Virus record (IMG/VR): IMGVR_UViG_3300046330_000118
Location: 1-52,129 of that record
Source: a virus
Lineage: Duplodnaviria > Caudoviricetes
Length of the DNA: 52,129 nt
Reading direction: 5' to 3' (one strand)
Below, in pieces: positions 1 to 52,129 of this stretch. The first letter of the stretch is position 1, and the number at the start of each line of letters is the position of its first letter. Under the pieces are notes generated by a model. That model was not told the DNA's origin. It did no database searches and was given only the letters and a program-made list of their open reading frames with translations. The position numbers were made by a program, and so were the translations under genes.

Positions 1-123
1 TTTTGTTGGCTTTCGGGATGTTAGCGCTAACAGCCACATGGCTAAGAACACCACCCGATATTTTCGATATCTGGCGATTTGAAAATAAATCATAGTTTGC
101 GAGATCTTTGGCCTTCTCAATTA
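1..123. repeat. Terminal direct repeat / assembly circularisation overlap (copy 1)
   Basis: 1-123 matches 52007-52129 except C113 vs T52119; an ORF reads through the junction. Confidence 0.95.
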
Positions 124-208
124 GCGCCTCCTTCCTGATAAGTTCTGCATTATCTCTAATCCAAATTGCTTCATGTATTGCGAATAGTCTGTCTGATTGT
201 TTACGCAT
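1..208 (-). CDS. 5' part of a 133-aa putative HTH DNA-binding protein spanning the circular junction (continues 52006->51813)
   Basis: ATG at 208 overlaps the primase stop (TAATG). Frame MRKQSDRLFAIHEAIWIRDN...FSNRQISKISGG is open into 51813..52043. HTH-like segments SNRQISKISG and SQGMISRLTGLSQSRISR. Confidence 0.75.
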   Translation of the reverse strand, partial: MRKQSDRLFAIHEAIWIRDNAELIRKEALIEKAKDLANYDLFSNRQISKISGGVLSHVAVSANIPKANK

Positions 209-2403
209 TAGTTAATCAACTCCAAGAATGTCTTGTGGCCTTCAACAAACACGTTAAGTCTGGCCTGTGAACGAAGTGCATCAACCATCTCGTCAAACTC
301 TCGCTTGCGCTTGTTGTTGAACTTCTTGTAAGCCTCTTCGTATCGCATCTTGCCACCACGCTGTAGGATTACAGCCTCAAGGCTATCAACGTCACGTTGC
401 CACTCCGAAGCGGAGATTGCACCAGCCATGCGCACAAGGTTCTTAAACCAGCCTTCTGCGTAGTGGATTGCGATAAGCAAGTGCTTTGACTCAACCTTTT
501 CTGAGCGGTCGTACATTGCAAGTAGAACTGCAATCTTCCACACAGATAGGGCTAGACGCTGGCGAGACGGCTCGATAGACTCCTCGTTAGGGTGTCCATG
601 AGTGTAGTCACCCATCTCCCACTTGAAGCGGTTGAAGCGCTCTAGCGCCTCGTCCGACAAGAAGATTGGTCGAGGGAACGGTGCACCTTTACGTCGCCAC
701 CATGAGGCGGTTCCGAATAGGCTTGCAACCAGCCTGTCCATCTCTTCGTCACGAACCATAACCTCTTGCTCACTGGCCTGTGCCAAGTCCTCGCTTTCAC
801 GAGTTCTCTCAGGTGCGTCAGCAACAACGTAAATGAATCGAGCCAAGAATCCTGAACGGAAGTAGTCGATTGTCAGAACTTCTGCAACCTTGCTTGTGAT
901 ACCCATCAAGTACATCAAGAAGTTAGTCTCGGCTCGTTCGGTCTGAACAGCCTTGACACCGCTTGAAGCGCCTGTCGAGCGAAGCATTACAGGAACTTTA
1001 CCATCGTAGAGTTCTGTGTACTGGTCAGCAGCAGCAGCCATGTAAGTCTTGGTTACAAACTCCTTGAACAGACCCTGAACCTCGTCTCGGTGGAACAGTG
1101 AGGTCATCTTGTCTCGACCTGCAAGGTGCTTGACAAGTGCTTCACCGGTCGCGTTAGAGCCGATGTCGATCTGGTAGCCTGCGTGGTTCTCGTATGCTGT
1201 AATCATTCGTAGCATGAGGCTACGGCTTGTTGACTTACGGCTACGAGTTGTCTCACCAAGTAGCATGAACCAGAGGTTTAGTCCCATTCTGCCGTATTTT
1301 GGTGCTGCACATCCAATGTCCGAGAATGCAGAAGAGAGAACGGTGAACGCACCAGCGACCTGATACTCAACAGCTCCGTCTGTTTTCTTCCCGGCCCAGT
1401 CGACGTAGGCATCGACAAAGGTTGGCGTTTCCGCAACAATTTTTCGTTCACTCTCGGTGAGGAAATCGATTTTTCTTTCATAGTCTTCTGCCTCGCTTTC
1501 AATAGGCTCAACGGTAATAACGTTTGACGTTACGCTTGCACCGGCACGTTGCACTTCACGCCACAGGTCGCCGTCTGCGTCCATGCGCTTAGGGCGGTCT
1601 GTGCGGTGGTACTTGTTGCACTTTGCATGCTTTGCAATTGTAAACACTTCTTCTGCGGTTAGCCCTTGACGGAACAGTTCCATCTCAAGTTTCCACAGCA
1701 TCTTTGACAGGTCGGCGTTTGGTGTCGGCTCGTCAAGGTATAGCGAGATAATGTCAGAGTTGCTTGAAACCTTTGCAAGCACAGCCATAACCTCAGGGAT
1801 AGCCTCAGGCATTGGTGCGTTTGCAAGTTCAGGCATAGAGTCGACAACTACACCCTTGTAGAGTTCTTCAATCTCTGCGATGGTGTAGATGATTCCGTTG
1901 GTCTCTGCAACAACCGGCTGTGACTCGTCATACTTCAAGTTGCTGGTGTCAGCAACGCGAAGCAACTTGGTCGGGTTCCAACCTGATACGTCGCAACCCT
2001 GGTCTCGGTGTGCGTAAGCAATCTTCTTTGCAAGTAGCGCAACACGCTGTGGGTCTTGCTCTCCGTCAAGCACCCAGTATGCATGCCAGCGGTCCTTAGA
2101 GGTCTCTACAGAGATCGTAGGAGCAATCTTGAAGTTGGCTGGGTTGCAGGTGTCTGCGTCTGCGTAGACGACCGAAACGCTCTTAGCGTTCTCACGAATG
2201 CGTCGCTCTTCGTAGTAAAGGATTGGCGAGAAGTACACGTCCTCAGCCTTGTGCGCCTTGGCGTATTCGGCCATCTCGTCAATTTCATCTGGATACGAGA
2301 AGAACTTTTGCACAGTAGGGACGTTGCGAGCATCCTTAGTTACGATAGTCGCGTATCCAGCGCCGTTGCCTAGCACTGTTTCTAGAAAATCTTTAATCTC
2401 CAT
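208..2403 (-). CDS. Primase-helicase: N-terminal AEP/RepB-like primase(-polymerase) domain plus C-terminal P-loop helicase-like domain
   Basis: VYFSP, YADAD (DxD), VETS..RWHAYW and LLRV motifs of RepB-like primases; C-terminal GETTRSRKST Walker A-like and HRDE Walker B-like; RBS AGAAAGGAGG. Confidence 0.8.
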   Translation of the reverse strand: MEIKDFLETVLGNGAGYATIVTKDARNVPTVQKFFSYPDEIDEMAEYAKAHKAEDVYFSPILYYEERRIRENAKSVSVVYADADTCNPANFKIAPTISVETSKDRWHAYWVLDGEQDPQRVALLAKKIAYAHRDQGCDVSGWNPTKLLRVADTSNLKYDESQPVVAETNGIIYTIAEIEELYKGVVVDSMPELANAPMPEAIPEVMAVLAKVSSNSDIISLYLDEPTPNADLSKMLWKLEMELFRQGLTAEEVFTIAKHAKCNKYHRTDRPKRMDADGDLWREVQRAGASVTSNVITVEPIESEAEDYERKIDFLTESERKIVAETPTFVDAYVDWAGKKTDGAVEYQVAGAFTVLSSAFSDIGCAAPKYGRMGLNLWFMLLGETTRSRKSTSRSLMLRMITAYENHAGYQIDIGSNATGEALVKHLAGRDKMTSLFHRDEVQGLFKEFVTKTYMAAAADQYTELYDGKVPVMLRSTGASSGVKAVQTERAETNFLMYLMGITSKVAEVLTIDYFRSGFLARFIYVVADAPERTRESEDLAQASEQEVMVRDEEMDRLVASLFGTASWWRRKGAPFPRPIFLSDEALERFNRFKWEMGDYTHGHPNEESIEPSRQRLALSVWKIAVLLAMYDRSEKVESKHLLIAIHYAEGWFKNLVRMAGAISASEWQRDVDSLEAVILQRGGKMRYEEAYKKFNNKRKREFDEMVDALRSQARLNVFVEGHKTFLELIN

Positions 2404-2435
2404 GTATCCTCCTTTCTATTTGTTTCTCCCATTTG

Positions 2436-2507
2436 CTGCCCCTGCTGGATTCGAACCAACAACCTTAGAGTTAACAGCTCTCTGCTCTGCCATTGAGCTA
2501 AGGGGCA
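2436..2507 (-). tRNA. tRNA-Asn (GTT), CCA not encoded
   Basis: Acceptor TGCCCCT/AGGGGCA, D arm GCTC-AATGGCA-GAGC, anticodon loop CTGTTAA, T loop TTCGAAT, discriminator G. Confidence 0.95.
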
Positions 2508-2696
2508 AGGTATGATGCGCAGTTGACTAGACTACCATCACAGGCTCTATTCTTCATACACCTCCAAGCGGGAGCACTGTTGTAGGCGCTTTTGTCCTAC
2601 TCAGGGCTGTTGTCTGCCCATCACTCTTTCTTTGGCGAGCGAGTCCACCATCTAGCATTTCGGCACTAGCACCTAACATGAGGAGTCACCCTCATC
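2508..2696 (-). ncRNA. Candidate structured ncRNA (chain of hairpins) between the tRNA-like element and tRNA-Asn
   Basis: Consecutive stems ATGAGG/CCTCAT, CTAGTG/TGCTAG, TCGCTC/GAGTGA, GGGC/GCCC, GTAGG/CCTAC, CTCC/GGAG, TGATG-GTAGT/ACTGC-CATCA; no convincing ORF. Confidence 0.5.
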
Positions 2697-2766
2697 GTGC
2701 CCCGGTCAAGAATCGAACTTGACTGCGCCAGAAAGGAGAGAAACGGGGCGCAACGCCAGTGGGGGC
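2697..2766 (-). ncRNA. tRNA-like RNA lacking a D stem, with an anti-SD pyrimidine loop instead of an anticodon loop
   Basis: T arm GTCAAG-TTCGATT-CTTGAC, acceptor-like GCCCC/GGGGC-A, stem TGCGCC/GGCGCA enclosing CCGTTTCTCTCCTTTCT. Confidence 0.6.
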
Positions 2767-2770
2767 TTGT

Positions 2771-2799
2771 GGGGTAGTTTTAAGTCATACCCCAGGACT
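2771..2799 (-). ncRNA. Compact H-type pseudoknot just 3' of the SSB-like gene
   Basis: AGTC-CT-GGGGTA-T-GACT-TAAAAC-TACCCC: S1 AGTC/GACT, S2 GGGGTA/TACCCC. Confidence 0.55.
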
Positions 2800-2810
2800 G
2801 CCCATTTAGA

Positions 2811-3284
2811 TTATGAAACCCAAATTTCGCTAGCCGACTTTACGTTGATTGGCTCAGCAAGCGATGAAGCAGTTGCAGTGCCAGCCTTGACGAAGCCTGC
2901 AACGTTGTTGTCTTCTCCGCCGTTCTGACCAGGAACAACGGTAACCTTTACGGCCACTGCCTTACCAGCCAACTCGTTTGGAGTCGGGACGGTGAACGAG
3001 CCTTCGCTCATGTCGTAGCCCAGAGCCGAGAAGAACGCCTGAGACTTCCAGAAGGCCTTGCCGGTGTATAGGGGGACGTAGGTGAAGATGCGACGGTTCT
3101 CAGCCTTGCCGTCCGAGATGCGGAACTGCAACTTGTACTGAGGCTTGCCGGCGTTCTCGCCTGACTTGACCTCGGTCAACTCGGCGTTGAAGACGGTTGC
3201 GTTGTAGGTTCCGGCAGGGATTGGTGCGTAGTCGCTGTTCTGCTGTAGGTCAGCAGGTGATAGATTGATTGTTAGGTTTGACAT
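2811..3284 (-). CDS. DUF669-like single-stranded DNA-binding protein
   Basis: PIPAGTYNATV...VKSG.NAGKPQYKLQFRI...ELAGKAVAVKV pattern; directly downstream of the AAA ATPase as in Sak4-SSB modules. Confidence 0.75.
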   Translation of the reverse strand: MSNLTINLSPADLQQNSDYAPIPAGTYNATVFNAELTEVKSGENAGKPQYKLQFRISDGKAENRRIFTYVPLYTGKAFWKSQAFFSALGYDMSEGSFTVPTPNELAGKAVAVKVTVVPGQNGGEDNNVAGFVKAGTATASSLAEPINVKSASEIWVS

Positions 3285-3288
3285 AAGT

Positions 3289-4017
3289 CTAGTTTCCTCC
3301 TAGTTTGTTGATGCCGTCAATGATTTTCTTGATGCTTGGGCCGTACAGCTTTGCTGGCAGTCCGAAGCGGTTTCCAGATACGAGACGCTCTGAAGACTGC
3401 AAGTTTAGCACACGATGTACAACTCCTGCTTCGTCAGTTTCTGCGCCCATGTATCCGATAATGTCAGGGATAGCTGGAAGCGTGTTCTTCGCTGACCCCG
3501 GCAACATTGGCACAGTCTTAACTGCACCAGTCTGGTCGTCCTTGTCGTCCTGAGCGTGTGCTACGAGGATTGATAGGAACGGAGCGGCGTGAAGTTTGCG
3601 GGCCAATAGGTTGATCCACTCCTTCAAGTCACCCCACTTACCGAACTTGTTGTTGCGGTTCTCTGGTTTCTCTCCAAAGAATTTCTCTGCCCGGTCCATC
3701 GCAACGCCGAGCGTGTCGATGATAACGGTCTTGTACTTGTGAGGCTGGTCGAGTAGCGCAGTAACTACGCTGTCGAACTTCTCGTGAGTGTCAACCTCAA
3801 CCACGTCGACATCTTTCCAGTCACGTGCAATTGCGGATGAGCCACCCTCGGTGTCAATTACTAGAACTGGTGAGAGTTCCTTGACTTCAGCGGCTGATGC
3901 AGCAAACCAAGACTTACCACGCTTTGGGTCGCCGTAGACCAGGATGGTCTTTGGCGTGTTTAGTTTGTCTGCTTTTGTAATGAACTGCTCAAAGGGCAGT
4001 TTTGGGAAATCGCTCAT
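3289..4017 (-). CDS. AAA-family ATPase (Sak4-like recombination/annealing protein)
   Basis: Walker A YGDPKRGKS, IDTEGG, Walker B VIIDT, DIIGYM. Confidence 0.85.
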   Translation of the reverse strand: MSDFPKLPFEQFITKADKLNTPKTILVYGDPKRGKSWFAASAAEVKELSPVLVIDTEGGSSAIARDWKDVDVVEVDTHEKFDSVVTALLDQPHKYKTVIIDTLGVAMDRAEKFFGEKPENRNNKFGKWGDLKEWINLLARKLHAAPFLSILVAHAQDDKDDQTGAVKTVPMLPGSAKNTLPAIPDIIGYMGAETDEAGVVHRVLNLQSSERLVSGNRFGLPAKLYGPSIKKIIDGINKLGGN

Positions 4018-4045
4018 TTTGTTTTCTCCTCCTTAAGAGATATTC

Positions 4046-4074
4046 AGTATAACATATTCAATTCTACTTGTCAA
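4046..4074 (-). promoter_or_regulatory. Sigma70/SigA-type promoter
   Basis: TTGACA-17 bp-TATACT; the spacer contains the repeated TTGAATATGTT motif. Confidence 0.85.
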
Positions 4075-4303
4075 GCGCTTTTTCAAGTTTCTTCAAATTG
4101 TTTGCAAATGCCATCATCTTTACGAAACGATACAGTCCAAACGTAATCATAATCGATACGATCGATAGCATAATCCACTTGAGTGCTTCTGAGTCGCTTT
4201 CCTTTGCGCCCCACAGCAGGATTACTGAGAAGCAGATGCGATAGATTAGCGCCATGCTTGATGCCAGTCGGACGGTTGTCTTGTTTACGTTTATGTTATT
4301 CAT
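4064..4303 (-). CDS. Small membrane protein (2 TM)
   Basis: Two hydrophobic stretches; start coupled to the upstream stop. Confidence 0.7.
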   Translation of the reverse strand: MNNINVNKTTVRLASSMALIYRICFSVILLWGAKESDSEALKWIMLSIVSIMITFGLYRFVKMMAFANNLKKLEKALDK

Positions 4304-5025
4304 TAGGCCTCCAAAACCTTGCAGTCGAAGCAGTGCTCTTCACGCTGGAACTCTTCGATATCTTTACCGGACTGAACCTCAGCCCAGATTCTTGCTAATC
4401 TGTCCCACATTGATTGTGCGAATGCTTCGTCATAAGGGAATGTCCAAGTCCACACGTCAGGGTCGTACGTGCCATCTCGGTTGATGAACACAAGAGAACA
4501 CGCATCGATCTCAGTGCCACCCTTGTTCAAGCCCCATGCGTAAATCTGCGCCTGCGCAAAGTATCGCTTGAGGGTGTAGGTTGACTCAGCGGCAACCTTA
4601 GTGTCCCTGGCCTCGCCTAGCACAACGGACTGCAACTGGCGTGACTTCTCACGCTTCGATGTCTTCCAGTCAACAAGGTGCTTGCCCTCAACTAGGGCCA
4701 GGTCTGGCTTTGACTTGATTGTACCGTAGCCGTCAAGTTCGCCCAGTACGATTGTCTGCTCAACACGAGCAGATGCAAACTCTGGAAACTCATCAAGGTC
4801 GACTGTCTCGATACGCGCCTCTAGGAACTCATGGATTGCAGTTCCTACCTTAGCGCCCATCCAGTATTTAAACTCGCCTGACGGCAGGCCTAGCAACTTC
4901 TTGGCTAAGTGGAACTCGCATGGGTCAGAGAAGTCTGATGCTCCTACTTTGCGTTGCGAGTCTCTTGCGGACTTTTGCTTGAAAAGCCCAAGCGCCATGT
5001 CCCTGATTCGTGAATCCGGAATCAT
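4303..5025 (-). CDS. PD-(D/E)XK (Cas4/RecB-like) exonuclease
   Basis: GTAIH, PD...DWKT, QAQIYAWG and C-terminal HCFDC. Confidence 0.85.
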   Translation of the reverse strand: MIPDSRIRDMALGLFKQKSARDSQRKVGASDFSDPCEFHLAKKLLGLPSGEFKYWMGAKVGTAIHEFLEARIETVDLDEFPEFASARVEQTIVLGELDGYGTIKSKPDLALVEGKHLVDWKTSKREKSRQLQSVVLGEARDTKVAAESTYTLKRYFAQAQIYAWGLNKGGTEIDACSLVFINRDGTYDPDVWTWTFPYDEAFAQSMWDRLARIWAEVQSGKDIEEFQREEHCFDCKVLEA

Positions 5026-5046
5026 TTTCTCTCCTTTAAATGTGTA

Positions 5047-5388
5047 TTAGAACAGTGTATCTGGTTTTCTGGAAAAGTCAATACCGCCCCACACTCCATA
5101 CTGCTCCTCGTTTGCAACAGCAAAGTCGTAGCACTGCTTTAGTATTGGGCAACCATAGCACAAGGCTTCGCAGTCGTCCTCGGTGAGGGCTGAGCGCCCA
5201 GGTCCGTTGCCACTGCGAGCCTCAAAACCCAGACCGTCATAGTCGGTATAAAAGTATGGGTTATACAGGCATGGGTAGTATGGTTCTTTCTCGATTGCCG
5301 AGAACAACGCTCGCCACTTCCCCATAGCCTCCGGCTTTATGCCGAAGTGCAATGGGTCGGTAGTCATAATGGTTCCGTCTCCGGCCAT
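5047..5388 (-). CDS. whiB: WhiB-family transcription factor
   Basis: C...CYGC-PILKQC and GVWGG signature. Confidence 0.9.
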   Translation of the reverse strand: MAGDGTIMTTDPLHFGIKPEAMGKWRALFSAIEKEPYYPCLYNPYFYTDYDGLGFEARSGNGPGRSALTEDDCEALCYGCPILKQCYDFAVANEEQYGVWGGIDFSRKPDTLF

Positions 5389-5930
5389 TACTCGGCTTCC
5401 TTTGCAAACGCTAGACGCGTAATCTCTTCAGAAGCCAGTAGAACAGCAATAGGGGCACTGGCGGTAATAATAACACCCATCCAAACTCGGTAGTCAGAAG
5501 AAGTCCCATCCCAGTAAGCAAGAGTGTGGCTTGCATTAGCCACAACAGAAATGATCGCAAACCCCGATAGTCCAAGTGTCGTCCTCCAAGTAGATTCACC
5601 GCGAGCCTTGAACACAATCAGCGAGACTGTATAGGCCAAGATTGCAGCGTCGATGAATAGTGCCGGTAGCCATTGGATAACCTTTGGGATTCCAGTCCAC
5701 TCTGAGACAGAGTAGATACCACTGAATGATACAGCGAATGATGAGACCATTAGTATGCCCACCAGCACAACAGCGAGTAGCAGAACCGGTATAGAGTCTG
5801 GGTTGATTCGAGCCTTCTTTACAGCAGGCTTTTCTTCCTTTACGATAATCTCTTCTAGCATCTCTTCCTCTGTGAACTGGTGCTTAATTGGGTTGTAGAT
5901 AGGTTCAAACCCGACCACTTCATTCCTCAT
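5388..5930 (-). CDS. DUF2637-like multi-pass membrane protein
   Basis: SFAVSF...WLPALFIDAAIL...SVVANASH...APIAVLL pattern, about 4 TM segments. Confidence 0.7.
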   Translation of the reverse strand: MRNEVVGFEPIYNPIKHQFTEEEMLEEIIVKEEKPAVKKARINPDSIPVLLLAVVLVGILMVSSFAVSFSGIYSVSEWTGIPKVIQWLPALFIDAAILAYTVSLIVFKARGESTWRTTLGLSGFAIISVVANASHTLAYWDGTSSDYRVWMGVIITASAPIAVLLASEEITRLAFAKEAE

Positions 5931-6201
5931 TCCTCAAAATTCCTAACAGTTTATTCACCATCTCTGGCTCCCACAGTGTGCCTTTGTTGTATTGCTCAAT
6001 CATTGCAATCGCCTTTTCAACGCCTTGCTTGCGCTTTTCGTTCTCGATGTGCTGTGCATACTCTAGAGGCGAGAACAGCGGTGGGCTCATCCTATTCTCG
6101 ACCACCCAACTATTGTAGTCCTGAATAAGACTAATGTCAATGGTTGTCGAGAATTCAATCATCTCGCCAGTTCGTGGGTCTACAATTTCGTAATCGCTCA
6201 C
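5920..6201 (-). CDS. Hypothetical protein
   Basis: Coupled ORF in the leftward operon; VDPRTGE motif. Confidence 0.75.
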   Translation of the reverse strand: MSDYEIVDPRTGEMIEFSTTIDISLIQDYNSWVVENRMSPPLFSPLEYAQHIENEKRKQGVEKAIAMIEQYNKGTLWEPEMVNKLLGILRNEE

Positions 6202-6446
6202 TTGTGGTTCTCTCCTAGTAGGAATGAGTGGAGCGACTTAATCTTGTCGATGCGGAAGCCGGACCAAATCTTGATGTCAGTCTCGACGATAGGGGCTTGT
6301 AGCAAACCCTTAGCCTTAAACTCTTCCAACTTGTCTGGGTGCTCTGTTAGGTCGTATGACTCATACTTGATTCCGAGTCGATCGAGTTCCTTCTTTGTCA
6401 TCATACACTGCACACAACTTGGGGTGCTCCACACCTTGATGTCCAT
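6198..6446 (-). CDS. nrdH: NrdH-like glutaredoxin
   Basis: CVQC active site, QAPIV and WSGFR motifs. Confidence 0.9.
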   Translation of the reverse strand: MDIKVWSTPSCVQCMMTKKELDRLGIKYESYDLTEHPDKLEEFKAKGLLQAPIVETDIKIWSGFRIDKIKSLHSFLLGENHK

Positions 6447-6447
6447 A

Positions 6448-6618
6448 TTATTCCTCTACTTGTCCGTATGTGAAAATTTGCTTGTGTAGTTCTCGGTGCA
6501 ACTTGTCCAACTCTTTGCAGGCTTTCCATTGCCCAGCCTCTGTATAAGCAGACTCGGCCGCTTTCATCGAGGTGAAGAGCATTTCAACCTGTTGCCTTGT
6601 TAGTTCAATCTCAACCAT
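6448..6618 (-). CDS. Hypothetical protein (56 aa, not in ORF track)
   Basis: Hand translation MVEIELTRQQVEMLF...YGQVEE*; fills the operon gap. Confidence 0.7.
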   Translation of the reverse strand: MVEIELTRQQVEMLFTSMKAAESAYTEAGQWKACKELDKLHRELHKQIFTYGQVEE

Positions 6619-6695
6619 TGGCCTGCTTCATCTCCTCTAGCAATTCGTCATACGCAATCAATACCTGCACCTCAACTAGTAGTGCTAGTTCTGCT

Positions 6696-6872
6696 TTAGT
6701 CAAAATAAAGTTCCAATTCCATATCTTGCCACGCGTCAAAATCTGCGTCACACCTGCAACCGTGGCTTATGCCACACTCGTCGCAACCGTGGTTCTCACA
6801 GTTGCACTCATCTGCGCAATCGTCTGCCTCACAGCAGTCCGGGGCCCAGACATCCTTAGGTTCTAGTAGCAT
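6696..6872 (-). CDS. Acidic Cys-rich mini-protein (58 aa, not in ORF track)
   Basis: MLLEPKDVWAPDCCEADDCADECNCENHGCDECGISHGCRCDADFDAWQDMELELYFD; strong RBS AAGGAGG. Confidence 0.75.
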   Translation of the reverse strand: MLLEPKDVWAPDCCEADDCADECNCENHGCDECGISHGCRCDADFDAWQDMELELYFD

Positions 6873-6969
6873 TGTCCTCCTTGTGGCAATCGCAATCGCA
6901 GATGTAATTTGGTATCTCTAGTATGCACTGTTTGTGGTGACTTGTCAAGCACCAACCCAGCCTAGCCAA
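6856..6969 (-). CDS. Putative Cys/His-rich mini-protein (37 aa)
   Basis: TTG start overlapping the helicase end: MARLGWCLTSHHKQCILEIPNYICDCDCHKEDNATRT. Confidence 0.5.
   Translation of the reverse strand: MARLGWCLTSHHKQCILEIPNYICDCDCHKEDNATRT
6920..6948 (-). promoter_or_regulatory. Sigma70/SigA-type promoter
   Basis: TTGACA-17 bp-CATACT. Confidence 0.65.
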
Positions 6970-8356
6970 CTTGTTTTCTCAGGCTTTCGTTCATCCTCAG
7001 TTGGTCTTTGACAAGTCGTGATAACTGACCCTCGTCGTAAGTATCCTCAGCGATAATCTCATAACTAATCACCGAGCGTTTCTGCCCACGACGATCGAGG
7101 CGACCAGCGGCCTGCTCATTGAGTAGACGGTTGTCGTCCTTAGACAGCCACACAACCACGCTAGCGGCTTCCTGTAGCCCATCTGTTCCCTCACCGATTG
7201 CTGAGATTACAGCCACGATGAACTGAATCTTGCCGGCAATGAAGTCCGTCAGAGCCTGGTCACGCACTGGCTGAGAAGCCTTGCCCGACCACTCGAAAGC
7301 GTTGAAGCCTAGGCGTTGCAGTCGCTTAGTCACAACCTCAGCGAACTTCTGGCTATGGGTTAGGATAAGCATCTGCTCGCCTTGTGGGTGGTCTCCGATT
7401 ATTTGGAGGAGTTCCTCATACTTGGATGATTTACAATCCTCGCCAAACGTAACTTCTCCCTGCTCATTGATTTCAGGCACTCCGAGCGTAATTTGTCTAA
7501 GACGAATACGCACAGCAACAGGAACTTCAACGACAAGCGGGTTCTCACCAAGCCAAACGAATAATTCTTTCTCAAGTTTCTTATAAATCCTTTTCTGCTC
7601 TGAGGCTAGTTCCACTGTCCGGACTTCCGTCTGGACTGGTGGTAGTTCATTGTCAATGCCCTCTGGGTGAAACTCACAGCACTTCTCACGCTTGAGGTGG
7701 CGGATGTAGCAGGGGATTGACTCGATGATTGCGCCGGGGTTTACCTCACCAGTAATAATCTTCCCGGCAAAGAAGTCAACCTCAGTTGAACAATACTTGT
7801 CAACCCAGTTCCAATACGAGCGACCGGCGACATCTGGGTAAATCCATTTCAGGATGGCCCAGATGCCATCGATCTTGTTCCCTGCCACTGTGCCTGACAT
7901 TCCGATACGGCGCTTAGCCTTTAGGGTCGTCAGCATAATGGCAGTCTTGCTCTTGCGGTTAGACGCTCGGTGAACCTCATCAAATACCGCTAGGTCAGGC
8001 GTGATGCCTTTCCAGTGGAACTTGCGGAAATACTCTGGGCTGACCATAAACCAGCCCTTAGCCCCAGCCTCTAACGCTTTGAACGCTTGCTGTCCTGCGA
8101 CAGTAGAGTTCACATAGAACACCTCAGCGCCGGGAATCTGACGCTTGATAGTCTTCTCCCACGCTCGCTTGTGCGTTCCCTTTGGCGCAATGACAAGATT
8201 AGTCCTAGTGGCAAGACGCTTACCAACCTCAATGGCAATAAGCGTCTTACCTCCACCTACCTGCGTTGCTACAATGCCTGAGCCGTCATTGGTAATAAGT
8301 TGTTCAATGTCTCGTTCCTGATAGTTATAAGGAACAAGGGGTGCTTCACTGGTCAA
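6962..8356 (-). CDS. SF2 (SNF2/DEAD-like) DNA helicase
   Basis: YQ motif, GGGKT, DEVH, MSGT, QAAGRLDRRGQ; start moved to TTG 8356 after GGAG. Confidence 0.9.
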   Translation of the reverse strand: MTSEAPLVPYNYQERDIEQLITNDGSGIVATQVGGGKTLIAIEVGKRLATRTNLVIAPKGTHKRAWEKTIKRQIPGAEVFYVNSTVAGQQAFKALEAGAKGWFMVSPEYFRKFHWKGITPDLAVFDEVHRASNRKSKTAIMLTTLKAKRRIGMSGTVAGNKIDGIWAILKWIYPDVAGRSYWNWVDKYCSTEVDFFAGKIITGEVNPGAIIESIPCYIRHLKREKCCEFHPEGIDNELPPVQTEVRTVELASEQKRIYKKLEKELFVWLGENPLVVEVPVAVRIRLRQITLGVPEINEQGEVTFGEDCKSSKYEELLQIIGDHPQGEQMLILTHSQKFAEVVTKRLQRLGFNAFEWSGKASQPVRDQALTDFIAGKIQFIVAVISAIGEGTDGLQEAASVVVWLSKDDNRLLNEQAAGRLDRRGQKRSVISYEIIAEDTYDEGQLSRLVKDQLRMNESLRKQVG

Positions 8357-8519
8357 GATACTGTCTCCAATAGTTTTCGTGCTGTGCTTTGTAGTTTGGC
8401 ATATCGCTTCTTGTTTTTGTGCTGTCACCATCTTTGTCTAGCATGGCAACGATAACAACAATAAAAGGAGTGATTAGTGCTAGGAAGAACGCAAGCCAGA
8501 TAATGCTAGATGCTTGCAA
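8346..8519 (-). CDS. Small single-TM protein (57 aa, not in ORF track)
   Basis: IIWLAFFLALITPFIVVIVAML hydrophobic helix; fills the gap between coupled genes. Confidence 0.6.
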   Translation of the reverse strand: MQASSIIWLAFFLALITPFIVVIVAMLDKDGDSTKTRSDMPNYKAQHENYWRQYLDQ

Positions 8520-8982
8520 GAACGTCTGTTACTGCGTCGTTCTGATACAACTGTCCGACTACGAATGCGTCACCGCTTACGTGTTCAAACTCGCCGGCTT
8601 CATCAATAGAAACAACCGCCTCACCGGAAACTCGGGCAAAGCCGAAGTTCTGTAGCACGACTCGGTAAGTGCCGTCGTCTTGCCTCGCGATAGTCCATCC
8701 CGCTGATGTCGAACGCGTTACTAGTTCGCTTGTCTCTGCGAGGATGTCTTGAACAGTCTTGTAGTTGCTCGTGCCGATAGTCTTGCCTAACTGGGTGCGT
8801 GGCACTCCAGCCTCAGCGGCCAAGCGTAGCGCAATGTCACGCTTACGCTTGATAACCGCCAACTGCTCGTTCAACTGCTTCTTGAGTTCGGCCTCCAGCG
8901 TTGCCTTGGCTAGCACATACGCTGAATGCTCCTCTACGAGGGTCTCAAGGGCTTGTCTAGCGTGTGGTGTTAGTCGAGTCAT
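8506..8982 (-). CDS. Putative HTH DNA-binding protein
   Basis: ALRLAAEAGVPRTQLGKTIGTSNYKTVQDIL resembles an HTH. Confidence 0.6.
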   Translation of the reverse strand: MTRLTPHARQALETLVEEHSAYVLAKATLEAELKKQLNEQLAVIKRKRDIALRLAAEAGVPRTQLGKTIGTSNYKTVQDILAETSELVTRSTSAGWTIARQDDGTYRVVLQNFGFARVSGEAVVSIDEAGEFEHVSGDAFVVGQLYQNDAVTDVLASI

Positions 8983-9265
8983 TGACTACCTCACTTTCTC
9001 CTGCCGAGATTACGTCGTGGACTACGCCATCGATCAATCGGCCAATGGTTAGCGAGGTTAGGTCTGCGGTTAGCAACTCTAGTTCTCGTGGGTCTACCGG
9101 CTTCTCAACAACAACCTCAACCACCTGAGTGTATGCGTCTAGCGGATACCACTTGTAGTCTGAGATGTTTGGCGTATCTGATAGGAAACGCTTTTCGCTG
9201 CGTAGGCTGTCGACAACGTTAGAGATTTCACTAACGTCACCTGTAATAATGTATTCGAGTTTCAT
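8957..9265 (-). CDS. Hypothetical protein
   Basis: RBS AAGGAGGAA; coupled ORF. Confidence 0.75.
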   Translation of the reverse strand: MKLEYIITGDVSEISNVVDSLRSEKRFLSDTPNISDYKWYPLDAYTQVVEVVVEKPVDPRELELLTADLTSLTIGRLIDGVVHDVISAGESEVVNDSTNTTR

Positions 9266-9301
9266 ATTCCTCCTTAGGAATGTTAGGGATTTATTGTATC
9301 A

Positions 9302-9937
9302 CTATTTGTCGCACTTTGAACAATTGCAGGAGTGTTTCCCGTCCTTGTCCATAGACTTCTTTTCCTCCACAGTTCGAGGGCAGTCCTTATACCAAGAGTC
9401 TTCGTCGTCGTCCCACTCACACACGCACTCACGCCCCTTTGAGACGTAATCCTCGTGCGAATCTGGGATGTCCCACTCGGACTTGTGGCTAACCTCGCCG
9501 TTGTGGTAGGTGAGGATGCCACCCCAGCCCTGCTCCTCTTCGTATTCAACGTTGAAGATTAGGTTTGGGAACATCTTTGCCATAGCGTCGAACACTGGCA
9601 TTGGTGGCGACCATGCAGTGTTGAAGTTGATAAGCACATAGTCGCTAAGGCCACGCTCCACAACTTCTTCACAAGCGTTCCACTTGGTGTCCCAGTTCTC
9701 GTTGTTCCACTTATACCAGTTGAACTCAGGGTCTCCGCTAAACACGCCACCACTGTAACCGGCGACGCTGTGGTATTGCTCCACCTTGTCCTCTGGCGGG
9801 GTGACGAACGAGTGGAAGTTGAACTGCCTCGGTTCATTTGGGGTGAACGGTGACGGCTTGCTAGCGTGTTCTAGGAACGCTGTTACCTCTGCGTCGCTAC
9901 CTCGAACAGAAATTGAATTGAATACCCAGTTAGGCAT
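9302..9937 (-). CDS. DUF1281/YubB ferredoxin-like domain protein
   Basis: MPNW..N, WY.WN..NWDTKWNA and F.TAWSPP signature motifs. Confidence 0.8.
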   Translation of the reverse strand: MPNWVFNSISVRGSDAEVTAFLEHASKPSPFTPNEPRQFNFHSFVTPPEDKVEQYHSVAGYSGGVFSGDPEFNWYKWNNENWDTKWNACEEVVERGLSDYVLINFNTAWSPPMPVFDAMAKMFPNLIFNVEYEEEQGWGGILTYHNGEVSHKSEWDIPDSHEDYVSKGRECVCEWDDDEDSWYKDCPRTVEEKKSMDKDGKHSCNCSKCDK

Positions 9938-10118
9938 TGTCGGTCTCCTTTGTCTTTACTTCCTCAACGTCGAAATACCATTCGGCGTGTATTTCGTAAT
10001 CCTCAAAATCGTCGGCTATCCAGTCTTGAACCTGCTTGTAAGCCTCGTCCTTGTTGGTGGCCTCAACCTCCACCTTATACCAGTGTCGGCGTGTTGCGTA
10101 AATTGCATACTTAGTCAT
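9930..10118 (-). CDS. Small hypothetical protein (DpnD/PcfM-like)
   Basis: VEVEATNKDEA motif; start reassigned to MTKY after AAGGAG. Confidence 0.7.
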   Translation of the reverse strand: MTKYAIYATRRHWYKVEVEATNKDEAYKQVQDWIADDFEDYEIHAEWYFDVEEVKTKETDNA

Positions 10119-10278
10119 TGTTGCGCTCCTTCTTCTTGAAAGCAATGTCAACGCTGTAAAACTCTGCTACAAGTTCTAGGGCGTTGCCCCAAAACTCAAT
10201 CTCAATGGCGGTGTCCTTGTGCATTTGCACTAGGTCGTCAGCCAGTCTACTGGCAATCTTCTCTAGTCTTGGGTTCAT
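10111..10278 (-). CDS. Hypothetical protein
   Basis: Start MNPRLEK after GAGGAG. Confidence 0.7.
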   Translation of the reverse strand: MNPRLEKIASRLADDLVQMHKDTAIEIEFWGNALELVAEFYSVDIAFKKKERNND

Positions 10279-10279
10279 C

Positions 10280-10483
10280 CTATATCTCCTCTTCATCAAT
10301 GCTCATCCGAGCGTCTAGGTCAAATAGTCTTAGGTTGTCGTGTCCCACAAATCGATCGATAACAAACCACTGACGCTGTGAGAGCGTGTCCTCGTGGCCA
10401 TGCAGTTGCTCTAGGTACTCCTCTAGCAGTGCGCCCTCTAGTTTGTATACGGCCTTGAAAGTTACGGTAATTTGCTTAGTCAA
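10280..10483 (-). CDS. Hypothetical protein
   Basis: Coupled ORF, TTG start. Confidence 0.7.
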   Translation of the reverse strand: MTKQITVTFKAVYKLEGALLEEYLEQLHGHEDTLSQRQWFVIDRFVGHDNLRLFDLDARMSIDEEEI

Positions 10484-10577
10484 AAATCACGCTCAGGCTT
10501 TCTCCGCCACAACTAGGGCAGATGTCGGTGTTGCTTGTCGGGTCTGGCTCACTCCAGCCACATTCTCTACAAATCAT
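10476..10577 (-). CDS. Zinc-ribbon mini-protein (33 aa, not in ORF track)
   Basis: MICRECG...ICPSCGG; RBS GGAG. Confidence 0.65.
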   Translation of the reverse strand: MICRECGWSEPDPTSNTDICPSCGGESLSVIFD

Positions 10578-10779
10578 TTTTCTCCAGATAATCCAATCTT
10601 GTTGCCAGTCGGCTCACTTTGCGGAGTGACTGGTTGATACTAGTGTATATCTCTCGCTTGGCTTTGTCAAGCCAATCTGGGTCTGATGCAAAGAAAGTTC
10701 CAGCAACCGCGTCCCCGAGGACTGGCATCTCCATCAAATCTAGTTCTTCACATAGCGCGGTGATAATGTCTTCGCGCAT
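10567..10779 (-). CDS. Hypothetical protein
   Basis: Start reassigned to MREDIIT. Confidence 0.65.
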   Translation of the reverse strand: MREDIITALCEELDLMEMPVLGDAVAGTFFASDPDWLDKAKREIYTSINQSLRKVSRLATRLDYLEKNDL

Positions 10780-10792
10780 CTCTTCTTGACTG

Positions 10793-11068
10793 TTATACAA
10801 GCGACAATGCCTCATTCGCCATATACATCTCATCTAGTGGAACGGCAATCTTCTTGGCAATCGCCTCAATCTGTGCCACCTTCCTGTCGAGGGCCTGCCC
10901 CTTGTCTTCACGCTTGTTGTAGGTGTTGAGGTCGGCAATCGCTGATAGAACTGCTGAGCGGTCGAACAGAGCCTCCTCGGCCAGCATAATCTCCTCTAGG
11001 GTTAGATAGACGGCGTAGGTCGGCTGGTTAGGCTTGAGAGCCTCTTTGATAACGGTTTTGTCAATCAT
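10793..11068 (-). CDS. Hypothetical protein
   Basis: ORF in the tightly packed leftward cluster. Confidence 0.75.
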   Translation of the reverse strand: MIDKTVIKEALKPNQPTYAVYLTLEEIMLAEEALFDRSAVLSAIADLNTYNKREDKGQALDRKVAQIEAIAKKIAVPLDEMYMANEALSLV

Positions 11069-11296
11069 TTAGATACCTTCTTCTCTCATGATGTTGATGT
11101 AACTGTTTAGGTCGTCGTCGGTTAGGTAGTGGTTCTGGATGATGTCCTCTGCCAGCCACTCCCACTGTGCCTCGGTGAGTGTGCCGTCATAGGCTTGTTC
11201 GAGTTCCTCTTTCTCGATAAGCATATAAGCAACCGTCCGGTCGCCATCCTTAGCGAGGTATTTGTTCAGGATAAAAATTAGTTCACTGAGTAGCAT
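11069..11296 (-). CDS. Hypothetical acidic protein
   Basis: LSELIFILNK...LTEAQW motif. Confidence 0.75.
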   Translation of the reverse strand: MLLSELIFILNKYLAKDGDRTVAYMLIEKEELEQAYDGTLTEAQWEWLAEDIIQNHYLTDDDLNSYINIMREEGI

Positions 11297-11507
11297 TATT
11301 CTCTTTCATTTTGTTTTCAAAGTCAACTGCTTGACTGTAACTTAGGTTCTTGAGTTGGTCTTCAGCGATGAAGAAGAACTCCTTGTAAATAGGCTGGTAA
11401 AGTTCCCCTGCGATAGCGTCTGCCACCTTGCGACTCTTACAGGTCATAACTAACCGGCCGGTCTGGTCGTAGAACGCAATCGATCGAAGTCGAGGGTTGC
11501 TAGCCAT
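11283..11507 (-). CDS. Hypothetical protein
   Basis: Coupled ORF. Confidence 0.7.
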   Translation of the reverse strand: MASNPRLRSIAFYDQTGRLVMTCKSRKVADAIAGELYQPIYKEFFFIAEDQLKNLSYSQAVDFENKMKENNATQ

Positions 11508-11730
11508 TGATGATTTCCTTTACGGCCTGCTTCATAGTGTCGTTACCATCGTCACCGAGGAACTCGTTATTGTCGTAGTAGTAGGCGATATCCGACCACT
11601 GCTTGTCGGTCAGTGCCTCGTTTGTGAACTCCTCAGCGTCCTCCTTGAGCCAAATCTGGTTGATACCTAGGATTGTCTCGGGTGGCATTGTGGACAGGAA
11701 TGCGATAACTTCTCGGACTGTTCTTGACAT
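11500..11730 (-). CDS. Hypothetical acidic protein
   Basis: TVREVIAFLSTMPPET...LTDKQW; RBS AAAGGAG. Confidence 0.75.
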   Translation of the reverse strand: MSRTVREVIAFLSTMPPETILGINQIWLKEDAEEFTNEALTDKQWSDIAYYYDNNEFLGDDGNDTMKQAVKEIING

Positions 11731-11776
11731 TATTTACTCCTTTTTGTGATTGTTTGTGTAGTTTGGGGACGGATTC

Positions 11777-12103
11777 CGACACGCCCGAAATGCATTCAAT
11801 ATGTTATTTGCATTGAATATGTTAGGGGTTACATTGGTGAATCTCATAAAATGTCTTCGTAGAATATACTATAATCTACTAACAAAAAATGCTATGTAAT
11901 GGTCGGGGGATGTTGCGGAGGGGGTGATTTCGCATTCAATATGTTCAGGATTGAAACATATTAGATGCAAAATGGGCCAAATTTGAAAGTGTTCTATGTC
12001 TCTATATTATTTATTATTATATTATTTGTCTATGTAGTGAGGACTGGGGAGCGAGCGTGAAGTCTACACAACGCACTCGGGCGTGTCGTGGGTTGAATAT
12101 GTT
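11777..12103. repeat. AT-rich non-coding region with a 12-bp inverted repeat and multiple AATATGTT boxes
   Basis: CGACACGCCCGA 11777-11788 / TCGGGCGTGTCG 12077-12088; GCATT(C/G)AATATGTT at 11792, 11810, 11932; inverted variant 11955-11968; TTGAATATGTT at 12093. Confidence 0.8.
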
Positions 12104-12108
12104 ATCAA

Positions 12109-13197
12109 TTAGTCCCAGTAAGAACGACGGCTAAAACGAGAGCCGATAGTCTGGGACCGATTGAACTGATACTCATCCTCAGAAGCCGGAGTGACCTCCT
12201 CAGGGTCTTGGGTGTAACACATATTCTTGTCCGACCAGTAACGGTTGTAACGAGCCGTCTCGTAGTCCTCGTGAAGAGTGTCATAAGTTCCCATATAAGT
12301 GCCGTCGAAGTCATAGTAGAAACCCTCGTGAAGCACAAAGCCCTCTAAGTAATCCTCGAAGCCCTCGTCATACTCCTCCCACAAGCCACTGTATGGGTCG
12401 TCATAGCCCCAAGCAGTGCTTTGCTGGGTGAACTTGCCACCGGCAGTCGCAGAGCGGTAAGAGGCGTAAGAGGATGCTGACAACTTCTGCTCGAACTCAG
12501 GGTCAAGGTCAGGCAAAGTAGACATCTCATCAATGCGACCATCGCGAACAGCAAGCAGTGTGCGCTCCTTCACGTCCATAATGAAGTTATACTTGAGGCC
12601 AACAGAATCCAAGGCATTAGTCAGGATAGACTCGGTAGAGGCAAACACGAACGAGCCGTCAGCCAACTGAGCAACAGTCAAAGGACTGTGGCTGATACGA
12701 GCAACATTGAGAACACCCTTGTTAGACTCGTCAAGCCAAGCAACAGCCGCATCGCCGTCAAGCATAGAGAACTTGTCAGTAGAAGAGAACTGCTGAAGAA
12801 TAGCAGGAATAACAGCAGTATCAACATCTGGCAACTGCTTAGACTTAGACAAATGCGCACGAACAAGGTCGTGGTTATAAATGACACCATTGTGAACAAG
12901 GCTAATAGACGAATCAGGCGACTGAACCGGGTGATTGTTACGGTTATCACGAATAGAGCCATGCGTTGCAAGGCGAGTGTGCAAAATGACACTAGAAGCC
13001 TGCTTAGGCATAGACTTGAGAGTTAGGTTGCTACCAGAAACATCCTGCTTATAGAAGCCAGAACCCTGAGCATACTGGAAAGCATAACCAGAAGCCTGAT
13101 TGCCACGCTTCTCCAGTCCGGTAAGCAAAGCGTGAGCGAGTTTACGAGCATTTACTTTAGAGCCTGTCGAGAGGCTGAATCCACCGATTCCACACAT
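12109..13197 (-). CDS. Class-II (Ntn) glutamine amidotransferase
   Basis: N-terminal MCGIGG (Cys2 nucleophile), RG..ASG, HTRLATHG, NNHP, HNGVI, DTA; start reassigned to 13197. Confidence 0.9.
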   Translation of the reverse strand: MCGIGGFSLSTGSKVNARKLAHALLTGLEKRGNQASGYAFQYAQGSGFYKQDVSGSNLTLKSMPKQASSVILHTRLATHGSIRDNRNNHPVQSPDSSISLVHNGVIYNHDLVRAHLSKSKQLPDVDTAVIPAILQQFSSTDKFSMLDGDAAVAWLDESNKGVLNVARISHSPLTVAQLADGSFVFASTESILTNALDSVGLKYNFIMDVKERTLLAVRDGRIDEMSTLPDLDPEFEQKLSASSYASYRSATAGGKFTQQSTAWGYDDPYSGLWEEYDEGFEDYLEGFVLHEGFYYDFDGTYMGTYDTLHEDYETARYNRYWSDKNMCYTQDPEEVTPASEDEYQFNRSQTIGSRFSRRSYWD

Positions 13198-13251
13198 AAT
13201 ATCTAATCCATTCCGACCCATCCGGGTCAATTGCGTTTTCCAACTACTTAT

Positions 13252-13280
13252 AGTTTACGGGAAAACATCCGTCGTGTCAA
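13252..13280 (-). promoter_or_regulatory. Sigma70/SigA-type early promoter
   Basis: TTGACA-17 bp-TAAACT. Confidence 0.8.
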
Positions 13281-13343
13281 CAACATTCGCAAACTTTTTT
13301 GAGAATTTTTCCCCCTTGAGGGATTTTCTTGACATCTGTATAT

Positions 13344-13372
13344 AGTCTAATGGTTGCCGGCTTGGTTGTCAA
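13344..13372 (-). promoter_or_regulatory. Second tandem sigma70/SigA-type early promoter
   Basis: TTGACA-17 bp-TAGACT. Confidence 0.8.
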
Positions 13373-13585
13373 ATCGAAAACGCAAAAAATCCGGGCAAAT
13401 TCAAAAAAGGTCGCATCCTTATAAGGGTCGGGGTGGGTTCTAAAATTTAGAAATAGTGAGTGGGCGAGTAAAGAGTTATTGAAATGAGATATAGAAATGA
13501 AATATTGAACCGCGGCGGTCAGCCCGTCGTGGGATCACGAGAGACACGGGCTTCCCGCGCGGGGGGTTTGGCTCAGATATAGGAG

Positions 13586-13708
13586 ATGATAAATGACAAC
13601 AAGTCACTAAATATATTATTCGGAATGTTATTCGTAATCTTAACGCTGCTATGCGTAGTAGCGCCGATAATGCATTCAATAGAATGCGGTTCAAAATTAT
13701 ATTGTTAG
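13586..13708 (+). CDS. Putative 40-aa single-TM peptide (not in ORF track)
   Basis: MINDNKSLNILFGMLFVILTLLCVVAPIMHSIECGSKLYC; AGGAG abuts the ATG, so the start is uncertain. Confidence 0.45.
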   Translation: MINDNKSLNILFGMLFVILTLLCVVAPIMHSIECGSKLYC

Positions 13709-13715
13709 GAAAAGA

Positions 13716-15218
13716 ATGTCCAACTTAGTTGAATTCAGAGCATCAGCTGTCAAGGCGATGGCGAAGTACGAAGAGATCTGGAACAGCAGATTCAACGAAA
13801 ACGGCGAGCGCCGTCAGATGACAAACGAAGAGTTCAAAGAGATCTTCAGCATTCTACCAGGTTACAAGCTAAACGATGGAGTGTTCTACAGCGTTCGACA
13901 CATTATCACCGGATGGACTCCAGAGACATTGGCTGAACCGTCAGAGAATATCGCAGAGCTTGTTGAGTATCTCAAAAACAACCGGATCAAAGCTACTGTT
14001 TGGTTCGCAACTATGAAAGCAGCAGCAGACAAGATCGGACTCATTTACAATGTAAACGTTCGCAACGGTAACATTATCTTCAGTCAAGATGAGACATCGA
14101 TGATTGCAGGCAGCGAGCTTCTAGAAGACATAAACTTCTATTACATGCTAAAGCAGCTGAGCGTTATTGAGATTACTCGCGAGAACCTAATTCGTGGTAT
14201 TTCAACATACAACGACTGGCTAGCGTCATACAGCCGTCAGCTTCGCAATAACTCAATTCCAGAAGCCAAAAACACTGGAATCGAGAAGGTGTTTGAGCAG
14301 GCACCAAAGCCAGAAGCTGAGTTGATCCTAGCTCAGCTTGACGAAGCAATCAAGTTGCTACCAAGCAACGGTCTAACAGCCAGAACTTGGGGCTTCGAGA
14401 TTGAGGTTCCAGACGCCAAGAACGTTACACCAAGATTCAATTCAGGAATCGAAAAGGGCGAAGACGGAAGTCTTCGTAGCTACGAGGGTAACGACGAATG
14501 CGAGTGCGGATGTTCAGACTGTGTATTTCACAGCTGCGACTGTGACAACTGCACAGACTACAACGACGACCCAAGCCACTGTGGAGACAGTGACTGCCAG
14601 ACAGCAGACATGGCAGAGTTCCGAACCGTTGGTGGAGTCCAGCGAGCACACCACAACGGAATGTATCAGCTATGCAAGGAACTGAACGAGAACAATGCAG
14701 AGATGAATGACACTGCAGGTACTCACATTCACGTATATGCTCAGGACTTGACAACCCACCAGGTTGGTCAAGTAATGGCAATCTACAAGTACATTGAAGG
14801 TATTGTTAGCCCGATTGCTGGACGTTACAACGTGAACTACGCAGGTAAGGTACGTACTGACCACGTAGCAGCAGCGTTGAAGCGTAAAGATCCAAAGCTA
14901 AACAACGTCAAGCAGGTTGCAGTGAACGTAATGCACTTGCTAGGCGGACGCGGAACAATCGAGTTCCGACAGATGGACTGTAACTTGAACGCAAACAAGA
15001 TTACATTCTGGGCTTGGCTAGTTCGTGGACTTGTCGAGACTGCAAAGCGTGGAGCATCGCTCAAAGACTTCAAAAAGGTCCAGGACTTGAACGACGTTAT
15101 TGATGTTCTCGGTAAGTTTGAGTTCTTCATCCAGAACGAGAACCCAGGAGATGTAATCTTCGGAAGCAAGTCAGACCAGATGTTGGTCAAGACCCAGATG
15201 CACAAGCGTATCGACTAG
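13716..15218 (+). CDS. Putative amidoligase (COOH-NH2 ligase, glutamine-synthetase-like fold) with N-terminal extension and Cys-rich insert
   Basis: RTWGFEIEV, EDGSL, AEF, TAGTHIHV, AVN, TIEFRQ motifs; lies next to a GAT-II gene as in known phage amidoligase loci. Confidence 0.85.
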   Translation: MSNLVEFRASAVKAMAKYEEIWNSRFNENGERRQMTNEEFKEIFSILPGYKLNDGVFYSVRHIITGWTPETLAEPSENIAELVEYLKNNRIKATVWFATMKAAADKIGLIYNVNVRNGNIIFSQDETSMIAGSELLEDINFYYMLKQLSVIEITRENLIRGISTYNDWLASYSRQLRNNSIPEAKNTGIEKVFEQAPKPEAELILAQLDEAIKLLPSNGLTARTWGFEIEVPDAKNVTPRFNSGIEKGEDGSLRSYEGNDECECGCSDCVFHSCDCDNCTDYNDDPSHCGDSDCQTADMAEFRTVGGVQRAHHNGMYQLCKELNENNAEMNDTAGTHIHVYAQDLTTHQVGQVMAIYKYIEGIVSPIAGRYNVNYAGKVRTDHVAAALKRKDPKLNNVKQVAVNVMHLLGGRGTIEFRQMDCNLNANKITFWAWLVRGLVETAKRGASLKDFKKVQDLNDVIDVLGKFEFFIQNENPGDVIFGSKSDQMLVKTQMHKRID

Positions 15219-15293
15219 TGGCATAGAACGGAGTGGGTGCTTCGCACCCCTCCGCTCGCCCCTGCGGGGCTCGTTTATAAAAGAAAGAAAAAC

Positions 15294-15578
15294 ATGGAAA
15301 TCAAGTTCGTTACAGAAGAAGAGATTGCTGAGAAGCGTGGGCGCAAAGAAAGGTACCCATGGAGCGAGTTCATCGAGGAGTTGTACAAGCACCCAGGCAA
15401 GTGGGCGGAGTTCCCAGTCAAGGTGGTCAATTCAGGTTCTGCATACCGTATCACAACGAAGTATAAGGATGTAGAGGTACAAGTAACAGGAGGCAACAAC
15501 CTACCAGTAGAAGACGCAAACAAGCAGTTGTGGACAGTATATGTCCGTTATACCCCAACAGAAGAGGAGACGTTCTAA
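15294..15578 (+). CDS. Hypothetical protein
   Basis: Start MEIKFV; RGRKERYPW...PGKWA...VYVRY. Confidence 0.75.
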   Translation: MEIKFVTEEEIAEKRGRKERYPWSEFIEELYKHPGKWAEFPVKVVNSGSAYRITTKYKDVEVQVTGGNNLPVEDANKQLWTVYVRYTPTEEETF

Positions 15579-15751
15579 TGGCATACGTAACAGCAGATGG
15601 CAACTACGGCTCGGATGAGGTTGTAGAGTTTGAGTACGAGGAGCTAACAGACGCACAGTGGGAAACAGTCTCTGTGCTACCAGACAGGGACAAGTTCCCA
15701 TACGTCATCTCTGTGCTCAACGGAGAAGATACGTCAGACTGGGAGCTGTAA
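15578..15751 (+). CDS. Hypothetical acidic protein
   Basis: Start MAYVTADGNYG after GAGGAG; LTDAQWE motif. Confidence 0.75.
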   Translation: MAYVTADGNYGSDEVVEFEYEELTDAQWETVSVLPDRDKFPYVISVLNGEDTSDWEL

Positions 15752-15899
15752 AACCCCCGGGTTTCTAAAGTCTCTAATAGTCCTAACAGGATGCGCATAT
15801 AACGGCGTATCCGCCCCAGAAAACCAGTGGCTGATGATGGGGCGCTGCCCCTTCACTTTGTGAAGGAGGGGCAGCTAGCCCCTAGGAAAGGTAACTACA

Positions 15900-16145
15900 A
15901 TGGATGAGCTGTTCGCCAGTAACGAGATGACAGACGAGGAAGCAGCATACGAGTCGTATCCATACAAGGACTACAACGGGTGGAATCTAGACATCGGCTC
16001 TCTTGTGCAGTTCGCAGGAGATGACCGGACATACGGTCAGATGTTTAGGATCGTAGTGTTTACGCTAGATGCTAAGAAGGCTCTAGTCGTAGCAGGAGAG
16101 AAAAAGTATTGGGTAACACTAAGTTCACTAAGGTGGGTCCGTTAA
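15900..16145 (+). CDS. Hypothetical protein (SH3/KOW-like C-terminus)
   Basis: RBS GAAAGG; IGSLVQF...WVTLSSLRWV beta pattern. Confidence 0.7.
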   Translation: MDELFASNEMTDEEAAYESYPYKDYNGWNLDIGSLVQFAGDDRTYGQMFRIVVFTLDAKKALVVAGEKKYWVTLSSLRWVR

Positions 16146-16276
16146 TGATTCAGGCAATCAGTTGGTTAATCATCATTGGGTTAGCAGTTGTTGTATACGG
16201 CGCAATGAACGCACTATACATTGACTCGCTCAAGACGCAAGTTCGAGAGTTAGAAGAAAAGTCCCCGGGTTTTTAG
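16145..16276 (+). CDS. Small single-TM protein (43 aa, not in ORF track)
   Basis: MIQAISWLIIIGLAVVVYGAMNALYIDSLKTQVRELEEKSPGF; TAATG coupling. Confidence 0.65.
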   Translation: MIQAISWLIIIGLAVVVYGAMNALYIDSLKTQVRELEEKSPGF

Positions 16277-16431
16277 AAAACCTAAAAGTCCTACAAGGCC
16301 TAGAGAATGGGAGCCAATCAAACCAAGAGAAGCTGTGGTACAGATAGGAATAATAACAAGAAGCGATGATACGACTTTTTCGCTCTTTGAGACGAAAGTC
16401 GTCTCATCTATTAAATAGAAAGTGACATAAG

Positions 16432-16872
16432 ATGTCCAAGGTAACAGCAGTAGCAGCAGTAGCAGTACCAGATGATTCAGTTCTAGACGATGCGTACTTC
16501 GGTGCGAAGGAGCCAGGTCAGTACACGATGGAGATTGTGGACGTTGAGATGGTAACAGTCAAGTCTGGAAAGCACGAAGGCAAGCCAGCGTTGAACCTAA
16601 CGCTAGCACACGCAGATTCACGCAAGGTCTGGAAGCAGATTCCATTGTGGTCAGCACCAGTTGACAAGTCAGAAGACGCTCGCAAGGAGCGCGACTGGTT
16701 GCGGATGTCACGCAAGGCACTTGTCGATTCACTAAGCATCACAAACAATGAGCTAGTCAACTCACCAGAGTCGTTGATTGGTCTAGTCGTTGAAGCCCAG
16801 TTGGGTGTTCAGAACTCTGCAAACTACGGTGAGCAGAACTTCGTTGTAACATTCAAGCCACTTGGTAACTAA
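16432..16872 (+). CDS. Second DUF669-like ssDNA-binding protein
   Basis: EPGQYTMEIVDVE..VKSGKHEGKP...LIGLVVEAQLG aligns by eye with 2811..3284. Confidence 0.7.
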   Translation: MSKVTAVAAVAVPDDSVLDDAYFGAKEPGQYTMEIVDVEMVTVKSGKHEGKPALNLTLAHADSRKVWKQIPLWSAPVDKSEDARKERDWLRMSRKALVDSLSITNNELVNSPESLIGLVVEAQLGVQNSANYGEQNFVVTFKPLGN

Positions 16873-16884
16873 CCAATAAAGAAC

Positions 16885-16922
16885 AGCCCCAGAGTCGTCC
16901 CCCCGGCTCTGGGGTTTTTTTT
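16885..16922 (+). terminator. Rho-independent terminator
   Basis: CCCCAGAGTCG/CGGCTCTGGGG stem followed by T8. Confidence 0.9.
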
Positions 16923-17106
16923 GATGCCGGGAAGCGTGTTATGTATGAATGAAAGAAATCATTTTATTAGACAAATATATATAAGAGGTAGCTCTCTCCC
17001 ACCACGCTCGAATCACAACACCTTTTGAAACAAATCTTATAAAACATGTTTACATGGTAAAATGGATTGCGCAAAAAATTTCGCGCATATTTTTGGAGGT
17101 TTTTGA

Positions 17107-17274
17107 ATGGGCTCTATTGTTGACGATCCTACCCCTAAGGTTGAGGATTCTGCTACCCCGGTGAATGCTGAGCAGCTTGCTGATATGTTGTATCTTGTCT
17201 TTGAGGCCGTGAAGGACCTTGAGGCTTCGTTTATTGAGTTGCGTAAGGAGCTCACGGATGAGTCGCGCCCTTAA
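17107..17274 (+). CDS. Hypothetical protein (55 aa, not in ORF track)
   Basis: MGSIVDDPTPKV...ELTDESRP; RBS GGAGG. Confidence 0.7.
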   Translation: MGSIVDDPTPKVEDSATPVNAEQLADMLYLVFEAVKDLEASFIELRKELTDESRP

Positions 17275-17767
17275 TCTTCTTGACGAGTCTCTGATTCGCC
17301 TGGCGGCTTCTGGTAAGTCTGGTCAGGAGCTTGAGCGTTCTACTGGTATCCCTGCCGCTCAGGCTGTGCAGCATGTCAAGGATTTGATGGCCCGCCGTGA
17401 TGTTTGGTCTGAGGTTGAGCAGCGTCAGCTTTTGCTGTATCAGCTTAATGAGCTGAAGGATTCGCTGACTGAGGCTGCGTTCCAGCTGAAGGACCCTGAG
17501 TCTGCACGTCTATTGCTTAAGACTCTGGAGCTTATTGGTAAGCGTTTGGATTCTCAGAAGACGCAGCTGGATGAGCAGGTGCTTAAGCTGTCGCAGTATC
17601 AGCAGGGTGTTCTTCTTCGCGCTATGGATGCGGCTCTTTCTTTTGCTAAGAAGTCTCTGCAGGAGCAGTACCCCGATGTTGACTCCACTCGCTTGGACGC
17701 ACTGGTTGCTGAGGGCTTGATGAAGGCCAAGAGCGAACTGCAAGAGGAGACGCAATCTTTTGATTGA
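17258..17767 (+). CDS. Putative terminase small subunit
   Basis: Helical protein with HTH-like N-terminus directly upstream of TerL; start MSRALN after AAGGAG. Confidence 0.65.
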   Translation: MSRALNLLDESLIRLAASGKSGQELERSTGIPAAQAVQHVKDLMARRDVWSEVEQRQLLLYQLNELKDSLTEAAFQLKDPESARLLLKTLELIGKRLDSQKTQLDEQVLKLSQYQQGVLLRAMDAALSFAKKSLQEQYPDVDSTRLDALVAEGLMKAKSELQEETQSFD

Positions 17768-19271
17768 TAATGTCATTGATGGGGTTATTAAGGATCTGCA
17801 GCAGCGGTCTAAGAACTCTCTTTATTTAACTGACCCTGCCGCCTGGGTGCATGATGTGCTGGGTAAGCATGTTTGGTCTAAGCAGCGTGAGGTTCTTGAG
17901 TCTCTGGTTGACAACACGCACACGGCTGTGGTTAGCTGTAACGGTATGGGCAAGTCTGCGATTGCGGGCATGGCTGGGGCCTGGTGGGTATCTGTGCATG
18001 ACCCGTACGAGGTTGCGCTTATTGCGTCGGCTCCGACGTACCCTCAGATTGCTCGTGTGCTCTTCCGTGAGCTTAAAGATAACCACAAGGCTGCGGCGAT
18101 TCGCGGCTTTAGCCTACCCGGGCACATCAACCAGTCGGAGGAGTGGAAGCTCGACGACGAGTACGGCACACTGATTGGCTTTGGCCGTCGACCTGCCGAC
18201 ACTGACATTGTTTCCGCCTTCCAGGGTATCCACCGTCGTTTTGTGATGGTGGTTCTGGATGAGGCTGGCGGTATCCCTCAGGACTTGTATACGGCTGCTG
18301 AAGCGGTTACTACGACTGCGGACTCGCGAGTGCTTGCTATTGGTAACCCGGACCGCAGAGGAACCGAATTCCACCGTATTTTCCGTGAGGATGAGACTTG
18401 GAATAAGATTAAGGTTTCTGCATTTGATACGCCAAACTTTACGGGCGAGGATATTCCAGAGGAGCTGAAGCCGCTTTTGATTCAGCCGGGCTGGGTTGAC
18501 CGTCAGAAGGTTGCTTGGGGTACTGATTCTGCCCGTTATAAGTCTAAGATTTTGGCCGAGTTTCCCGAGGAAGACGACACTACGTTTTTCAGCCAGACTG
18601 CTATCGATTCTGCTATTGACCTTGACGTTGTTGAGGATATGGAGATCCCGGTTGTGCTCGGTGTCGACGTTGCACGTTTCGGTGATGACGATTCTGTAAT
18701 TTACACTTGCAGGGGTGGCCGTTTGCGTCACCACGCTACATGGACTAAGGCTAATGCTGTTGAGTCGGCTAACCGCATCCATGAGGCTGCTATTGCTTTT
18801 GGAGCTAGGGAGGTTCGAGTTGACGGTACTGGTTTGGGTGCGCCAATTGTTGACATGCTTGCTAATATGTGTAATGATTCCTATGTGGTTATTAGCGTTG
18901 TTGGTTCTGCTGCTAGCCCTGATAACACGAGATGGCTTAATGCTCGTGCGGCGGGCTATGATTCGATGCGTGAGCGGATGATTATGGGGAATTTGGACAT
19001 CGACATGATGGACAAGGACCTTATTGACGAAATGATGTCGATTAAGTACAAGTTTTCTACTAAGGGTTCAATTCAGATTGAATCTAAAGATGATATGCGC
19101 TCTAGGGGCATGAAGTCCCCTGACCGCCTAGATGCGGCGATGTATGCGTCTTTGGACATGTCTAAGTTGATGAACTCTGCATACCCGACTGGCAAGCCTG
19201 GCGACAAGATGTATATGGACGCTAACGATCTTGATGTAAAGTTTCCGTTTTACTCGGACTGGACATGGTAG
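17760..19271 (+). CDS. terL: Terminase large subunit
   Basis: WSKQ, SCNGMGKS Walker A, VLDEA Walker B, IGNP, GVDVARFGDD, VDGTGLG, SPDRLDA. Confidence 0.95.
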   Translation: MIDNVIDGVIKDLQQRSKNSLYLTDPAAWVHDVLGKHVWSKQREVLESLVDNTHTAVVSCNGMGKSAIAGMAGAWWVSVHDPYEVALIASAPTYPQIARVLFRELKDNHKAAAIRGFSLPGHINQSEEWKLDDEYGTLIGFGRRPADTDIVSAFQGIHRRFVMVVLDEAGGIPQDLYTAAEAVTTTADSRVLAIGNPDRRGTEFHRIFREDETWNKIKVSAFDTPNFTGEDIPEELKPLLIQPGWVDRQKVAWGTDSARYKSKILAEFPEEDDTTFFSQTAIDSAIDLDVVEDMEIPVVLGVDVARFGDDDSVIYTCRGGRLRHHATWTKANAVESANRIHEAAIAFGAREVRVDGTGLGAPIVDMLANMCNDSYVVISVVGSAASPDNTRWLNARAAGYDSMRERMIMGNLDIDMMDKDLIDEMMSIKYKFSTKGSIQIESKDDMRSRGMKSPDRLDAAMYASLDMSKLMNSAYPTGKPGDKMYMDANDLDVKFPFYSDWTW

Positions 19272-19304
19272 AATTATAGTATATTTTAACTTTTTGGAGA
19301 TATT

Positions 19305-20705
19305 TTGAGCAATTTTGACAGTTTTTTTGACGGTGAAGCAGAGCTTCAGGATCTCCGCGAGTCTTATTCACGCATGGCTGAGGTTATGCTGAGCATTGAG
19401 GATGACGGCTGGTCACTTTTGGGGCTTGAGAACCCTCACAGCAACTCTTTCACTCTTGAGGCGCTTCACGCCCTTTCTGAGCGTCTTATTGAGAAAACTG
19501 ACGGTAATCCGCTTCTAAAGCGTGGTTTGGGCCTTCGCACGAGCTATATCTTTGGCCGTGGCGTAGATATTCAGAATGTCTCTTCTAAGCGTGTTCAGTC
19601 ACTAATTGACGACCCTCAGAACCAGGCTGCCCTGTTCTCGAACGACGCTATGTGCGTCAACGAACGGTCGAACTTTGCCTCTGGCCAGTTCTTCATTTTG
19701 GGGGATAACGCCACCAAAAAGCTTCAAAGAATTCCTTTTAACGAGATTACTGGCTGGGTTACCGACCCTGACGACGTTGAAACCGTCCGTTACATCCGCC
19801 GTTCATGGACTCGCAAGAACATTAACGGCCAGGATGAAGCCAAGAACGAGTGGTACCCGATCGACACGCTCGGAACTACAACTCGCGTTGACTACATTCA
19901 GAAGCAGCCGGTCAACTACAACAAGACCATCTTCCCGTTCATCGTAAACAAGCGCTCAGGAGCCGTCTGGGGCGTTCCTGACAGCTTTGCAGCGTATCCT
20001 TGGGCTCACGCCTACAATGAGTATTTGAAGGACGGCTCACGCATCCTGAAGGCTCTGAGCATGTTCGCTTGGCAGCTTAAGTCGAAGACTAAGAGTGGCG
20101 CACAGGCAGCAGCTGCTACAATTGCTACACCAAGTAGTTCTGGCTCAACCGCAATTATGGGTGCTGACATGGAGCTTTCAGCTCTTCCGCGCACAAGTAA
20201 CTCTGTAGATCTAGGTAATGGAAAGCCACTTGCTGCTATGGTAGCCAGTGCGCTGGAAGTTTCTGTGATTGCTCTTATGAGCGACCCAGGAACTTCCGGT
20301 GCATATGGTGTCGCACAGACTCTAGACGTACCGACCACTAAGGCCATGCAGGCCCGCCAGAAGCTTTGGGAAAACTACCTTAAGCGTGTGATGGCTTTCT
20401 TCGGTGACACCAAGGCAACTATCAAGTGGCCTAAGATGGAAACCGAGTCAAGCTTCCGCCAGCTTCAGTCTTTGGCTTTGGCTAAGGAGTCGATGGCTAT
20501 TTGGCCTGACGAGTTCCGCAACGCTGTGCTAGATGAGCTTGATGTTGTCGCAATGCGCAACGGCTCACCAGAGGACAGCACGCAAGACAACCCTGACAAC
20601 AGCGGCTCAGTAGTTCCGTCTCAGGGCAACTCTGGCGCGGTAGGCTCGATGCAGGATAACTCAAACGACCTGCGTGATATGGATAACACTCCTGCAACTA
20701 ACTAA
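19305..20705 (+). CDS. Portal protein
   Basis: Follows TerL; 466 aa; NPLLKRG..LR, WGVPD patterns. Confidence 0.85.
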   Translation: MSNFDSFFDGEAELQDLRESYSRMAEVMLSIEDDGWSLLGLENPHSNSFTLEALHALSERLIEKTDGNPLLKRGLGLRTSYIFGRGVDIQNVSSKRVQSLIDDPQNQAALFSNDAMCVNERSNFASGQFFILGDNATKKLQRIPFNEITGWVTDPDDVETVRYIRRSWTRKNINGQDEAKNEWYPIDTLGTTTRVDYIQKQPVNYNKTIFPFIVNKRSGAVWGVPDSFAAYPWAHAYNEYLKDGSRILKALSMFAWQLKSKTKSGAQAAAATIATPSSSGSTAIMGADMELSALPRTSNSVDLGNGKPLAAMVASALEVSVIALMSDPGTSGAYGVAQTLDVPTTKAMQARQKLWENYLKRVMAFFGDTKATIKWPKMETESSFRQLQSLALAKESMAIWPDEFRNAVLDELDVVAMRNGSPEDSTQDNPDNSGSVVPSQGNSGAVGSMQDNSNDLRDMDNTPATN

Positions 20706-20750
20706 TGTGGTATCATTACTTATAGAATTATTAATACCTATGGAGTATCT

Positions 20751-21749
20751 ATGACTGTGCAGCTAAACGAAAACCTGGCGTTTTCAGCACCTTCTGGCAA
20801 GGGCAACAAGTGGCGCATCAAGGTTATCGAGGCTGGCTGGGGTAGCTCAGGCTACTACGCAGCTGACATGCTTGCTGAGTTTGGCCCTCGAACCTTTAAG
20901 GCTGGAACTAAGGTATTTATGAACCACCCTGGCGCTAGCGAGTCTAACGACCGCCCAGAGCGTGACGTTCACCAGTTGGCCGGAAAGCTAACCAGTGACG
21001 CAGTATTCCAGGAGAATGGTCTATTCGCAGAAGTCGAATTTTACTCACACTACGCACCAATCATCCGAGAGATGGCTGGCGACGTAGGTTTGTCAATTCG
21101 TGCAACTGGCTCCGTCAAGATTGGCGAAGCTGAGGGGCGAGAAGGTCCTATCGTCGAATCGCTATCGGATGATGATCCAATGACGAGCGTTGATGTGGTA
21201 ACCGTAGCAGGAGCGGGCGGTAAGTTTGTTTCGCTGCTCGAAAGCTACAAAATCAAAGAGGAAGCTACAATCGTAGCCGAATCTTCTATGGAAGGAAATA
21301 GAATGTCTATTACTAAGGAAGAGTTTGATTCAGCTATCGCTGAGTTGAAGAACACCCTTGTTGAGGCACTCAGCCCTCTTAAGGAGTCAGTAATGGCTCT
21401 TGTTGAGGCAGCTACTCCTGCTGACGACGAGAAGACTGAAGACGAGGCTACCGAAGAGGTAGCAATCGACCCAGTTGAAGTTGCTGAGAAGTTCAACGAG
21501 TCAGGTCTACCAAAGATTGCGCTTACCCGCGTAGCTGAGGCCCTGAAATCAGAAACCAACACCAAGACCGTTGATGAACTAATCGAGTCTGAGAAGGCAT
21601 ACGCTGACTCAATTCGCGAGAGCATCAAGGCAACCGCTCCAGCTACTGCTGAGGTTGTTGGCGTTGTCCACGAGGCTAACAAGGCCGCAACCACCGCTGG
21701 TAACGACGACTACGATTCAGTAATCGCTCGCCTAACTGGCAAGAACTAA
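20751..21749 (+). CDS. Capsid maturation protease / scaffold fusion
   Basis: GWGSSGYY, NHP, GLSI, SVDVV..AGAGG protease motifs; acidic helical C-terminus. Confidence 0.85.
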   Translation: MTVQLNENLAFSAPSGKGNKWRIKVIEAGWGSSGYYAADMLAEFGPRTFKAGTKVFMNHPGASESNDRPERDVHQLAGKLTSDAVFQENGLFAEVEFYSHYAPIIREMAGDVGLSIRATGSVKIGEAEGREGPIVESLSDDDPMTSVDVVTVAGAGGKFVSLLESYKIKEEATIVAESSMEGNRMSITKEEFDSAIAELKNTLVEALSPLKESVMALVEAATPADDEKTEDEATEEVAIDPVEVAEKFNESGLPKIALTRVAEALKSETNTKTVDELIESEKAYADSIRESIKATAPATAEVVGVVHEANKAATTAGNDDYDSVIARLTGKN

Positions 21750-21762
21750 GGAAAGGCACATC

Positions 21763-22089
21763 ATGGCTCTTAACGAGATCTATGCAGTAGCTAACAGCCT
21801 ATCATTCCCTGTAGCGGACACCGTTGTATCTGGTGACCTTGTACAGGTTGGACAGGTAGTTGGTATTGCTGAGCACGACGCGAAGGAAAAGGAAGATGGC
21901 AACACCTACGCTACTCTTAAGCTTACCGGCGCATTCAAACTAGAGACTGCAGACACCGTTTCTGTTGGCGCAAAGGTATACGTTAGCTCAGCTGGCGCAG
22001 TTACCACCACCGCTACCAGCAACAAGTTGATCGGTCACGCTATCAAGGCTGGAACTGGCTACGTTGTAGTCCGTTTGCAGCAGAACTAA
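21763..22089 (+). CDS. DUF2190-like capsid decoration/cement protein
   Basis: VVSGDLVQVG..VGIA...G.F.L...VGAKVY; lies between protease and capsid genes. Confidence 0.8.
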   Translation: MALNEIYAVANSLSFPVADTVVSGDLVQVGQVVGIAEHDAKEKEDGNTYATLKLTGAFKLETADTVSVGAKVYVSSAGAVTTTATSNKLIGHAIKAGTGYVVVRLQQN

Positions 22090-22102
22090 GGGACGGTAGA
22101 AA

Positions 22103-23212
22103 ATGACTGAAAACATTACTTCACGCCAGGTCGAAGCCGCTAAGCTCCTCGAAGGTGCTATCCGCGGTGACCGCCAGGACAAGCTAAAGCTACAGGAAGG
22201 TATCTCTACCTCTGACCTGCCAGTTCAGCTTGCACCAACCATCAACAAGATCATGCTTGCAAACTATGCAGAGCAGCCAAAGGTTTGGGACGCTTTCGCA
22301 ACCCGCCTAGTTGTTGATGACTTCCGCCCAACCCAGTACATGAACCTTGCTTACGAAGACGACGGTCTTGACAACGAAGGCGACAAGTTCCGCGCTGGCT
22401 CACTACCTACCGTTGGCGAGTACGACGAGTACCCAACTGCTGGCTGGTTCTCATTCTCTGAGGCTGAGTTCGCAGTGAAGAAGGCCGGTTCACGTATCCG
22501 CTTCTCATGGGAATCAATCATCAACGACGGCAACATCTCAATCCTTGAGCGTCTACCTCTCGAGCTTGCTCGCAAGGCAGCTGGCAAGGAAGACGAGGAA
22601 GTTACCAAGCAGCTAGTTACCTCTTCAGGTCTAAACACTGCTAACTTCAAGTCGGGTAACCAGAACCTACTAGCAGGCAACCCTGTGCTCTCACTAGAGT
22701 CACTAGAGGCTGCAATCACTGCTGCTAACGTTCAGACCTACAACGGCAACTCAATCACCCCACTTAGCCGCTTCGTTCTAGTTGTCCCACAGGCACTTGA
22801 GCTAACCGCTAAGAAGATCCTTGCTGTGCAGCAGGTTCGTACCGAGGTTACCTCTGGTGACACCGTTACTTCTGTTGTTGCAGGCAACCCAATCGCTTCT
22901 TCGATTCAGATCGTTGTAAACCCTTGGATTAAGAAGATCTACAACAACTCAAACGCTGACAAGTTCTGGTTCCTACTTCCAGTTCCTTCAGACACCATCA
23001 ACCCAGGTCTAGTACTTGGCTTCCTGCGCGGACACGAGGCTCCTGAGCTTCGCGTCAAGGCAAACGGTGGCTTGTACCTAGGCGGCGGTGCAGTACCTGC
23101 TCGCGAAGGTTCGTTCGACAACGACGACTTCGAGATGCGTATTCGCCACATCGCAACCGGTGGCTTCTTGCTACCAACTGGTACCATTGCATCAACCGGT
23201 GCTGGCGCTTAA
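22103..23212 (+). CDS. Major capsid protein (HK97 fold)
   Basis: STSDLP, V.E.DEY, K.G.RIRFSWE.IIND, LVVP.ALE; strongly biased codons; followed by a terminator. Confidence 0.9.
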   Translation: MTENITSRQVEAAKLLEGAIRGDRQDKLKLQEGISTSDLPVQLAPTINKIMLANYAEQPKVWDAFATRLVVDDFRPTQYMNLAYEDDGLDNEGDKFRAGSLPTVGEYDEYPTAGWFSFSEAEFAVKKAGSRIRFSWESIINDGNISILERLPLELARKAAGKEDEEVTKQLVTSSGLNTANFKSGNQNLLAGNPVLSLESLEAAITAANVQTYNGNSITPLSRFVLVVPQALELTAKKILAVQQVRTEVTSGDTVTSVVAGNPIASSIQIVVNPWIKKIYNNSNADKFWFLLPVPSDTINPGLVLGFLRGHEAPELRVKANGGLYLGGGAVPAREGSFDNDDFEMRIRHIATGGFLLPTGTIASTGAGA

Positions 23213-23232
23213 TAGCCCAGTTCCCGAATAGC

Positions 23233-23268
23233 GAGAACCCTCACCTTCGGGTGGGGGTTTTCTGCTTT
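23233..23268 (+). terminator. Rho-independent terminator after the capsid gene
   Basis: GAACCCTCACC-TTCG-GGTGGGGGTTT plus T-rich tail. Confidence 0.9.
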
Positions 23269-23284
23269 CTGGTACAATAGATGT

Positions 23285-23350
23285 ATCACGTTCCTCCTTC
23301 GTGAATGATTCTCGCCCTGTTGAGCTTTTGCTCCGGGGCGAGTTTCTTTT
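23285..23350 (+). ncRNA. Candidate sRNA of about 65 nt with an anti-Shine-Dalgarno hairpin loop and its own terminator
   Basis: -10 TACAAT 23273-23278; hairpin TCACG-[TTCCTCCTT]-CGTGA; terminator CTCGCCCTG..GAGC-TTTT-GCTC-CGGGGCGAG-TTTCTTTT. Confidence 0.65.
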
Positions 23351-23370
23351 ATGCGGTATAATAGAGCATA

Positions 23371-24096
23371 ATGATTATTCTTCCAGACCATAATTTACCT
23401 ACCCAGTCTGCTGACTGGGGGGATGCGGTCGAACGCGAGCTCAAGAAGCTTGACAAGAAGACTGGCGGCACTGGTGGGCGTGGCTCAAGTGGTGCTGAGG
23501 GGCCGCAGGGGCCTCAAGGAGAGGCTGGACCGCAGGGTCCGCAAGGAGAACAAGGTGTTCAAGGAGAAACAGGCGCTACGGGCGCTACAGGCCCTCAAGG
23601 CGCTACAGGACCGCAGGGAATCCAGGGTGAGGTCGGACCGACTGGCCCTCAAGGAGCTCAGGGGATACAAGGTCCTGCTGGTGCGGATGGTTTGGACGGG
23701 GCTACTGGACCAATGGGACCTCAGGGTCTACAAGGAGTTCAGGGCGATGCCGGGCCTCAAGGCATACAAGGAGTTCAGGGCGCGACAGGTGCTACGGGAC
23801 CTCAAGGTCCTGCTGGAAGTGATGGCCTCAATGGCGCAGATGGCGCTACGGGTCCTACTGGAGCTACTGGCGCTCAAGGCCCTAAAGGCGATAAGGGTGA
23901 CACTGGCAATCAGGGCCTTACCGGCCTATCGGCGTATCAAGTTGCACAACTTAATGGTTTTACTGGAACTGAGCAGGAATGGCTCGCAACGCTGGTAGGT
24001 CCAGCAGGTGCTCCATACGGTAATATAGACGGTGGAAGCCCAACAAGTATTTATGGCGGTATTCCTAGCATTGATGGCGGAAGCGTGATTATTTAA
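23371..24096 (+). CDS. Collagen-like fibre protein
   Basis: Long Gly-X-Y run, GLSAYQVA..NGFTGTEQEWL motif, C-terminal IDGG repeats. Confidence 0.9.
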   Translation: MIILPDHNLPTQSADWGDAVERELKKLDKKTGGTGGRGSSGAEGPQGPQGEAGPQGPQGEQGVQGETGATGATGPQGATGPQGIQGEVGPTGPQGAQGIQGPAGADGLDGATGPMGPQGLQGVQGDAGPQGIQGVQGATGATGPQGPAGSDGLNGADGATGPTGATGAQGPKGDKGDTGNQGLTGLSAYQVAQLNGFTGTEQEWLATLVGPAGAPYGNIDGGSPTSIYGGIPSIDGGSVII

Positions 24097-24317
24097 TGGC
24101 AGTTCAAATTCAACTTAGAGGCGGCACACTCGCTGAGTGGACCTCCGCTAACCCTATTATCGCCATCCGTGAGATGGTGCTTGAAACAGACACCGACCAG
24201 TTTAAAATTGGAAACGGAGTAGACAACTACCTTGACCTGCCTTACGGCGGAATTCAAGGTCCAGCGGGCGCTAATGGTTCATTCGATGGAACTGTAATCG
24301 ATGGCGGAACCGCTTAA
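24096..24317 (+). CDS. Short fibre protein with Mtd/hyaluronidase N-terminal-like domain
   Basis: IQLRGGTLAEWTSANP...ETDT..FKIGNG....LPY. Confidence 0.8.
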   Translation: MAVQIQLRGGTLAEWTSANPIIAIREMVLETDTDQFKIGNGVDNYLDLPYGGIQGPAGANGSFDGTVIDGGTA

Positions 24318-24691
24318 TGTCAGAAGCAAAGCGATGCACAGACCACGAGTTTGTTCAGCACAAAAGAATTAATTCTGCTTGTGCAATTTGCTATAGGCGA
24401 TACAGCGCCTCAAAGTCTAGGCAATATCGAGTAGAGGCCGCCAATCTATTTAACGAGTATAAGGTAAAGACGGGCTGCGCTAAGTGCGGGTATAATGGTC
24501 ATTTTGCTGGACTTGAGTTTGACCACATTGTCGCCGTCAAGGGCGGCCTAAAAAGAAGTGGTATAAAAAGAACTAAAGCTTCGCTTGCTAAATTAATACA
24601 AGACGACAACATACAGGTTCTTTGCGCGACATGTCACAGAATCAAGACTTGGGAAAATGGCGACTATAAAAAAGACACTGAGATCGCCTAG
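24317..24691 (+). CDS. HNH endonuclease (free-standing)
   Basis: CAKCG...LEFDHI...NIQVLCATCHRIKT. Confidence 0.9.
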   Translation: MSEAKRCTDHEFVQHKRINSACAICYRRYSASKSRQYRVEAANLFNEYKVKTGCAKCGYNGHFAGLEFDHIVAVKGGLKRSGIKRTKASLAKLIQDDNIQVLCATCHRIKTWENGDYKKDTEIA

Positions 24692-24712
24692 TTATGGTAG
24701 AATAGAGTTACA

Positions 24713-25723
24713 ATGGCTAATGAACTCCCTTCAAACGTAGGCTACGGTACTGTTACCGGACGCTTCCTTCTTGCCTACTCTGACAGTGCAGATGGCGACC
24801 TTTATCCAGATGGTGCGCCCGCAAAAGGCTCAGTTCTATTTACCCCATCTCCTAACTTTGTAAAGAACGTTACCGCATCTCCTGCGCCTGTAACCATTCT
24901 TCCTGCCACTATTTCCTGTGACCTTGACTCGGAGGGTTACCTTCTTGGCTACACTGGAACTCGCGGTGTTCGCCTAGTCGCAACCGATGACGCAGACAAC
25001 AACCCAGTCGACTGGACTTGGAAGGTTACCTTCCGTCTAACCGACGCTGATGGAACCCCAACTCGCGGCATCCCAGATTTCAGCTTTGAACTGCCTCAGG
25101 GCACAACTGTTGACCTGACAAGCGCCATGCCCGTGCCAGACGCAAATGGCACCTACTACCTGATTGGCCCAACTGGACCTACTGGCGCAACTGGCCCAAC
25201 CGGAGCCACCGGCGCAACTGGTGCCGCAGCAACTATCTCTGTTGGCACGGTGACTACCGGGGCTGCTGGCTCAAGTGCGTCTGTAACTAATGTCGGCACT
25301 ACTGGTGCTGCAGTCTTTGACATCGCGATTCCTCGTGGCGACAAGGGCGAAAAGGGTGACACCGGTAACACTGGTGCAACTGGCGCTACTGGTGCAACCG
25401 GCCTTAACTGGCAGGGTGTTTGGTCAAGCTCTACTGACTACGTAGATGACGATGCGGTTTACTACAATGGCGCTTCCTGGTTTGCCTCGGGGAACCCGAC
25501 CGTTGGCGAAGTCCCAGAGATTGGTGCAACCCACTGGATGCCGCTTGCACTACAGGGAGCAACTGGAGCAACTGGAGCCACTGGCCCACAGGGGCCTCAA
25601 GGTATTCAGGGTGAGCCTGGCAACCTAGGCGATCTAGCGGGAACCCTGCCTATCACTTACGTCGGTTCAACAATTGGATTCGACCCAACTTATATTTTGT
25701 TCATTGACGGAGGAACTGCCTAA
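24713..25723 (+). CDS. Collagen-containing fibre/minor structural protein
   Basis: Gly-X-Y blocks, WQGVWSSSTDY..DDAV repeat-type motif, ends FIDGGTA. Confidence 0.85.
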   Translation: MANELPSNVGYGTVTGRFLLAYSDSADGDLYPDGAPAKGSVLFTPSPNFVKNVTASPAPVTILPATISCDLDSEGYLLGYTGTRGVRLVATDDADNNPVDWTWKVTFRLTDADGTPTRGIPDFSFELPQGTTVDLTSAMPVPDANGTYYLIGPTGPTGATGPTGATGATGAAATISVGTVTTGAAGSSASVTNVGTTGAAVFDIAIPRGDKGEKGDTGNTGATGATGATGLNWQGVWSSSTDYVDDDAVYYNGASWFASGNPTVGEVPEIGATHWMPLALQGATGATGATGPQGPQGIQGEPGNLGDLAGTLPITYVGSTIGFDPTYILFIDGGTA

Positions 25724-27066
25724 TGCCTGTGCAGACTGTAATCAAAAAGCGCCGCGATACCGCTGCGAACTGGACCTCGACTAACCCTACTCTAGCCGCC
25801 GGTGAAGAGGGCTACGAGAGCGACACTGGCTTGTCTAAGACTGGTAACGGAACCAGCGCCTGGACCGTTCTGTCTTACGATGCAACCGCACACTCGAAGC
25901 AGATGGTCAAGGCTTCTGAAGCTGTCTCTAAAGGTCAAGCGGTTTATGTAAACGGTTCTGACGGAACCAACATGACTGTTGCTAAGGCATCAAACGCAAC
26001 CGAGGCGACTTCTTCTAAGACCTTTGGTTTGATGAATGGCACGACCGCTTCTGGCGCTTTGAACACCGTCGTCACCGAAGGCCTTCTTGGCGGGCTCGAC
26101 ACATCAGCGGCCGCTGCCGGCGACCCTGTGTGGCTTGGAACTTCTGGCAACCTGATCTTTGGTCTTGCGAACAAGCCAACCGCACCGGCGCACCTTGTCT
26201 TCATTGGCATTGTTGAACAGGCTCACGCAACAACTGGTAAGATTTTTGTAAAGGTTCAGAACGGCTTTGAGCTGCAGGAGCTGCACAACGTAAGCCTTTC
26301 TAGTCTTGCAAACAAGCAGGTTCTTCAGTACGACTCAGCAACCTCGCTTTGGAAGAACGCTACCATTTCTGCCGGTGTTGCTGTTTCGGAAACCGCACCA
26401 GCCTCGCCAACCGCTGGCGACTTGTGGTTTAATTCCGCCGACGCAAAGACATACATCTACTATGACTCAACTTGGGTTGAAATGGCACCAGCCGGACCCG
26501 CCGGTCCTACTGGACCAACTGGGGTTACCGGTGCTACCGGGTCGACTGGAGCAACCGGACCCGCCGGCCCTCCGGCAATGACGCTGATCTCGTCAACTAC
26601 TCTAGGTGCTGGCGTAAGCTCTGCAACGATTTCGTCAATCCCCCAGACATACAAAGAACTCAGAATTCAGTTGAGCTTCACTGGCTCTGTTGGTGGCCCT
26701 TCGGCGGCTACTGTAACCTTCAGCGGATCCACTTCTGGATATGGCTGGGGCTACGTTAACAGCTTCGCCAGCACCGGTACTGGCAACGTAACTCCGAACT
26801 ATAACTACGGAATAAACCAAGCAGCGATAGTCTTGCCTGGAATGACAGGTGGAAGCACTTGGGTTACTATTCCAGACTACTCAAACGCTACCGTCGCGAA
26901 GAACCTACAATTCTTCAACTACACCGGGTACATGAGCAGCACCGTCAACGATGGTGCTGGTGTCTGGAATAATAACACCACCGCAATTACTTCAATGGGC
27001 TTTAACTTTAGCAGTGTTAGCGGCTACAGCGCAGCTTACACAATTAACATTTGGGGAGTCAACTAA
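25723..27066 (+). CDS. Fibre protein (Mtd-N-like start, collagen segment, C-terminal receptor-binding-like domain)
   Basis: KKRRDTAANWTSTNPTLAAGEEGYESDTG, AP.SP..GDLW, TLISSTTL...ISSIPQTYKEL. Confidence 0.85.
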   Translation: MPVQTVIKKRRDTAANWTSTNPTLAAGEEGYESDTGLSKTGNGTSAWTVLSYDATAHSKQMVKASEAVSKGQAVYVNGSDGTNMTVAKASNATEATSSKTFGLMNGTTASGALNTVVTEGLLGGLDTSAAAAGDPVWLGTSGNLIFGLANKPTAPAHLVFIGIVEQAHATTGKIFVKVQNGFELQELHNVSLSSLANKQVLQYDSATSLWKNATISAGVAVSETAPASPTAGDLWFNSADAKTYIYYDSTWVEMAPAGPAGPTGPTGVTGATGSTGATGPAGPPAMTLISSTTLGAGVSSATISSIPQTYKELRIQLSFTGSVGGPSAATVTFSGSTSGYGWGYVNSFASTGTGNVTPNYNYGINQAAIVLPGMTGGSTWVTIPDYSNATVAKNLQFFNYTGYMSSTVNDGAGVWNNNTTAITSMGFNFSSVSGYSAAYTINIWGVN

Positions 27067-27275
27067 TGAAAATCTCTGAAATCAACTGCGAGACTGGCGA
27101 GTCAATTGAGCGCGACATGACTGCCGAGGAGATCGAGAAGCACGACTCCGAGTTGCTTCTGGCCGCCGAGATTCAGCTGCAAATTGAAGCAAAGCAGGCC
27201 GCGAAGCAAAGTGCACTTGCAACGCTTCAGCTACTTGGCCTAACCGAAGAACAAGCTTCGGCTCTCGCTATCTAG
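27066..27275 (+). CDS. Putative fibre assembly chaperone
   Basis: INCETGE..ERDMTAEE...LGLTEEQA pattern following the fibre gene; TAATG coupling. Confidence 0.65.
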   Translation: MKISEINCETGESIERDMTAEEIEKHDSELLLAAEIQLQIEAKQAAKQSALATLQLLGLTEEQASALAI

Positions 27276-27294
27276 GGTAAGGTAAAATAGTAAA

Positions 27295-27441
27295 ATGACA
27301 GCAATCGATTTTCCGGACTCGCCTACTTTAAACCAGCAGTTTACTGCATCTGGTCGAGTATGGCAGTGGAACGGCACCAGTTGGGACTCGGTTTCAACCA
27401 CCCCAGAATCACTCCATCCATTCCTAACTATGGGAGCATAA
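27295..27441 (+). CDS. Small virion protein (48 aa, not in ORF track)
   Basis: MTAIDFPDSPTLNQQFTASGRVWQWNGTSW...HPFLTMGA; -10 TAAAAT 6 nt upstream. Confidence 0.75.
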   Translation: MTAIDFPDSPTLNQQFTASGRVWQWNGTSWDSVSTTPESLHPFLTMGA

Positions 27442-27444
27442 CCA

Positions 27445-27786
27445 ATGGCAATAACCTATAAAATCCTAGGGCAGGCTGCTCCTGCTAATAACACTAACGT
27501 CACCCTTTACACTGTGCCGACTGGCAAGCAGGCCATTTTGTCCTCGATTACTTTTGTATCTGGAGATAGCGCCAACAGTGTTAGAATTTTCGCTGTAAAG
27601 TCCGGTGAAACTGCTAATAACTCAACAAACGTAATCTACTATATTGGCACTGCCGCGACTACATCTTCTTATCAGTTCACTGATAAAATAACTCTAGCAG
27701 CAGGTGAGTCGATTGTTATTAAGCACTCTACTGGTGGCGAATGGGCCGCAATGGCAACTGTATTCGGAACTGAGATGGATATCTAA
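27445..27786 (+). CDS. Minor structural protein (beta-rich)
   Basis: YKILGQAAP...TLYTVP...ITLAAGE...FGTE. Confidence 0.75.
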   Translation: MAITYKILGQAAPANNTNVTLYTVPTGKQAILSSITFVSGDSANSVRIFAVKSGETANNSTNVIYYIGTAATTSSYQFTDKITLAAGESIVIKHSTGGEWAAMATVFGTEMDI

Positions 27787-28691
27787 TGGGTGTTAATGTT
27801 TTCCCCACACCAGCGGGTGCTACTGCAAAGTCGCAGTATACTGCAATGATTACCGGAACTGCTAACTGGGCACCACCCGCTGGTGTATACTCAGTAGAAA
27901 TTCTGCTTGTTGGCGGCGGCGGTGCCGGTGGCCACGGAACGACATCTTCTACTTATGGTGGCGGTGGCGGTGGCGGTGGAGTCATTGATGGGGTCTTTAG
28001 CGTAACCCCGGGAGTTGCTTTCACTATCGTTATTGGCGCTGGTGGATCCTGGAGCACCAACTCCTATGGTGCGAATGGCGGAAATAGCACAATAGCGGAC
28101 CTTGGCTTAACTGCACTCGGCGGTGGTGGCGGCGGCGGGTACGAGCCAAGCTACTGGGGCGCAATGAGCGCTGGCATGCCGGGCGGATGCGGTGGTGGAA
28201 CTGGCCTACAGGCAACATACACCAACACTAACAGAGGCGGCGGTGGTGGCGGTGCAGGTGAGAAGCCTTCATACTTTGCTACTACAGACAGTACCCCATC
28301 ATATAGAATTGGCGGTCCGGGCTACCAAGGTGGCCATGGCAAGGGAACTACCGCAAACGCAAACGGTGGAAACTACAACAGTGGCGTATTTGCCTCTGGC
28401 GGTCCAGCCTATAAGGGGCTCTACGGCGGTGGCGGTGGCGGATGTTCAGCTGCTACTGTTCAGCCAGCAAACCTCTATAACGGAATGAACAACGTTGGCT
28501 TAGGCGGTAATAGACTAGTTAGCGGTGGCGATGGCGCATGGGGTAACGGCAACACTGGCGCTATAACCGCAGCTACTGCTGGAATTGCTAACACCGGTGG
28601 CGGTGGCGGTGGCGGTGGTTACACTGCATACGGCACTGGTAACGCTGCAAATGGCGGTTCTGGCGTTTGTATTATTAAGTATTGGGCATAA
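27786..28691 (+). CDS. Glycine-rich fibre/spike protein
   Basis: LLVGGGGAGG, ANTGGGGGGG, GGSGVCIIKY. Confidence 0.85.
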   Translation: MGVNVFPTPAGATAKSQYTAMITGTANWAPPAGVYSVEILLVGGGGAGGHGTTSSTYGGGGGGGGVIDGVFSVTPGVAFTIVIGAGGSWSTNSYGANGGNSTIADLGLTALGGGGGGGYEPSYWGAMSAGMPGGCGGGTGLQATYTNTNRGGGGGGAGEKPSYFATTDSTPSYRIGGPGYQGGHGKGTTANANGGNYNSGVFASGGPAYKGLYGGGGGGCSAATVQPANLYNGMNNVGLGGNRLVSGGDGAWGNGNTGAITAATAGIANTGGGGGGGGYTAYGTGNAANGGSGVCIIKYWA

Positions 28692-28700
28692 GGATAGATA

Positions 28701-28970
28701 ATGGCACATTTTGCAAAGATTGAAGACGGTATCGTTACTGACGTAGTTGTTATTGGCAACGAGTTCGAGGCTGACGGCGAGGCTTACCTAAACTCGCTTG
28801 GCCTTGAAGGTCAGTGGATTCAGACTTCTTACAATGGAAATATTCGTGGGAAGTTTGCTGGTATTGGCGATGGTTATGATGCTGAACTTGATGAGTTTTT
28901 CAAGCCTGAGCTCATAGCAATTGAGCCAATTCCAACTCCAATTCTAGAAATCGAAGCACCTGTCGAATAA
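28701..28970 (+). CDS. Small partner/chaperone of the glycine-rich protein
   Basis: MAHFAKI...WIQTSYNGNIRGKFAGIG..YD...D.F. Confidence 0.75.
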   Translation: MAHFAKIEDGIVTDVVVIGNEFEADGEAYLNSLGLEGQWIQTSYNGNIRGKFAGIGDGYDAELDEFFKPELIAIEPIPTPILEIEAPVE

Positions 28971-28984
28971 GATAGAATAGACTT

Positions 28985-29389
28985 ATGCCTACGATTCCAG
29001 ATGTAACACCTCCAGACTATGCAACAGTAGTGGGTCAGATTCGTCTACTCATTCCAGATGTCGAGCAACTAGAAAACCTAGCAGACCCGACAGTAGGCGC
29101 TGCGTACATCTTTGAAGACGCACAGATTCAGGCATTTGCTACTCTATACAGCAACAATGTGAAGAGGGCGGCAGCACAGGCAAAACTTGTGCTTGCCACC
29201 TCTGAAGCGTTGATTAACAAGGTTATCCGCACCGCAGACTACACAACTGACGGCGCTAAGCTTGGCGCTGAGCTTCGTGAGCAGGCTAAGGCTCTCCGCG
29301 AAGAGGCTGACAACGACGACAAGTATGACTCTTATGAGACGTTCCTCGTTGTGCCACAGTCGGCTCGATGGGAAAACGATTGGCTCTAA
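28985..29389 (+). CDS. Head-to-tail adaptor
   Basis: GQIRLLIPD...IFEDAQI..F...NVKRAAA. Confidence 0.8.
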   Translation: MPTIPDVTPPDYATVVGQIRLLIPDVEQLENLADPTVGAAYIFEDAQIQAFATLYSNNVKRAAAQAKLVLATSEALINKVIRTADYTTDGAKLGAELREQAKALREEADNDDKYDSYETFLVVPQSARWENDWL

Positions 29390-29865
29390 ACACTCGCTCT
29401 GCAATTGACCCTCGATGGACGTTTCACAACACAGCCATCGAGCGGTCTCTTGCGCTCACCACAATTGACATTTATAACCCATCTAGCACCGACAGCATGT
29501 ACGACGCTGACACAAACACCTGGTCGGGTACTACTACTCTACTCTGGACCGGGAAAGCCCGCATTCAGCCGCGTAGCGCTTCTGCTCGCATGGGCTCAGC
29601 TGGCTCCGTAATTAGTGCGATCGACCCTGGCGCTTCACAGATCGTTGAAGTGCACATCGGTATGCGAGAGAACCAGTTGACTGGCTCTAACGGCGCTATG
29701 GCAGATATCCGCCCAGGTCACCGCATGCTTGTTACTGACGCTCCGCTAGACCAGATGCTTCAGAACTTTGAGTTCGTTGTTCGCTCTGTTATCAACAGCT
29801 CGAACCCTTGGCACCGAGTCCTCCTGTGCGAAGTTAACCAGGAACTTAACCCGAATAACATCTAA
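29380..29865 (+). CDS. Head-to-tail stopper (DUF6093-like)
   Basis: YD..T..W..TT.LLWTGKARIQP; position after the adaptor; TTG start. Confidence 0.7.
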   Translation: MALNTRSAIDPRWTFHNTAIERSLALTTIDIYNPSSTDSMYDADTNTWSGTTTLLWTGKARIQPRSASARMGSAGSVISAIDPGASQIVEVHIGMRENQLTGSNGAMADIRPGHRMLVTDAPLDQMLQNFEFVVRSVINSSNPWHRVLLCEVNQELNPNNI

Positions 29866-30464
29866 TGGCGGGCCGTCGCAAGGGCTCAGTTCCCTTAATC
29901 TTTCACGACTTGGATTTAAAGAATCCTGTCGCAAACGCCGCTAACCGCAAGAAGTACCCTTGGCTTCAGAAGGTCGCTGAAGACCTCCGAGAAGCAACTA
30001 CGGAGGCTGCCAAGGCTGGCGCTGATGCAATGCGTGAGAGAATCTTGAATAGCCCAACATGGAGCAACTGGCACGTTGGCATTAACATCGAACGAGGCAA
30101 GCGCCCTCCATATATTAACATGTGGGGCTCTCGCTACGAAACCGGAACAATGTATAACAGCGTTGACTTTCGCAAGGGTAGAATTACTCAGGCTAAAGAC
30201 CGTCGCCGTCGTGGCTCGGTAAACGCAAGCTTTGGTTGGCCGGCAACTGCTTCCGGGCAGATTGCGGATGCACCGACTAGCCCAATCGGCAGAAAGCCTG
30301 ACGGTCCTGGCTGGCGTAGCGACCCTAAGTATTTCCACATGCAGGAGTATGGCTTCAATAATGAGGGCACTAAGGTTGACGGCATGGAATCCCACGGGGC
30401 CGGCCTTGACGCTGCTATGATTAAGATTCAACAAGAAATGCGAAAGCGTGGGTATAAAGGCTAA
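29865..30464 (+). CDS. Neck/tail-completion protein (HK97 gp10-like position)
   Basis: RYETGTMYNSV, YFHMQEYG; synteny. Confidence 0.65.
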   Translation: MAGRRKGSVPLIFHDLDLKNPVANAANRKKYPWLQKVAEDLREATTEAAKAGADAMRERILNSPTWSNWHVGINIERGKRPPYINMWGSRYETGTMYNSVDFRKGRITQAKDRRRRGSVNASFGWPATASGQIADAPTSPIGRKPDGPGWRSDPKYFHMQEYGFNNEGTKVDGMESHGAGLDAAMIKIQQEMRKRGYKG

Positions 30465-30895
30465 TGGGTCTATCACTTATTCCAATCCAGGACGAGATCG
30501 TCACCAAGCTCAAAGAGCTTCCACAGACCGTTTACGAGAACGGTGTACCTGACGACGCTAACCTTGTCTACTCAAATGGCACAATGTTGCCGTTCATCGT
30601 GCCATTCTTTGGCGGCTACGCCCAGGCCCTTGACGGCCGAGGCATCACATCTTCTCGCCAGAACCTTGGTGAGAGTTACCTGATTGTGCAGTGTGTCGGG
30701 CCAACCGAACGCTCAGCAAGGCAGGTTGCTGACCTTGTGCGAGACAAGCTAACAGGCTTTATCCCGAACGACGCAGGCGAACTAGTACCATCTGCAAATA
30801 GCAGATTCCTAACACCAGACTTCTCTTCGAGACCTGCGAAGTACATTTCTGAGGTTATTTTCCGATATCCTGTAAACACAAATGTGGTATCATAG
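30464..30895 (+). CDS. Tail terminator
   Basis: VY.NGVPD, PFIV, VQCVG, ARQVADLVRDKLTG; synteny. Confidence 0.75.
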   Translation: MGLSLIPIQDEIVTKLKELPQTVYENGVPDDANLVYSNGTMLPFIVPFFGGYAQALDGRGITSSRQNLGESYLIVQCVGPTERSARQVADLVRDKLTGFIPNDAGELVPSANSRFLTPDFSSRPAKYISEVIFRYPVNTNVVS

Positions 30896-30916
30896 AGTAG
30901 ATAAGAAGGGACCATC

Positions 30917-31162
30917 ATGGCACTTTTCAAGCACAAGCTTACCGGTGAACTAATCGAGCGACCGGCTCACTACAGTTCACACCCAGTACTAGGCAAGAAC
31001 CTAGTACCCGCAGATTCCACAGTTGCACCTGTTGCCAAGCCTTCAAAGGCCGCACCTAAGAAGGCTGTAGAAGCAGAACCAACTCCAGCGCCACTGACGA
31101 GTGCGGCAGAACCTGAAGTTGAGTCTGAAATCGAAGTTAACATCGAAACCGACAAGGAATAA
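30917..31162 (+). CDS. Hypothetical virion-associated protein
   Basis: Own -10 and RBS; Pro/Ala/Glu-rich tail. Confidence 0.7.
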   Translation: MALFKHKLTGELIERPAHYSSHPVLGKNLVPADSTVAPVAKPSKAAPKKAVEAEPTPAPLTSAAEPEVESEIEVNIETDKE

Positions 31163-31165
31163 ATA

Positions 31166-32242
31166 ATGGCAAACACTAAGATGCTACGCCCTAACGTGGG
31201 CATTTATGTTGCGGCCGCAGATGCATTCGCTGACTGGACAGCTCCTACGCTGACCGAAATCACCGCTGCAACTAAGGTATTCAACATCTCTCCAGCTGTC
31301 ACCGACGGCTACACCCTGAACATGACCGACTCACAGGCAGACAACTCATTGTCTATCATTGACAACGCAGACGTTCAGACCCCAACCTACAACAACTACG
31401 AGGCAAGCTTCGACGTATTCCGTGACGCTAACCTTTCAGCTACTTCGGTATACAATAAGGCACGTGACCTGTTCTCAGCTGCTGACGTTAAGTACTACCT
31501 TATCAAGCGTGTTGGCAAGACCCACGACGCAGCTTTCGCAGCTGGCGACGAGATCTCAATCTACGGTGTCAAGACTGACTTCCCTGTAGACATCGTTGGC
31601 GATGGTGAAATGGTCCGCCTTGGCGCTCGTTTCCTAACCACCGGTGAAGTTAAGGTTAACATTGCCGTTGGCGCAGGAACCGCAGGTGCTGGTCCAGCTC
31701 TTGCAGCTACTGTTGGAACCAAGATGGTTTCAAACGGCAAGATCCGTGTTGAGTGGGTTGACGTTGCAGACGTTGCTAACGAGGCTGCATTCATCAGCTC
31801 TCCAGACATCGCTGTAATTGGCGACGGCATCAACCTTACTGAGGCAATTGCTTGGGACTCATACGACCTAGGTGCAACTGACTCGAACAAGATTGACGAC
31901 CGTGGAATCATCGACGAGGGCCAGGTCCAGACTCGTGGTTTCGCACAGTTCAACGGTTCACTAATGTTCTTCCGCGACGCTGACCCAGAGGCAACCAGCA
32001 CCTACAACGATGTTTACGCAGCGTTCAAGGCAGCTACCGACGGTTCACGCCCAGAGGGCTACCTAGTAGTCCGCATTGGTGTTCCAGCTACTACTGCTTA
32101 CGCAGCAGGCCAGAAGGTTTCTGTTTACAAGTTCATTGCGGACTCGTTCTCAGACAACACCGAAGGCGAAGACTCTGTTAAGTACATGGTCAACTTCATG
32201 CCTCAGGGCAAGTTGGGCGTTAACGTCACTACCACTGACTAA
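31166..32242 (+). CDS. Major tail (tube) protein with two tandem homologous domains
   Basis: Position before the chaperones and TMP; internal repeat TKM..TDS..IID..VQT..FRDA..YL..R.G..AAG. Confidence 0.85.
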   Translation: MANTKMLRPNVGIYVAAADAFADWTAPTLTEITAATKVFNISPAVTDGYTLNMTDSQADNSLSIIDNADVQTPTYNNYEASFDVFRDANLSATSVYNKARDLFSAADVKYYLIKRVGKTHDAAFAAGDEISIYGVKTDFPVDIVGDGEMVRLGARFLTTGEVKVNIAVGAGTAGAGPALAATVGTKMVSNGKIRVEWVDVADVANEAAFISSPDIAVIGDGINLTEAIAWDSYDLGATDSNKIDDRGIIDEGQVQTRGFAQFNGSLMFFRDADPEATSTYNDVYAAFKAATDGSRPEGYLVVRIGVPATTAYAAGQKVSVYKFIADSFSDNTEGEDSVKYMVNFMPQGKLGVNVTTTD

Positions 32243-32253
32243 CAGCTAAAACG

Positions 32254-32308
32254 GGGGGAGAGGGAATTTGCGCCCATTTATCCCTCTCCCCCACTTTAAT
32301 AACGGGCG
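32254..32308 (+). promoter_or_regulatory. Strong hairpin / possible pseudoknot between tail tube and chaperone genes
   Basis: 12-bp stem GGGGGAGAGGGA/TCCCTCTCCCCC; loop CGCCC complementary to GGGCG at 32304-32308. Confidence 0.6.
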
Positions 32309-32327
32309 ATAACTTAATGAGGACAAA

Positions 32328-32927
32328 ATGAGCGAAGAAACAAAATCAGTTATTGAAGAGACCATGGAGTTGGTCGAAGAAGCGCAGTCGAAGAAGGTCT
32401 TTAACCTTGCCGACGCAATCAAGGGTCGCGCTTATCCTAAAAAAGATGTAAAGATTTACCTAGACGACGAAGCCGCTATGCGCCTTGTTGAAATCCAGAA
32501 TGAACTAGACTACATGCCAGAGGGCGGCGTTGCTGACAAGCTTAATGCCGAGGCCGCTGTGCTAAAAGCCCAGATCAATGAGAGCGCACTTAAGTTCACC
32601 CTTCGCGGTGTCAACCAGGACGTTATCGAGACTGTGCTAACCCAGACCAACATCCGCTACGGCCTTAAAAAGGGCGATGACGGCACCGAGACTCCTGGCT
32701 GGATGAAAGACTACATCACCGCACTTGTCGGTGCTAACATCGAGGCTGTCACCAACGCTGCAGGCGAAGTTGACTCAGACCTATTCAGCTTTGAGAAGAC
32801 CGATGACCTACGACGCAACATCCCAGCAACCGAGTGGGGCAAGCTAGTAGAGACCATGGAAAAGCTAACCCTGGCTGGCGGATACTTTAACCAACTTACG
32901 GACGCTGGTTTTTTACAGAAGTCCTAA
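32328..32927 (+). CDS. Tail assembly chaperone (gpG-like)
   Basis: Between tube and TMP genes; ends at a slippery site. Confidence 0.85.
   Translation: MSEETKSVIEETMELVEEAQSKKVFNLADAIKGRAYPKKDVKIYLDDEAAMRLVEIQNELDYMPEGGVADKLNAEAAVLKAQINESALKFTLRGVNQDVIETVLTQTNIRYGLKKGDDGTETPGWMKDYITALVGANIEAVTNAAGEVDSDLFSFEKTDDLRRNIPATEWGKLVETMEKLTLAGGYFNQLTDAGFLQKS
32909..32915 (+). other. -1 programmed ribosomal frameshift site T TTT TTA
   Basis: X XXY YYZ heptamer in the correct frame (GGT TTT TTA); the -1 frame is open into 32951..33349. Confidence 0.85.
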
Positions 32928-33349
32928 CTTGGGCCCACAATAGAACTTATGTGACCAAGCTTAGGGCAGCTATTGAAAACAATATCAGACCCTCAGCGAT
33001 GCTCTTTCATGAGCAGCCAAATCTAGAGTGGACTAAGTTCGATTTCCTACTGCTTGAGGCATATCAAATCTTACGGGACGAGACATGCCAGCAGTGTGGA
33101 AACCCCATCTGGGTTTGTCGCAATGAGTTTGCTGACAACGTTGGCTTTAAAATCAAGAGCAGCAAGTGCTTTGCAAAGGCTGAGCTTGAAATGTACCAAG
33201 AGCGTGAAGAGAAAAAGAAGAGCAAGAAGAAGAAGTATGGTGAGCAGGAGTACATCCTCGCTTATACCTACGACGGCTCTGACCTCCCATCTCGCATGTC
33301 GTATTACAACGCTTTAACCGAACAGGCCATTAGGGAGGCCGCTGAGTAG
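32912..33349 (+). CDS. Tail assembly chaperone frameshift extension (gpGT-like)
   Basis: -1 frame FTEVLTWAHNRTYVTKL...CQQCGNPIWVC. Confidence 0.8.
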   Translation, partial: FTEVLTWAHNRTYVTKLRAAIENNIRPSAMLFHEQPNLEWTKFDFLLLEAYQILRDETCQQCGNPIWVCRNEFADNVGFKIKSSKCFAKAELEMYQEREEKKKSKKKKYGEQEYILAYTYDGSDLPSRMSYYNALTEQAIREAAE

Positions 33350-33394
33350 TGTATAATTGGTGTATAACTTTTATTACACTTTAGGTGGTCTCCC

Positions 33395-36300
33395 TTGGCT
33401 AATAACGACGGTCTAAGTCAGAATATTGAATTAAATGTCTCCGTTAATCAGCAGAGCATTAAGAAGGCCCAGGATGCCGTAGACTCCATTGGCAACAATG
33501 CCGATGTGCGAGTCAACCTAGTAGCGGATACCGCAGACTTCATGGCCGAGCTCCGCAAGGAGCTTGGTTTTGGAGCAACTGCAAAGATTCGCGTCGGTGG
33601 ATACTCGACTGGCGAATCTGCAGACCGCACAGTTCGTAACAAAGCCGCATCTAAGATTGAGCAGATGGGCGGAGACTGGTCTGGAATTGACATTGCGGAC
33701 AAGGCCGAAGTTGCCATTGCTAAGAACATTAATGAAGCTGCCAAGGAGCTTGCTACCCGTATTGGCATACGCTTTGTAGACCAGTATGCTGCAACTATTG
33801 GCGAGGCAGACTTTGCCCTTCCGGACACAACTGGGCCAAAGGAGCAAATCCAAAAGCTTGTTGAAGACTTTATCGTTGATGCTGCTGGTGGTGTAACTAT
33901 CAGCCCAGCAATGCTTCTAGCCGCAGCTGAGCGCGTATACCAAAACAACAAGAACCTATCGATCCCTGGCGGACCTAAGCCGCTAATGACTGGATCAATT
34001 AAGCCATCTGCCGCACTGCCAGAGGGTGCAAAGTTTGACGCTGAAGTAACTAGAAACTTCGAGAAGTTCCTAGAGTCTGCAATTGGACAGAACCCACAGG
34101 CTGCAGAAGCAGTAAACGACATGCTTTACAAGAAGCTGAAGGTCGTTCTATCCAAGGTTGTCGAGGCTGGTCAAAAGGCTCGCGAAGACACCTTTAAGAA
34201 TGCTGGAGTATCTGAGGGTGACGACGCTGCCGAAGGTCTTGTGCGCTATGCAGACAACGCCGCTCGTGCAGCAATTGCACTTCAGGAAATGCTTAATGGG
34301 CTTCAGCAGGGAACTACTGCAGCCTTTGCTCGTGGAGTCGTGCCTGAGCAGTTCCGCTCACGCCCAGAAGCGCTTTCCGACCCGGCTAACCTTGCAAACG
34401 TCCTAGTTGGCGAGTACCAGGACCTTGTAACTGGCCAGCTAATGTCATCGCTGCCAGACCCTAAAAAGGTTGCAGACCCAATTGCACAGGTTCTACTTAA
34501 CCCGTATATCCTAGGCGATCGCTTTGTAACTGGCTACGAGAAGCAGGTTCAGACTGCAATCAAGAACTACGGCAAGAACACTCGTGCCGAAGTTCCAGCA
34601 GTAAAGGCTGCAGTTGAGGCACCTAAGCGCAATGAGCCAGCCCAAATTGCAGCAAGCATTGCACCAGGAATAGAAAAGTATCGCCCATTAATCGGTGACG
34701 CTATTGTTGACCAGGTTGTAAAGATTATCGCAGAAGCTGGTGGCGATGTAAGTAAGATCACCGCTGCTTTTGATACAGAGTTTATCCAGAACAACACTAC
34801 GCCAATTTACGAGGCTGGCGTTACAATCAAGAACTCCCTAGGTGAGTTCGTCGACCTAATAAAGATGATTCACCTTCCGCAGGGTACTCCGGAAGATGTC
34901 AACAGTGCTCTGAAACAGGCTGGAGCCGGAGCCAAGACTATTGAGGACATCAAGAAGCGTGGAGCCGCTCTTGGTATCTCTGAAGCTGAGATGAGCTACG
35001 GCCGCGCTCAGGCAAAGCCTGGCGACATCATGGACACCGAAGTCTATGCGGCTAAAATCGATAATATTAATATACTCCTCAAGATGCTTGACGAGTTGGG
35101 TGTTCAAATTGCTGGAAGCAACATTGTCGGCGCAGACTTCCGCATGCTTGCAGTTTCTGTCGAGAACGTCAACAAAATCCTAAGCGGACTTAACACTTGG
35201 CCAGAACTCAAGGCTCCAATTCTTGACAACGTTGTTGACTTCAAAAAGATTGTCGAGCAACTACAAGCTCTTCAGAAGTCTGGAAACCTCAGCGCCGAGC
35301 TTGCTCCGTTTATCCAGGGCCAGCTAAAAGACGGCGTAGTAAAGGGCGCAAATGGCCTTGGTGCACTTCTTGCTAAAGCAATTGACATGCAGCCGGAGCT
35401 TGCAAAGCAGTACGGTGTGCAGAAGCAAGGCAATGGCTTCTCTATTGATGGCATGCCGGCCCACATGGCAATTGCAGACAACCGCGCTGCACTAATTGTT
35501 CTAGACTTCCTAAAGCAGTTTGCGCAGTCGGCTGAAATGATTAGCAAGGGCACTGCCCTACTTGGACCAGCCTACGGCAATGGAACCGCTGGCCCATACT
35601 CAAACAAGACTCGTGAAGCAAATCCATCAGCATTTGGCGGCGGAGTAGCTATCGACCCAGCCGACAGGGCCGCAGCTGCCGTTACCCTTGTGCAGGAGAC
35701 TAACGCACAAGAAGAAAACAACAAGGCCGTAAAGACTGGAATTGATCTTGCCAATAAGCGCCTTTCTGACGATGAGAGCTACAAGAAGCTTCTAGGTCAG
35801 CTAACCGATGCCCGCAAGGCATATCAGATTGTAAACTCCGCAGTAGACAACAACGGAGTCATTCAGCCTGCTGATAAGGCAATTCTTGAGGCTTACATTG
35901 TTAAGCTAGACGAGCTTGGTAAAGAGTCGGAGCAGGCAGCAACTGCTGCAGCTTCGCTTCGAGCCGCAATTGCAGACCCGTCAAAGGGTACGGCTTTCCG
36001 CGCTCGCCGGGATGTTAAAGCAGTTGGCGAAGACACTTCACTTCAGATGTCTCAGAAAGCTTACGAGGCAGAGAACGCCGTTGCTGAAATTGCAGCGAAG
36101 CGCAAGGAGCAGAGGGCTCGCAACTACGAGAACACTGCAACTCAGGTTGAGCGCAACGTAACCGGCGCTTCAAACGAGGCTACTCAGGCACAAAAAGCAA
36201 ACACAGCAACTAGAGTTATCTCTATTGAGCAAGAAGAGAAGGCTCGCAAGGACGCAAGCGAGACAATCAAGCGCATCTACAAGGACCAGGTTGCTGCCGA

Positions 36301-39300
36301 GAAGGATGTTCAGGCTGCAACTAAAGCGTCGATCAACCAGTGGGTCACTGGCCGCTATGCGCTATACGACGTTGGTAACGCATACCAGAACGTAAGCACT
36401 CAGCTATTCCGAGTTGCACGTCGCATCTTTGACATTACCAAGTCCTACCGAGACTACGAAACTGCCTTCACTTCCGTTGAACGTGCCATGCAGCTTGACT
36501 TCAGCGACCCAGCAGGTGGCGCTAAGGAGCTAAAGGATCAGTTCATTGCGCTTTCTGAGGTTATCCCAGTAGCATTTGAGGAACTATCTCGCATTGCAAC
36601 CCTTGGTGCCCAGATGGGTATTGGCGCTCAGGGTATTGTTAAGTTCACCGAAACAGTGGCACAGTTCTCTGCGGTTACTGGAATCGCTGCCGACACAGTT
36701 GCTCAGAAGTTTGGTAAGATTGCCGAACTTACAAACCTACCAAGCGACCAGTTTGACAAGCTTGGCTCAGCAGTAACATTTGCTGGCGTTAATGCCGTTG
36801 CTACAGAATCAGAGATTCTGACACTCTCAGAGAGCATTGCTGCGGTTTCAAACCAGGCCGGCATGACTACTCCAGATGTTGTCGGTCTTGGAACTGCTCT
36901 GTCCTCTGTGGGTATTCCGGCAGAACAGGCTCGTGGTGTTTTCACTCGCGTATTTGCAGACATTGACCGCGCGGTCGCTACTGGCGGTAAGTCTCTTGAG
37001 GCTTTCGCTAGCACAGCTGGCATGTCAGGCGAGGACTTCTCTGCGGCTTGGGGTCAGGATGGCAAGTCGTATGACGTATTCCGAGCAATGCTTGGCGGAA
37101 TCAACTCCGCAGCCGACCTAACCAAGGCTTTTGACAAGCTTGGCATTACTGAGACCCGAGAGGTTAACACTCTTACTCGTCTAGCAAACAACTTGAACGT
37201 TGTTGACGGTGCCATGACTGACGCTGCTGCCTCATTTGGCGATGGTCAGTTTTTGCTTGACTCGTTCGCTAAGACAACAGATAACCTGGACTCAAAGATT
37301 GCTGTATTCCAGAACAACTTAAAGTCACTTGGCGAGTCTCTCGGCCAGGTGTTTGGCGGAACCCTAAAAGATGCGCTAGATGTAGGGTCTAAGGTTCTTG
37401 AGTTCATGAAGGGCATGTCAGAAAGCCCACTGCTACGCTCGCTATCACTACTTTCCGCTGGAACAGTAGTCTTCGTTGGCGCTATGGCCGGTGCGGGCGC
37501 TGTGCTTGCTAAGGTTACAGCACAGATCTACGCTTTCCGCGTCGCTGCAATTAACTCTGCAAACAACACTGGCGAAATTGACAACTCGATTAAGAAAATT
37601 AAGCAGCTAACCAATGTCGGTGGCGGCCTAATCGAGATGCGAGACAAGCTACTGGCCGGCAACGCCGATGTTCGTGGCGAGATTGTTCCAAAGAACTACA
37701 GCCTGATGGCTTTTGCTCGTGGAGAAAAGGCTAAGCAAGCTTACCTACTTAAGACTGAAAACATATTCCTGGCATCAAACCGCGAACAGGCAGACTCCCT
37801 TCAGCGATTGATTATGCTTCGTCAGCACGATATCGAGGGCATCATGACCTCGAGCGCAGCCACCGGAGTCGAGGCTGCTGCAAAGCGAGCCGCTCTGGCA
37901 ACAGAGGCGCTCTATGTTGAGGTTATCGGCAATGAGGTCACAGCTCTTAACGCTAATCAGCTTGCAGAGCTAAAGGCCGCAGCAGCTGCCGAGGTTGCTG
38001 CTGGCGTAAAGAACGGCGAGGCTACTGCTCGACTAAGAAATGTTCAGGCAATTACTGCCGAGACAAGAGCGGCAACTGGCGCTGGACTAGCAGCCGGTGG
38101 AGCTATGACAACCTTCATGGGCTTCCTTGGCGCTGCGGGCATTGCAGCAACTGTGCTCACCACAGTAATCGGTGTTGTTCAAGGCATCACAATGGCAGCC
38201 GAAGAAGCGAAGAAGATCGACCTTGCGGGCTCCGGACTTGGCATTGAGGCTCTAAGAGAGACTATCAAGGAAGACACTCAGGTTTGGAAGGATAGCGGCG
38301 AGGCAATCGCTGTTCAGTCTTCAAAGTTTGTGGAGACTGAGGCAACTGCAAACAAGTACGCTCAGGCAATTTCTGGCCTAAGCACTGAACTTGACAAGGC
38401 CTACGGCTCTCAGCAGCAGCTTGTTGATGTCACCAAGGAGCAGTCTGTTGCCTTTGGCCAGGCGACCAAAGAGCTTATCCTTAACGCAATTCTTGCCAAT
38501 GACAAAATTCAAGAGCTCGTAGACAAAAATGCAAACATGTTCAACGACCTTGCCGGTATGGGCTTTAACGCCAGCGACATGGTTGACGCAATCATGGGTG
38601 ATCCTGAGAAGGCTCAGGAGTACCTCGATGGTATTGCAAAGGGCGTTGAAGAGCTTGACAAAAAGATTAGAATCGCAAAGTGGGAAGCAACCGAATACGT
38701 AGCCCTTGATAATGGCGCTGAGATTAGGGCGCTTCAGCAAAGCAAGAAGGAGCTAGAGGCGCTTGGTACGGTTGGCGCTGAAGCAATGGCGCAGATTGAA
38801 AACGCTATTAATCTAAGCAAAATTGCTGATGTGATGAAGGGTTACAGCCAGTCGTTCCTTGGGCTAGAAGCTAAGATGAAGTCCGCCATTAAGACAGGCA
38901 AGGGCATGGCTTCGGTAATGAAGCTCATCAAGGCCGCGTCTTATGACCTTATTAAGAACAGCGACATTAAGGTAAACTTTGACGGGGCAAAGTCTGTCAA
39001 GGAAATGCTTAAGGTTACAGAGGCTGCAAAGCAGACTGCTCTTGCGCTTCTTAATCTAAGACTTGCTGCCTCTAATGCAAGCCCTACTGCGGCAGGCGCT
39101 GCGCAGGCTGCGCTAGCCGCCCAGTTTGAGCCTCTAGAAAGAAACCTAAAGGCCCTTGCGAACTCGAGCACAACCTCTGCTGACACAGTTGGTGGGGCTG
39201 CAGAGTCGGCTGCTGACAAGCTTAAGCGCTTGCTGGGCGCAGCAAACTCCGCAGTTTCAGCAGCTATGAACCTAAACAGCGCACTTCGATCGCTCGGAAC

Positions 39301-40816
39301 TGCACTAAAGGGTTCTACCGACTGGAGCCTGGGCACAGAAGGCGCTCAGGAGAAGTTCAACGCAATCCTTGCGGTAATCAACCAGATTGGCGAGAATGCT
39401 GGCAGCAACTTCCCTAAGGCTATTCGTGAGCTTCAGGCTTTCCAGATTGTGCTCAAAGACATGGGGGCTCCGCAGACTGCGCTGAACCTTGTCGGCAACG
39501 CAATCAAGGCTATCGGCGGAGATGCCACCCTTACCGCAAAGCAGGTTAATACTCTCAAAAAGGCATTCCCTTCTCTGTTTGCAAACATGGAGAAGCAGCT
39601 GACTGGCGCAGCATCAAAGGCTATCAAGACTCTATCTGAGTATGCAAGCGACCTGAAGAGCGTCCTAGCCTCTGCGTTTGAGTATCGCTACTCGAAGCAG
39701 ATGGGCCTTGACGACATTGCCAATGCGTGGCAGGGCATTAAGGACTCTGCAGAGTCAGCACAGCAGGCAATGGACGATGCGAACAAGACCATCATGGGCT
39801 TGAACGCAGACAAGAACCTGCTTGAATACCAGCTTAAGATTGCAGTCAAGTACAAGGACATTGAGCGTCAGAAGTTCCTGACAAACAAGCTTGCTGAGAC
39901 AAACGCTAGCCTTGCTGAGGAAAGCAAGAAGATTGCCGAAGCAAACGCAACCAAGGACAAGTCTCTCAAGAACAACACCAAGTCGTCAATCGAGAACCGT
40001 AACCAGGTTCGCGGACTTGTGCAGACTTACACCAACTACCTGACCACACTTGCAGCTACTGGCACATCGGCAGACGGCTTAAAGGCCGAGGCTAAGAAGC
40101 TTGCTGCCGAGTTCCTGACTCAGGGCGTAAACCTTGGCTTTGCAAAGAGCGAGCTACAGGATTACACCAAGGCATTCGAAGGCGACTTTACAACCGTTCT
40201 TGGTGGACTACCTAGCGAGATCACCCTTGCTGTAAACGCCGACCCTGCACTTCGCGCAATCGAAGAGTTCGTCAAAAAGGCTAACGCCGAACTTGGCAAC
40301 GTTGCAATTGTTGGTGGCACTTCGAACTCAACAGTTGTAAAGCCTGACGCACAGTCGATTGCACTCTACAAAGAGAACAAGGAGCTGCTGTCAGACCCGT
40401 ACGCAACTAGCCGTATGAAGAACGATGCTAAGGAAAGCATTAAGTTCTTTGAGAAGTCGTTTGGCAATGGCTACAAGAATGGCGGCCTAATCACTGGCGC
40501 TGGAACCGGAACCTCAGACTCAATCCCAGCCCGCCTCTCTAACGGCGAGTTCGTGATGAGTGCAGGCTCTGTATCTCGCTACGGAGTTGACTTCCTCAAC
40601 GCTCTAAACCAGCAGCGTGTTGGCTTCTCTCCGGTTCAGTCACAGGCTCAATCCCAGCAGTCGCAAGGCTCTCAGATGGTATACTTGAGTCCTGAGGACC
40701 GTCAGCTACTTCGTGCAGCTATCGACCGTCCAGTCGCTCTATACACAGAGAACACTAAGATTGCAGCATCAGCCAACGCAGGTAACCTGCTCTTGGCTCA
40801 GAGAGGTAGTAACTAA
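33395..40816 (+). CDS. Tape measure protein (2473 aa) with an embedded DEDDh exonuclease-like domain
   Basis: TP901-like core (YETAFTSV...ELSRIATLGAQMGI...ATESEI); C-terminal GGLITGAGTGTSDSIPARLSNGEFV; FDTE/GSNIVGAD/AHMAIAD motifs at aa about 460-695. Confidence 0.92.
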   Translation: MANNDGLSQNIELNVSVNQQSIKKAQDAVDSIGNNADVRVNLVADTADFMAELRKELGFGATAKIRVGGYSTGESADRTVRNKAASKIEQMGGDWSGIDIADKAEVAIAKNINEAAKELATRIGIRFVDQYAATIGEADFALPDTTGPKEQIQKLVEDFIVDAAGGVTISPAMLLAAAERVYQNNKNLSIPGGPKPLMTGSIKPSAALPEGAKFDAEVTRNFEKFLESAIGQNPQAAEAVNDMLYKKLKVVLSKVVEAGQKAREDTFKNAGVSEGDDAAEGLVRYADNAARAAIALQEMLNGLQQGTTAAFARGVVPEQFRSRPEALSDPANLANVLVGEYQDLVTGQLMSSLPDPKKVADPIAQVLLNPYILGDRFVTGYEKQVQTAIKNYGKNTRAEVPAVKAAVEAPKRNEPAQIAASIAPGIEKYRPLIGDAIVDQVVKIIAEAGGDVSKITAAFDTEFIQNNTTPIYEAGVTIKNSLGEFVDLIKMIHLPQGTPEDVNSALKQAGAGAKTIEDIKKRGAALGISEAEMSYGRAQAKPGDIMDTEVYAAKIDNINILLKMLDELGVQIAGSNIVGADFRMLAVSVENVNKILSGLNTWPELKAPILDNVVDFKKIVEQLQALQKSGNLSAELAPFIQGQLKDGVVKGANGLGALLAKAIDMQPELAKQYGVQKQGNGFSIDGMPAHMAIADNRAALIVLDFLKQFAQSAEMISKGTALLGPAYGNGTAGPYSNKTREANPSAFGGGVAIDPADRAAAAVTLVQETNAQEENNKAVKTGIDLANKRLSDDESYKKLLGQLTDARKAYQIVNSAVDNNGVIQPADKAILEAYIVKLDELGKESEQAATAAASLRAAIADPSKGTAFRARRDVKAVGEDTSLQMSQKAYEAENAVAEIAAKRKEQRARNYENTATQVERNVTGASNEATQAQKANTATRVISIEQEEKARKDASETIKRIYKDQVAAEKDVQAATKASINQWVTGRYALYDVGNAYQNVSTQLFRVARRIFDITKSYRDYETAFTSVERAMQLDFSDPAGGAKELKDQFIALSEVIPVAFEELSRIATLGAQMGIGAQGIVKFTETVAQFSAVTGIAADTVAQKFGKIAELTNLPSDQFDKLGSAVTFAGVNAVATESEILTLSESIAAVSNQAGMTTPDVVGLGTALSSVGIPAEQARGVFTRVFADIDRAVATGGKSLEAFASTAGMSGEDFSAAWGQDGKSYDVFRAMLGGINSAADLTKAFDKLGITETREVNTLTRLANNLNVVDGAMTDAAASFGDGQFLLDSFAKTTDNLDSKIAVFQNNLKSLGESLGQVFGGTLKDALDVGSKVLEFMKGMSESPLLRSLSLLSAGTVVFVGAMAGAGAVLAKVTAQIYAFRVAAINSANNTGEIDNSIKKIKQLTNVGGGLIEMRDKLLAGNADVRGEIVPKNYSLMAFARGEKAKQAYLLKTENIFLASNREQADSLQRLIMLRQHDIEGIMTSSAATGVEAAAKRAALATEALYVEVIGNEVTALNANQLAELKAAAAAEVAAGVKNGEATARLRNVQAITAETRAATGAGLAAGGAMTTFMGFLGAAGIAATVLTTVIGVVQGITMAAEEAKKIDLAGSGLGIEALRETIKEDTQVWKDSGEAIAVQSSKFVETEATANKYAQAISGLSTELDKAYGSQQQLVDVTKEQSVAFGQATKELILNAILANDKIQELVDKNANMFNDLAGMGFNASDMVDAIMGDPEKAQEYLDGIAKGVEELDKKIRIAKWEATEYVALDNGAEIRALQQSKKELEALGTVGAEAMAQIENAINLSKIADVMKGYSQSFLGLEAKMKSAIKTGKGMASVMKLIKAASYDLIKNSDIKVNFDGAKSVKEMLKVTEAAKQTALALLNLRLAASNASPTAAGAAQAALAAQFEPLERNLKALANSSTTSADTVGGAAESAADKLKRLLGAANSAVSAAMNLNSALRSLGTALKGSTDWSLGTEGAQEKFNAILAVINQIGENAGSNFPKAIRELQAFQIVLKDMGAPQTALNLVGNAIKAIGGDATLTAKQVNTLKKAFPSLFANMEKQLTGAASKAIKTLSEYASDLKSVLASAFEYRYSKQMGLDDIANAWQGIKDSAESAQQAMDDANKTIMGLNADKNLLEYQLKIAVKYKDIERQKFLTNKLAETNASLAEESKKIAEANATKDKSLKNNTKSSIENRNQVRGLVQTYTNYLTTLAATGTSADGLKAEAKKLAAEFLTQGVNLGFAKSELQDYTKAFEGDFTTVLGGLPSEITLAVNADPALRAIEEFVKKANAELGNVAIVGGTSNSTVVKPDAQSIALYKENKELLSDPYATSRMKNDAKESIKFFEKSFGNGYKNGGLITGAGTGTSDSIPARLSNGEFVMSAGSVSRYGVDFLNALNQQRVGFSPVQSQAQSQQSQGSQMVYLSPEDRQLLRAAIDRPVALYTENTKIAASANAGNLLLAQRGSN

Positions 40817-41682
40817 TGGCGGGCCTGATTTACTTTGGAACTGCAACTAAGCAGTCGTGGATTAAGGCCCCGCTATCGGGCATGAAAGCTGACTCGGTTG
40901 GTTGGGCTGCTGAATCTCAGCTGCTCAACGGCCGGGCGTTCGTGAAGCGCTCTAAGGGCTCACACCGCCGTTTTGATGCGTCTTGGGTTGGCTCATATAA
41001 CTCAGCCGAGGAAGAGTCGCTACAGCACATAATCAACTACGCCGACGGCCTTTACGGCGACGGACCATACTACTTCGTTGACCCGTTTGCCAGCAACCAG
41101 AACCTAATGCCACAGCACTGGGCCGCTCCAATGTTGGCAGAGCTTGGCTGGCCTGGTCTGACTAAGCAGCTTTCTGCCGTCTACACTTCGGCAACTGTTG
41201 CTAATAACTACCCGTCTAAGTATGTAGAGTTCGAGACAACCAACAACTTCGCAAGCGACCGCAAGGTTACCCTTATCATTCCGGCAGGGCACAAGCTTCA
41301 CTTCGGCTGGCATGGTCCATCTGCTGGTGCAACTTCCGGCATTCGCATTCAGCCTTACAAGCGTTCTGACGGAACTGCAGACACCGCAGTAAACCCGACC
41401 AAGATTGTCGCTGGCGGCACTGTGCGAACAAACACTCAGATTAACGGAACTACCCACTCTCGGGTTGAGATCTTCCTTGCCACCACATCTGCCGCAACTG
41501 TGCAGATTACTGCAATGATTGCTCAGATTCTTCCAGACACTCTTTCTGTTCCGTCTGGTGGATTCATTGCTGGCAAGGGAACTACTGGACTTGAGTTTGC
41601 ACAGAAGCCGACGATTGAGTATATGTCGTCAGCGATCAACACCGGACAGATTGGCATGGCTGCTACCTGGGTAGAGGTTTAA
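40816..41682 (+). CDS. Minor tail protein (distal-tail position)
   Basis: First gene after TMP; YGDGPYYFVDP. Confidence 0.75.
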   Translation: MAGLIYFGTATKQSWIKAPLSGMKADSVGWAAESQLLNGRAFVKRSKGSHRRFDASWVGSYNSAEEESLQHIINYADGLYGDGPYYFVDPFASNQNLMPQHWAAPMLAELGWPGLTKQLSAVYTSATVANNYPSKYVEFETTNNFASDRKVTLIIPAGHKLHFGWHGPSAGATSGIRIQPYKRSDGTADTAVNPTKIVAGGTVRTNTQINGTTHSRVEIFLATTSAATVQITAMIAQILPDTLSVPSGGFIAGKGTTGLEFAQKPTIEYMSSAINTGQIGMAATWVEV

Positions 41683-41683
41683 T

Positions 41684-43303
41684 ATGGGCGTAGACATTAT
41701 TAACGGCTCTGGCAACGGAGGCGTGTTTGAAGACACAATCATGGGTTGGTCTTACTCTGAGGAAGTTACCTCACTAGAGCCAGGCAACGTCAAGGGCGCA
41801 ACCGGTCAGGTGTCGTTTAGGGCTGGAGAGCTCACCGCGGACAAGGTAGGCAACACACACCCTAACAGCAAGCTGATGATTAATAACGCTATCAGCCTAC
41901 GCGACGACGACTATGGCATCGTGGATGTAAAGGTTAACAGCATCTCTACCAACGCCGGCATTGTCAGCGTAACTGGAGACACGCTCCAGTGGAGACTAAA
42001 TACCACAAAGACTGCAATGCCTGTGCCGAACGTGAATCAAACCGACGTGACCCAGAGCGTTCCGGCTAACCTGCTAGGTGCTATCAATTACTACTGTGGA
42101 CTCGTTGGAATCGTCCCCACAATTGACGAAGAGCTTTCTGACGAGCTTGAGGCTGTTACCGTAAACTTTATTGGATGGAAGGGCAACGTCTGGGAGCACT
42201 TAAAGATGCTCTGCGCAGCTTCTAGCTCAAGTGCAACAGTCAACTCGCCTTTTGAGATGTTTGTTGGCGAAGATGGCCTTGCTTTTCGAAAGGCTTTGAC
42301 GACCGCTTCGGATTTGGAAGAGTTTAAGTCTGACCACTCCGTAAACGTCTCTTCTGGAAACCCTGCCAAGCAGGTTGACATTTACCGCTACAAAACATCT
42401 TACGGTCAGAAGAACGTTTTTGAGCAAAGCAACTACGACGAGTCTGGTGAGAACCCAGGCAAGTTCCTTGCAAGCATTACCGACTCTATGCAGGTTGAGG
42501 CTGGCGAGACCGTTACCAAGCGAGTTAAGATTAATGCGACCCTTGAAACCGTCAATCAGCCTGTGTGCAAGAGCACAATCACTCGAGACTATCCAAACCC
42601 TTATGAGGGCACCACTGGCGAGTATGTCGTATTTGGCAACGACGGCTATGCAATTGAGCCTGGACAGTGGGATATGTATGGCGGCAATGTAAAGGTTGCC
42701 CTTACTGATGTTCCTGACGAGATTGAGATTACGGTAAAGGCTCCAGCTGTTGATAGCCTGGAAAAGGCCCTAGGTGGAACCGGGTATGCGCCTTACAGAA
42801 TCGGAGTTGAGTCCGTCGAGGGTGCAGACTATCCTGCATTCTGGATTACTGGCATTGGCGTTTTCTTTGAGAAGCGTAAGCACACAATCTTGACTGGCGC
42901 ACCCGAAGACTATGCACCGACCGACAGCTCGGCAACTATTGACAACCCTTTTATAATTGGGCTTGGTCAGGTCTACTCACGTGGCGTTGCGGCAGCTCAG
43001 GCGATCTGTGGGCCGGTTGTTACGGCTTCTTCTACTCTTGCTACTGCAAATGCTTTTGGCCAGACTATCGGTCGTACAGAGCTTATGAACAGCAACAAGT
43101 TTAGGATTGAATCTGCCTCTTACAGCGAAAGCTCTGTGTCGATTGAGGCTACCGCTTACGTCAGCGTTGCAGAGTTTAACGCTAAGTGGACTGGTAAAAC
43201 CTTTGCCAACTTTAAGAGCATCGCACTTGACCCAGAGGTTTATGCAGAAGAAGCTTTGCGCTTTAACGAGTTTACGGTAATCCCGCTAATGGAGGCTAAC
43301 TAA
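41684..43303 (+). CDS. Minor tail protein (baseplate hub position)
   Basis: Synteny; beta-rich 539 aa. Confidence 0.7.
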   Translation: MGVDIINGSGNGGVFEDTIMGWSYSEEVTSLEPGNVKGATGQVSFRAGELTADKVGNTHPNSKLMINNAISLRDDDYGIVDVKVNSISTNAGIVSVTGDTLQWRLNTTKTAMPVPNVNQTDVTQSVPANLLGAINYYCGLVGIVPTIDEELSDELEAVTVNFIGWKGNVWEHLKMLCAASSSSATVNSPFEMFVGEDGLAFRKALTTASDLEEFKSDHSVNVSSGNPAKQVDIYRYKTSYGQKNVFEQSNYDESGENPGKFLASITDSMQVEAGETVTKRVKINATLETVNQPVCKSTITRDYPNPYEGTTGEYVVFGNDGYAIEPGQWDMYGGNVKVALTDVPDEIEITVKAPAVDSLEKALGGTGYAPYRIGVESVEGADYPAFWITGIGVFFEKRKHTILTGAPEDYAPTDSSATIDNPFIIGLGQVYSRGVAAAQAICGPVVTASSTLATANAFGQTIGRTELMNSNKFRIESASYSESSVSIEATAYVSVAEFNAKWTGKTFANFKSIALDPEVYAEEALRFNEFTVIPLMEAN

Positions 43304-44451
43304 TGATTTACCCAAATAGCAATCTGCCTACGGTTTCACAGCCTTGGGGCCGTTCGGTTCAAAAGGGTCTTGAGACCCTTGAGGCTACTATTATTAGCAA
43401 TGAGGTTAATAATAAAGCTAGAGATATGCAATTGCAGAACTCTTACGTTCAGGTTAACAAGAGCGTTCAGGACATTAAGTTTGCCGTATCTCAAGCGGGC
43501 ATCGCGATTGGTGGCGTTAATGAAATTAAAACAAATATTTACGTTCCTGGCACAACCAAGATCAATGGAACAACTATCCAAACTGGAACACTTAGCGCAG
43601 ATACTATAAATGGCGGAACGATTAACTCAACCGTTGAGATTATTGGTGTAACAATTACTGGTGGAACGCTTAGAACTGCAGCCGTTGGCAATAGGCGTGT
43701 TGAGATTTCTGGCACATCGACTAAGTACCACGACGACGATGGCGTTTACACTGGAGAGATAAATGCATCTGGCTCGGCTGGGTCCTCAGTGATTACAATA
43801 TTGAATACAAAAAGCTCTACTAATTACACCTTTGCAAACTTTGGCAACGACTCTGCGTCAATCGGACTAAGAAGCGGAAACGTAATAACATCACGCATCT
43901 TATTCACTAATGGAGTTATAAACCTTAGCGCAACTGCGGGGGTAGAGTTGCCGTTTGTTACAACGACTGGGCTTTCAAATACTTCTGGTCAGGTTTCAAA
44001 CTCTGGAACAACTAACCTTATTGGCGCTGTATACTCCCAGGGCATCTACGATGCAACTACATCTCAGGTCTATAACGTTCACATTCAGGGGTCTGGAAAC
44101 AGCTACAGAATCTACCGAAGCACCGCAGCATCTTCTCGCACTTACAAGCGTGACATACGAGAACTGCAGTTTGACTCAGAAGCTTACATGTCGATCAAGC
44201 CAGTTGTCTTTAAGTATAATGAAGGCATCCTTCGCGAGGAGGAAAAGGACTGGGACATTATCGGTTTTATTGCAGAAGACTTTCAGGATGCAGGTTTTGG
44301 TGAGCAACTTGTTGTGCAGCCAGACGACGAAGGCGAGACAGTTCAGCTTCGCTACGACAAGATGTACATGTTCTTGCACAAGGTTGTGGCTGAGCAACGG
44401 GAGATTATAAAGTCTCTGTCTGATAGAATTGAAGTACTAGAATCCAACTAA
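43303..44451 (+). CDS. Tail spike/fibre with C-terminal intramolecular chaperone (Peptidase S74-like)
   Basis: SSRTYKRDI...IKPVVFKY...GFIAED...LRYD.....L...V.EQ...I..L..RIE.LE. Confidence 0.85.
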   Translation: MIYPNSNLPTVSQPWGRSVQKGLETLEATIISNEVNNKARDMQLQNSYVQVNKSVQDIKFAVSQAGIAIGGVNEIKTNIYVPGTTKINGTTIQTGTLSADTINGGTINSTVEIIGVTITGGTLRTAAVGNRRVEISGTSTKYHDDDGVYTGEINASGSAGSSVITILNTKSSTNYTFANFGNDSASIGLRSGNVITSRILFTNGVINLSATAGVELPFVTTTGLSNTSGQVSNSGTTNLIGAVYSQGIYDATTSQVYNVHIQGSGNSYRIYRSTAASSRTYKRDIRELQFDSEAYMSIKPVVFKYNEGILREEEKDWDIIGFIAEDFQDAGFGEQLVVQPDDEGETVQLRYDKMYMFLHKVVAEQREIIKSLSDRIEVLESN

Positions 44452-44461
44452 TGGAGCATAA

Positions 44462-44611
44462 ATGAGCGAACAGACTAAAGTAGATTTGGAAGATGTCTTG
44501 AGGCACTTCCGCGAGATTAACGCAACCCAGGCGCAAGAGATTGCAATCCTGAAAGCAACAATCGATGCAATCAATGCTAAGAACGAGGAAGTAAATGGCA
44601 GTAACCTCTAA
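44462..44611 (+). CDS. Small coiled-coil protein (49 aa, not in ORF track)
   Basis: MSEQTKVDLEDVLRHFREINATQAQEIAILKATIDA; RBS GGAG. Confidence 0.7.
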   Translation: MSEQTKVDLEDVLRHFREINATQAQEIAILKATIDAINAKNEEVNGSNL

Positions 44612-44963
44612 GGGTATTACGTACCCGACATCAAGCGATAACATCGCACCACTTGAGACGCACTTTGCTAACCTAGCGAACACTGCAGATAATGTTGGCG
44701 TTATCGCCGGTCGCACCCAGTTTACTGGCCCAGATGCTACTGGCTCAACAATGGACGTAGAGGTTACCTTTGCAACTCCAGTACCGCTAAATAGCAAGGT
44801 AACTGCAAACGTTGAGACTACTGCTAACGGCAGCTGCTATGCGGTGACCTTGCTCGAGAGTCCAACCGTAAACAAGTTTAAGGTTCGAGTATACCGACTA
44901 AACGGTAGCACCCCAGAAGCTCTAAAGCTTGCGTGGATCGTAAGCTCGTACATCCAACCGTAA
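44595..44963 (+). CDS. Minor tail protein
   Basis: TSKGITYPTSSD..APLE; C-terminal VTF..P...KVTA...WI lectin-like beta pattern. Confidence 0.7.
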   Translation: MAVTSKGITYPTSSDNIAPLETHFANLANTADNVGVIAGRTQFTGPDATGSTMDVEVTFATPVPLNSKVTANVETTANGSCYAVTLLESPTVNKFKVRVYRLNGSTPEALKLAWIVSSYIQP

Positions 44964-44972
44964 GGAAAATAA

Positions 44973-45572
44973 ATGGCTAAGGCACAATTTCCAATTGATG
45001 GAAAACTAGGCAAAGACTTTAAGATCACTTCGCTCATGGGTTGGCGTATCCACCCTGTGCAGAAGACTAAGAAGCACCACAACGGAACCGACATCTGGTC
45101 GCAACACGAGCCATGCTGGATTGAAGCGCCTTACGACGGCAAGGTCATCGAGGCCCGCAAGTCTACTGCCGCAGGTGGAGGCTTCGGCAACTTTGTAATC
45201 ATCCTCCACAAGATTGATGGCAAGTTCTACACCACCCTTTACGCACACATGCAGGATGGCACCCTGAAGGTTAAGAAGGGCCAGAAGGTAACTGCTGGCA
45301 TGCCTCTTGGCAAGATGGGAACTACGGGCATGTCGACCGGCAAGCACCTTCACTGGGAGCTCCGCCTGGGCAAGGTTCATACCTGGGATGCTGCTGGCAA
45401 GAGCTACATTGAGCCGATTGCATTCTTTAAGGCTTTGATTGCCAAGGAGAAGGCTATTGCCTCAGCTCCGGTCTCCACTCCAGAAGAGGCAACCATTGCG
45501 CCAGCCCCAGAACATGGCGAAGCTCAAGCCGCGATTGTAGAAGCTGAAAGGCTCGCTGCAAAAGCTCAGTAA
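44973..45572 (+). CDS. M23 peptidase endolysin
   Basis: HNGTD (HxxxD), GFGNFV, YAHM, STGKHLHWE (HxH). Confidence 0.9.
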   Translation: MAKAQFPIDGKLGKDFKITSLMGWRIHPVQKTKKHHNGTDIWSQHEPCWIEAPYDGKVIEARKSTAAGGGFGNFVIILHKIDGKFYTTLYAHMQDGTLKVKKGQKVTAGMPLGKMGTTGMSTGKHLHWELRLGKVHTWDAAGKSYIEPIAFFKALIAKEKAIASAPVSTPEEATIAPAPEHGEAQAAIVEAERLAAKAQ

Positions 45573-45587
45573 CACATAACTTAAAAC

Positions 45588-45620
45588 AAATGGGCCCTAG
45601 TTAATTCTGGGGCCCATTTT
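45588..45620 (+). terminator. Rho-independent terminator
   Basis: AAATGGGCCCTAG/CTGGGGCCCATTTT. Confidence 0.75.
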
Positions 45621-45636
45621 CTATATCTAGGGATGT

Positions 45637-47145
45637 ATGAAAAATATTAGATTGATAGCGGCGCTTTTACTTGCATTTGGATCACTTGCATTTTCACAAT
45701 CAGCTGCAGCCAGCGACTGGCAGACATCTAATGGGCGAGTAGTTGACGGCACTGTGCAGTTTGACTACCGAGGCGGTCAGGCCACTCAACTTCTAACTGT
45801 ACCCGAAAACTCAACGCTGACAATATCGGTTAACAACATGACCGCAAACTGTATCGGCACCTGCACCCCACGCCCGGACACCTGGTCTTTGACCATTAAT
45901 GGTGAGCGCTGGGACGGCAATACTATTGACATTGTTACCATCCAGACCCAGGTTTCAGGCGAGGTTCTGATTCAAGTCACAGGTCGAGACGAGGGCTTCT
46001 GGGGCGGCTGGTATGGGCCGATCTTTTCAGCGCCAATTATTACCAGCCCAGAGCCAGAGCCTGTAGAGACCGGCACTTGGGAGGGTCAAGTATTTACCGC
46101 AACCGCCCCAGAAGGCGAAGTGTTTACTGCTGTAACCGGCTGGTATGGCGCACCGAACGACCCTACTTGTGGTGCTGACGTGAGCACAATTCTGCAAGGA
46201 CTTCTAGGCTCAAACACTTTTAGTGTCGGTGCAGATAACGGCGTGTTTGGTGACCCTTGTGGCGGTGTTGTTAAGGTTTTGCGCGTGAACCTGACCAGTA
46301 CAGCAGGGCCATTGCAAATCGAGCTGCAACCAACACCGACACCATCACCAGTGGAAACCCCAGCGACATCTTCAGATACAGGCCCAGACCTCCCAGTGCC
46401 AGTAGAATCCCCAGAGAGTCAGCCGCAGCCTTCTCCCACTCCGTCAGTGGACGTGGTTGACCCTGTTGTGACTCCACCTGTAATTGAACCTCAGCCTCAG
46501 CCACAGCCTATTCCCTTCCCTGTCGAGCCGACTCCTGAGCCAGAACCTGAACTGCCTTTGCCAGAAGAAACGCAAGCCCCAGAACCCCCAGTGGAGCAAA
46601 CACCAGAGCCAGCATCGCCGGAGATTGCAGAATCGTTGCCAGAATCAGAATCGACGCAAGAACCGTTGCCACCGCTAGAAGAAACTCCTTTGACAGAACT
46701 ACCAATTAAACCTCCTGTTGAAACCGTAGAAGAACATTCTATCACTTTAATTGAAAACATTTCGGAGATTGAACCGTCAGAGCTTTCAAATGCGCAGGTT
46801 GCTTTGTTGGAAGCTGCCACCTTGGCGGTCTTCGAGACTGCACAGCAAGGATCGCAAGAGTACGCCCAGGCACTTGAGGCTTTGGTCGTTCTTGCCCAGG
46901 CAGACGATGCCAAGTTGCCGGCTGAGCTGGCCGCTATTCCCTTGCTGGGAGAGGCTGCAGGGGCTGCTCTAGAGGCTTTTAACGCCATCGGTAACATCGG
47001 AGCAGACATGTCTCCACAGGTCCGCGAGCAGGCAGAGGACGCTGTTGTGGCCTCTGTCGTCGTCGGCCAAGTTGCTGCATCCGCAGCAGCCGCTGCAGTT
47101 TCTGCATCAGCATCAACCTCAACATCAACAAGAAAGATCAAGTAA
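45637..47145 (+). CDS. Exported protein with SUEL-type lectin-like domain and Pro/Glu-rich stalk
   Basis: Signal peptide MKNIRLIAALLLAFGSLAFSQSAAA; WYG...C...ADNGVFGDPC.GVVKVL; PE-rich linker; C-terminal IGADMSPQVRE...VVASVVVGQVA. Confidence 0.75.
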   Translation: MKNIRLIAALLLAFGSLAFSQSAAASDWQTSNGRVVDGTVQFDYRGGQATQLLTVPENSTLTISVNNMTANCIGTCTPRPDTWSLTINGERWDGNTIDIVTIQTQVSGEVLIQVTGRDEGFWGGWYGPIFSAPIITSPEPEPVETGTWEGQVFTATAPEGEVFTAVTGWYGAPNDPTCGADVSTILQGLLGSNTFSVGADNGVFGDPCGGVVKVLRVNLTSTAGPLQIELQPTPTPSPVETPATSSDTGPDLPVPVESPESQPQPSPTPSVDVVDPVVTPPVIEPQPQPQPIPFPVEPTPEPEPELPLPEETQAPEPPVEQTPEPASPEIAESLPESESTQEPLPPLEETPLTELPIKPPVETVEEHSITLIENISEIEPSELSNAQVALLEAATLAVFETAQQGSQEYAQALEALVVLAQADDAKLPAELAAIPLLGEAAGAALEAFNAIGNIGADMSPQVREQAEDAVVASVVVGQVAASAAAAAVSASASTSTSTRKIK

Positions 47146-47333
47146 TGAAGAAACTACTCAACCTAATTGGAATTGTTTTCACTCAAATCCTAGACCAGCT
47201 ATGGACTCTAGTCGCTCTAGTAATCGGCTGGCTTGTGCTGGAAGGCTCTGCAAAGACAACCACTGCAAACCTGGTGATTGCTGCAACAATTATCTGGATT
47301 ATTACATACCGAGTTCGCAACCCCAAAGAATAA
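47145..47333 (+). CDS. Small 2-TM membrane protein
   Basis: DQLWTLVALVIGWLVLEGSAK; coupled start. Confidence 0.75.
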   Translation: MKKLLNLIGIVFTQILDQLWTLVALVIGWLVLEGSAKTTTANLVIAATIIWIITYRVRNPKE

Positions 47334-47379
47334 TATAAGGTATAATTGAAGTTGTATAATGGGCGAGAAATGGAAAATT

Positions 47380-47634
47380 ATGCTTTTTGATATTATTCGC
47401 CGCACAATCGCGGTGATTATCCTGAACGTAACAAGCGCATTCGTCGGCGGTTCTTTCGTCGGCCTAGAGGTTTGGCAGTCTGCAATCATGGCTGGCGTTG
47501 CCGGCATCATGGGTGTCGCACAGGAGCTATCTCGCTCATACCTGGCCGATGGCGCACTAGACATCGAAGAGATCAACCGAGCGTTCGGCAAGGCAGCAGC
47601 TAAGCACGAGCCTAAGGATGGCGAACAAGCCTAA
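47380..47634 (+). CDS. Putative holin-like membrane protein
   Basis: Two TM segments, then SRSYLADGALDIEEIN.AF; start may be 47359. Confidence 0.65.
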   Translation: MLFDIIRRTIAVIILNVTSAFVGGSFVGLEVWQSAIMAGVAGIMGVAQELSRSYLADGALDIEEINRAFGKAAAKHEPKDGEQA

Positions 47635-47876
47635 TGTCGGAATCACCTGAACTTTATGTAACCCTTGGCAGGATTGAGGAGAGCGTTCGCAATATGCGTG
47701 AATCGCAAGACCGTATGGAAAAGAAATTTGACGCTCAAGATCTTCGTATTAACGAAATCGAGCTCGATGTCAAGGAGCTAAAGACTCAGCGTGACGACAA
47801 GAGTAACAAGGTCGCAGTAATCATTGCGCTATTTGCAGTGATTGTATCTGCAGTAGGAGTCCTTCTGGGGCTATAG
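47634..47876 (+). CDS. Coiled-coil protein with C-terminal TM (lysis-cassette associated)
   Basis: LGRIEE.V...RI.EIE plus hydrophobic C-terminus. Confidence 0.7.
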   Translation: MSESPELYVTLGRIEESVRNMRESQDRMEKKFDAQDLRINEIELDVKELKTQRDDKSNKVAVIIALFAVIVSAVGVLLGL

Positions 47877-47892
47877 GAAATACCCGACAAGA

Positions 47893-47932
47893 CAAAACCC
47901 CCGGTCAAGAGGTGAGCCGGGGGTTTTGCTTT
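47893..47932. terminator. Bidirectional terminator between the convergent arms
   Basis: CAAAACCCCCGG/CCGGGGGTTTTG, with T tracts on both strands. Confidence 0.85.
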
Positions 47933-47934
47933 AT

Positions 47935-48642
47935 CTATGGTGCTACTCTGCCGTTTTCAACAAAGTACCCATGCGTTATTGGCATTACTTCTGCAAAGAT
48001 TGCTTCCATTTCGTCGGCAACCATTGCGATTTCTTCCTGGGGGAACGATGGGTACGTGCCCTGGTTCAAAGAACGCAGGCTCAGGAAGTTCATCAGACTC
48101 CTGGCATTCATCGTGACATACATGCTTGAGTAGATGTTTACTGGTAGAACCATTCTAGCAACTTCTCTGGCAATGCCAGCCTTCAGCATTCTCTTATACG
48201 ACAGGTAAGCGTCGTCATTGGTTCGCATAATCTGTGCCTGCACCATCATCACCTGAGCATAGTCACCCTGCTCGAAAGTGTAAGCACCAGGCTTACCGAC
48301 CTGCACTAGCGGACGCTCGGTGTGCGGAACATAAAACACAGGCTTAAGCTCCTTGTAGCGACCCGACTCCTCGTTGTAAGACGCTATGCGGTGGCGCATG
48401 AACTCTCGGAACACAAAGATCGGTGCCTCAATGTAGAAGGTAAACGAGTTGTGCTCAAACGGTGAGCCGTGACGGTCGCGCATTAGGTAGTTGATTAGAC
48501 CGGAATCTTTATCTGGGTCAGCTACTGCGTCGTGGCTTCCGCTGATGGTTGACACTCGGGCCGCCATTGCCACTGAAGCGTCAGATGCCATTGAGTCAAC
48601 TAATTCGACAGTCATGTCTGTTCTGAATTTGATACCTGTCAC
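47935..48642 (-). CDS. thyX: Flavin-dependent thymidylate synthase
   Basis: HGSPFEH, RHRIASYNEESGRY, REVARMVLP, NARSLMNFLSLR. Confidence 0.97.
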   Translation of the reverse strand: MTGIKFRTDMTVELVDSMASDASVAMAARVSTISGSHDAVADPDKDSGLINYLMRDRHGSPFEHNSFTFYIEAPIFVFREFMRHRIASYNEESGRYKELKPVFYVPHTERPLVQVGKPGAYTFEQGDYAQVMMVQAQIMRTNDDAYLSYKRMLKAGIAREVARMVLPVNIYSSMYVTMNARSLMNFLSLRSLNQGTYPSFPQEEIAMVADEMEAIFAEVMPITHGYFVENGRVAP

Positions 48643-48872
48643 TGTTGCTCCTCCAAGCGTTTTATTTCGTCTTCAATGTACCAGATTGCTTTACGCAAAT
48701 CTTGAATCTTTGCATCTTCTTTTAACCCGGCTCGCCACAGGTATTTGATGGCGTTGCCGATGTTGAAGTTGCGGTGCCTAGTAATCTGAATGCACTCAAC
48801 ACCGCTAGGGTCGCTTGTGTAGTGCTTTGGGTGATTTACTGCGTCATGCGCCTGTTGAGCCAAACCCGGCAT
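48639..48872 (-). CDS. DUF3310 protein (T7 gp1.7-like nucleotide kinase family)
   Basis: DAVNHPKHY..ECI...FNIGNAIKYLWRAG.K...QDLRKA.WY. Confidence 0.85.
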   Translation of the reverse strand: MPGLAQQAHDAVNHPKHYTSDPSGVECIQITRHRNFNIGNAIKYLWRAGLKEDAKIQDLRKAIWYIEDEIKRLEEQQ

Positions 48873-49257
48873 CTCCTCGCTGTGTTTCTGACAACTCTTC
48901 TACTTGCACAAACTGTGCAGTCACAAACTCCTGAATAACCAGCTGGGCGATTCGCATGTCCTTATTGATGATTACCGGTCGAGCACCTGTGTTGTGCAGG
49001 AGAACCTTAATCTCACCCCGAAAGCCCGAGTCAATGGTACCTGGCGCGTTAAGCACAGTGATTCCGTGGTTGGCTGCAAGCCCAGAGCGTGGATGGATCA
49101 ACCCAACGTAACCCTCCGGAATTTCTATAAACGTTCCGCTCGCTACGGCGCTTGTCTGGCCTGGGTTCAGTACAATGAACTGTTCTGAAATCAGGTCCGC
49201 ACCTGCGTCACCAGGCCTTGCGTAGGTGGGCATATTGCCCTTTACCTTTACTTCCAT
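48844..49257 (-). CDS. dut: Trimeric dUTPase
   Basis: AGADL, PRSGLA, GTIDSGFRGEI, RIAQLV, RGDAGFGSTG. Confidence 0.97.
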   Translation of the reverse strand: MEVKVKGNMPTYARPGDAGADLISEQFIVLNPGQTSAVASGTFIEIPEGYVGLIHPRSGLAANHGITVLNAPGTIDSGFRGEIKVLLHNTGARPVIINKDMRIAQLVIQEFVTAQFVQVEELSETQRGDAGFGSTGA

Positions 49258-49265
49258 GTTTCCTC

Positions 49266-49448
49266 CTATTGCTTTTTGTCGGTAGTGTAGAAACCGCTAC
49301 CGTTAAACCCGACTCCGCTAATTCTATAATCTCTTATGAGTAGAGACGGGCACTTGTCGCAGTGTGTTTTTTTCTGTAATTCAGTCATGCTGCGAATCTC
49401 ACTGTAGATGATATCGCAAGATGGGCACTTATATTCGTAAGTTGGCAT
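49266..49448 (-). CDS. FmdB-family zinc-ribbon protein
   Basis: MPTYEYKC..C...C.KC...FNGSGFYTTD. Confidence 0.9.
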   Translation of the reverse strand: MPTYEYKCPSCDIIYSEIRSMTELQKKTHCDKCPSLLIRDYRISGVGFNGSGFYTTDKKQ

Positions 49449-49636
49449 TACTTCTCCTTTGGAAACCTTAGCTCAAACATCTCATCTAAGCCTTTGCAGA
49501 GCTCGCAACCAGGATATCCGCATGGTCGGTCGCAGTGTTGGCAGTAAAAGTTCTCTTCTGTAATCTTGTTGACAGGCAGTTCGCAACCGCAAACGATTGT
49601 GACCTCTAGCTCTATGCCGTCTTCTTCAATGACCAT
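49448..49636 (-). CDS. Cys-rich hypothetical protein
   Basis: CGC...FYCQHCDRPC...CELC; start uncertain. Confidence 0.6.
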   Translation of the reverse strand: MVIEEDGIELEVTIVCGCELPVNKITEENFYCQHCDRPCGYPGCELCKGLDEMFELRFPKEK

Positions 49637-49724
49637 AGTGTACAGGTCTTTTTCTTCGATTCTAAAAACTCGCTCCAAAGGCCTGGCTTGTGTTTTCACA
49701 CAGACCAGGCCCTCGGTCCAGTTC

Positions 49725-50459
49725 TTAGATCGGTCTTGTGGTTGACCCCGAAAGAACACCCTTGCCCCTCATCCACTTGCCACAGCCGTTGCACTGGAAG
49801 CGCTGATACTGTGATGTTGTTGTTCTTGCAATTCCACGCTTCTGAAGGTTCTCAGAGCCGCAGTTTGGACATCCACTGCCATCTCCGTCATGCAGAGATA
49901 CGTGTGGGTGGTTCTTAATCCAAGGCTTTAGGATTTCATAAAGGTCAATCAGCAGGTTAACATCCTGAATCTGATACTCCTTCATTTCCTTCCAGGCCTT
50001 CTTGTCGCCAGCCATGCAGGCAATCCACAGGTCGAAGCCTGAGTGCTTTACCTTAGAACCTACGCCTAGTTTCTGCGATACGTAGTCCAACTTGTTCGAG
50101 GGGAACTTAAATTGCGACCGCACCACTCGCATAAGGTCAAGCTCTTTGTATGGTGATGGAGGTAGGTATCCGTTTTCCACAAATTCTCGCTTGATATGCT
50201 TACTGTCAAAGGCTTGTGAGTTCCAGCCAACAAGCACATCAGCCTCTTCCATAAGAGCGTGGAGTTCATCTAGCATCTCCTTCTTGCCGTGGTGGTGAAC
50301 TGACTTGAAGATAACCTTCTTCTCGCCATGCCAGCGAGCGCCGAAGCAGATAACTTCAGTCGATGCGACTAGCTGATTGATGCCAACGTTCTGGTCCCAT
50401 AGCCCCCACACGTAGGCGAGGTTAGGCCTTGTTTCAAGGTCTAGAAATAGAATTTTCAT
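49725..50459 (-). CDS. DnaQ/RNase H-like 3'-5' exonuclease with C-terminal zinc ribbon
   Basis: LDLET, GWNSQAFD, SNKLDYV, YQIQDV (DEDDy), CPNCGS...CNGCG. Confidence 0.9.
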   Translation of the reverse strand: MKILFLDLETRPNLAYVWGLWDQNVGINQLVASTEVICFGARWHGEKKVIFKSVHHHGKKEMLDELHALMEEADVLVGWNSQAFDSKHIKREFVENGYLPPSPYKELDLMRVVRSQFKFPSNKLDYVSQKLGVGSKVKHSGFDLWIACMAGDKKAWKEMKEYQIQDVNLLIDLYEILKPWIKNHPHVSLHDGDGSGCPNCGSENLQKRGIARTTTSQYQRFQCNGCGKWMRGKGVLSGSTTRPI

Positions 50460-50474
50460 GCGCCCGTTTCCCCG

Positions 50475-50987
50475 TTACTTGTCTAAGTTTATTCCGTTGA
50501 CCCAGGACTTTCCTGCGTCACCACCCCATGCATCCCAAGCCACGCGGCCTGGTGACGGGAAGCCTTCTTCTCCTGCGCTAAAGCCCTTAGCGGACTTATC
50601 CACAGCGTGTCGAGCAAAGTAAGACTTCATTCTTGCAACGGTGGCGCGAGTGATAGTCTTGCCGGAGGCCAGCTGAGATGCCCTGGTTCTTCCGACGCTA
50701 GTAAATCCACTTCCAGCCTTGCCTTCAGAGATCCACTTAAGAGCTCGTCTTGCTGCTGCCTGTGCGCCGCTTGGCGGCTTGTAACCGTCAACCTTCGCGG
50801 CTTCTTGGTTTACGTTGTCACGAGGGTGACTTCCGCCCGGGGCGATGTCTTCGCCTAGCGAGATTGCAACCATTTGACGAATCGCTGAAGCCTTTGTCTT
50901 GTGGCAACCCTTAATCTCATAGTCCGAGTTTACGGTGGCCCATCCAGACTTGCAGTCTGGGTGTTTCTGTGTAATGTAGTATGGCAT
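50475..50987 (-). CDS. Conserved phage protein of unknown function (AW..WGGDAG domain)
   Basis: MPYYI..GCHKTK..AI.Q; T.VG..RA.QLA...RM.SYFARH.VDK...AWDAWGGDAG. Confidence 0.75.
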   Translation of the reverse strand: MPYYITQKHPDCKSGWATVNSDYEIKGCHKTKASAIRQMVAISLGEDIAPGGSHPRDNVNQEAAKVDGYKPPSGAQAAARRALKWISEGKAGSGFTSVGRTRASQLASGKTITRATVARMKSYFARHAVDKSAKGFSAGEEGFPSPGRVAWDAWGGDAGKSWVNGINLDK

Positions 50988-51437
50988 TTAGTCCTCCAAA
51001 GGCCAAGCTCTACGAAGTGTAGGCATGTGGCGATTGTTCCTTAAGTAAATTATACCGTGTCTCAGCGCATCGTTTGCGTGGCCACGCCCTGGGATGTAAA
51101 TACCCAGTCGCTTTAGAACATCGTCGTCACACAGTGGCTTTGATGTTGGTGGTTGGTAAACCGGCTTTTGGCCCCACGCATCTTCGTAGGCTTCAAGCGC
51201 TCCGATGATGTAGACCGGTGACAGGTCTGGGAACTTCACTCCTGTGCGGAGGGTGAATGACTCGCAGACCACGAAGTCCCAGGCTCCGTATGCATGTTCG
51301 CTATACCATTTGATAAACCCTTGCAGACCGTCCGGGACTTGCCCGGCCGATCTCACAACGGCTTCCGAGTCTTCTGTAAACTCGAATAGCGCATAACCAG
51401 TTGTGCCACCTGGGTCTAGGCACATCATCTTAGTCAA
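50988..51437 (-). CDS. RuvC-like Holliday junction resolvase
   Basis: LDPGGTTGYA, VVCESF, HANDALRH; TTG start. Confidence 0.8.
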   Translation of the reverse strand: MTKMMCLDPGGTTGYALFEFTEDSEAVVRSAGQVPDGLQGFIKWYSEHAYGAWDFVVCESFTLRTGVKFPDLSPVYIIGALEAYEDAWGQKPVYQPPTSKPLCDDDVLKRLGIYIPGRGHANDALRHGIIYLRNNRHMPTLRRAWPLED

Positions 51438-51669
51438 GGTTGAAACTTCCCTTGCGCCAGATTGATGGGGAGTGATTCTCCTCAATCTGCTTCTTCATGT
51501 CGCCGTTATCGTACATGCGAATCACTGTGATGCAAGGGTCGCCGTCTTCGAACTCTTCGTCTTCGTCGGCGGATGTCGGTAGCCCATCATGGGTGTAGCA
51601 TACTGGCGGACCGCACCAGCCGTTCTTAAGTCCGTATTCAATCCACTCTTCAGCTGTTAGCTTTTTCAC
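51430..51669 (-). CDS. Hypothetical protein
   Basis: EWIEYG..NGWCGPPVCYTHDGLP...DPC; GTG start after GGAGG. Confidence 0.75.
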   Translation of the reverse strand: MKKLTAEEWIEYGLKNGWCGPPVCYTHDGLPTSADEDEEFEDGDPCITVIRMYDNGDMKKQIEENHSPSIWRKGSFNLD

Positions 51670-51769
51670 GCCCAGCATCCTCCTGTTTAATAAATTGATA
51701 ACACTGTAAAGCCAGTGGGTCTCGGCTTCCATTCTCGAACCTAGAGGCATGAAACTCTACTGCTTTCAT
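51650..51769 (-). CDS. Possible small hypothetical protein
   Basis: MKAVEFHASRFENG...; fills the operon gap; start uncertain. Confidence 0.4.
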   Translation of the reverse strand: MKAVEFHASRFENGSRDPLALQCYQFIKQEDAGREKANS

Positions 51770-51812
51770 GTTTTCTTTCACTAGGTCGAACTTTGCTTTT
51801 CTACTAAATAAA

Positions 51813-52129
51813 TCAGCTATTTTTAGAACCCGCTTCCCTGCTTATTCTTGACTGGCTTAGACCGGTCAATCTTGATATCATGCCCTGGCTTGTGCCTGAG
51901 TCCATTGCTCGTCGAACTGCCTCAAAGTCTACAGGCCCGCCATTGCTTACACTGAATAGCACAGTGGCTATGTCCTCTAGGCTTTGTGGCGAGAACCGCC
52001 CGCCCTTTTTGTTGGCTTTCGGGATGTTAGCGCTAACAGCCACATGGCTAAGAACACCACCCGATATTTTCGATATCTGGCGATTTGAAAATAAATCATA
52101 GTTTGCGAGATCTTTGGCTTTCTCAATTA
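51813..52129 (-). CDS. 3' part of the junction-spanning HTH protein (starts at 208)
   Basis: In frame across the terminal overlap. Confidence 0.75.
   Translation of the reverse strand, partial: IEKAKDLANYDLFSNRQISKISGGVLSHVAVSANIPKANKKGGRFSPQSLEDIATVLFSVSNGGPVDFEAVRRAMDSGTSQGMISRLTGLSQSRISREAGSKNS
52007..52129. repeat. Terminal direct repeat / circularisation overlap (copy 2)
   Basis: Matches 1-123. Confidence 0.95.

What the first reader, a model, noticed from the sequence alone, without database searches (positions are those of the whole stretch)
2697..2766. tRNA-mimic RNA whose anticodon arm is replaced by an anti-Shine-Dalgarno loop
Seen on the minus strand: a perfect T arm (GTCAAG-TTCGATT-CTTGAC), an acceptor-like GCCCC/GGGGC-A, no D stem, and a TGCGCC/GGCGCA stem enclosing CCGTTTCTCTCCTTTCT. 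CTCCTTTCT matches the actinobacterial 16S 3' tail (established). Twelve loop nt (plus strand 2732-2743) are exactly complementary to the RBS AAAGGAGAGAAA of the nuclease gene (5026-5037), and 9 nt to the primase RBS AGAAAGGAG. An alternative fold (GCCCCG/CGGGGC stacked on the T stem, 12 bp) also leaves this tract unpaired. Inference: a tRNA scaffold delivers an RBS-blocking antisense or rRNA-tail mimic.
Basis: partly seen in the sequence, partly recalled or inferred. Interest (0 to 1): 0.82.

Follow-up and report, generated by a model that had tools for sequence, protein, structure and literature searches.

The report
Conserved phage tRNA-like RNA with anti-Shine-Dalgarno loop
Between the single-strand-binding-protein gene and the primase gene of a freshwater phage lies a conserved, previously undescribed folded RNA: a pseudoknot followed by a tRNA look-alike whose "anticodon" loop is a pyrimidine tract complementary to the ribosome-binding sites of the phage's replication genes.

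Summary
It spans window 2697-2808 on the minus strand. It has a short conserved leader, an H-type pseudoknot, 3 nt, then a D-armless tRNA-like domain. That domain has a 5-6 bp acceptor, an 8-nt linker with a conserved UGG, a 6-bp stem with a 17-nt pyrimidine loop, a T arm with the universal T-loop residues, and a 3' "AC".

ARAGORN and Rfam 15 do not call it. It occurs in every related contig that has DNA upstream of the primase (77 of 77, then 16 of 16), always between a DUF669 SSB-like gene and the primase. All five helices covary (93-94% of cells paired, against 24-47% when partners are slid). So it is not a decayed tRNA.

The loop holds CUCC in 58 of 60 distinct arms. Its complementarity co-varies with the primase and exonuclease ribosome-binding sites, but not with the SSB one. 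These two sites are its best predicted duplexes among 63 start regions in the window.

Best model, inferred: tRNA-processing enzymes cut it out of the ssb-primase transcript, leaving a pseudoknot-capped ssb mRNA. The released tRNA-like RNA pairs with replication-gene ribosome-binding sites.

Expression and function remain untested.

The parts
2811..3284 (-). Upstream gene: SSB-like protein (DUF669), stop TAA at 2811-2813
   Evidence: ORF list. PHROG ssDNA-binding families. Pfam DUF669, E 1.6e-8. A homologue lies directly upstream of the element in every CM-confirmed locus that has room.
2800..2810 (-). 11-nt spacer between the stop codon and the pseudoknot. It holds the conserved leader AAAUGGGC (2800-2807). 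Role unexplained.
   Evidence: Alignments. The distance from the stop codon to stem 1 is 5-16 nt in 56 of 61 loci.
2770..2799 (-). H-type pseudoknot. S1 is 2796-2799 with 2783-2786. S2 is 2788-2794 with 2770-2776. L1 is C2795, L2 is U2787, and L3 is the A-rich UAAAAC at 2777-2782.
   Evidence: On 22 sequences S1 is 98.9% paired and S2 is 100% paired, with 7 of 10 pairs changed on both sides. An H-type knot scoring >=9 is found in 57 of 62 distinct upstream segments, against 1 of 310 shuffles. L3 is 66% A.
2767..2769 (-). 3-nt linker (CAA) between the pseudoknot and the acceptor. The 5' end of the tRNA-like domain is the inferred RNase P site.
   Evidence: The spacing is 3-4 nt in 55 of 63 distinct sequences. 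Cleavage is inferred, not shown.
2697..2766 (-). D-armless tRNA-like domain. Acceptor: 2762-2766 with 2699-2703 (the sixth position, C2761/C2704, is mismatched here). Linker: 2753-2760, with UGG at 2756-2758. 'Anticodon' stem: 2747-2752 with 2724-2729. T arm: 2705-2723. Then A2698 and C2697.
   Evidence: Sequence. On 68 distinct sequences 93.9% of cells pair and 22 of 23 pairs have compensatory changes. Invariant residues are G, T, T, C, A and C of the T stem-loop. 'AC' follows the acceptor in 67 of 67. No ARAGORN or Rfam call.
2730..2746 (-). 17-nt pyrimidine-rich loop CCGUUUCUCUCCUUUCU, the anti-Shine-Dalgarno tract
   Evidence: Unpaired in the MFE and centroid folds. CTCC is present in 58 of 60 distinct arms. 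The best duplexes are with the exonuclease RBS (-16.6 kcal/mol) and the primase RBS (-15.9), against a median of -8.2 over 63 start regions.
2509..2695 (-). 187-nt segment absent from near relatives. It holds a 41-codon ORF (2554-2679). It is not part of the conserved element.
   Evidence: DNA contigs of runs X4 and X7 join 2508 to 2696 with 7 other letters between. ORF list.
2435..2507 (-). Bona fide tRNA-Asn (GTT), next unit downstream
   Evidence: ARAGORN. Rfam tRNA, 64.3 bits.
2409..2417 (-). Primase RBS segment AGAAAGGAG, complementary to loop positions 2730-2738
   Evidence: The primase ORF is 208-2403 (PHROG DNA primase, E 7.7e-166; Pfam DUF3987).
5026..5037 (-). Exonuclease-gene RBS AAAGGAGAGAAA, complementary to 12 loop nt (2732-2743)
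   Evidence: The ORF is 4303-5025 (PHROG exonuclease, E 6.1e-22).

Best explanation
The element is a member of a conserved, so far unnamed family of phage-encoded structured RNAs. It is transcribed from the gene-sense (minus) strand, between the SSB-like gene and the primase gene.

Shown:
- The architecture is leader, H-type pseudoknot, 3-4 nt, then a D-armless tRNA-like domain. That domain's 'anticodon' arm ends in a 10-39-nt pyrimidine loop carrying CUCC(UUU).
- All helices are maintained by compensatory changes.
- The element sits where the first unit of a tRNA array would sit.

Inferred mechanism:
1. The RNA is made as part of the ssb-primase transcript.
2. RNase P cuts at the 5' end of the tRNA-like domain. 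The usual tRNA 3' processing trims after the conserved A-C.
3. The ssb mRNA is left ending in a pseudoknot plus about 3 nt. This should resist 3' exonucleases. It also uncouples abundant SSB from scarce primase.
4. The released tRNA-like RNA, or the same loop acting in cis before cleavage, pairs with the purine-rich ribosome-binding sites of the primase and exonuclease mRNAs. It competes there with the 16S rRNA 3' tail and tunes their translation.
For: Presence
- The element is in 77 of 77 primase-linked loci that have upstream DNA, out of 80 fetched. The other three lack that DNA.
- It is in 16 of 16 further loci from a second scan.
- 57 of 77 pattern-scan loci are confirmed by the covariance model. 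Of these, 49 have the DUF669 gene upstream and the primase downstream; in the other 8 the locus ends before one of the two genes.
- There are 97 distinct sequence variants.

Structure
- 93.3% of cells pair on a MAFFT alignment that includes the pseudoknot, against 24-43% when partners are slid. 22 of 27 pairs change on both sides.
- 93.9% pair on 68 distinct sequences, against 31-47% slid.
- The pseudoknot is found in 57 of 62 segments, against 1 of 310 shuffles.
- G.U pairs number 55 and A.C pairs 6, which fixes the strand.

tRNA-like handling
- The T stem-loop G, T, T, C, A and C are invariant and a UGG in the linker is conserved.
- 'AC' follows the acceptor in 67 of 67 sequences.
- A true tRNA starts 1-9 nt after it in 9 loci. 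In near relatives of the window, tRNA-Asn follows after about 9 nt.
- No sigma-70-like promoter is predicted between the ssb gene and the element on the minus strand.
- The spacings are fixed: stop codon to knot 5-16 nt in 56 of 61, and knot to acceptor 3-4 nt in 55 of 63.

Loop
- CTCC is in 58 of 60 distinct arms, and the loops average 89% pyrimidine.
- Longest complement of a locus's own loop to its own RBS, one representative per 80%-identity cluster:
  - primase: 7.61 nt against 6.79 +/- 0.23 for permuted pairs (2 of 2000 reach it)
  - exonuclease: 8.11 against 7.04 (0 of 2000)
  - SSB: 6.27 against 6.26 (1041 of 2000)
  - Sak4: 6.46 against 6.18 (277 of 2000)
- The exonuclease and primase RBS rank 1 and 2 of 63 start regions in the window.
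- Complementarity to the primase RBS is no weaker where tRNAs separate the element from the primase: 8.28 (n=36) against 7.54 (n=24).
Against: - No transcript, processing site or CCA end has been seen. The one metatranscriptome run holds only low-depth contigs of neighbouring genes, and none lies across 2697-2803.
- The permutation test does not fully remove shared ancestry. It would also favour any gene with a long, strong SD.
- In 40 of 60 arms the longest complement in the locus is not at the primase RBS.
- Any mimic of the 16S tail would match strong SDs, so target specificity is not proven.
- A small clade (L033-35, L085, L086) keeps the pseudoknot and tRNA-like scaffold but has only a short hairpin with a U-rich loop; L087, next to it, has a long pyrimidine loop without CUCC. 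Anti-SD pairing therefore cannot be the only function.
- The conserved leader AAUGGGC is unexplained.
- The fold is no more stable than shuffles (z = -0.71).
Confidence: 0.5

Rival explanations
1. It is only a processing and stabilisation module. The tRNA-like domain is a cleavage signal for RNase P and the 3' processing enzymes that splits the ssb-primase transcript. The pseudoknot caps the ssb mRNA. The pyrimidine loop serves something other than RBS pairing, for example binding of ribosomal protein S1 or of the phage SSB-like protein.
For: - The scaffold is conserved without the anti-SD loop in L033-35, L085 and L086, and L087's loop also lacks CUCC.
- The stop-knot and knot-acceptor spacings are fixed.
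- The element always directly follows the SSB-like gene.
- Several lineages carry long hairpins between the element and the primase RBS.
- T4 gp32 is known to regulate translation through an RNA pseudoknot (passage of PMC10690425 read).
Against: - CUCC is kept in 58 of 60 distinct arms.
- The loop co-varies with the primase and exonuclease RBS but not with the SSB RBS.
- It makes 9-12-nt perfect complements to RBSs.
Confidence: 0.2
2. It is a purely cis-acting translational operator of the primase gene. Either the loop sequesters the primase SD within the same mRNA, or a tRNA-binding protein docks on the tRNA-like fold and blocks the ribosome.
For: - In 35 of 78 loci the primase start lies 13-61 nt after the element.
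- The primase RBS is the best complement in the locus for 20 of 60 arms.
- Co-variation with the primase RBS.
- tRNA-like cis-regulators that act on translation exist, such as yjdF (PMC9142559; title and start of abstract seen in the listing).
Against: - In 28 of 78 loci one or more true tRNAs lie between the element and the primase, at up to 745 nt. Their processing would cut the link. Yet the element and its loop are conserved there, and complementarity is at least as strong (8.28 against 7.54).
- The exonuclease RBS, more than 2 kb upstream, co-varies as well.
Confidence: 0.15
3. It is a decoy of the 16S rRNA 3' tail. The loop copies the tail so as to soak up a factor that recognises or cuts it, for example an anti-SD-cleaving toxin of a host abortive-infection system. 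That such toxins exist is recalled, not checked here.
For: - The window loop ends in CUCCUUUCU, identical to the last 9 nt of the tail GAUCACCUCCUUUCU reported for several bacteria (table passage of PMC6288834).
- L017 and L020 loops carry ACCUCCUUUC.
Against: - 47 of 60 loops hold UCUCC, and only 29 hold the CCUCC of the rRNA.
- The flanks follow the phage's own primase and exonuclease RBS.
- No actinobacterial tail was examined here, and the host is unknown.
Confidence: 0.07
4. It is a decayed tRNA gene, a chance resemblance, or a DNA-level site (an attP core, or the RBS of a plus-strand ORF).
For: - tRNA genes come and go at this locus: Asn, Thr, Trp and Gln in varying order.
- Stability is not above shuffles.
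Against: - The same non-tRNA features recur in all 94 loci, with compensatory changes in five helices.
- G.U outnumbers A.C 55 to 6.
- The plus-strand AGGAG has no start codon within about 20 nt.
- No relative was found in bacterial genomes.
Confidence: 0.02

Closest known systems
Canonical tRNA (Rfam RF00005)
   Same: - Acceptor helix stacked on a T arm, 11-12 bp in all.
- Invariant T stem-loop residues.
- A GG in the region that replaces the D loop.
- Position in line with true tRNAs, separated by 1-9-nt spacers.
   Different: - No D stem.
- No variable loop.
- The 'anticodon' loop is 10-39 nt instead of 7.
- No match to the tRNA model at E<=10, and no ARAGORN call in 78 loci.
MALAT1 3' end: triple-helix ENE followed by the tRNA-like mascRNA, cut by RNase P (PMC8457004; title and start of abstract seen in the listing)
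   Same: The order of parts: a compact 3'-end-protecting structure, a few nucleotides, then a tRNA-like RNA. Excision of that RNA would create the upstream RNA's mature 3' end.
   Different: - The MALAT1 case is a eukaryotic nuclear lncRNA; this is a phage mRNA.
- The protecting structure here is an H-type pseudoknot with an A-rich loop 3, not a U-A.U triple helix.
- Cleavage here is inferred only.
- mascRNA carries no anti-SD loop.
tRNA-like domain of tmRNA (Rfam RF00023)
   Same: An acceptor and T arm with a D loop that has no stem. A long helix sits in place of the anticodon stem. Pseudoknots lie nearby.
   Different: - The third acceptor pair is never G.U (C-G 63, U-A 5).
- There is no tag reading frame.
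- The pseudoknot lies outside the acceptor.
- Rfam gives no tmRNA match at the element. A separate 83-nt tmRNA-like RNA does exist in some relatives.
Base-pairing sRNAs of Gram-positive bacteria that use C/U-rich loops against SD sequences (6C RNA of Actinobacteria, RsaE/RoxS, RNAIII). Recalled, not checked here.
   Same: An unpaired pyrimidine-rich loop complementary to GGAG-type ribosome-binding sites.
   Different: Those are simple hairpin sRNAs with their own promoter and terminator. This one is mounted on a tRNA-like scaffold with an upstream pseudoknot, in a fixed intergenic position.
3' tRNA-like structures of plant RNA viruses with upstream pseudoknot domains (valine-type TLS: PMC7749636, listing; the TMV case is recalled)
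   Same: One or more pseudoknots directly upstream of a tRNA mimic that follows the stop codon of an ORF.
   Different: Those lie at the 3' end of an RNA genome, have a pseudoknotted acceptor, keep an anticodon and are aminoacylated. This one is internal to a dsDNA-phage transcript, has an ordinary acceptor stem and has no anticodon.
yjdF riboswitch, a cis-regulator with a tRNA-like fold (PMC9142559, listing). The thrS operator is recalled.
   Same: tRNA mimicry used to control translation initiation of a downstream gene.
   Different: Those act strictly in cis through a ligand or a synthetase. Here the element is often separated from the primase by true tRNAs.

Membership tests
tRNA | T arm with the universal T stem-loop residues | tested here: met
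   G, T, T, C, A and C are invariant across 68 sequences. The T stem is 98.2% paired with 5 of 6 pairs compensatory.
tRNA | D stem-loop | tested here: not met
   An 8-9-nt single-stranded linker with a conserved UGG replaces it in all aligned sequences.
tRNA | 5-bp anticodon stem with a 7-nt loop | tested here: not met
   The stems are 5-10 bp and the loops 10-39 nt in 60 distinct arms.
tRNA | Detected by tRNA models | tested here: not met
   There is no RF00005 match at E<=10. None of 78 elements is overlapped by an ARAGORN call.
tmRNA | G3.U70 alanine identity pair | tested here: not met
   The third acceptor pair is C-G in 63 and U-A in 5 of 68 sequences (columns 106/218).
tmRNA | Tag reading frame, and a match to RF00023 | tested here: not met
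   Rfam gives no match at the element in the window or in 8 relatives. The loop has no stop codon or resume context.
mascRNA-type module (protective structure plus excised tRNA-like RNA) | A compact structure ends a few nucleotides before the tRNA-like 5' end | tested here: met
   The pseudoknot ends 3-4 nt before the acceptor in 55 of 63 sequences.
mascRNA-type module (protective structure plus excised tRNA-like RNA) | RNase P cleavage, 3' trimming and CCA addition | not testable with these tools
   The only RNA data are low-depth contigs that do not cover the element.
Anti-SD base-pairing sRNA | Unpaired pyrimidine-rich loop complementary to GGAG-type RBS | tested here: met
Anti-SD base-pairing sRNA | Regulation of a target mRNA through that pairing | tested here: inconclusive
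   There is gene-specific co-variation with the primase and exonuclease RBS. There is no functional test.
YrlA (Y RNA-like) | Match to RF02553, with the tRNA-like module closed by a Ro-binding stem | tested here: not met
   There is no match at the element. The one weak YrlA hit (26.4 bits against a gathering score of 69) lies elsewhere in L072.

The most novel reading that the evidence does not exclude
A bacterial-virus counterpart of the MALAT1/mascRNA arrangement. Host RNase P cuts a phage mRNA at an embedded tRNA mimic and leaves the SSB message capped by a pseudoknot. The cut releases a CCA-tagged, tRNA-shaped riboregulator. Its 'anticodon' is an anti-Shine-Dalgarno tract that out-competes the 16S rRNA tail at the ribosome-binding sites of the primase and exonuclease genes. 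One RNA would then set the SSB:primase ratio both by processing and by trans-repression.
Probability: 0.25. Interest if true: 0.85.

Novelty: new variant of a known kind. Interest (0 to 1): 0.72.

Why it matters
tRNA mimicry is well known in RNA viruses, tmRNA and a few bacterial regulators. Anti-SD loops are well known in Gram-positive sRNAs. I found no description of a natural RNA that mounts an anti-SD tract on a tRNA scaffold behind a pseudoknot (literature searches; Rfam 15).

If the model holds, it would matter in three ways:
- It would show a phage using the host's tRNA-processing machinery to make a stable riboregulator and, in the same step, to shape the stability of a neighbouring mRNA.
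- It would be a natural precedent for the engineered 'tRNA scaffold' used to express recombinant RNAs (recalled).
- It would give a compact covariance model for annotating an intergenic region that gene callers and tRNA finders currently leave blank in a widespread group of freshwater phages.

Tried and rejected
- **Expression.** One metatranscriptome run (X24, share 0.05) holds low-depth contigs of neighbouring genes, for example 2804-3050 and 3493-4023. None lies across 2697-2803. Contigs cannot show RNA ends, so nothing can be said about transcription of the element.
- **Cultured-phage records.** blastn of 2400-2900 matched 173 records. All 40 listed rows match only the tRNA-Asn part. Megablast of 1-12000 likewise found only the tRNA.
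- **Bacterial genomes.** There is no primase relative, so no prophage copy and no host clue.
Not conserved.
- **A small ORF starting at the leader ATG.** Its length and stop are not conserved, and the ATG is absent in some clades (sequences).
- **A frameshift or readthrough signal.** There is no in-frame slippery site at the ssb 3' end in the window, and none is shared with relatives.
- **Pairing of the leader GGGC with the acceptor 5' strand.** The acceptor varies (for example CTCTC, GCCAC, GCTCT) while the leader stays constant.
- **Promoter and terminator scan.** Nothing on the minus strand between the ssb gene and the element. The consensus used is for sigma-70, so this is weak evidence.
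- **Sak4 and SSB RBS as co-varying targets.** No signal.
- **The published catalogue.** The catalogue of about 8,500 unnamed IMG/VR structured-RNA candidates (PMC10690425) may already list this motif. Only passages of the main text were read, and its supplementary tables were closed.

Full report
**Where the window comes from.** The window is a complete 52,129-nt virus record and is about 50% G+C. Runs that hold it are labelled freshwater metagenomes. Its first 12 kb are read on the minus strand. They encode a helicase, a WhiB-like regulator (5047-5388), an exonuclease (4303-5025), a Sak4-like protein (3289-4017), an SSB-like DUF669 protein (2811-3284) and a primase of the DUF3987 type (208-2403). 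The WhiB gene points to an actinobacterial host; this is an inference from what is known of that family. The flagged element lies between the SSB-like gene and the primase. A true tRNA-Asn follows it at 2435-2507.

**The observation.**
- The T arm is at 2705-2723.
- The acceptor GCCCC/GGGGC is followed by A2698.
- There is no D stem.
- A 6-bp stem encloses the 17-nt loop at 2730-2746.
- Twelve loop nucleotides are the exact complement of AAAGGAGAGAAA. In the whole window this word occurs only at the loop (plus strand) and at 5026-5037 (minus strand), abutting the exonuclease start codon. None is expected by chance.
- Nine loop nucleotides complement AGAAAGGAG at 2409-2417 in front of the primase start.

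ARAGORN and Rfam 15 (E<=10) see nothing here. The fold is no more stable than shuffled sequence (z = -0.71). Thermodynamics therefore does not show that the element is real.

**Relatives.** A scan of IMG/VR with the primase gave 115 relatives, of which 80 loci were kept.
- An iterated nucleotide profile found one copy of the element in the window and in 77 loci. The other three loci have no DNA upstream of the primase.
- A covariance model built from 22 sequences found the same 78 copies, with E values from 1e-29 to 2e-6.
- A second scan, started from the most divergent primase, gave 16 new loci. All 16 hold the element.
- A pattern scan independent of the primase returned 89 stretches, of which 80 were listed, three under locus ids already held. 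The model was run on the 77 new loci and confirmed 57. The other 20 are the number of chance matches I had estimated beforehand.
- All 57 have the SSB-like gene just upstream and the primase downstream wherever the locus has room: 49 have both genes, and 8 lack room on one side.
- In all there are 97 distinct variants.
- None was found in cultured-phage records or in bacterial genomes.

**The element is larger than flagged.** The alignments show a conserved leader (AAAUGGGC, 2800-2807) and an H-type pseudoknot at 2770-2799. Stem 1 is AGUC/GACU, stem 2 is UGGGGUA/UACCCCA, loop 1 is 1 nt, loop 2 is 1 nt, and loop 3 is the A-rich UAAAAC. Three nucleotides separate the knot from the acceptor.
- On the MAFFT alignment of 22 sequences, 93.3% of cells of the five helices pair, against 24-43% when partners are slid. 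22 of 27 pairs change on both sides. Knot stems 1 and 2 are 98.9% and 100% paired.
- Different clades use quite different knot sequences with the same topology. A per-sequence search finds such a knot in 57 of 62 distinct upstream segments, against 1 of 310 shuffles.
- On the model-fitted alignment of 68 distinct sequences, 93.9% of cells pair (31-47% slid) and 22 of 23 pairs are compensatory. That alignment leans towards the model. The MAFFT result and RNAalifold (14 of 15 predicted pairs compensatory) do not.
- G.U pairs outnumber A.C pairs 55 to 6, so the RNA is read from the minus strand of the window.

**How tRNA-like it is.**
- The T stem-loop residues that are universal in tRNAs are invariant. 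A UGG in the 8-9-nt linker that replaces the D arm is over 90% conserved. It is a natural candidate for the G18-G19 contacts with the T loop; this is an inference.
- The acceptor has 5-6 pairs and the T stem 6, giving the 11-12-bp stack of a tRNA.
- 'AC' follows the acceptor in 67 of 67 complete sequences.
- The element stands where the first unit of a tRNA array would stand. A true tRNA starts 1-9 nt after the 'AC' in 9 loci, and 28 loci have at least one tRNA before the primase.
- In DNA contigs of two near relatives, the 187 nt at 2509-2695 are replaced by 7 nt, so tRNA-Asn follows the element almost at once.
- It is nevertheless not a tRNA. It has no D stem and no variable loop, its loop is 10-39 nt, and none of 78 copies is called by ARAGORN.

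**The loop.** In 60 distinct arms the loop averages 89% pyrimidine. CTCC occurs in 58, CTCCTTT in 46, TCTCC in 47 and CCTCC in 29. The window's CUCCUUUCU equals the last nine bases of the 16S tail GAUCACCUCCUUUCU reported for several bacteria (passage of PMC6288834).

I asked whether the loop follows particular ribosome-binding sites. With one representative per 80%-identity cluster, I compared the longest perfect complement between a locus's own loop and its own RBS with the value for permuted pairs (the unclustered version is).

| RBS | Own loop, own RBS | Permuted pairs | Permutations reaching it |
|---|---|---|---|
| Primase | 7.61 nt | 6.79 +/- 0.23 | 2 of 2000 |
| Exonuclease | 8.11 | 7.04 | 0 of 2000 |
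| SSB | 6.27 | 6.26 | 1041 of 2000 |
| Sak4 | 6.46 | 6.18 | 277 of 2000 |

In the window, the exonuclease and primase start regions give the two best predicted duplexes of 63 (-16.6 and -15.9 kcal/mol, median -8.2). Complementarity to the primase RBS is not weaker where tRNAs separate the two: 8.28 against 7.54.

Several results count against a simple reading.
- In 40 of 60 arms the best site in the locus is not the primase RBS.
- Shared ancestry is only partly removed by clustering.
- Any tail mimic will match strong SDs.
- A small clade (L033-35, L085, L086) keeps the knot and scaffold but has a short hairpin with a U-rich loop and no CUCC; its neighbour L087 has a long pyrimidine loop that also lacks CUCC.

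**Geometry.** The stop codon of the SSB-like gene ends 5-16 nt before knot stem 1 in 56 of 61 loci (11 nt in the window). The knot ends 3-4 nt before the acceptor in 55 of 63. Such fixed spacings suggest that the three parts work together.

**Most likely mechanism.** The steps below are inferred, not shown.
1. The element is co-transcribed with the ssb gene. No promoter-like site separates them, though the scan is weak.
2. RNase P cuts at G2766, and the 3' side is trimmed like that of the neighbouring tRNAs.
3. The ssb mRNA then ends in a pseudoknot plus about 3 nt. That is a poor substrate for 3' exonucleases, which need a longer single-stranded tail (recalled).
4. The primase message is separated from it.
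5. The released tRNA-like RNA, or the loop in cis before cutting, pairs with the primase and exonuclease RBS.

This arrangement resembles the MALAT1 triple helix plus mascRNA (PMC8457004; only title and start of abstract seen). It also fits the need for much SSB and little primase.

The rivals, set out in their own section, are: a processing and stabilisation module whose loop binds a protein; a purely cis operator of the primase; a decoy of the 16S tail; and a decayed tRNA or DNA site. The last is rejected by the comparative data.

**Novelty.** Rfam 15 has no family for it. Five full-text searches found no description. A 2023 catalogue of about 8,500 unnamed structured-RNA candidates from IMG/VR may contain it. 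Only passages of its main text were read, and its supplements were closed. I rate the element a new variant of known kinds (tRNA mimics, anti-SD riboregulators), real beyond reasonable doubt as a conserved structured RNA, with an attractive but untested mechanism.

Noticed in passing
L017:2705-2787 and L020:2466-2548; by eye also L072, L002, L005, L006, L044, L102: A second odd tRNA-like RNA lies in the same intergenic region of some relatives. It is about 83 nt long, has a 7-bp acceptor with a G.U third pair, and its 5' part resembles tmRNA. It matches the tmRNA model end to end with the middle deleted (41-42 bits, below the gathering score of 47; E about 1e-13). It looks like a 'mini-tmRNA' made of the tRNA-like domain only. 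No match of this kind was reported for the window.
   Followed up: partly
window 2509-2695 (minus strand): A 187-nt segment between the element and tRNA-Asn is absent from two near relatives, where 7 nt stand in its place. It begins with a 6-bp hairpin, holds a 41-codon ORF (2554-2679), and contains a second AUGGGCAGAC motif like the element's leader.
   Followed up: partly
L002-L106, the region upstream of the primase: The tRNA complement after the element varies widely: none, or Asn, Thr, Trp and Gln in different orders (54 ARAGORN calls in 82 sequences). tRNA genes are evidently gained and lost at this spot, while the element is constant.
   Followed up: partly
L009, L010, L012 and L026 (about 2910-2990); L090, L094 and L095 (about 1400-1490): In several lineages long, perfect hairpins lie between the element and the primase RBS. 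They may be attenuators or terminators that lower read-through into the primase.
   Followed up: no
window 2421-2429 (minus strand): A second purine-rich box (GGGAGAAAC) lies upstream of the primase SD. Seven of its nucleotides complement the 5' half of the loop. Relatives have similar boxes (for example GAGAGATAAA in L063 and L076) that complement their own loops over 10 nt.
   Followed up: partly
window 2800-2807 and the same place in most relatives: The leader AAUGGGC between the ssb stop codon and the pseudoknot is conserved in most clades. It does not covary with any other part, and its role is unexplained.
   Followed up: partly
window 12109-15218: A glutamine-amidotransferase-domain protein (12109-13230, minus strand) and an amidoligase-domain protein (13716-15218, plus strand) are divergently arranged at the switch between the two gene blocks. 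ThyX, dUTPase and an RNase H-like exonuclease lie at 47.9-50.5 kb.
   Followed up: no

Follow-up and report, generated by a model that had tools for sequence, protein, structure and literature searches.

Two conserved structured RNAs bearing 16S-tail-like loops in a freshwater actinobacterial phage lineage, with predicted pairing to early ribosome-binding sites

Why does a phage genome carry, at two distant loci, structured RNAs whose loops copy the 3' tail of 16S rRNA? The window considered here, meaning the whole stretch of 52,129 nucleotides that was analysed (IMG/VR record IMGVR_UViG_3300046330_000118), is the complete 52 kb genome of a freshwater actinobacterial phage. The host is probably an Aquiluna-type member of the Microbacteriaceae, as judged from the similarity of ThyX and from a WhiB-like gene. 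Since the five MAGs nearest by ThyX lack a 16S gene, genus-level Aquiluna genomes were used instead. The gene calls and start codons in this analysis are crude, in-house ones. An earlier note on this DNA claimed two RNA scaffolds, each exposing a mimic of the 16S tail, and the claim is confirmed by the relatives of the phage, by covariation and by the 16S ends of the genus Aquiluna.

The part of the Aquiluna-genus 16S rRNA tail that is copied by both loops is CCUCCUUUCU. The 16S genes of the genus have the 3' end GGAUCACCUCCUUUCU in all four loci read, and identity with the loops was found for the tail CACCUCCUUUCU, again in 4/4 loci. Among relatives, the loop of the first element is 11–36 nt long (median 15). 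In 69 distinct loops of this kind, about 90% pyrimidine, CUCC occurs in 67 and CUCCUUU in 53; some bear two or three copies of the motif, and CUCC is missing from the lineage L116-118 and from L106. The 47 distinct loops of the second element contain CUCC in 46 cases and CCUCC in 37. In the window CCTCCTT occurs 8 times vs. 6.2 expected, which is no enrichment; the case is based on conservation in relatives and not on motif counts. Seven of the eight occurrences lie opposite to the strand of the local genes, the sense strand there being AAGGAGG. Six are on the plus strand inside the minus-strand arm, and at least four of these are the Shine-Dalgarno (SD) sequence of a called gene.

Element 1 (2697–2806, minus strand; 116.7 bits with the covariance model R1) is an RNA of about 110 nt composed of a pseudoknot and a tRNA-like domain (TLS). 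The tRNA-like fold described earlier holds, but the extent then given, 2697–2766, does not, as the true RNA includes the 5' pseudoknot. It begins with the conserved motif AAUGGGCA (2799–2806), in which GGG is invariant and the remainder nearly so (alignment A1; 61 distinct upstream regions). Before this motif there is no conserved -35 box, and the -10 box is ambiguous. The H-type pseudoknot that follows (2771–2799; S1 AGUC/GACU, S2 GGGGUA/UACCCC) is supported by covariation: helices 1–3 are paired in 78–93% of cells, with two-sided changes in 9/10 pairs. The 5' strand of the acceptor stem (2760–2766) pairs with 2699–2705, next to a discriminator A at 2698. This helix 4 is paired in 85.1% of cells and all seven of its pairs show two-sided changes; the two innermost pairs (6 and 7) are weak and often unpaired. 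In place of a D arm there is the 8-nt linker CUGGCGUU (2752–2759), whose GG is invariant in alignment A1. The long arm (2724–2752) is closed by the stem UGCGCC/GGCGCA, seen in the fold and as helix 5 with two-sided changes in 7/7 pairs, and bears the anti-SD loop CCGUUUCUCUCCUUUCU (2730–2746), which is 17 nt long and copies the host 16S tail. The T arm (2706–2722) has the loop UUCGAUU; its helix 7 is 100% paired and GTTC.A is invariant. All these features are on the minus strand.

Over the whole alignment of Element 1 (72 distinct rows), 86.6% of cells pair vs. 62.7% in shuffles, with changes on both sides in 27/29 pairs. The G-U pairs fit only the minus strand, which identifies this as the strand of the RNA. 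Folded singly, the sequence is not significantly more stable than its shuffles (z -0.71). Rfam gives no match for the TLS at 2697–2806, either at the gathering threshold or at E up to 10, and ARAGORN run on the region calls a tRNA-Asn(GTT) at 2435–2507 (minus strand), no tmRNA and not the TLS. This tRNA lies between the TLS and the DNA primase gene (208–2403, minus strand; phrog_10514, E 7.7e-166), while an SSB-like gene (2811–3284, minus strand), recognized by annotation and by the same gene order in Arthrobacter phage Amigo, ends just upstream of the TLS. Amigo keeps the pseudoknot, there upstream of an aberrant tRNA, and Clavibacter phage CN1A has at the same junction a mini tRNA-like helix without the arm and nothing more.

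Element 2 (23281–23352, plus strand; model R2, 70.9 bits) is a small RNA made of an anti-SD hairpin and a terminator, and is likewise supported by covariation. It stands, on the plus strand throughout, between the terminator of the capsid gene (23233–23262) and a leaderless collagen-like tail-fibre gene (23371–24096). An extended -10 box, TGgTACAAT, can be read at 23270–23278, followed by hairpin 1 (23286–23304), CACG-UUCCUCCUU-CGUG, whose loop UUCCUCCUU occupies 23291–23299. Hairpin 2 (23311–23350; CCCUGUUGAGC...GCUCCGGGG with a UU bulge) then runs into a U-run, its helices 2–3 being 97–99% paired, and a further -10 box, TATAAT (23357–23362), precedes the ATG at 23371 by 8 nt. The two hairpins together fold with -30.2 kcal/mol (z -6.66). 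Pairing in Element 2 is found in 96.6% of cells vs. 72.8% in shuffles, and at one position U-G outnumbers every other pair. Upstream of hairpin 1, a -10 box is seen by eye in the 47 distinct loci. In all of them hairpin 2 is followed by a -10 box, 6–13 nt and the start codon, and the element is always directly upstream of the leaderless tail-fibre gene. Judged by its sequence and covariation, Element 2 has its own promoter, an exposed C-rich loop and an intrinsic terminator. A search of 23150–23450 against Rfam (E up to 10) returned weak matches to the capsid terminator and none to Element 2. Part of 21500–24500 is contained in 16 RNA-seq runs; metatranscriptome contigs from four of them end inside the capsid gene, and since they stop short of 23146–23500 they give no verdict on expression.

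Both elements are conserved and structured, lie on the strand of their neighbouring genes and are universal in the lineage. IMG/VR encodes capsid relatives on 134 stretches and primase relatives on 115. Model R1 matches the window, 3/3 SSB loci and 77/80 primase loci, and in the three remaining ones the sequence ahead of the primase match does not exceed 90 nt; model R2 matches the window and 58/80 capsid loci. Each of the 15 near-complete relatives (at least 90% complete) carries a single copy of each RNA. This universality makes the co-occurrence of the two RNAs, proposed earlier as a check, uninformative on a functional link. The pattern AATGGGCANNCCTGAG turned out to be unspecific in IMG/VR, real TLS copies making up 19 of the 79 loci then searched. 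Neither RNA was found with the two covariance models in 41 Aquiluna-genus genomes: R1 gave weak matches (26–36 bits) in 13 of them, three of which were inspected and are ordinary tRNA-Arg or tRNA-Glu genes, and the single, weak R2 match is a terminator. The search of GenBank phages with both elements by blastn gave no match.

The two arms of the genome differ in their translation signals. AGGAG stands upstream of 14/35 early-arm genes vs. 1/38 late-arm genes in the window, and for the energy difference between the arms p is 0.069 when the first start codon is used and 5e-5 when the best start is chosen. In relatives the split reaches p < 0.05 in 10/11 genomes (best start) or 5/11 (first start), with little asymmetry in the genomes G012 and G008. 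Leaderless-type starts over 11 genomes number 38/440 in the late arm vs. 2/395 in the early arm; examples in the window are a second tail-fibre gene (24713–25723, plus strand; TAGAAT, 9 nt, ATG) and a late gene at 28985–29389 (plus strand; TAGAAT, 6 nt, ATG). The contrast drawn by the earlier note, early genes having strong SD sites and late genes weak ones or no leader, thus holds in the window and recurs in relatives. The weak sites it quoted for the capsid, major tail and peptidase/endolysin genes were read as stated, as were the good SD sites of its counterexamples, the genes at 17107 and 17258.

When the arms are compared by pairing energy, as the same note suggested, the best predicted partners of both loops are strong-SD sites of the early arm, and the poorest are late genes. 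Of the ten top-ranked predicted targets in each genome, 5–10 are early-arm genes. Among 25 gene families common to 10 genomes, the primase site has the best mean pairing for both RNAs, and some of the poorest values belong to the capsid, portal and tape-measure sites. In individual genomes the primase site is never the top match, and its rank for the TLS is between 2 and 38 among about 75 sites. In the window, the primase ribosome-binding site AGAAAGGAGG (2408–2417, minus strand) has 9 nt complementary to the TLS loop, and the exonuclease site AAAGGAGAGAAA (5026–5037, minus strand) is a 12-nt complement of it. The latter match is, by eye, not conserved in L168-L180; in a test of 10 genomes the exonuclease site has an own-genome advantage with p of about 0.004. 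The small-RNA loop finds a 9-nt complement in AAGGAGGAA (9267–9275, minus strand), the ribosome-binding site of the early gene 8957–9265.

A target-specific signal concerns the TLS loop and the primase gene, the proposed main target. When each 80%-identity cluster is represented by one sequence (n = 46), the loop pairs with the primase site of its own genome at -14.45 kcal/mol vs. -12.79 kcal/mol with those of other genomes, and the longest Watson-Crick match is 7.67 vs. 6.62 nt; the advantage was reached by 0/10000 permutations. The SSB site, used as a control, reveals no own-genome advantage (5312/10000 permutations). In another comparison of the loop with the downstream primase site, the own-genome match averaged 7.85 nt vs. 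6.83 nt for other genomes (0/5000 permutations). The size of the advantage is about 1 nt or 1.7 kcal/mol, and in 42/62 genomes the match of the loop to its own primase site is longer than that of the 16S tail. The small-RNA loop co-varies only weakly with the primase site (n = 19; 1808/20000 permutations by energy and 594/20000 by match length). Over 62 distinct loci, the distance from the TLS to the start codon of the downstream primase gene is 13–745 nt, and in 24 loci it does not exceed 41 nt. The window has 293 nt and a tRNA in between, so pairing would be in trans.

These data point to the TLS as a candidate C4-like, co-transcribed antisense repressor with a preferred target, primase, and the hairpin RNA looks generic rather than target-specific. 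In the model that we favour, the TLS would be transcribed within an early message SSB-TLS-(tRNA)-primase, and tRNA-processing enzymes would cut it out, so that a stable RNA accumulates. We infer the co-transcription with primase and, from the shape of the acceptor and T arms alone, processing by RNase P or RNase Z. The released RNA would then pair with the purine-rich initiation region of the primase mRNA and, more weakly, with further early mRNAs that have a strong SD, the exonuclease message among them. The outcome would be a delayed shut-off of replication-protein synthesis, much as the C4 RNA of P1/P7 acts on the gene downstream of C4. The hairpin RNA, which has in the late arm a -10 promoter and a terminator of its own, would pair through its near-constant CCUCCUU loop with any AAGGAGG; its pairing with ribosome-binding sites is predicted, and it may repress targets in this way. 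Late genes would escape because they have a weak SD or are leaderless. For the model as a whole, in which both RNAs are antisense RNAs occluding early ribosome-binding sites and late genes escape, we see an even chance of being right.

The earlier note proposed a global anti-SD switch, in which abundant RNAs mask the SD sites of host and early phage mRNAs, ribosomes are freed for late mRNAs with a weak SD or no leader, and the host is shut off. The identity of the loops with the tail of the host genus would suit it, as would the near-constancy of the small-RNA loop with its little target-specific co-variation, the recurrence in relatives of the SD asymmetry and of late-arm leaderless starts, and the location of the small RNA immediately before a leaderless gene in 47/47 distinct loci. 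The copying of the 16S tail and the predicted preference for early sites remain from that proposal. A pure ribosome-tail decoy fits less well: the flanks of the TLS loop follow the primase site and not the invariant 16S tail, which suits a dedicated antisense target better. The little asymmetry in G012 and G008 also counts against the switch, and the weak late SD sites may have other causes, e.g., translational coupling. We therefore hold it unlikely, and we are just as doubtful of an RNA-only early-to-late switch, with a tRNA-shaped copy made early and a hairpin copy made late to mask early phage and possibly host mRNAs, which would direct ribosomes to virion genes that are leaderless or have a weak SD and would shut off the host. 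The co-variation of the TLS loop with the primase site is unexpected, the host sequence being invariant, if the loops were protein decoys. As such they would resemble the 3' end of 16S rRNA so as to capture or sidetrack a protein acting on it, which might be a defence nuclease that cuts in the anti-SD region, an enzyme of 3'-end maturation, a ribosomal protein or an initiation factor, and the tRNA shape would be a stable scaffold only. Toxins that cut the anti-SD region exist, the loops copy CUCCUUU(C), beyond the core anti-SD into the terminal UUUCU, and multiple motif copies in some TLS loops could be read in this way too. As the helix 45 context is not copied and no candidate partner protein was identified, we consider decoys quite improbable.

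A purely cis-acting role would also leave the co-variation of loop and primase site unexplained. Here the pseudoknot and the TLS would mark RNase P/Z cuts and protect the ends of the SSB and primase mRNAs, and Element 2 would do no more than terminate transcription between the capsid and tail operons; the pyrimidine loops would have no pairing role. The pseudoknot that persists in Amigo before an aberrant tRNA, the armless helix of CN1A and the terminator-like hairpin 2 speak for it; yet the loop motif is retained across highly diverged stems, and hairpin 1 has its own promoter and is dispensable for termination, which makes this reading improbable. It is very hard to believe that Element 1 serves as a decoding tRNA, or that it is the pseudogene of a decayed tRNA or the core of an attP site, or that the motifs are opposite-strand SD sites of small genes. 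The canonical T arm and acceptor stem and the AAGGAG read by the loops on the other strand invite such readings. Nevertheless, the D arm is absent, the loop has 11–36 nt and tRNA finders do not call the element; its acceptor and T stems co-vary among phages with no match to one host tRNA. No integrase, as attP would imply, is present among the 30 phage proteins scanned, which are part of the proteome. The G-U pairs fit the sense strand only, and the stems that would have to hold a start codon differ among relatives.

Independently of the mechanism, two new and well-supported structured RNA families are found in an abundant lineage of freshwater actinobacterial phages. The TLS family may represent a natural tRNA scaffold that displays an antisense loop, and the co-variation of this loop with the primase site provides a concrete target, testable by mutation. 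Element 2 is found in cultured phages too, which makes experiments feasible. If the wider model is true, an RNA mimic of the 16S tail re-routes translation towards leaderless mRNAs; no report of this was found in the literature searched, supplements excluded.

Among known RNAs, C4, for which Rfam includes a family, is the closest in organization. It is encoded upstream of its target on the same strand, as is the TLS, and the TLS loop is likewise complementary to the ribosome-binding site of the gene that follows. Unlike C4, the TLS has no Rfam match at E up to 10 (2300–2950), is a full L-shaped tRNA mimic with acceptor stem, T loop and GG linker, and combines one long pyrimidine loop with a 5' pseudoknot; its host is actinobacterial and its proposed target is primase, vs. 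icd/ant for C4. C4 is a phage RNA made on the same transcript as its target and released by host RNase P, and through its loops it binds the ribosome-binding region of the gene that follows (PMC5320573, PMC12197685). The actinobacterial 6C sRNA is chaperone-independent; with C-rich loops in its hairpins it binds ribosome-binding sites rich in G, among them that of the replication gene dnaB, which it represses (PMC6486639). Element 2 shares with 6C (B11) the exposed C-rich loop, but it has a single CCUCCUU loop, an exact copy of the 16S tail and not a C-run, and a conserved bulged terminator hairpin, and it is encoded by phages, always at the same site ahead of a leaderless gene, and has no Rfam match.

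With canonical tRNAs the TLS has in common the 7-bp acceptor stem, the T arm with its UUCGAUU loop and the discriminator base. Like the neighbouring tRNA-Asn, it has no encoded CCA, and it occupies the phage tRNA slot between SSB and primase. It differs from a tRNA in lacking a D arm, in an 'anticodon' loop of 11–36 nt instead of 7 nt, and in being called neither by ARAGORN nor by the Rfam tRNA model RF00005; it differs from tmRNA in having no reading frame, and ARAGORN reports no tmRNA. Finally, with MazF and phage-encoded bS21, loss or masking of the anti-SD shifts translation towards leaderless mRNAs. The phage RNAs are alike in idea, since an altered SD/anti-SD interaction changes which mRNAs are translated. 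The means would differ: there a nuclease or a protein modifies the ribosome, whereas in the phage the mRNAs would be masked by an RNA that mimics the 16S tail.

That the two RNAs considered here, a tRNA-like RNA (TLS) between the SSB-like gene and the primase gene on the minus strand and a small RNA on the plus strand, are themselves real is, in our judgement, close to certain. The TLS (2697-2766, minus strand) has an acceptor stem, a T arm (UCAAG-UUCGAUU-CUUGA), and a 6-bp arm that carries a 17-nt loop, CCGUUUCUCUCCUUUCU. It is called by neither ARAGORN nor Rfam, and its single-sequence fold is unremarkable (z of -0.71). A covariance model, R1, was made from 21 sequences and used to search 84 sources, with 80 primase loci (59-81% identity) and 3 SSB loci serving as relatives. 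The search returned 81 strong matches (42.8-117.7 bits), a single one for the window and for each of the 3 SSB loci and 77 of the primase loci. Each of the three primase loci without a match (L088, L125, and L154) has at most 90 nt upstream of the primase match. The conserved RNA thus delineated is ~110 nt long (window 2697-2806) and comprises a 5' motif, AAUGGGCA, together with an H-type pseudoknot, an acceptor stem of 7 bp, and, where a D arm would be expected, a linker of 8 nt whose GG never varies; the long arm, the T arm, and a discriminator A complete it. Pairing is kept in 86.6% of cells vs. 62.7% in shuffled alignments and drops to 35-40% when the partners are slid (72 distinct rows); two-sided changes occur in 27 of the 29 pairs, and the covariation score was matched by 0 of 500 shuffles. 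Since the G-U pairs occur in the minus-strand orientation, it is the minus-strand RNA that is under selection. The loop is 11-36 nt long (median 15) and ~90% pyrimidine. CUCC is present in 67 of 69 distinct loops, CUCCUUU in 53, and CCUCC in 31; the loops devoid of CUCC are those of L106 and the L116 group. A non-coding stretch of ~190 nt (2508-2696, minus strand) separates the TLS from a tRNA-Asn.

The same junction is unusual in more distant phages. In Arthrobacter phage Amigo (NC_041949, L202 2045-2161), a TLS-type pseudoknot lies 3' of the SSB gene and directly 5' of an annotated tRNA-Gly(ccc), a feature that ARAGORN reports as tRNA-??? with a two-base anticodon. Because the pseudoknot precedes an aberrant tRNA there, a tRNA-derived oddity at this junction predates the anti-SD loop. 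The pseudoknot may guard the 3' end of the SSB message once RNase P has cut. The SSB-primase spacer of Clavibacter phage CN1A (L205 2420-2480) harbours a minimal tRNA-like helix of acceptor stem and T arm, with ACCA encoded and the long arm absent. Upstream of its primase gene, 'Stenotrophomonas virus Jojan60' has a structured stretch of ~290 nt (L203 2105-2395), starting with GGGGAGC and ending in a T arm and then GCUCCACCA; its ends look like those of a tmRNA or a large tRNA-like RNA, and it is not called by ARAGORN. A second tRNA-like element, GGAAUGGUGUCGAUUG...GUUCGAUUCUCUGC...CCAC, recurs in some relatives, where it is placed either 3' of the capsid gene or in the interval from the TLS to the primase gene (L085 about 2385-2470; L088 and L089 upstream of primase; L039 about 4150-4230). 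In two Aquiluna-genus genomes (L446 and L448), the leader of the host tRNA-Arg(TCT) starts with AAUGGGC, followed by a hairpin ~40 nt before the tRNA. This echo of the TLS 5' motif may be a product of R1 search bias or else a hint that the TLS derives from a tRNA gene captured together with its leader.

The small RNA (23281-23352, plus strand) folds at -30.2 kcal/mol with a z of -6.66. It is preceded by the capsid terminator (23233-23262) and an extended -10 box, TGgTACAAT (23270-23278), and consists of hairpin 1, UCACG-UUCCUCCUU-CGUGA (23286-23304), and hairpin 2 (23311-23350), with its UU bulge and U-run. On the same strand, these are followed by another -10 box, TATAAT (23357-23362), and by the ATG of a collagen-like tail-fibre gene (23371). 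Its covariance model, R2, built with 33 sequences, matches 58 of 80 capsid loci as well as the window; the loci lacking a match are cut short or contain inserted genes, and the element was recovered in whole records. It is found in 21 of 25 such records and in all 15 with a completeness of at least 90%, as a single copy each, and the R1 figures for the same records are likewise 21/25 and 15/15. Pairing is kept in 96.6% of cells vs. 72.8% in shuffles (45 distinct rows), with two-sided changes in 16 of 19 pairs; the inner part of hairpin 2 is conserved in sequence (CCCYGUUGAG...CUCCRGGG). In 47 distinct loci, a -10 box is seen by eye a few nt 5' of hairpin 1, and in all 47 hairpin 2 is followed by a -10 box, 6-13 nt (most commonly 9), and a start codon. 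The loop contains CUCC in 46 of the 47, CCUCC in 37, and CCUCCUU in 34. The cultured phage CN1A has the module 3' of its capsid gene with the loop UUUCCUCCUUC, and Jojan60 has a similar module with the loop UUUCCUCCUUUC. A GU-rich tract, UGUGUUGUGUG, lies between the hairpins in many relatives in the A3/A4 alignments and is absent from the window. Between the capsid terminator and the small RNA, loci L016-L081 have a variable insertion slot holding NrdH-like redoxins, lipoprotein-like and other small genes; every one of these has a good SD site and a -10 promoter of its own.

The window is an entire IMG/VR virus record; it spans 52129 bp, has a CheckV completeness of 100%, and has a G+C content of ~50%. 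The leftward, early arm spans the record ends (about 13230 to 1, then 52129 to 47935) and carries the replication genes, which encode primase, SSB-like protein, Sak4, Cas4-type exonuclease, a WhiB-like regulator, helicase, ThyX, dUTPase, and a DNA polymerase exonuclease subunit. The rightward, late arm (13716-48133) encodes the terminase, portal, protease, capsid, major tail protein, tape measure, tail fibres, and peptidase/endolysin; an HNH endonuclease gene (24317-24691, plus strand) sits among the tail-fibre genes. Within 12109-15218, the divergent region between the arms is flanked by a glutamine amidotransferase-like gene on the minus strand and an amidoligase-like gene on the plus strand. 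Six early-arm promoter-like sites, in which the -35 box is a perfect TTGACA and the spacing is 17 nt, are located on the minus strand at 4046-4074, 6112-6140, 6920-6948, 10642-10670, 13252-13280, and 13344-13372; unlike these, the late-arm promoters are apparently -10-only sites. The total count of promoter-like sites in the window is not above shuffles. The nearest cultured phages, Amigo and its kin, CN1A, Curtobacterium phages, and Jojan60, are remote (about 30-41% amino-acid identity). The WhiB-like gene and the best ThyX homologues, from Aquiluna and other Microbacteriaceae MAGs (63-68% identity), suggest that the host is an Aquiluna-type freshwater actinobacterium. The 16S genes of four Aquiluna-genus genomes terminate in GGAUCACCUCCUUUCU, and parts of CCUCCUUUCU are copied by both loops. 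CCTCCTT occurs 8 times in the window, a raw count not above chance. One copy, the small-RNA loop, is on the sense strand of its own arm; the sense strand of the other seven reads AAGGAGG, and at least four of these are SD sites of called genes.

The ribosome-binding sites quoted in an earlier note on this DNA proved right when the sequence was re-read. With our own, crude calls of genes and start codons, AGGAG in the window is found upstream of 14/35 early-arm vs. 1/38 late-arm genes, and GGAGG upstream of 9/35 vs. 3/38. The median pairing with the 16S tail is -7.5 (early) vs. -6.0 kcal/mol (late) at the first start codon (p = 0.069) and -9.2 vs. -6.3 at the best start within 30 codons (p = 5e-5). 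Among 11 genomes with similarly crude calls, two of them (G004 and G005) near-identical, early-arm sites have the stronger pairing (p < 0.05) in 10 by best start and in 5 by first start; G012 reveals no early/late difference, and G008 none in motif counts. Leaderless-type starts (TAnAAT with a start codon 5-10 nt further on) were counted at 38/440 late-arm vs. 2/395 early-arm genes (4/37 vs. 0/36 in the window), the pattern's background being 12/1401 ATG triplets. The earlier note had proposed a global masking of SD sites that would shut off the host and benefit leaderless late genes; this wider, speculative model is compatible with the architecture.

As to individual targets, the predicted pairing best supports the primase message as the target of the TLS. 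Within the window, the primase site contains a 9-nt stretch complementary to the TLS loop, and the exonuclease site one of 12 nt; for the small-RNA loop, a complementary stretch of 9 nt lies in the site of gene 8957-9265. Over 62 distinct loop/site pairs, the TLS loop pairs with the primase site of its own genome at -14.41 vs. -12.75 kcal/mol for other genomes, the longest Watson-Crick match being 7.85 vs. 6.83 nt. This advantage was reached by 0 of 5000 permutations, in which relatedness is corrected only in part, and by 0 of 10000 when each 80%-identity cluster is represented only once (n = 46). In 42 of the 62, the loop's match to its own primase site is longer than the match of the 16S tail to that site, as exemplified by CUUCUUCUCC with GGAGAAGAAG and by CCCUUUCUC with the unusual primase site GAGAAAGGG. 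The SSB site of the same loci shows no own-genome advantage with the TLS loop (n = 37, 5312/10000). When pairing energies are averaged for 25 gene families shared by 10 genomes, the primase site comes out best with both the TLS (-14.4) and the small RNA (-12.7 kcal/mol). With the TLS, the next best is the exonuclease site, which also shows an own-genome advantage (p about 0.004); capsid, portal, tape-measure, and leaderless genes pair worst. Within genomes, the primase site is never uniquely best: among about 75 sites, it ranks 2-38 with the TLS and 0-19 with the small RNA, whose own-genome advantage there is weak (n = 19: 1808 and 594 of 20000).

No earlier description of either RNA was found in the literature searched, and neither matches the Rfam families of C4 and 6C. 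We infer that both are antisense RNAs that occlude ribosome-binding sites, because the TLS resembles C4 and the small RNA resembles 6C; by covering these sites, they would turn down early strong-SD messages. In phages P1 and P7, RNase P cuts C4 out of the transcript of its own target, and C4 loops cover the downstream ribosome-binding site (PMC5320573, PMC12197685). In the actinobacterial 6C sRNA, C-rich loops pair with G-rich ribosome-binding sites, that of dnaB among them (PMC6486639).

Follow-up and report, generated by a model that had tools for sequence, protein, structure and literature searches.

The locus downstream of the capsid gene

The window, by which we mean the whole stretch of DNA analysed, is a complete IMG/VR virus record of 52,129 bp. 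The minus strand carries the replication genes (about positions 208-13230 and 47935-52129) and the plus strand the structural genes (13716-47876). Within the structural arm, the genes of the head maturation protease (20751-21749), the decoration protein (21763-22089), and the major capsid protein (ORF 22103-23212, stop codon at 23210-12) precede the element studied here (23271-23350). On its other side are the gene of a collagen-like fibre protein (23371-24096, plus strand), which has a leaderless or near-leaderless start at ATG 23371, an HNH endonuclease (24317-24691), and, beyond it, further fibre proteins. Compared with cultured phages, the capsid protein reached identities of no more than about 41% (97 records matched); the best match was Stenotrophomonas virus Jojan60, followed by many phages of Arthrobacter, Clavibacter, Curtobacterium, Microbacterium, and Streptomyces. 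Megablast found no nucleotide-level relative of the window among 50,697 phage records, blastn against phage records returned just four short matches to collagen repeats, and the N-terminus of the fibre protein had no tblastn match in the 50,697 records at E <= 0.01. The DNA runs containing the stretch are labelled as freshwater metagenomes. The phages that carry the unit described below are a family of uncultured freshwater siphophage-like viruses, and their host is probably an actinobacterium.

The upstream boundary of the unit is the intrinsic terminator of the capsid transcript (23233-23270, plus strand), with a stem of 13 pairs (23233-23262) and a T-rich tail. Immediately behind it lies a promoter, P1 (23271-23278, plus strand), with the sequence GGTACAAT, that is, GG followed by the -10 hexamer TACAAT (23273-78); no -35 box is evident, and the predicted first transcribed base is A23285. 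The predicted small RNA of about 65 nt (23285-23350, plus strand) consists of a 5' hairpin, a 6-nt linker, a terminator hairpin, and a U-tract. In the 5' hairpin (23286-23304, plus strand), a 5-bp stem (TCACG at 23286-90 and CGTGA at 23300-04) carries a 9-nt loop at 23291-99, UUCCUCCUU (also given as TTCCTCCTT), which is an anti-Shine-Dalgarno (anti-SD) sequence. The small-RNA intrinsic terminator (23311-23350, plus strand) has a GC-rich stem at 23311-23342, in which a UU bulge separates 9 basal from 4 apical base pairs, and ends in the tail TTTCTTTT (23343-50). It also insulates the next promoter, P2, which forms a leaderless start together with the fibre gene (23357-23373, plus strand): the -10 box TATAAT (23357-62) is followed 8 nt downstream by the ATG, without an SD. 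The -10 box, the TCACG/CGTGA hairpin with its anti-SD loop, and the terminator are all present as an earlier note on this DNA had described them, and so is the insulation it had claimed, with the capsid terminator on one side and the P2 box on the other.

Folded from A23285, the RNA forms exactly the 5' hairpin and the terminator (-30.2 kcal/mol). The 80-nt stretch folds at -30.9 kcal/mol (z = -5.14), a value that none of 200 shuffles equalled; most of the energy is supplied by the terminator. A simple sigma-70 scan detected neither P1 nor P2, because both lack a -35 box. No Rfam family matched the unit at E up to 10, whether 3 kb or 111 nt were searched, and the sub-threshold matches (mir-17 on the collagen repeats, the rnk leader on the capsid terminator, and a Brucella sRNA) were dismissed as chance.

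Parts of the 2-kb stretch around the unit are contained in six RNA runs. The contigs of four metatranscriptome runs cover 21700-23145 (the capsid gene of close relatives) and two 20-nt collagen pieces, and none lies over 23156-23363; this coverage is uninformative on the small RNA, because a 65-nt RNA would be lost from such libraries anyway.

Conservation and secondary structure in related phages

A search with the back-translated capsid sequence returned 134 viral contigs, of which 80, with 72-99% amino-acid identity, were kept. In the DNA 3' of the capsid genes of these relatives, the unit follows the capsid terminator directly or after one to several inserted genes. The locus is a mosaic junction, with variable genes inserted between the capsid gene and the small-RNA unit.

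A covariance model built from 12 short-linker versions (R1) matched 58 places in 81 sources, all on the capsid strand except for one weak overlapping match. A second model (R2), built from 20 correctly aligned versions, recovered the unit at 32.7-78 bits in 45/45 sources, these being 44 loci chosen for having the unit, plus L138. The window unit scored 69.8 bits with R1 and 75.3 bits with R2 and was the only match in the window. With R2, exactly one copy per genome was found in six of six complete genomes, and one copy in four of five further records; the fifth is 85% complete and has its capsid gene at the contig edge. Counting the genomes that are 98-100% complete, a single copy is present in 8/8.

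Contigs matching a loose sequence pattern numbered 105 among bacteria or archaea and 70 among viruses. R1 gave 61 matches in 66 viral pattern loci; applied to 100 of the 105 bacterial or archaeal matches, it gave one good fit and one weak one, and the other five, screened together with the viral loci only, gave no match. Since R1 accepts viral loci and almost no genomic contigs, the unit is specific to the phage family. The single good non-viral fit is a 9.5-kb contig of a Rhodoluna sp. MAG that is phage-like and has the same gene order, which gives a weak hint at the host. A Syntrophaceae match of 25 bits was set aside as probably due to chance. The conserved loop on a covarying stem that the earlier note proposed to look for downstream of the capsid genes of related phages is found in dozens of them, and, to judge from these genomes, the small-RNA unit is more than a chance hairpin.

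The predicted structure is reproduced throughout the family. When 42 distinct versions were folded with RNAfold without constraint, the 5' hairpin displayed CUCC in its apical loop in every one, and in 40 its stem had 4 or more contiguous bp; after shuffling of the flanks, CUCC fell in an apical loop in 14%. In an alignment of 46 versions (A7), which was fitted to R2 and hence is biased towards it, and in which two rows are wrong (L033, placed on the middle hairpin, and L070, a 16-bit minus-strand match), 98.8% of the cells are paired, versus 72.6% in column shuffles and 44-51% when the partners are slid by one to three columns. Double changes occur in 15 of its 18 pairs. In helix 1, the 5' hairpin, all six pairs show double compensatory changes and 97.5% of the cells are paired; pair 3-35, for instance, is AU in 17 rows, CG in 17, UA in 8, GC in 2, and UG in 2. 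Of the nine basal pairs of the main terminator stem, eight show double compensatory changes, and the apical part of the terminator (G-A-G/C-U-C) is invariant in sequence. No pairing or covariation measure of A7 was attained by any of 500 shuffles.

Independently of A7, RNAalifold on a plain MAFFT alignment recovered the terminator, with compensatory changes in 7/12 pairs. The MAFFT alignments A1, A2, and A5 misplace the 5' hairpin, because the lengths of the loop and the linker vary, and the first model alignment (A4) paired the long-linker rows wrongly; the helix-1 counts were taken from A7 instead. A flexible stem search found at least five pairs in 35% of shuffled flanks and was not taken as a statistic.

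About 30 different stem sequences carry an identical loop core. CTCCT is ungapped in 44 of the 46 rows of A7; at the RNA level the core CUCCU is invariant, and CCUCCUU is present in most versions. In six loci (L028, L041, L070, L055, L270, and L271) the loop is ACCUCCUUU, a 9-nt identity with the 3' tail of bacterial 16S rRNA. Long-linker versions have a UG-rich linker with a third mini-hairpin, and in some relatives the T-run after the terminator stem is short. Since the stems covary while the loop core is invariant, selection has acted on a single-stranded RNA fold and not on duplex DNA. The invariant core and the covariation in all six helix-1 pairs also bear out the anti-SD loop of the earlier note. 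We consider it very probable that the unit is a selected, transcribed RNA element.

Promoter and coding potential of the unit

Regarding the promoter, the base of the hairpin is preceded at 3-7 nt by a TAnnnT hexamer in 39 of 41 true distinct versions, and at 12 nt in L015 and L081. The P1 box, of the type GGTAnAAT-AGA, also precedes the leaderless genes at 23371, 24713, and 28985. No sense ORF is conserved among 42 versions. On the minus strand, the loop reads AAGGAGG, which might serve as the ribosome-binding site (RBS) of a small antisense ORF: in the window, a GTG (23289) 4 nt after the antisense GGAG opens 26 codons, and a 60-aa antisense ORF (23391-23209) spans the region. However, in 22 of the 42 versions the 4-12 nt that follow the antisense GGAG offer no start codon, and the antisense ORFs of the other 20 run for 1-68 codons and encode unrelated products. 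Moreover, the 60-aa ORF starts upstream of the antisense SD, inside the fibre gene, and an RBS would not need covarying stems. Both the antisense RBS with its ORF and a sense small ORF were rejected, neither being conserved across the 42 versions, and we find the antisense explanation hardly credible.

The description of the unit as a self-contained sRNA gene is upheld by its own -10 box (39/41), its covarying stems, its terminator, its single copy per genome, and the absence of a conserved ORF. At the level of sequence, an independent sRNA gene is strongly supported by the promoter, the terminator, and the lack of an ORF; the transcription of the unit and its "late" timing are inferred.

Coupling to the leaderless fibre gene

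The product of the gene behind the terminator begins with MIIFPDxNLP (MIILPDHNLP in the window). This N-terminus was found at 56 loci, and in all 56 the unit lies at most 140 nt upstream (53 detected by pattern, 3 by eye); adding L008 and four further loci, the unit stands directly before the fibre gene at 61/61. Though the unit may be parted from the capsid gene by insertions, it is never separated from the fibre gene. In 40 of 41 true distinct versions (the exception is L073), a -10 box is found 6-10 nt before the ATG of the MIIFPDxNLP-type gene, and no SD was found for this gene in these versions. The same arrangement recurs elsewhere in the structural arm: in six genomes, a TAnAAT box lies 5-10 nt before the first start codon in 19 of 240 structural-arm genes versus 1 of 200 replication-arm genes, the rate expected from motif density being about 0.5% per gene, and orthologous genes are affected. 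On this sequence evidence, the phage family uses leaderless messages for some late genes. Leaderless messages fit an actinobacterial host.

A purely trans role leaves the fixed position before the leaderless fibre gene without explanation. A terminator directly upstream makes sense for a leaderless gene, whose message must begin with the AUG, and the coupling may be explained by a terminator shared between the small RNA and the leaderless gene. The same property would suit a unit without any RNA function, in which the terminator insulates the leaderless fibre promoter, and the hairpin with its -10 box would be a neutral passenger or would serve as a signal in the DNA, for recombination or protein binding; the mosaic junction, with variable genes inserted before the unit, is also in keeping with this. 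However, such passengers are hard to reconcile with six of six stem pairs kept by double changes, with some 30 stem sequences around an invariant loop core, and with a maintained distance between the -10 box and the hairpin, and we regard this explanation as very unlikely.

Alternatively, the unit could act in cis as the leader of the tail/fibre unit, by a processive-antitermination type of mechanism in which P1 gives a short terminated RNA by default, as with the PR'-tR' "6S" transcript of phage lambda, and the loop is a boxB- or put-like site where a factor of the phage or the host would modify RNA polymerase for passage through this terminator and later ones; the likeness to an anti-SD would then be incidental. 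The order of promoter, hairpin, and strong terminator directly before the fibre gene at 61/61 loci is what such a leader would look like, hairpins that bind proteins typically combine an unchanging loop with a stem that covaries freely, and the invariant apical sequence of the terminator points in the same direction. Nevertheless, a read-through transcript would be poorly translatable, because the fibre gene lacks an SD and is preceded, 6-10 nt ahead of its ATG, by a conserved -10 box of its own. Several similar promoters of the structural arm lack such a leader, and the unit lies downstream of the head genes and not where the late region as a whole begins. We see no alternative (antiterminator) fold, the hairpins folding independently in 42 of 42 versions, and the 7-nt identity with the ribosomal anti-SD in most versions would be a coincidence. 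We therefore consider a cis leader rather unlikely.

A role of the RNA in masking SD-like repeats of the collagen-like fibre gene was rejected, as the enrichment is restricted to the window. There, the fibre gene has six six-mer matches (8.3/kb versus a mean of 1.56); the fibre genes of genomes G001, G002, G003, and G005 have 0-3.7/kb (ranks 18-34) and show no enrichment.

Candidate targets, proposed mode of action, and comparison with known systems

Within the window, all start regions with a loop match of at least 8 nt belong to the replication arm. The RBS of a small gene (8957-9265) has the exact 9-nt complement of the loop, AAGGAGGAA, at 9267-9275 on the minus strand, and 8-nt complements are found, also on the minus strand, in the RBSs of the DNA primase gene (208-2403; site at 2406-2414), of an SSB-like gene (2811-3284; 3294-3302), of a gene for a Sak4-like ssDNA-annealing ATPase (3289-4017; 4026-4034), and of the dUTPase gene (48844-49257; 49260-49268). 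These sites are candidate targets; further matches of 8/9 lie at 6874-82 and 11638-46. Sites matching the loop with at most one mismatch number 24, versus 12.5 +/- 3.6 expected, and 0/100 shuffles attain 24. Structural genes of the window have loop matches of 3-5 nt, with one exception of 7 nt at 25723.

The asymmetry between the arms was also found when six genomes were pooled, each taken with its own loop. With gene calls and start codons that are crude (greedy longest ORFs, first start codon), loop matches of at least 8 nt occurred at 8 of 200 replication-arm start sites and 0 of 238 in the structural arm (p = 0.0017); the figures are 15/200 and 3/238 for matches of at least 7 nt (p = 0.0012), and 34/200 and 8/238 for duplex energies of -10 kcal/mol or lower (p = 1e-6). 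Taken genome by genome, four of the six show a significant difference and two, G002 and G004, show none. The asymmetry is shared by the 16S tail motif. The complementarity of the loop is generic, any strong SD matching an anti-SD loop. Extended matches between loop and SD reach 10 nt in G003 and 9 nt in G005, and none were found for the loops of G001 and G002. A private co-evolution of the loop flanks with the flanks of early SDs was rejected as inconsistent among the genomes; because the two sets of flanks co-vary inconsistently, no private target is demonstrated.

The complementarities listed in the earlier note are correct, being exact at 9267-9275 and 8/9 at 2406-14, 4026-34, and 6874-82. 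Its proposal of a trans repressor of the primase, the ATPase, and the gene at 6872 is no more than plausible: the matches are real and biased towards the replication arm, but they are what any strong SD gives, and their flanks are inconsistent. The asymmetry fits an RNA that would tell early messages with strong SDs apart from late messages that are leaderless or have weak SDs.

The reading that we favour, which we judge to be evenly poised between right and wrong, is that of a phage sRNA of about 65 nt, made with the structural arm, whose loop would pair with SD sites in trans. A -10-only promoter, of the type driving leaderless genes of the structural arm, would start the RNA one base before the 5' hairpin, and the intrinsic terminator would end it after some 65 nt. 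The 5' hairpin would keep (C)CUCCU(U), equal to the anti-SD part of the 16S rRNA 3' tail, single-stranded in its loop, from which it could pair with AGGAGG-type ribosome-binding sites and block binding of the 30S subunit (RBS occlusion). Its action would be strongest on messages with long, strong SDs, such as those of the primase, the SSB-like protein, the Sak4-like ATPase, the dUTPase, and other replication-arm genes, and possibly on host mRNAs; structural-arm genes that are leaderless or have a weak SD would be spared. Both the pairing in trans and the repression are putative. Three features are unexplained by this trans anti-SD reading: the coupling to the fibre gene, the invariant apex of the terminator, and the UG-rich linker with its third mini-hairpin. 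The terminator apex, being invariant beyond the needs of termination, hints at a further interaction.

Two other readings take the resemblance of the loop to the ribosomal docking sequence as their starting point. In one, which seems to us a rather improbable extension, the RNA would be a global copy of that sequence, made in bulk together with the leaderless and weak-SD structural genes, and would mask host and early phage SDs together, leaving the ribosomes to late, SD-independent messages. If true, it would be an RNA-based switch for translational take-over, physically coupled to the first leaderless late gene. In the other, the loop would be a decoy of the 16S rRNA 3' tail that titrates a protein, for example a MazF-type abortive-infection endoribonuclease cutting at or beside the anti-SD, or a factor for maturation or hibernation. 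Other systems provide examples of phage RNAs that disarm defences by mimicking host RNAs. The loop equals the core of the 16S tail in nearly all versions, over 9 nt in several lineages, and a mycobacterial MazF is documented to remove the anti-SD by cutting CACCU (PMC12274833), which counts in favour of a decoy. However, a sequence-specific protein would have to read flanks that vary from version to version, CACCU being present in L004, L023, and L138 only, and a hairpin loop is structurally unlike a free 3' tail. We think a decoy distinctly unlikely.

Among known systems, the sRNA proposed here comes closest to those whose loops pair with SD regions. In NfeR1, of the alpha-r14 family, the anti-SD loops are ultraconserved, the stems are variable, and seeds of about 8 nt act by RBS occlusion (PMC10746234). 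The phage unit is like the alpha-r14/cuckoo sRNAs (NfeR1 and CcsR1-4) in having the anti-SD single-stranded in a loop, in the conservation of the loop over differing stems, and in its own promoter and terminator. The alpha-r14/cuckoo sRNAs, however, have three hairpins with an identical motif, CCUCCUCCC, and are chromosomal genes of Alphaproteobacteria, whereas the phage unit has one loop per RNA, with (C)CUCCU(U), is phage-borne, and is fixed before a leaderless gene; the Rfam covariance model of the family did not match it at E up to 10. A second relative in design is the 6C sRNA, whose C-rich loops pair with G-rich RBS regions without the need of a chaperone (PMC6486639). Both have C-rich loops and share a probable host phylum (Actinobacteria), but 6C is longer, has two functional C-rich loops instead of one, and is a conserved chromosomal gene. 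The Rfam 6C model gave no match to the unit at E up to 10 either, and the phage unit is outside both families.

In the Firmicutes, RsaE/RoxS and LhrC also target SD regions by short UCCC or CCUC loop motifs; these are chromosomal, stress-responsive RNAs with several motifs each, and their Rfam models did not match the unit. From phages, the lambda PR'-tR' "6S" transcript and the N/boxB or put sites give examples of a promoter and a short RNA with a conserved hairpin and a terminator placed before late genes. The phage unit differs from PR'-tR' in that a leaderless promoter of its own serves the gene that follows and in that the loop is an anti-SD sequence. Cluster A mycobacteriophages (L5, D29, and StarStuff) make small noncoding RNAs that are driven by the early promoter and encoded in about 500 bp at the right end of the genome; the available part of the report gives their function as not known (PMC5712189), and within that part no anti-SD loop is described for them and no sequence relation to the phage unit appears. 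No description of a phage-encoded anti-SD sRNA was found in the literature among the matches listed, in main texts. The unit is a phage-borne variant of the sRNAs with anti-SD loops, and a new one.

To our knowledge, phages have yielded few regulatory RNAs, and hardly any has been characterised in actinobacterial or freshwater phages. What the family adds is a core, single-copy, noncoding gene common to widespread lake phages and of simple design, with one anti-SD loop. If the trans reading is true, early and late phage protein synthesis would be separated at the step of ribosome recruitment, the replication genes with strong SDs being turned off and the weak-SD and leaderless genes spared, and nature would have supplied, in 65 nt, a minimal tool with which to repress translation SD-specifically. 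Quite apart from the RNA, leaderless late phage genes are documented as a class by this family.

Terminator and linker of the predicted small RNA

The apex of the terminator that closes the predicted small RNA (23311-23342 in the window) shows no sequence variation in the covariance-model alignment of the unit (columns 69-98; 46 rows, two of which are wrong: L033 and a minus-strand match in L070). The invariant apical elements are the GUUGAG side, a UU bulge and the CUC side. The basal stem of the same terminator, in contrast, covaries freely. The conservation of the apex exceeds the needs of a terminator. Some relatives carry long-linker versions of the RNA (for example, L010, L034, L041, L054, L077, and L078), in which the anti-SD hairpin is separated from the terminator by a UG-rich linker (UGUGUGUG...) and often by a third small hairpin as well.

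A 60-aa ORF (23209-23391, minus strand) spans the whole RNA unit in antisense; lacking both an RBS and conservation, this ORF is almost certainly spurious. In some relatives, among them L003 and L017, a very short ORF rich in lysine and arginine (ca. 28 to 40 codons), with its own SD, is located 3' of the capsid terminator and before the RNA unit. Elsewhere in the window, the replication arm contains a tRNA-Asn (GTT) gene (2435-2507, minus strand) just upstream of the start of the primase gene.

Leaderless late genes and the fibre gene

A GGTAnAAT box 6 to 9 nt 5' of the ATG, with no SD, precedes 19 of 240 structural-arm genes versus only 1 of 200 genes of the other arm in six genomes (the window and its relatives G001-G005). 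In the window, start sites of this type are found at 23357-23373, 24698-24715, and 28973-28987. The signature recurs at orthologous genes, namely, the fibre gene, whose product begins MIIFPD.., a gene for a protein of 130 to 134 aa beginning MPxIPDxxPPDYS.., and another whose product begins MANELPSN.. Judging from these start regions, the leaderless late genes form a class in this group of phages.

The fibre gene of the window (23371-24096) codes for 241 aa, and the fibre proteins of relatives have 750 to 870 aa. In the 777-aa fibre protein of one relative (L257:7456-9789), the region matched by the window's product is confined to the first ca. 213 aa (57% identity). Downstream of the fibre gene, the window contains a fibre-like ORF of 73 aa and a gene for an HNH endonuclease (24317-24691).

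Distribution of the RNA-plus-fibre module

The arrangement of promoter, hairpin, terminator, and leaderless fibre gene found in the window is also present in L138 (3880-4120, minus strand), with the hairpin loop CACCUCCUU. This 9.5-kb contig, probably a phage fragment, belongs to a MAG labelled Rhodoluna sp., a freshwater actinobacterium, and its binning gives a weak hint of the host.

Hairpin relationships disagree with the capsid tree: L038, with a capsid identity of 74%, has a hairpin nearly identical to that of the window, whereas the hairpin stems of L004-L007 (capsid identity, 92%) are quite unlike it. Because the hairpin departs from the capsid tree in this way, the comparison suggests that the RNA unit and the fibre gene have been swapped among phages as a module.
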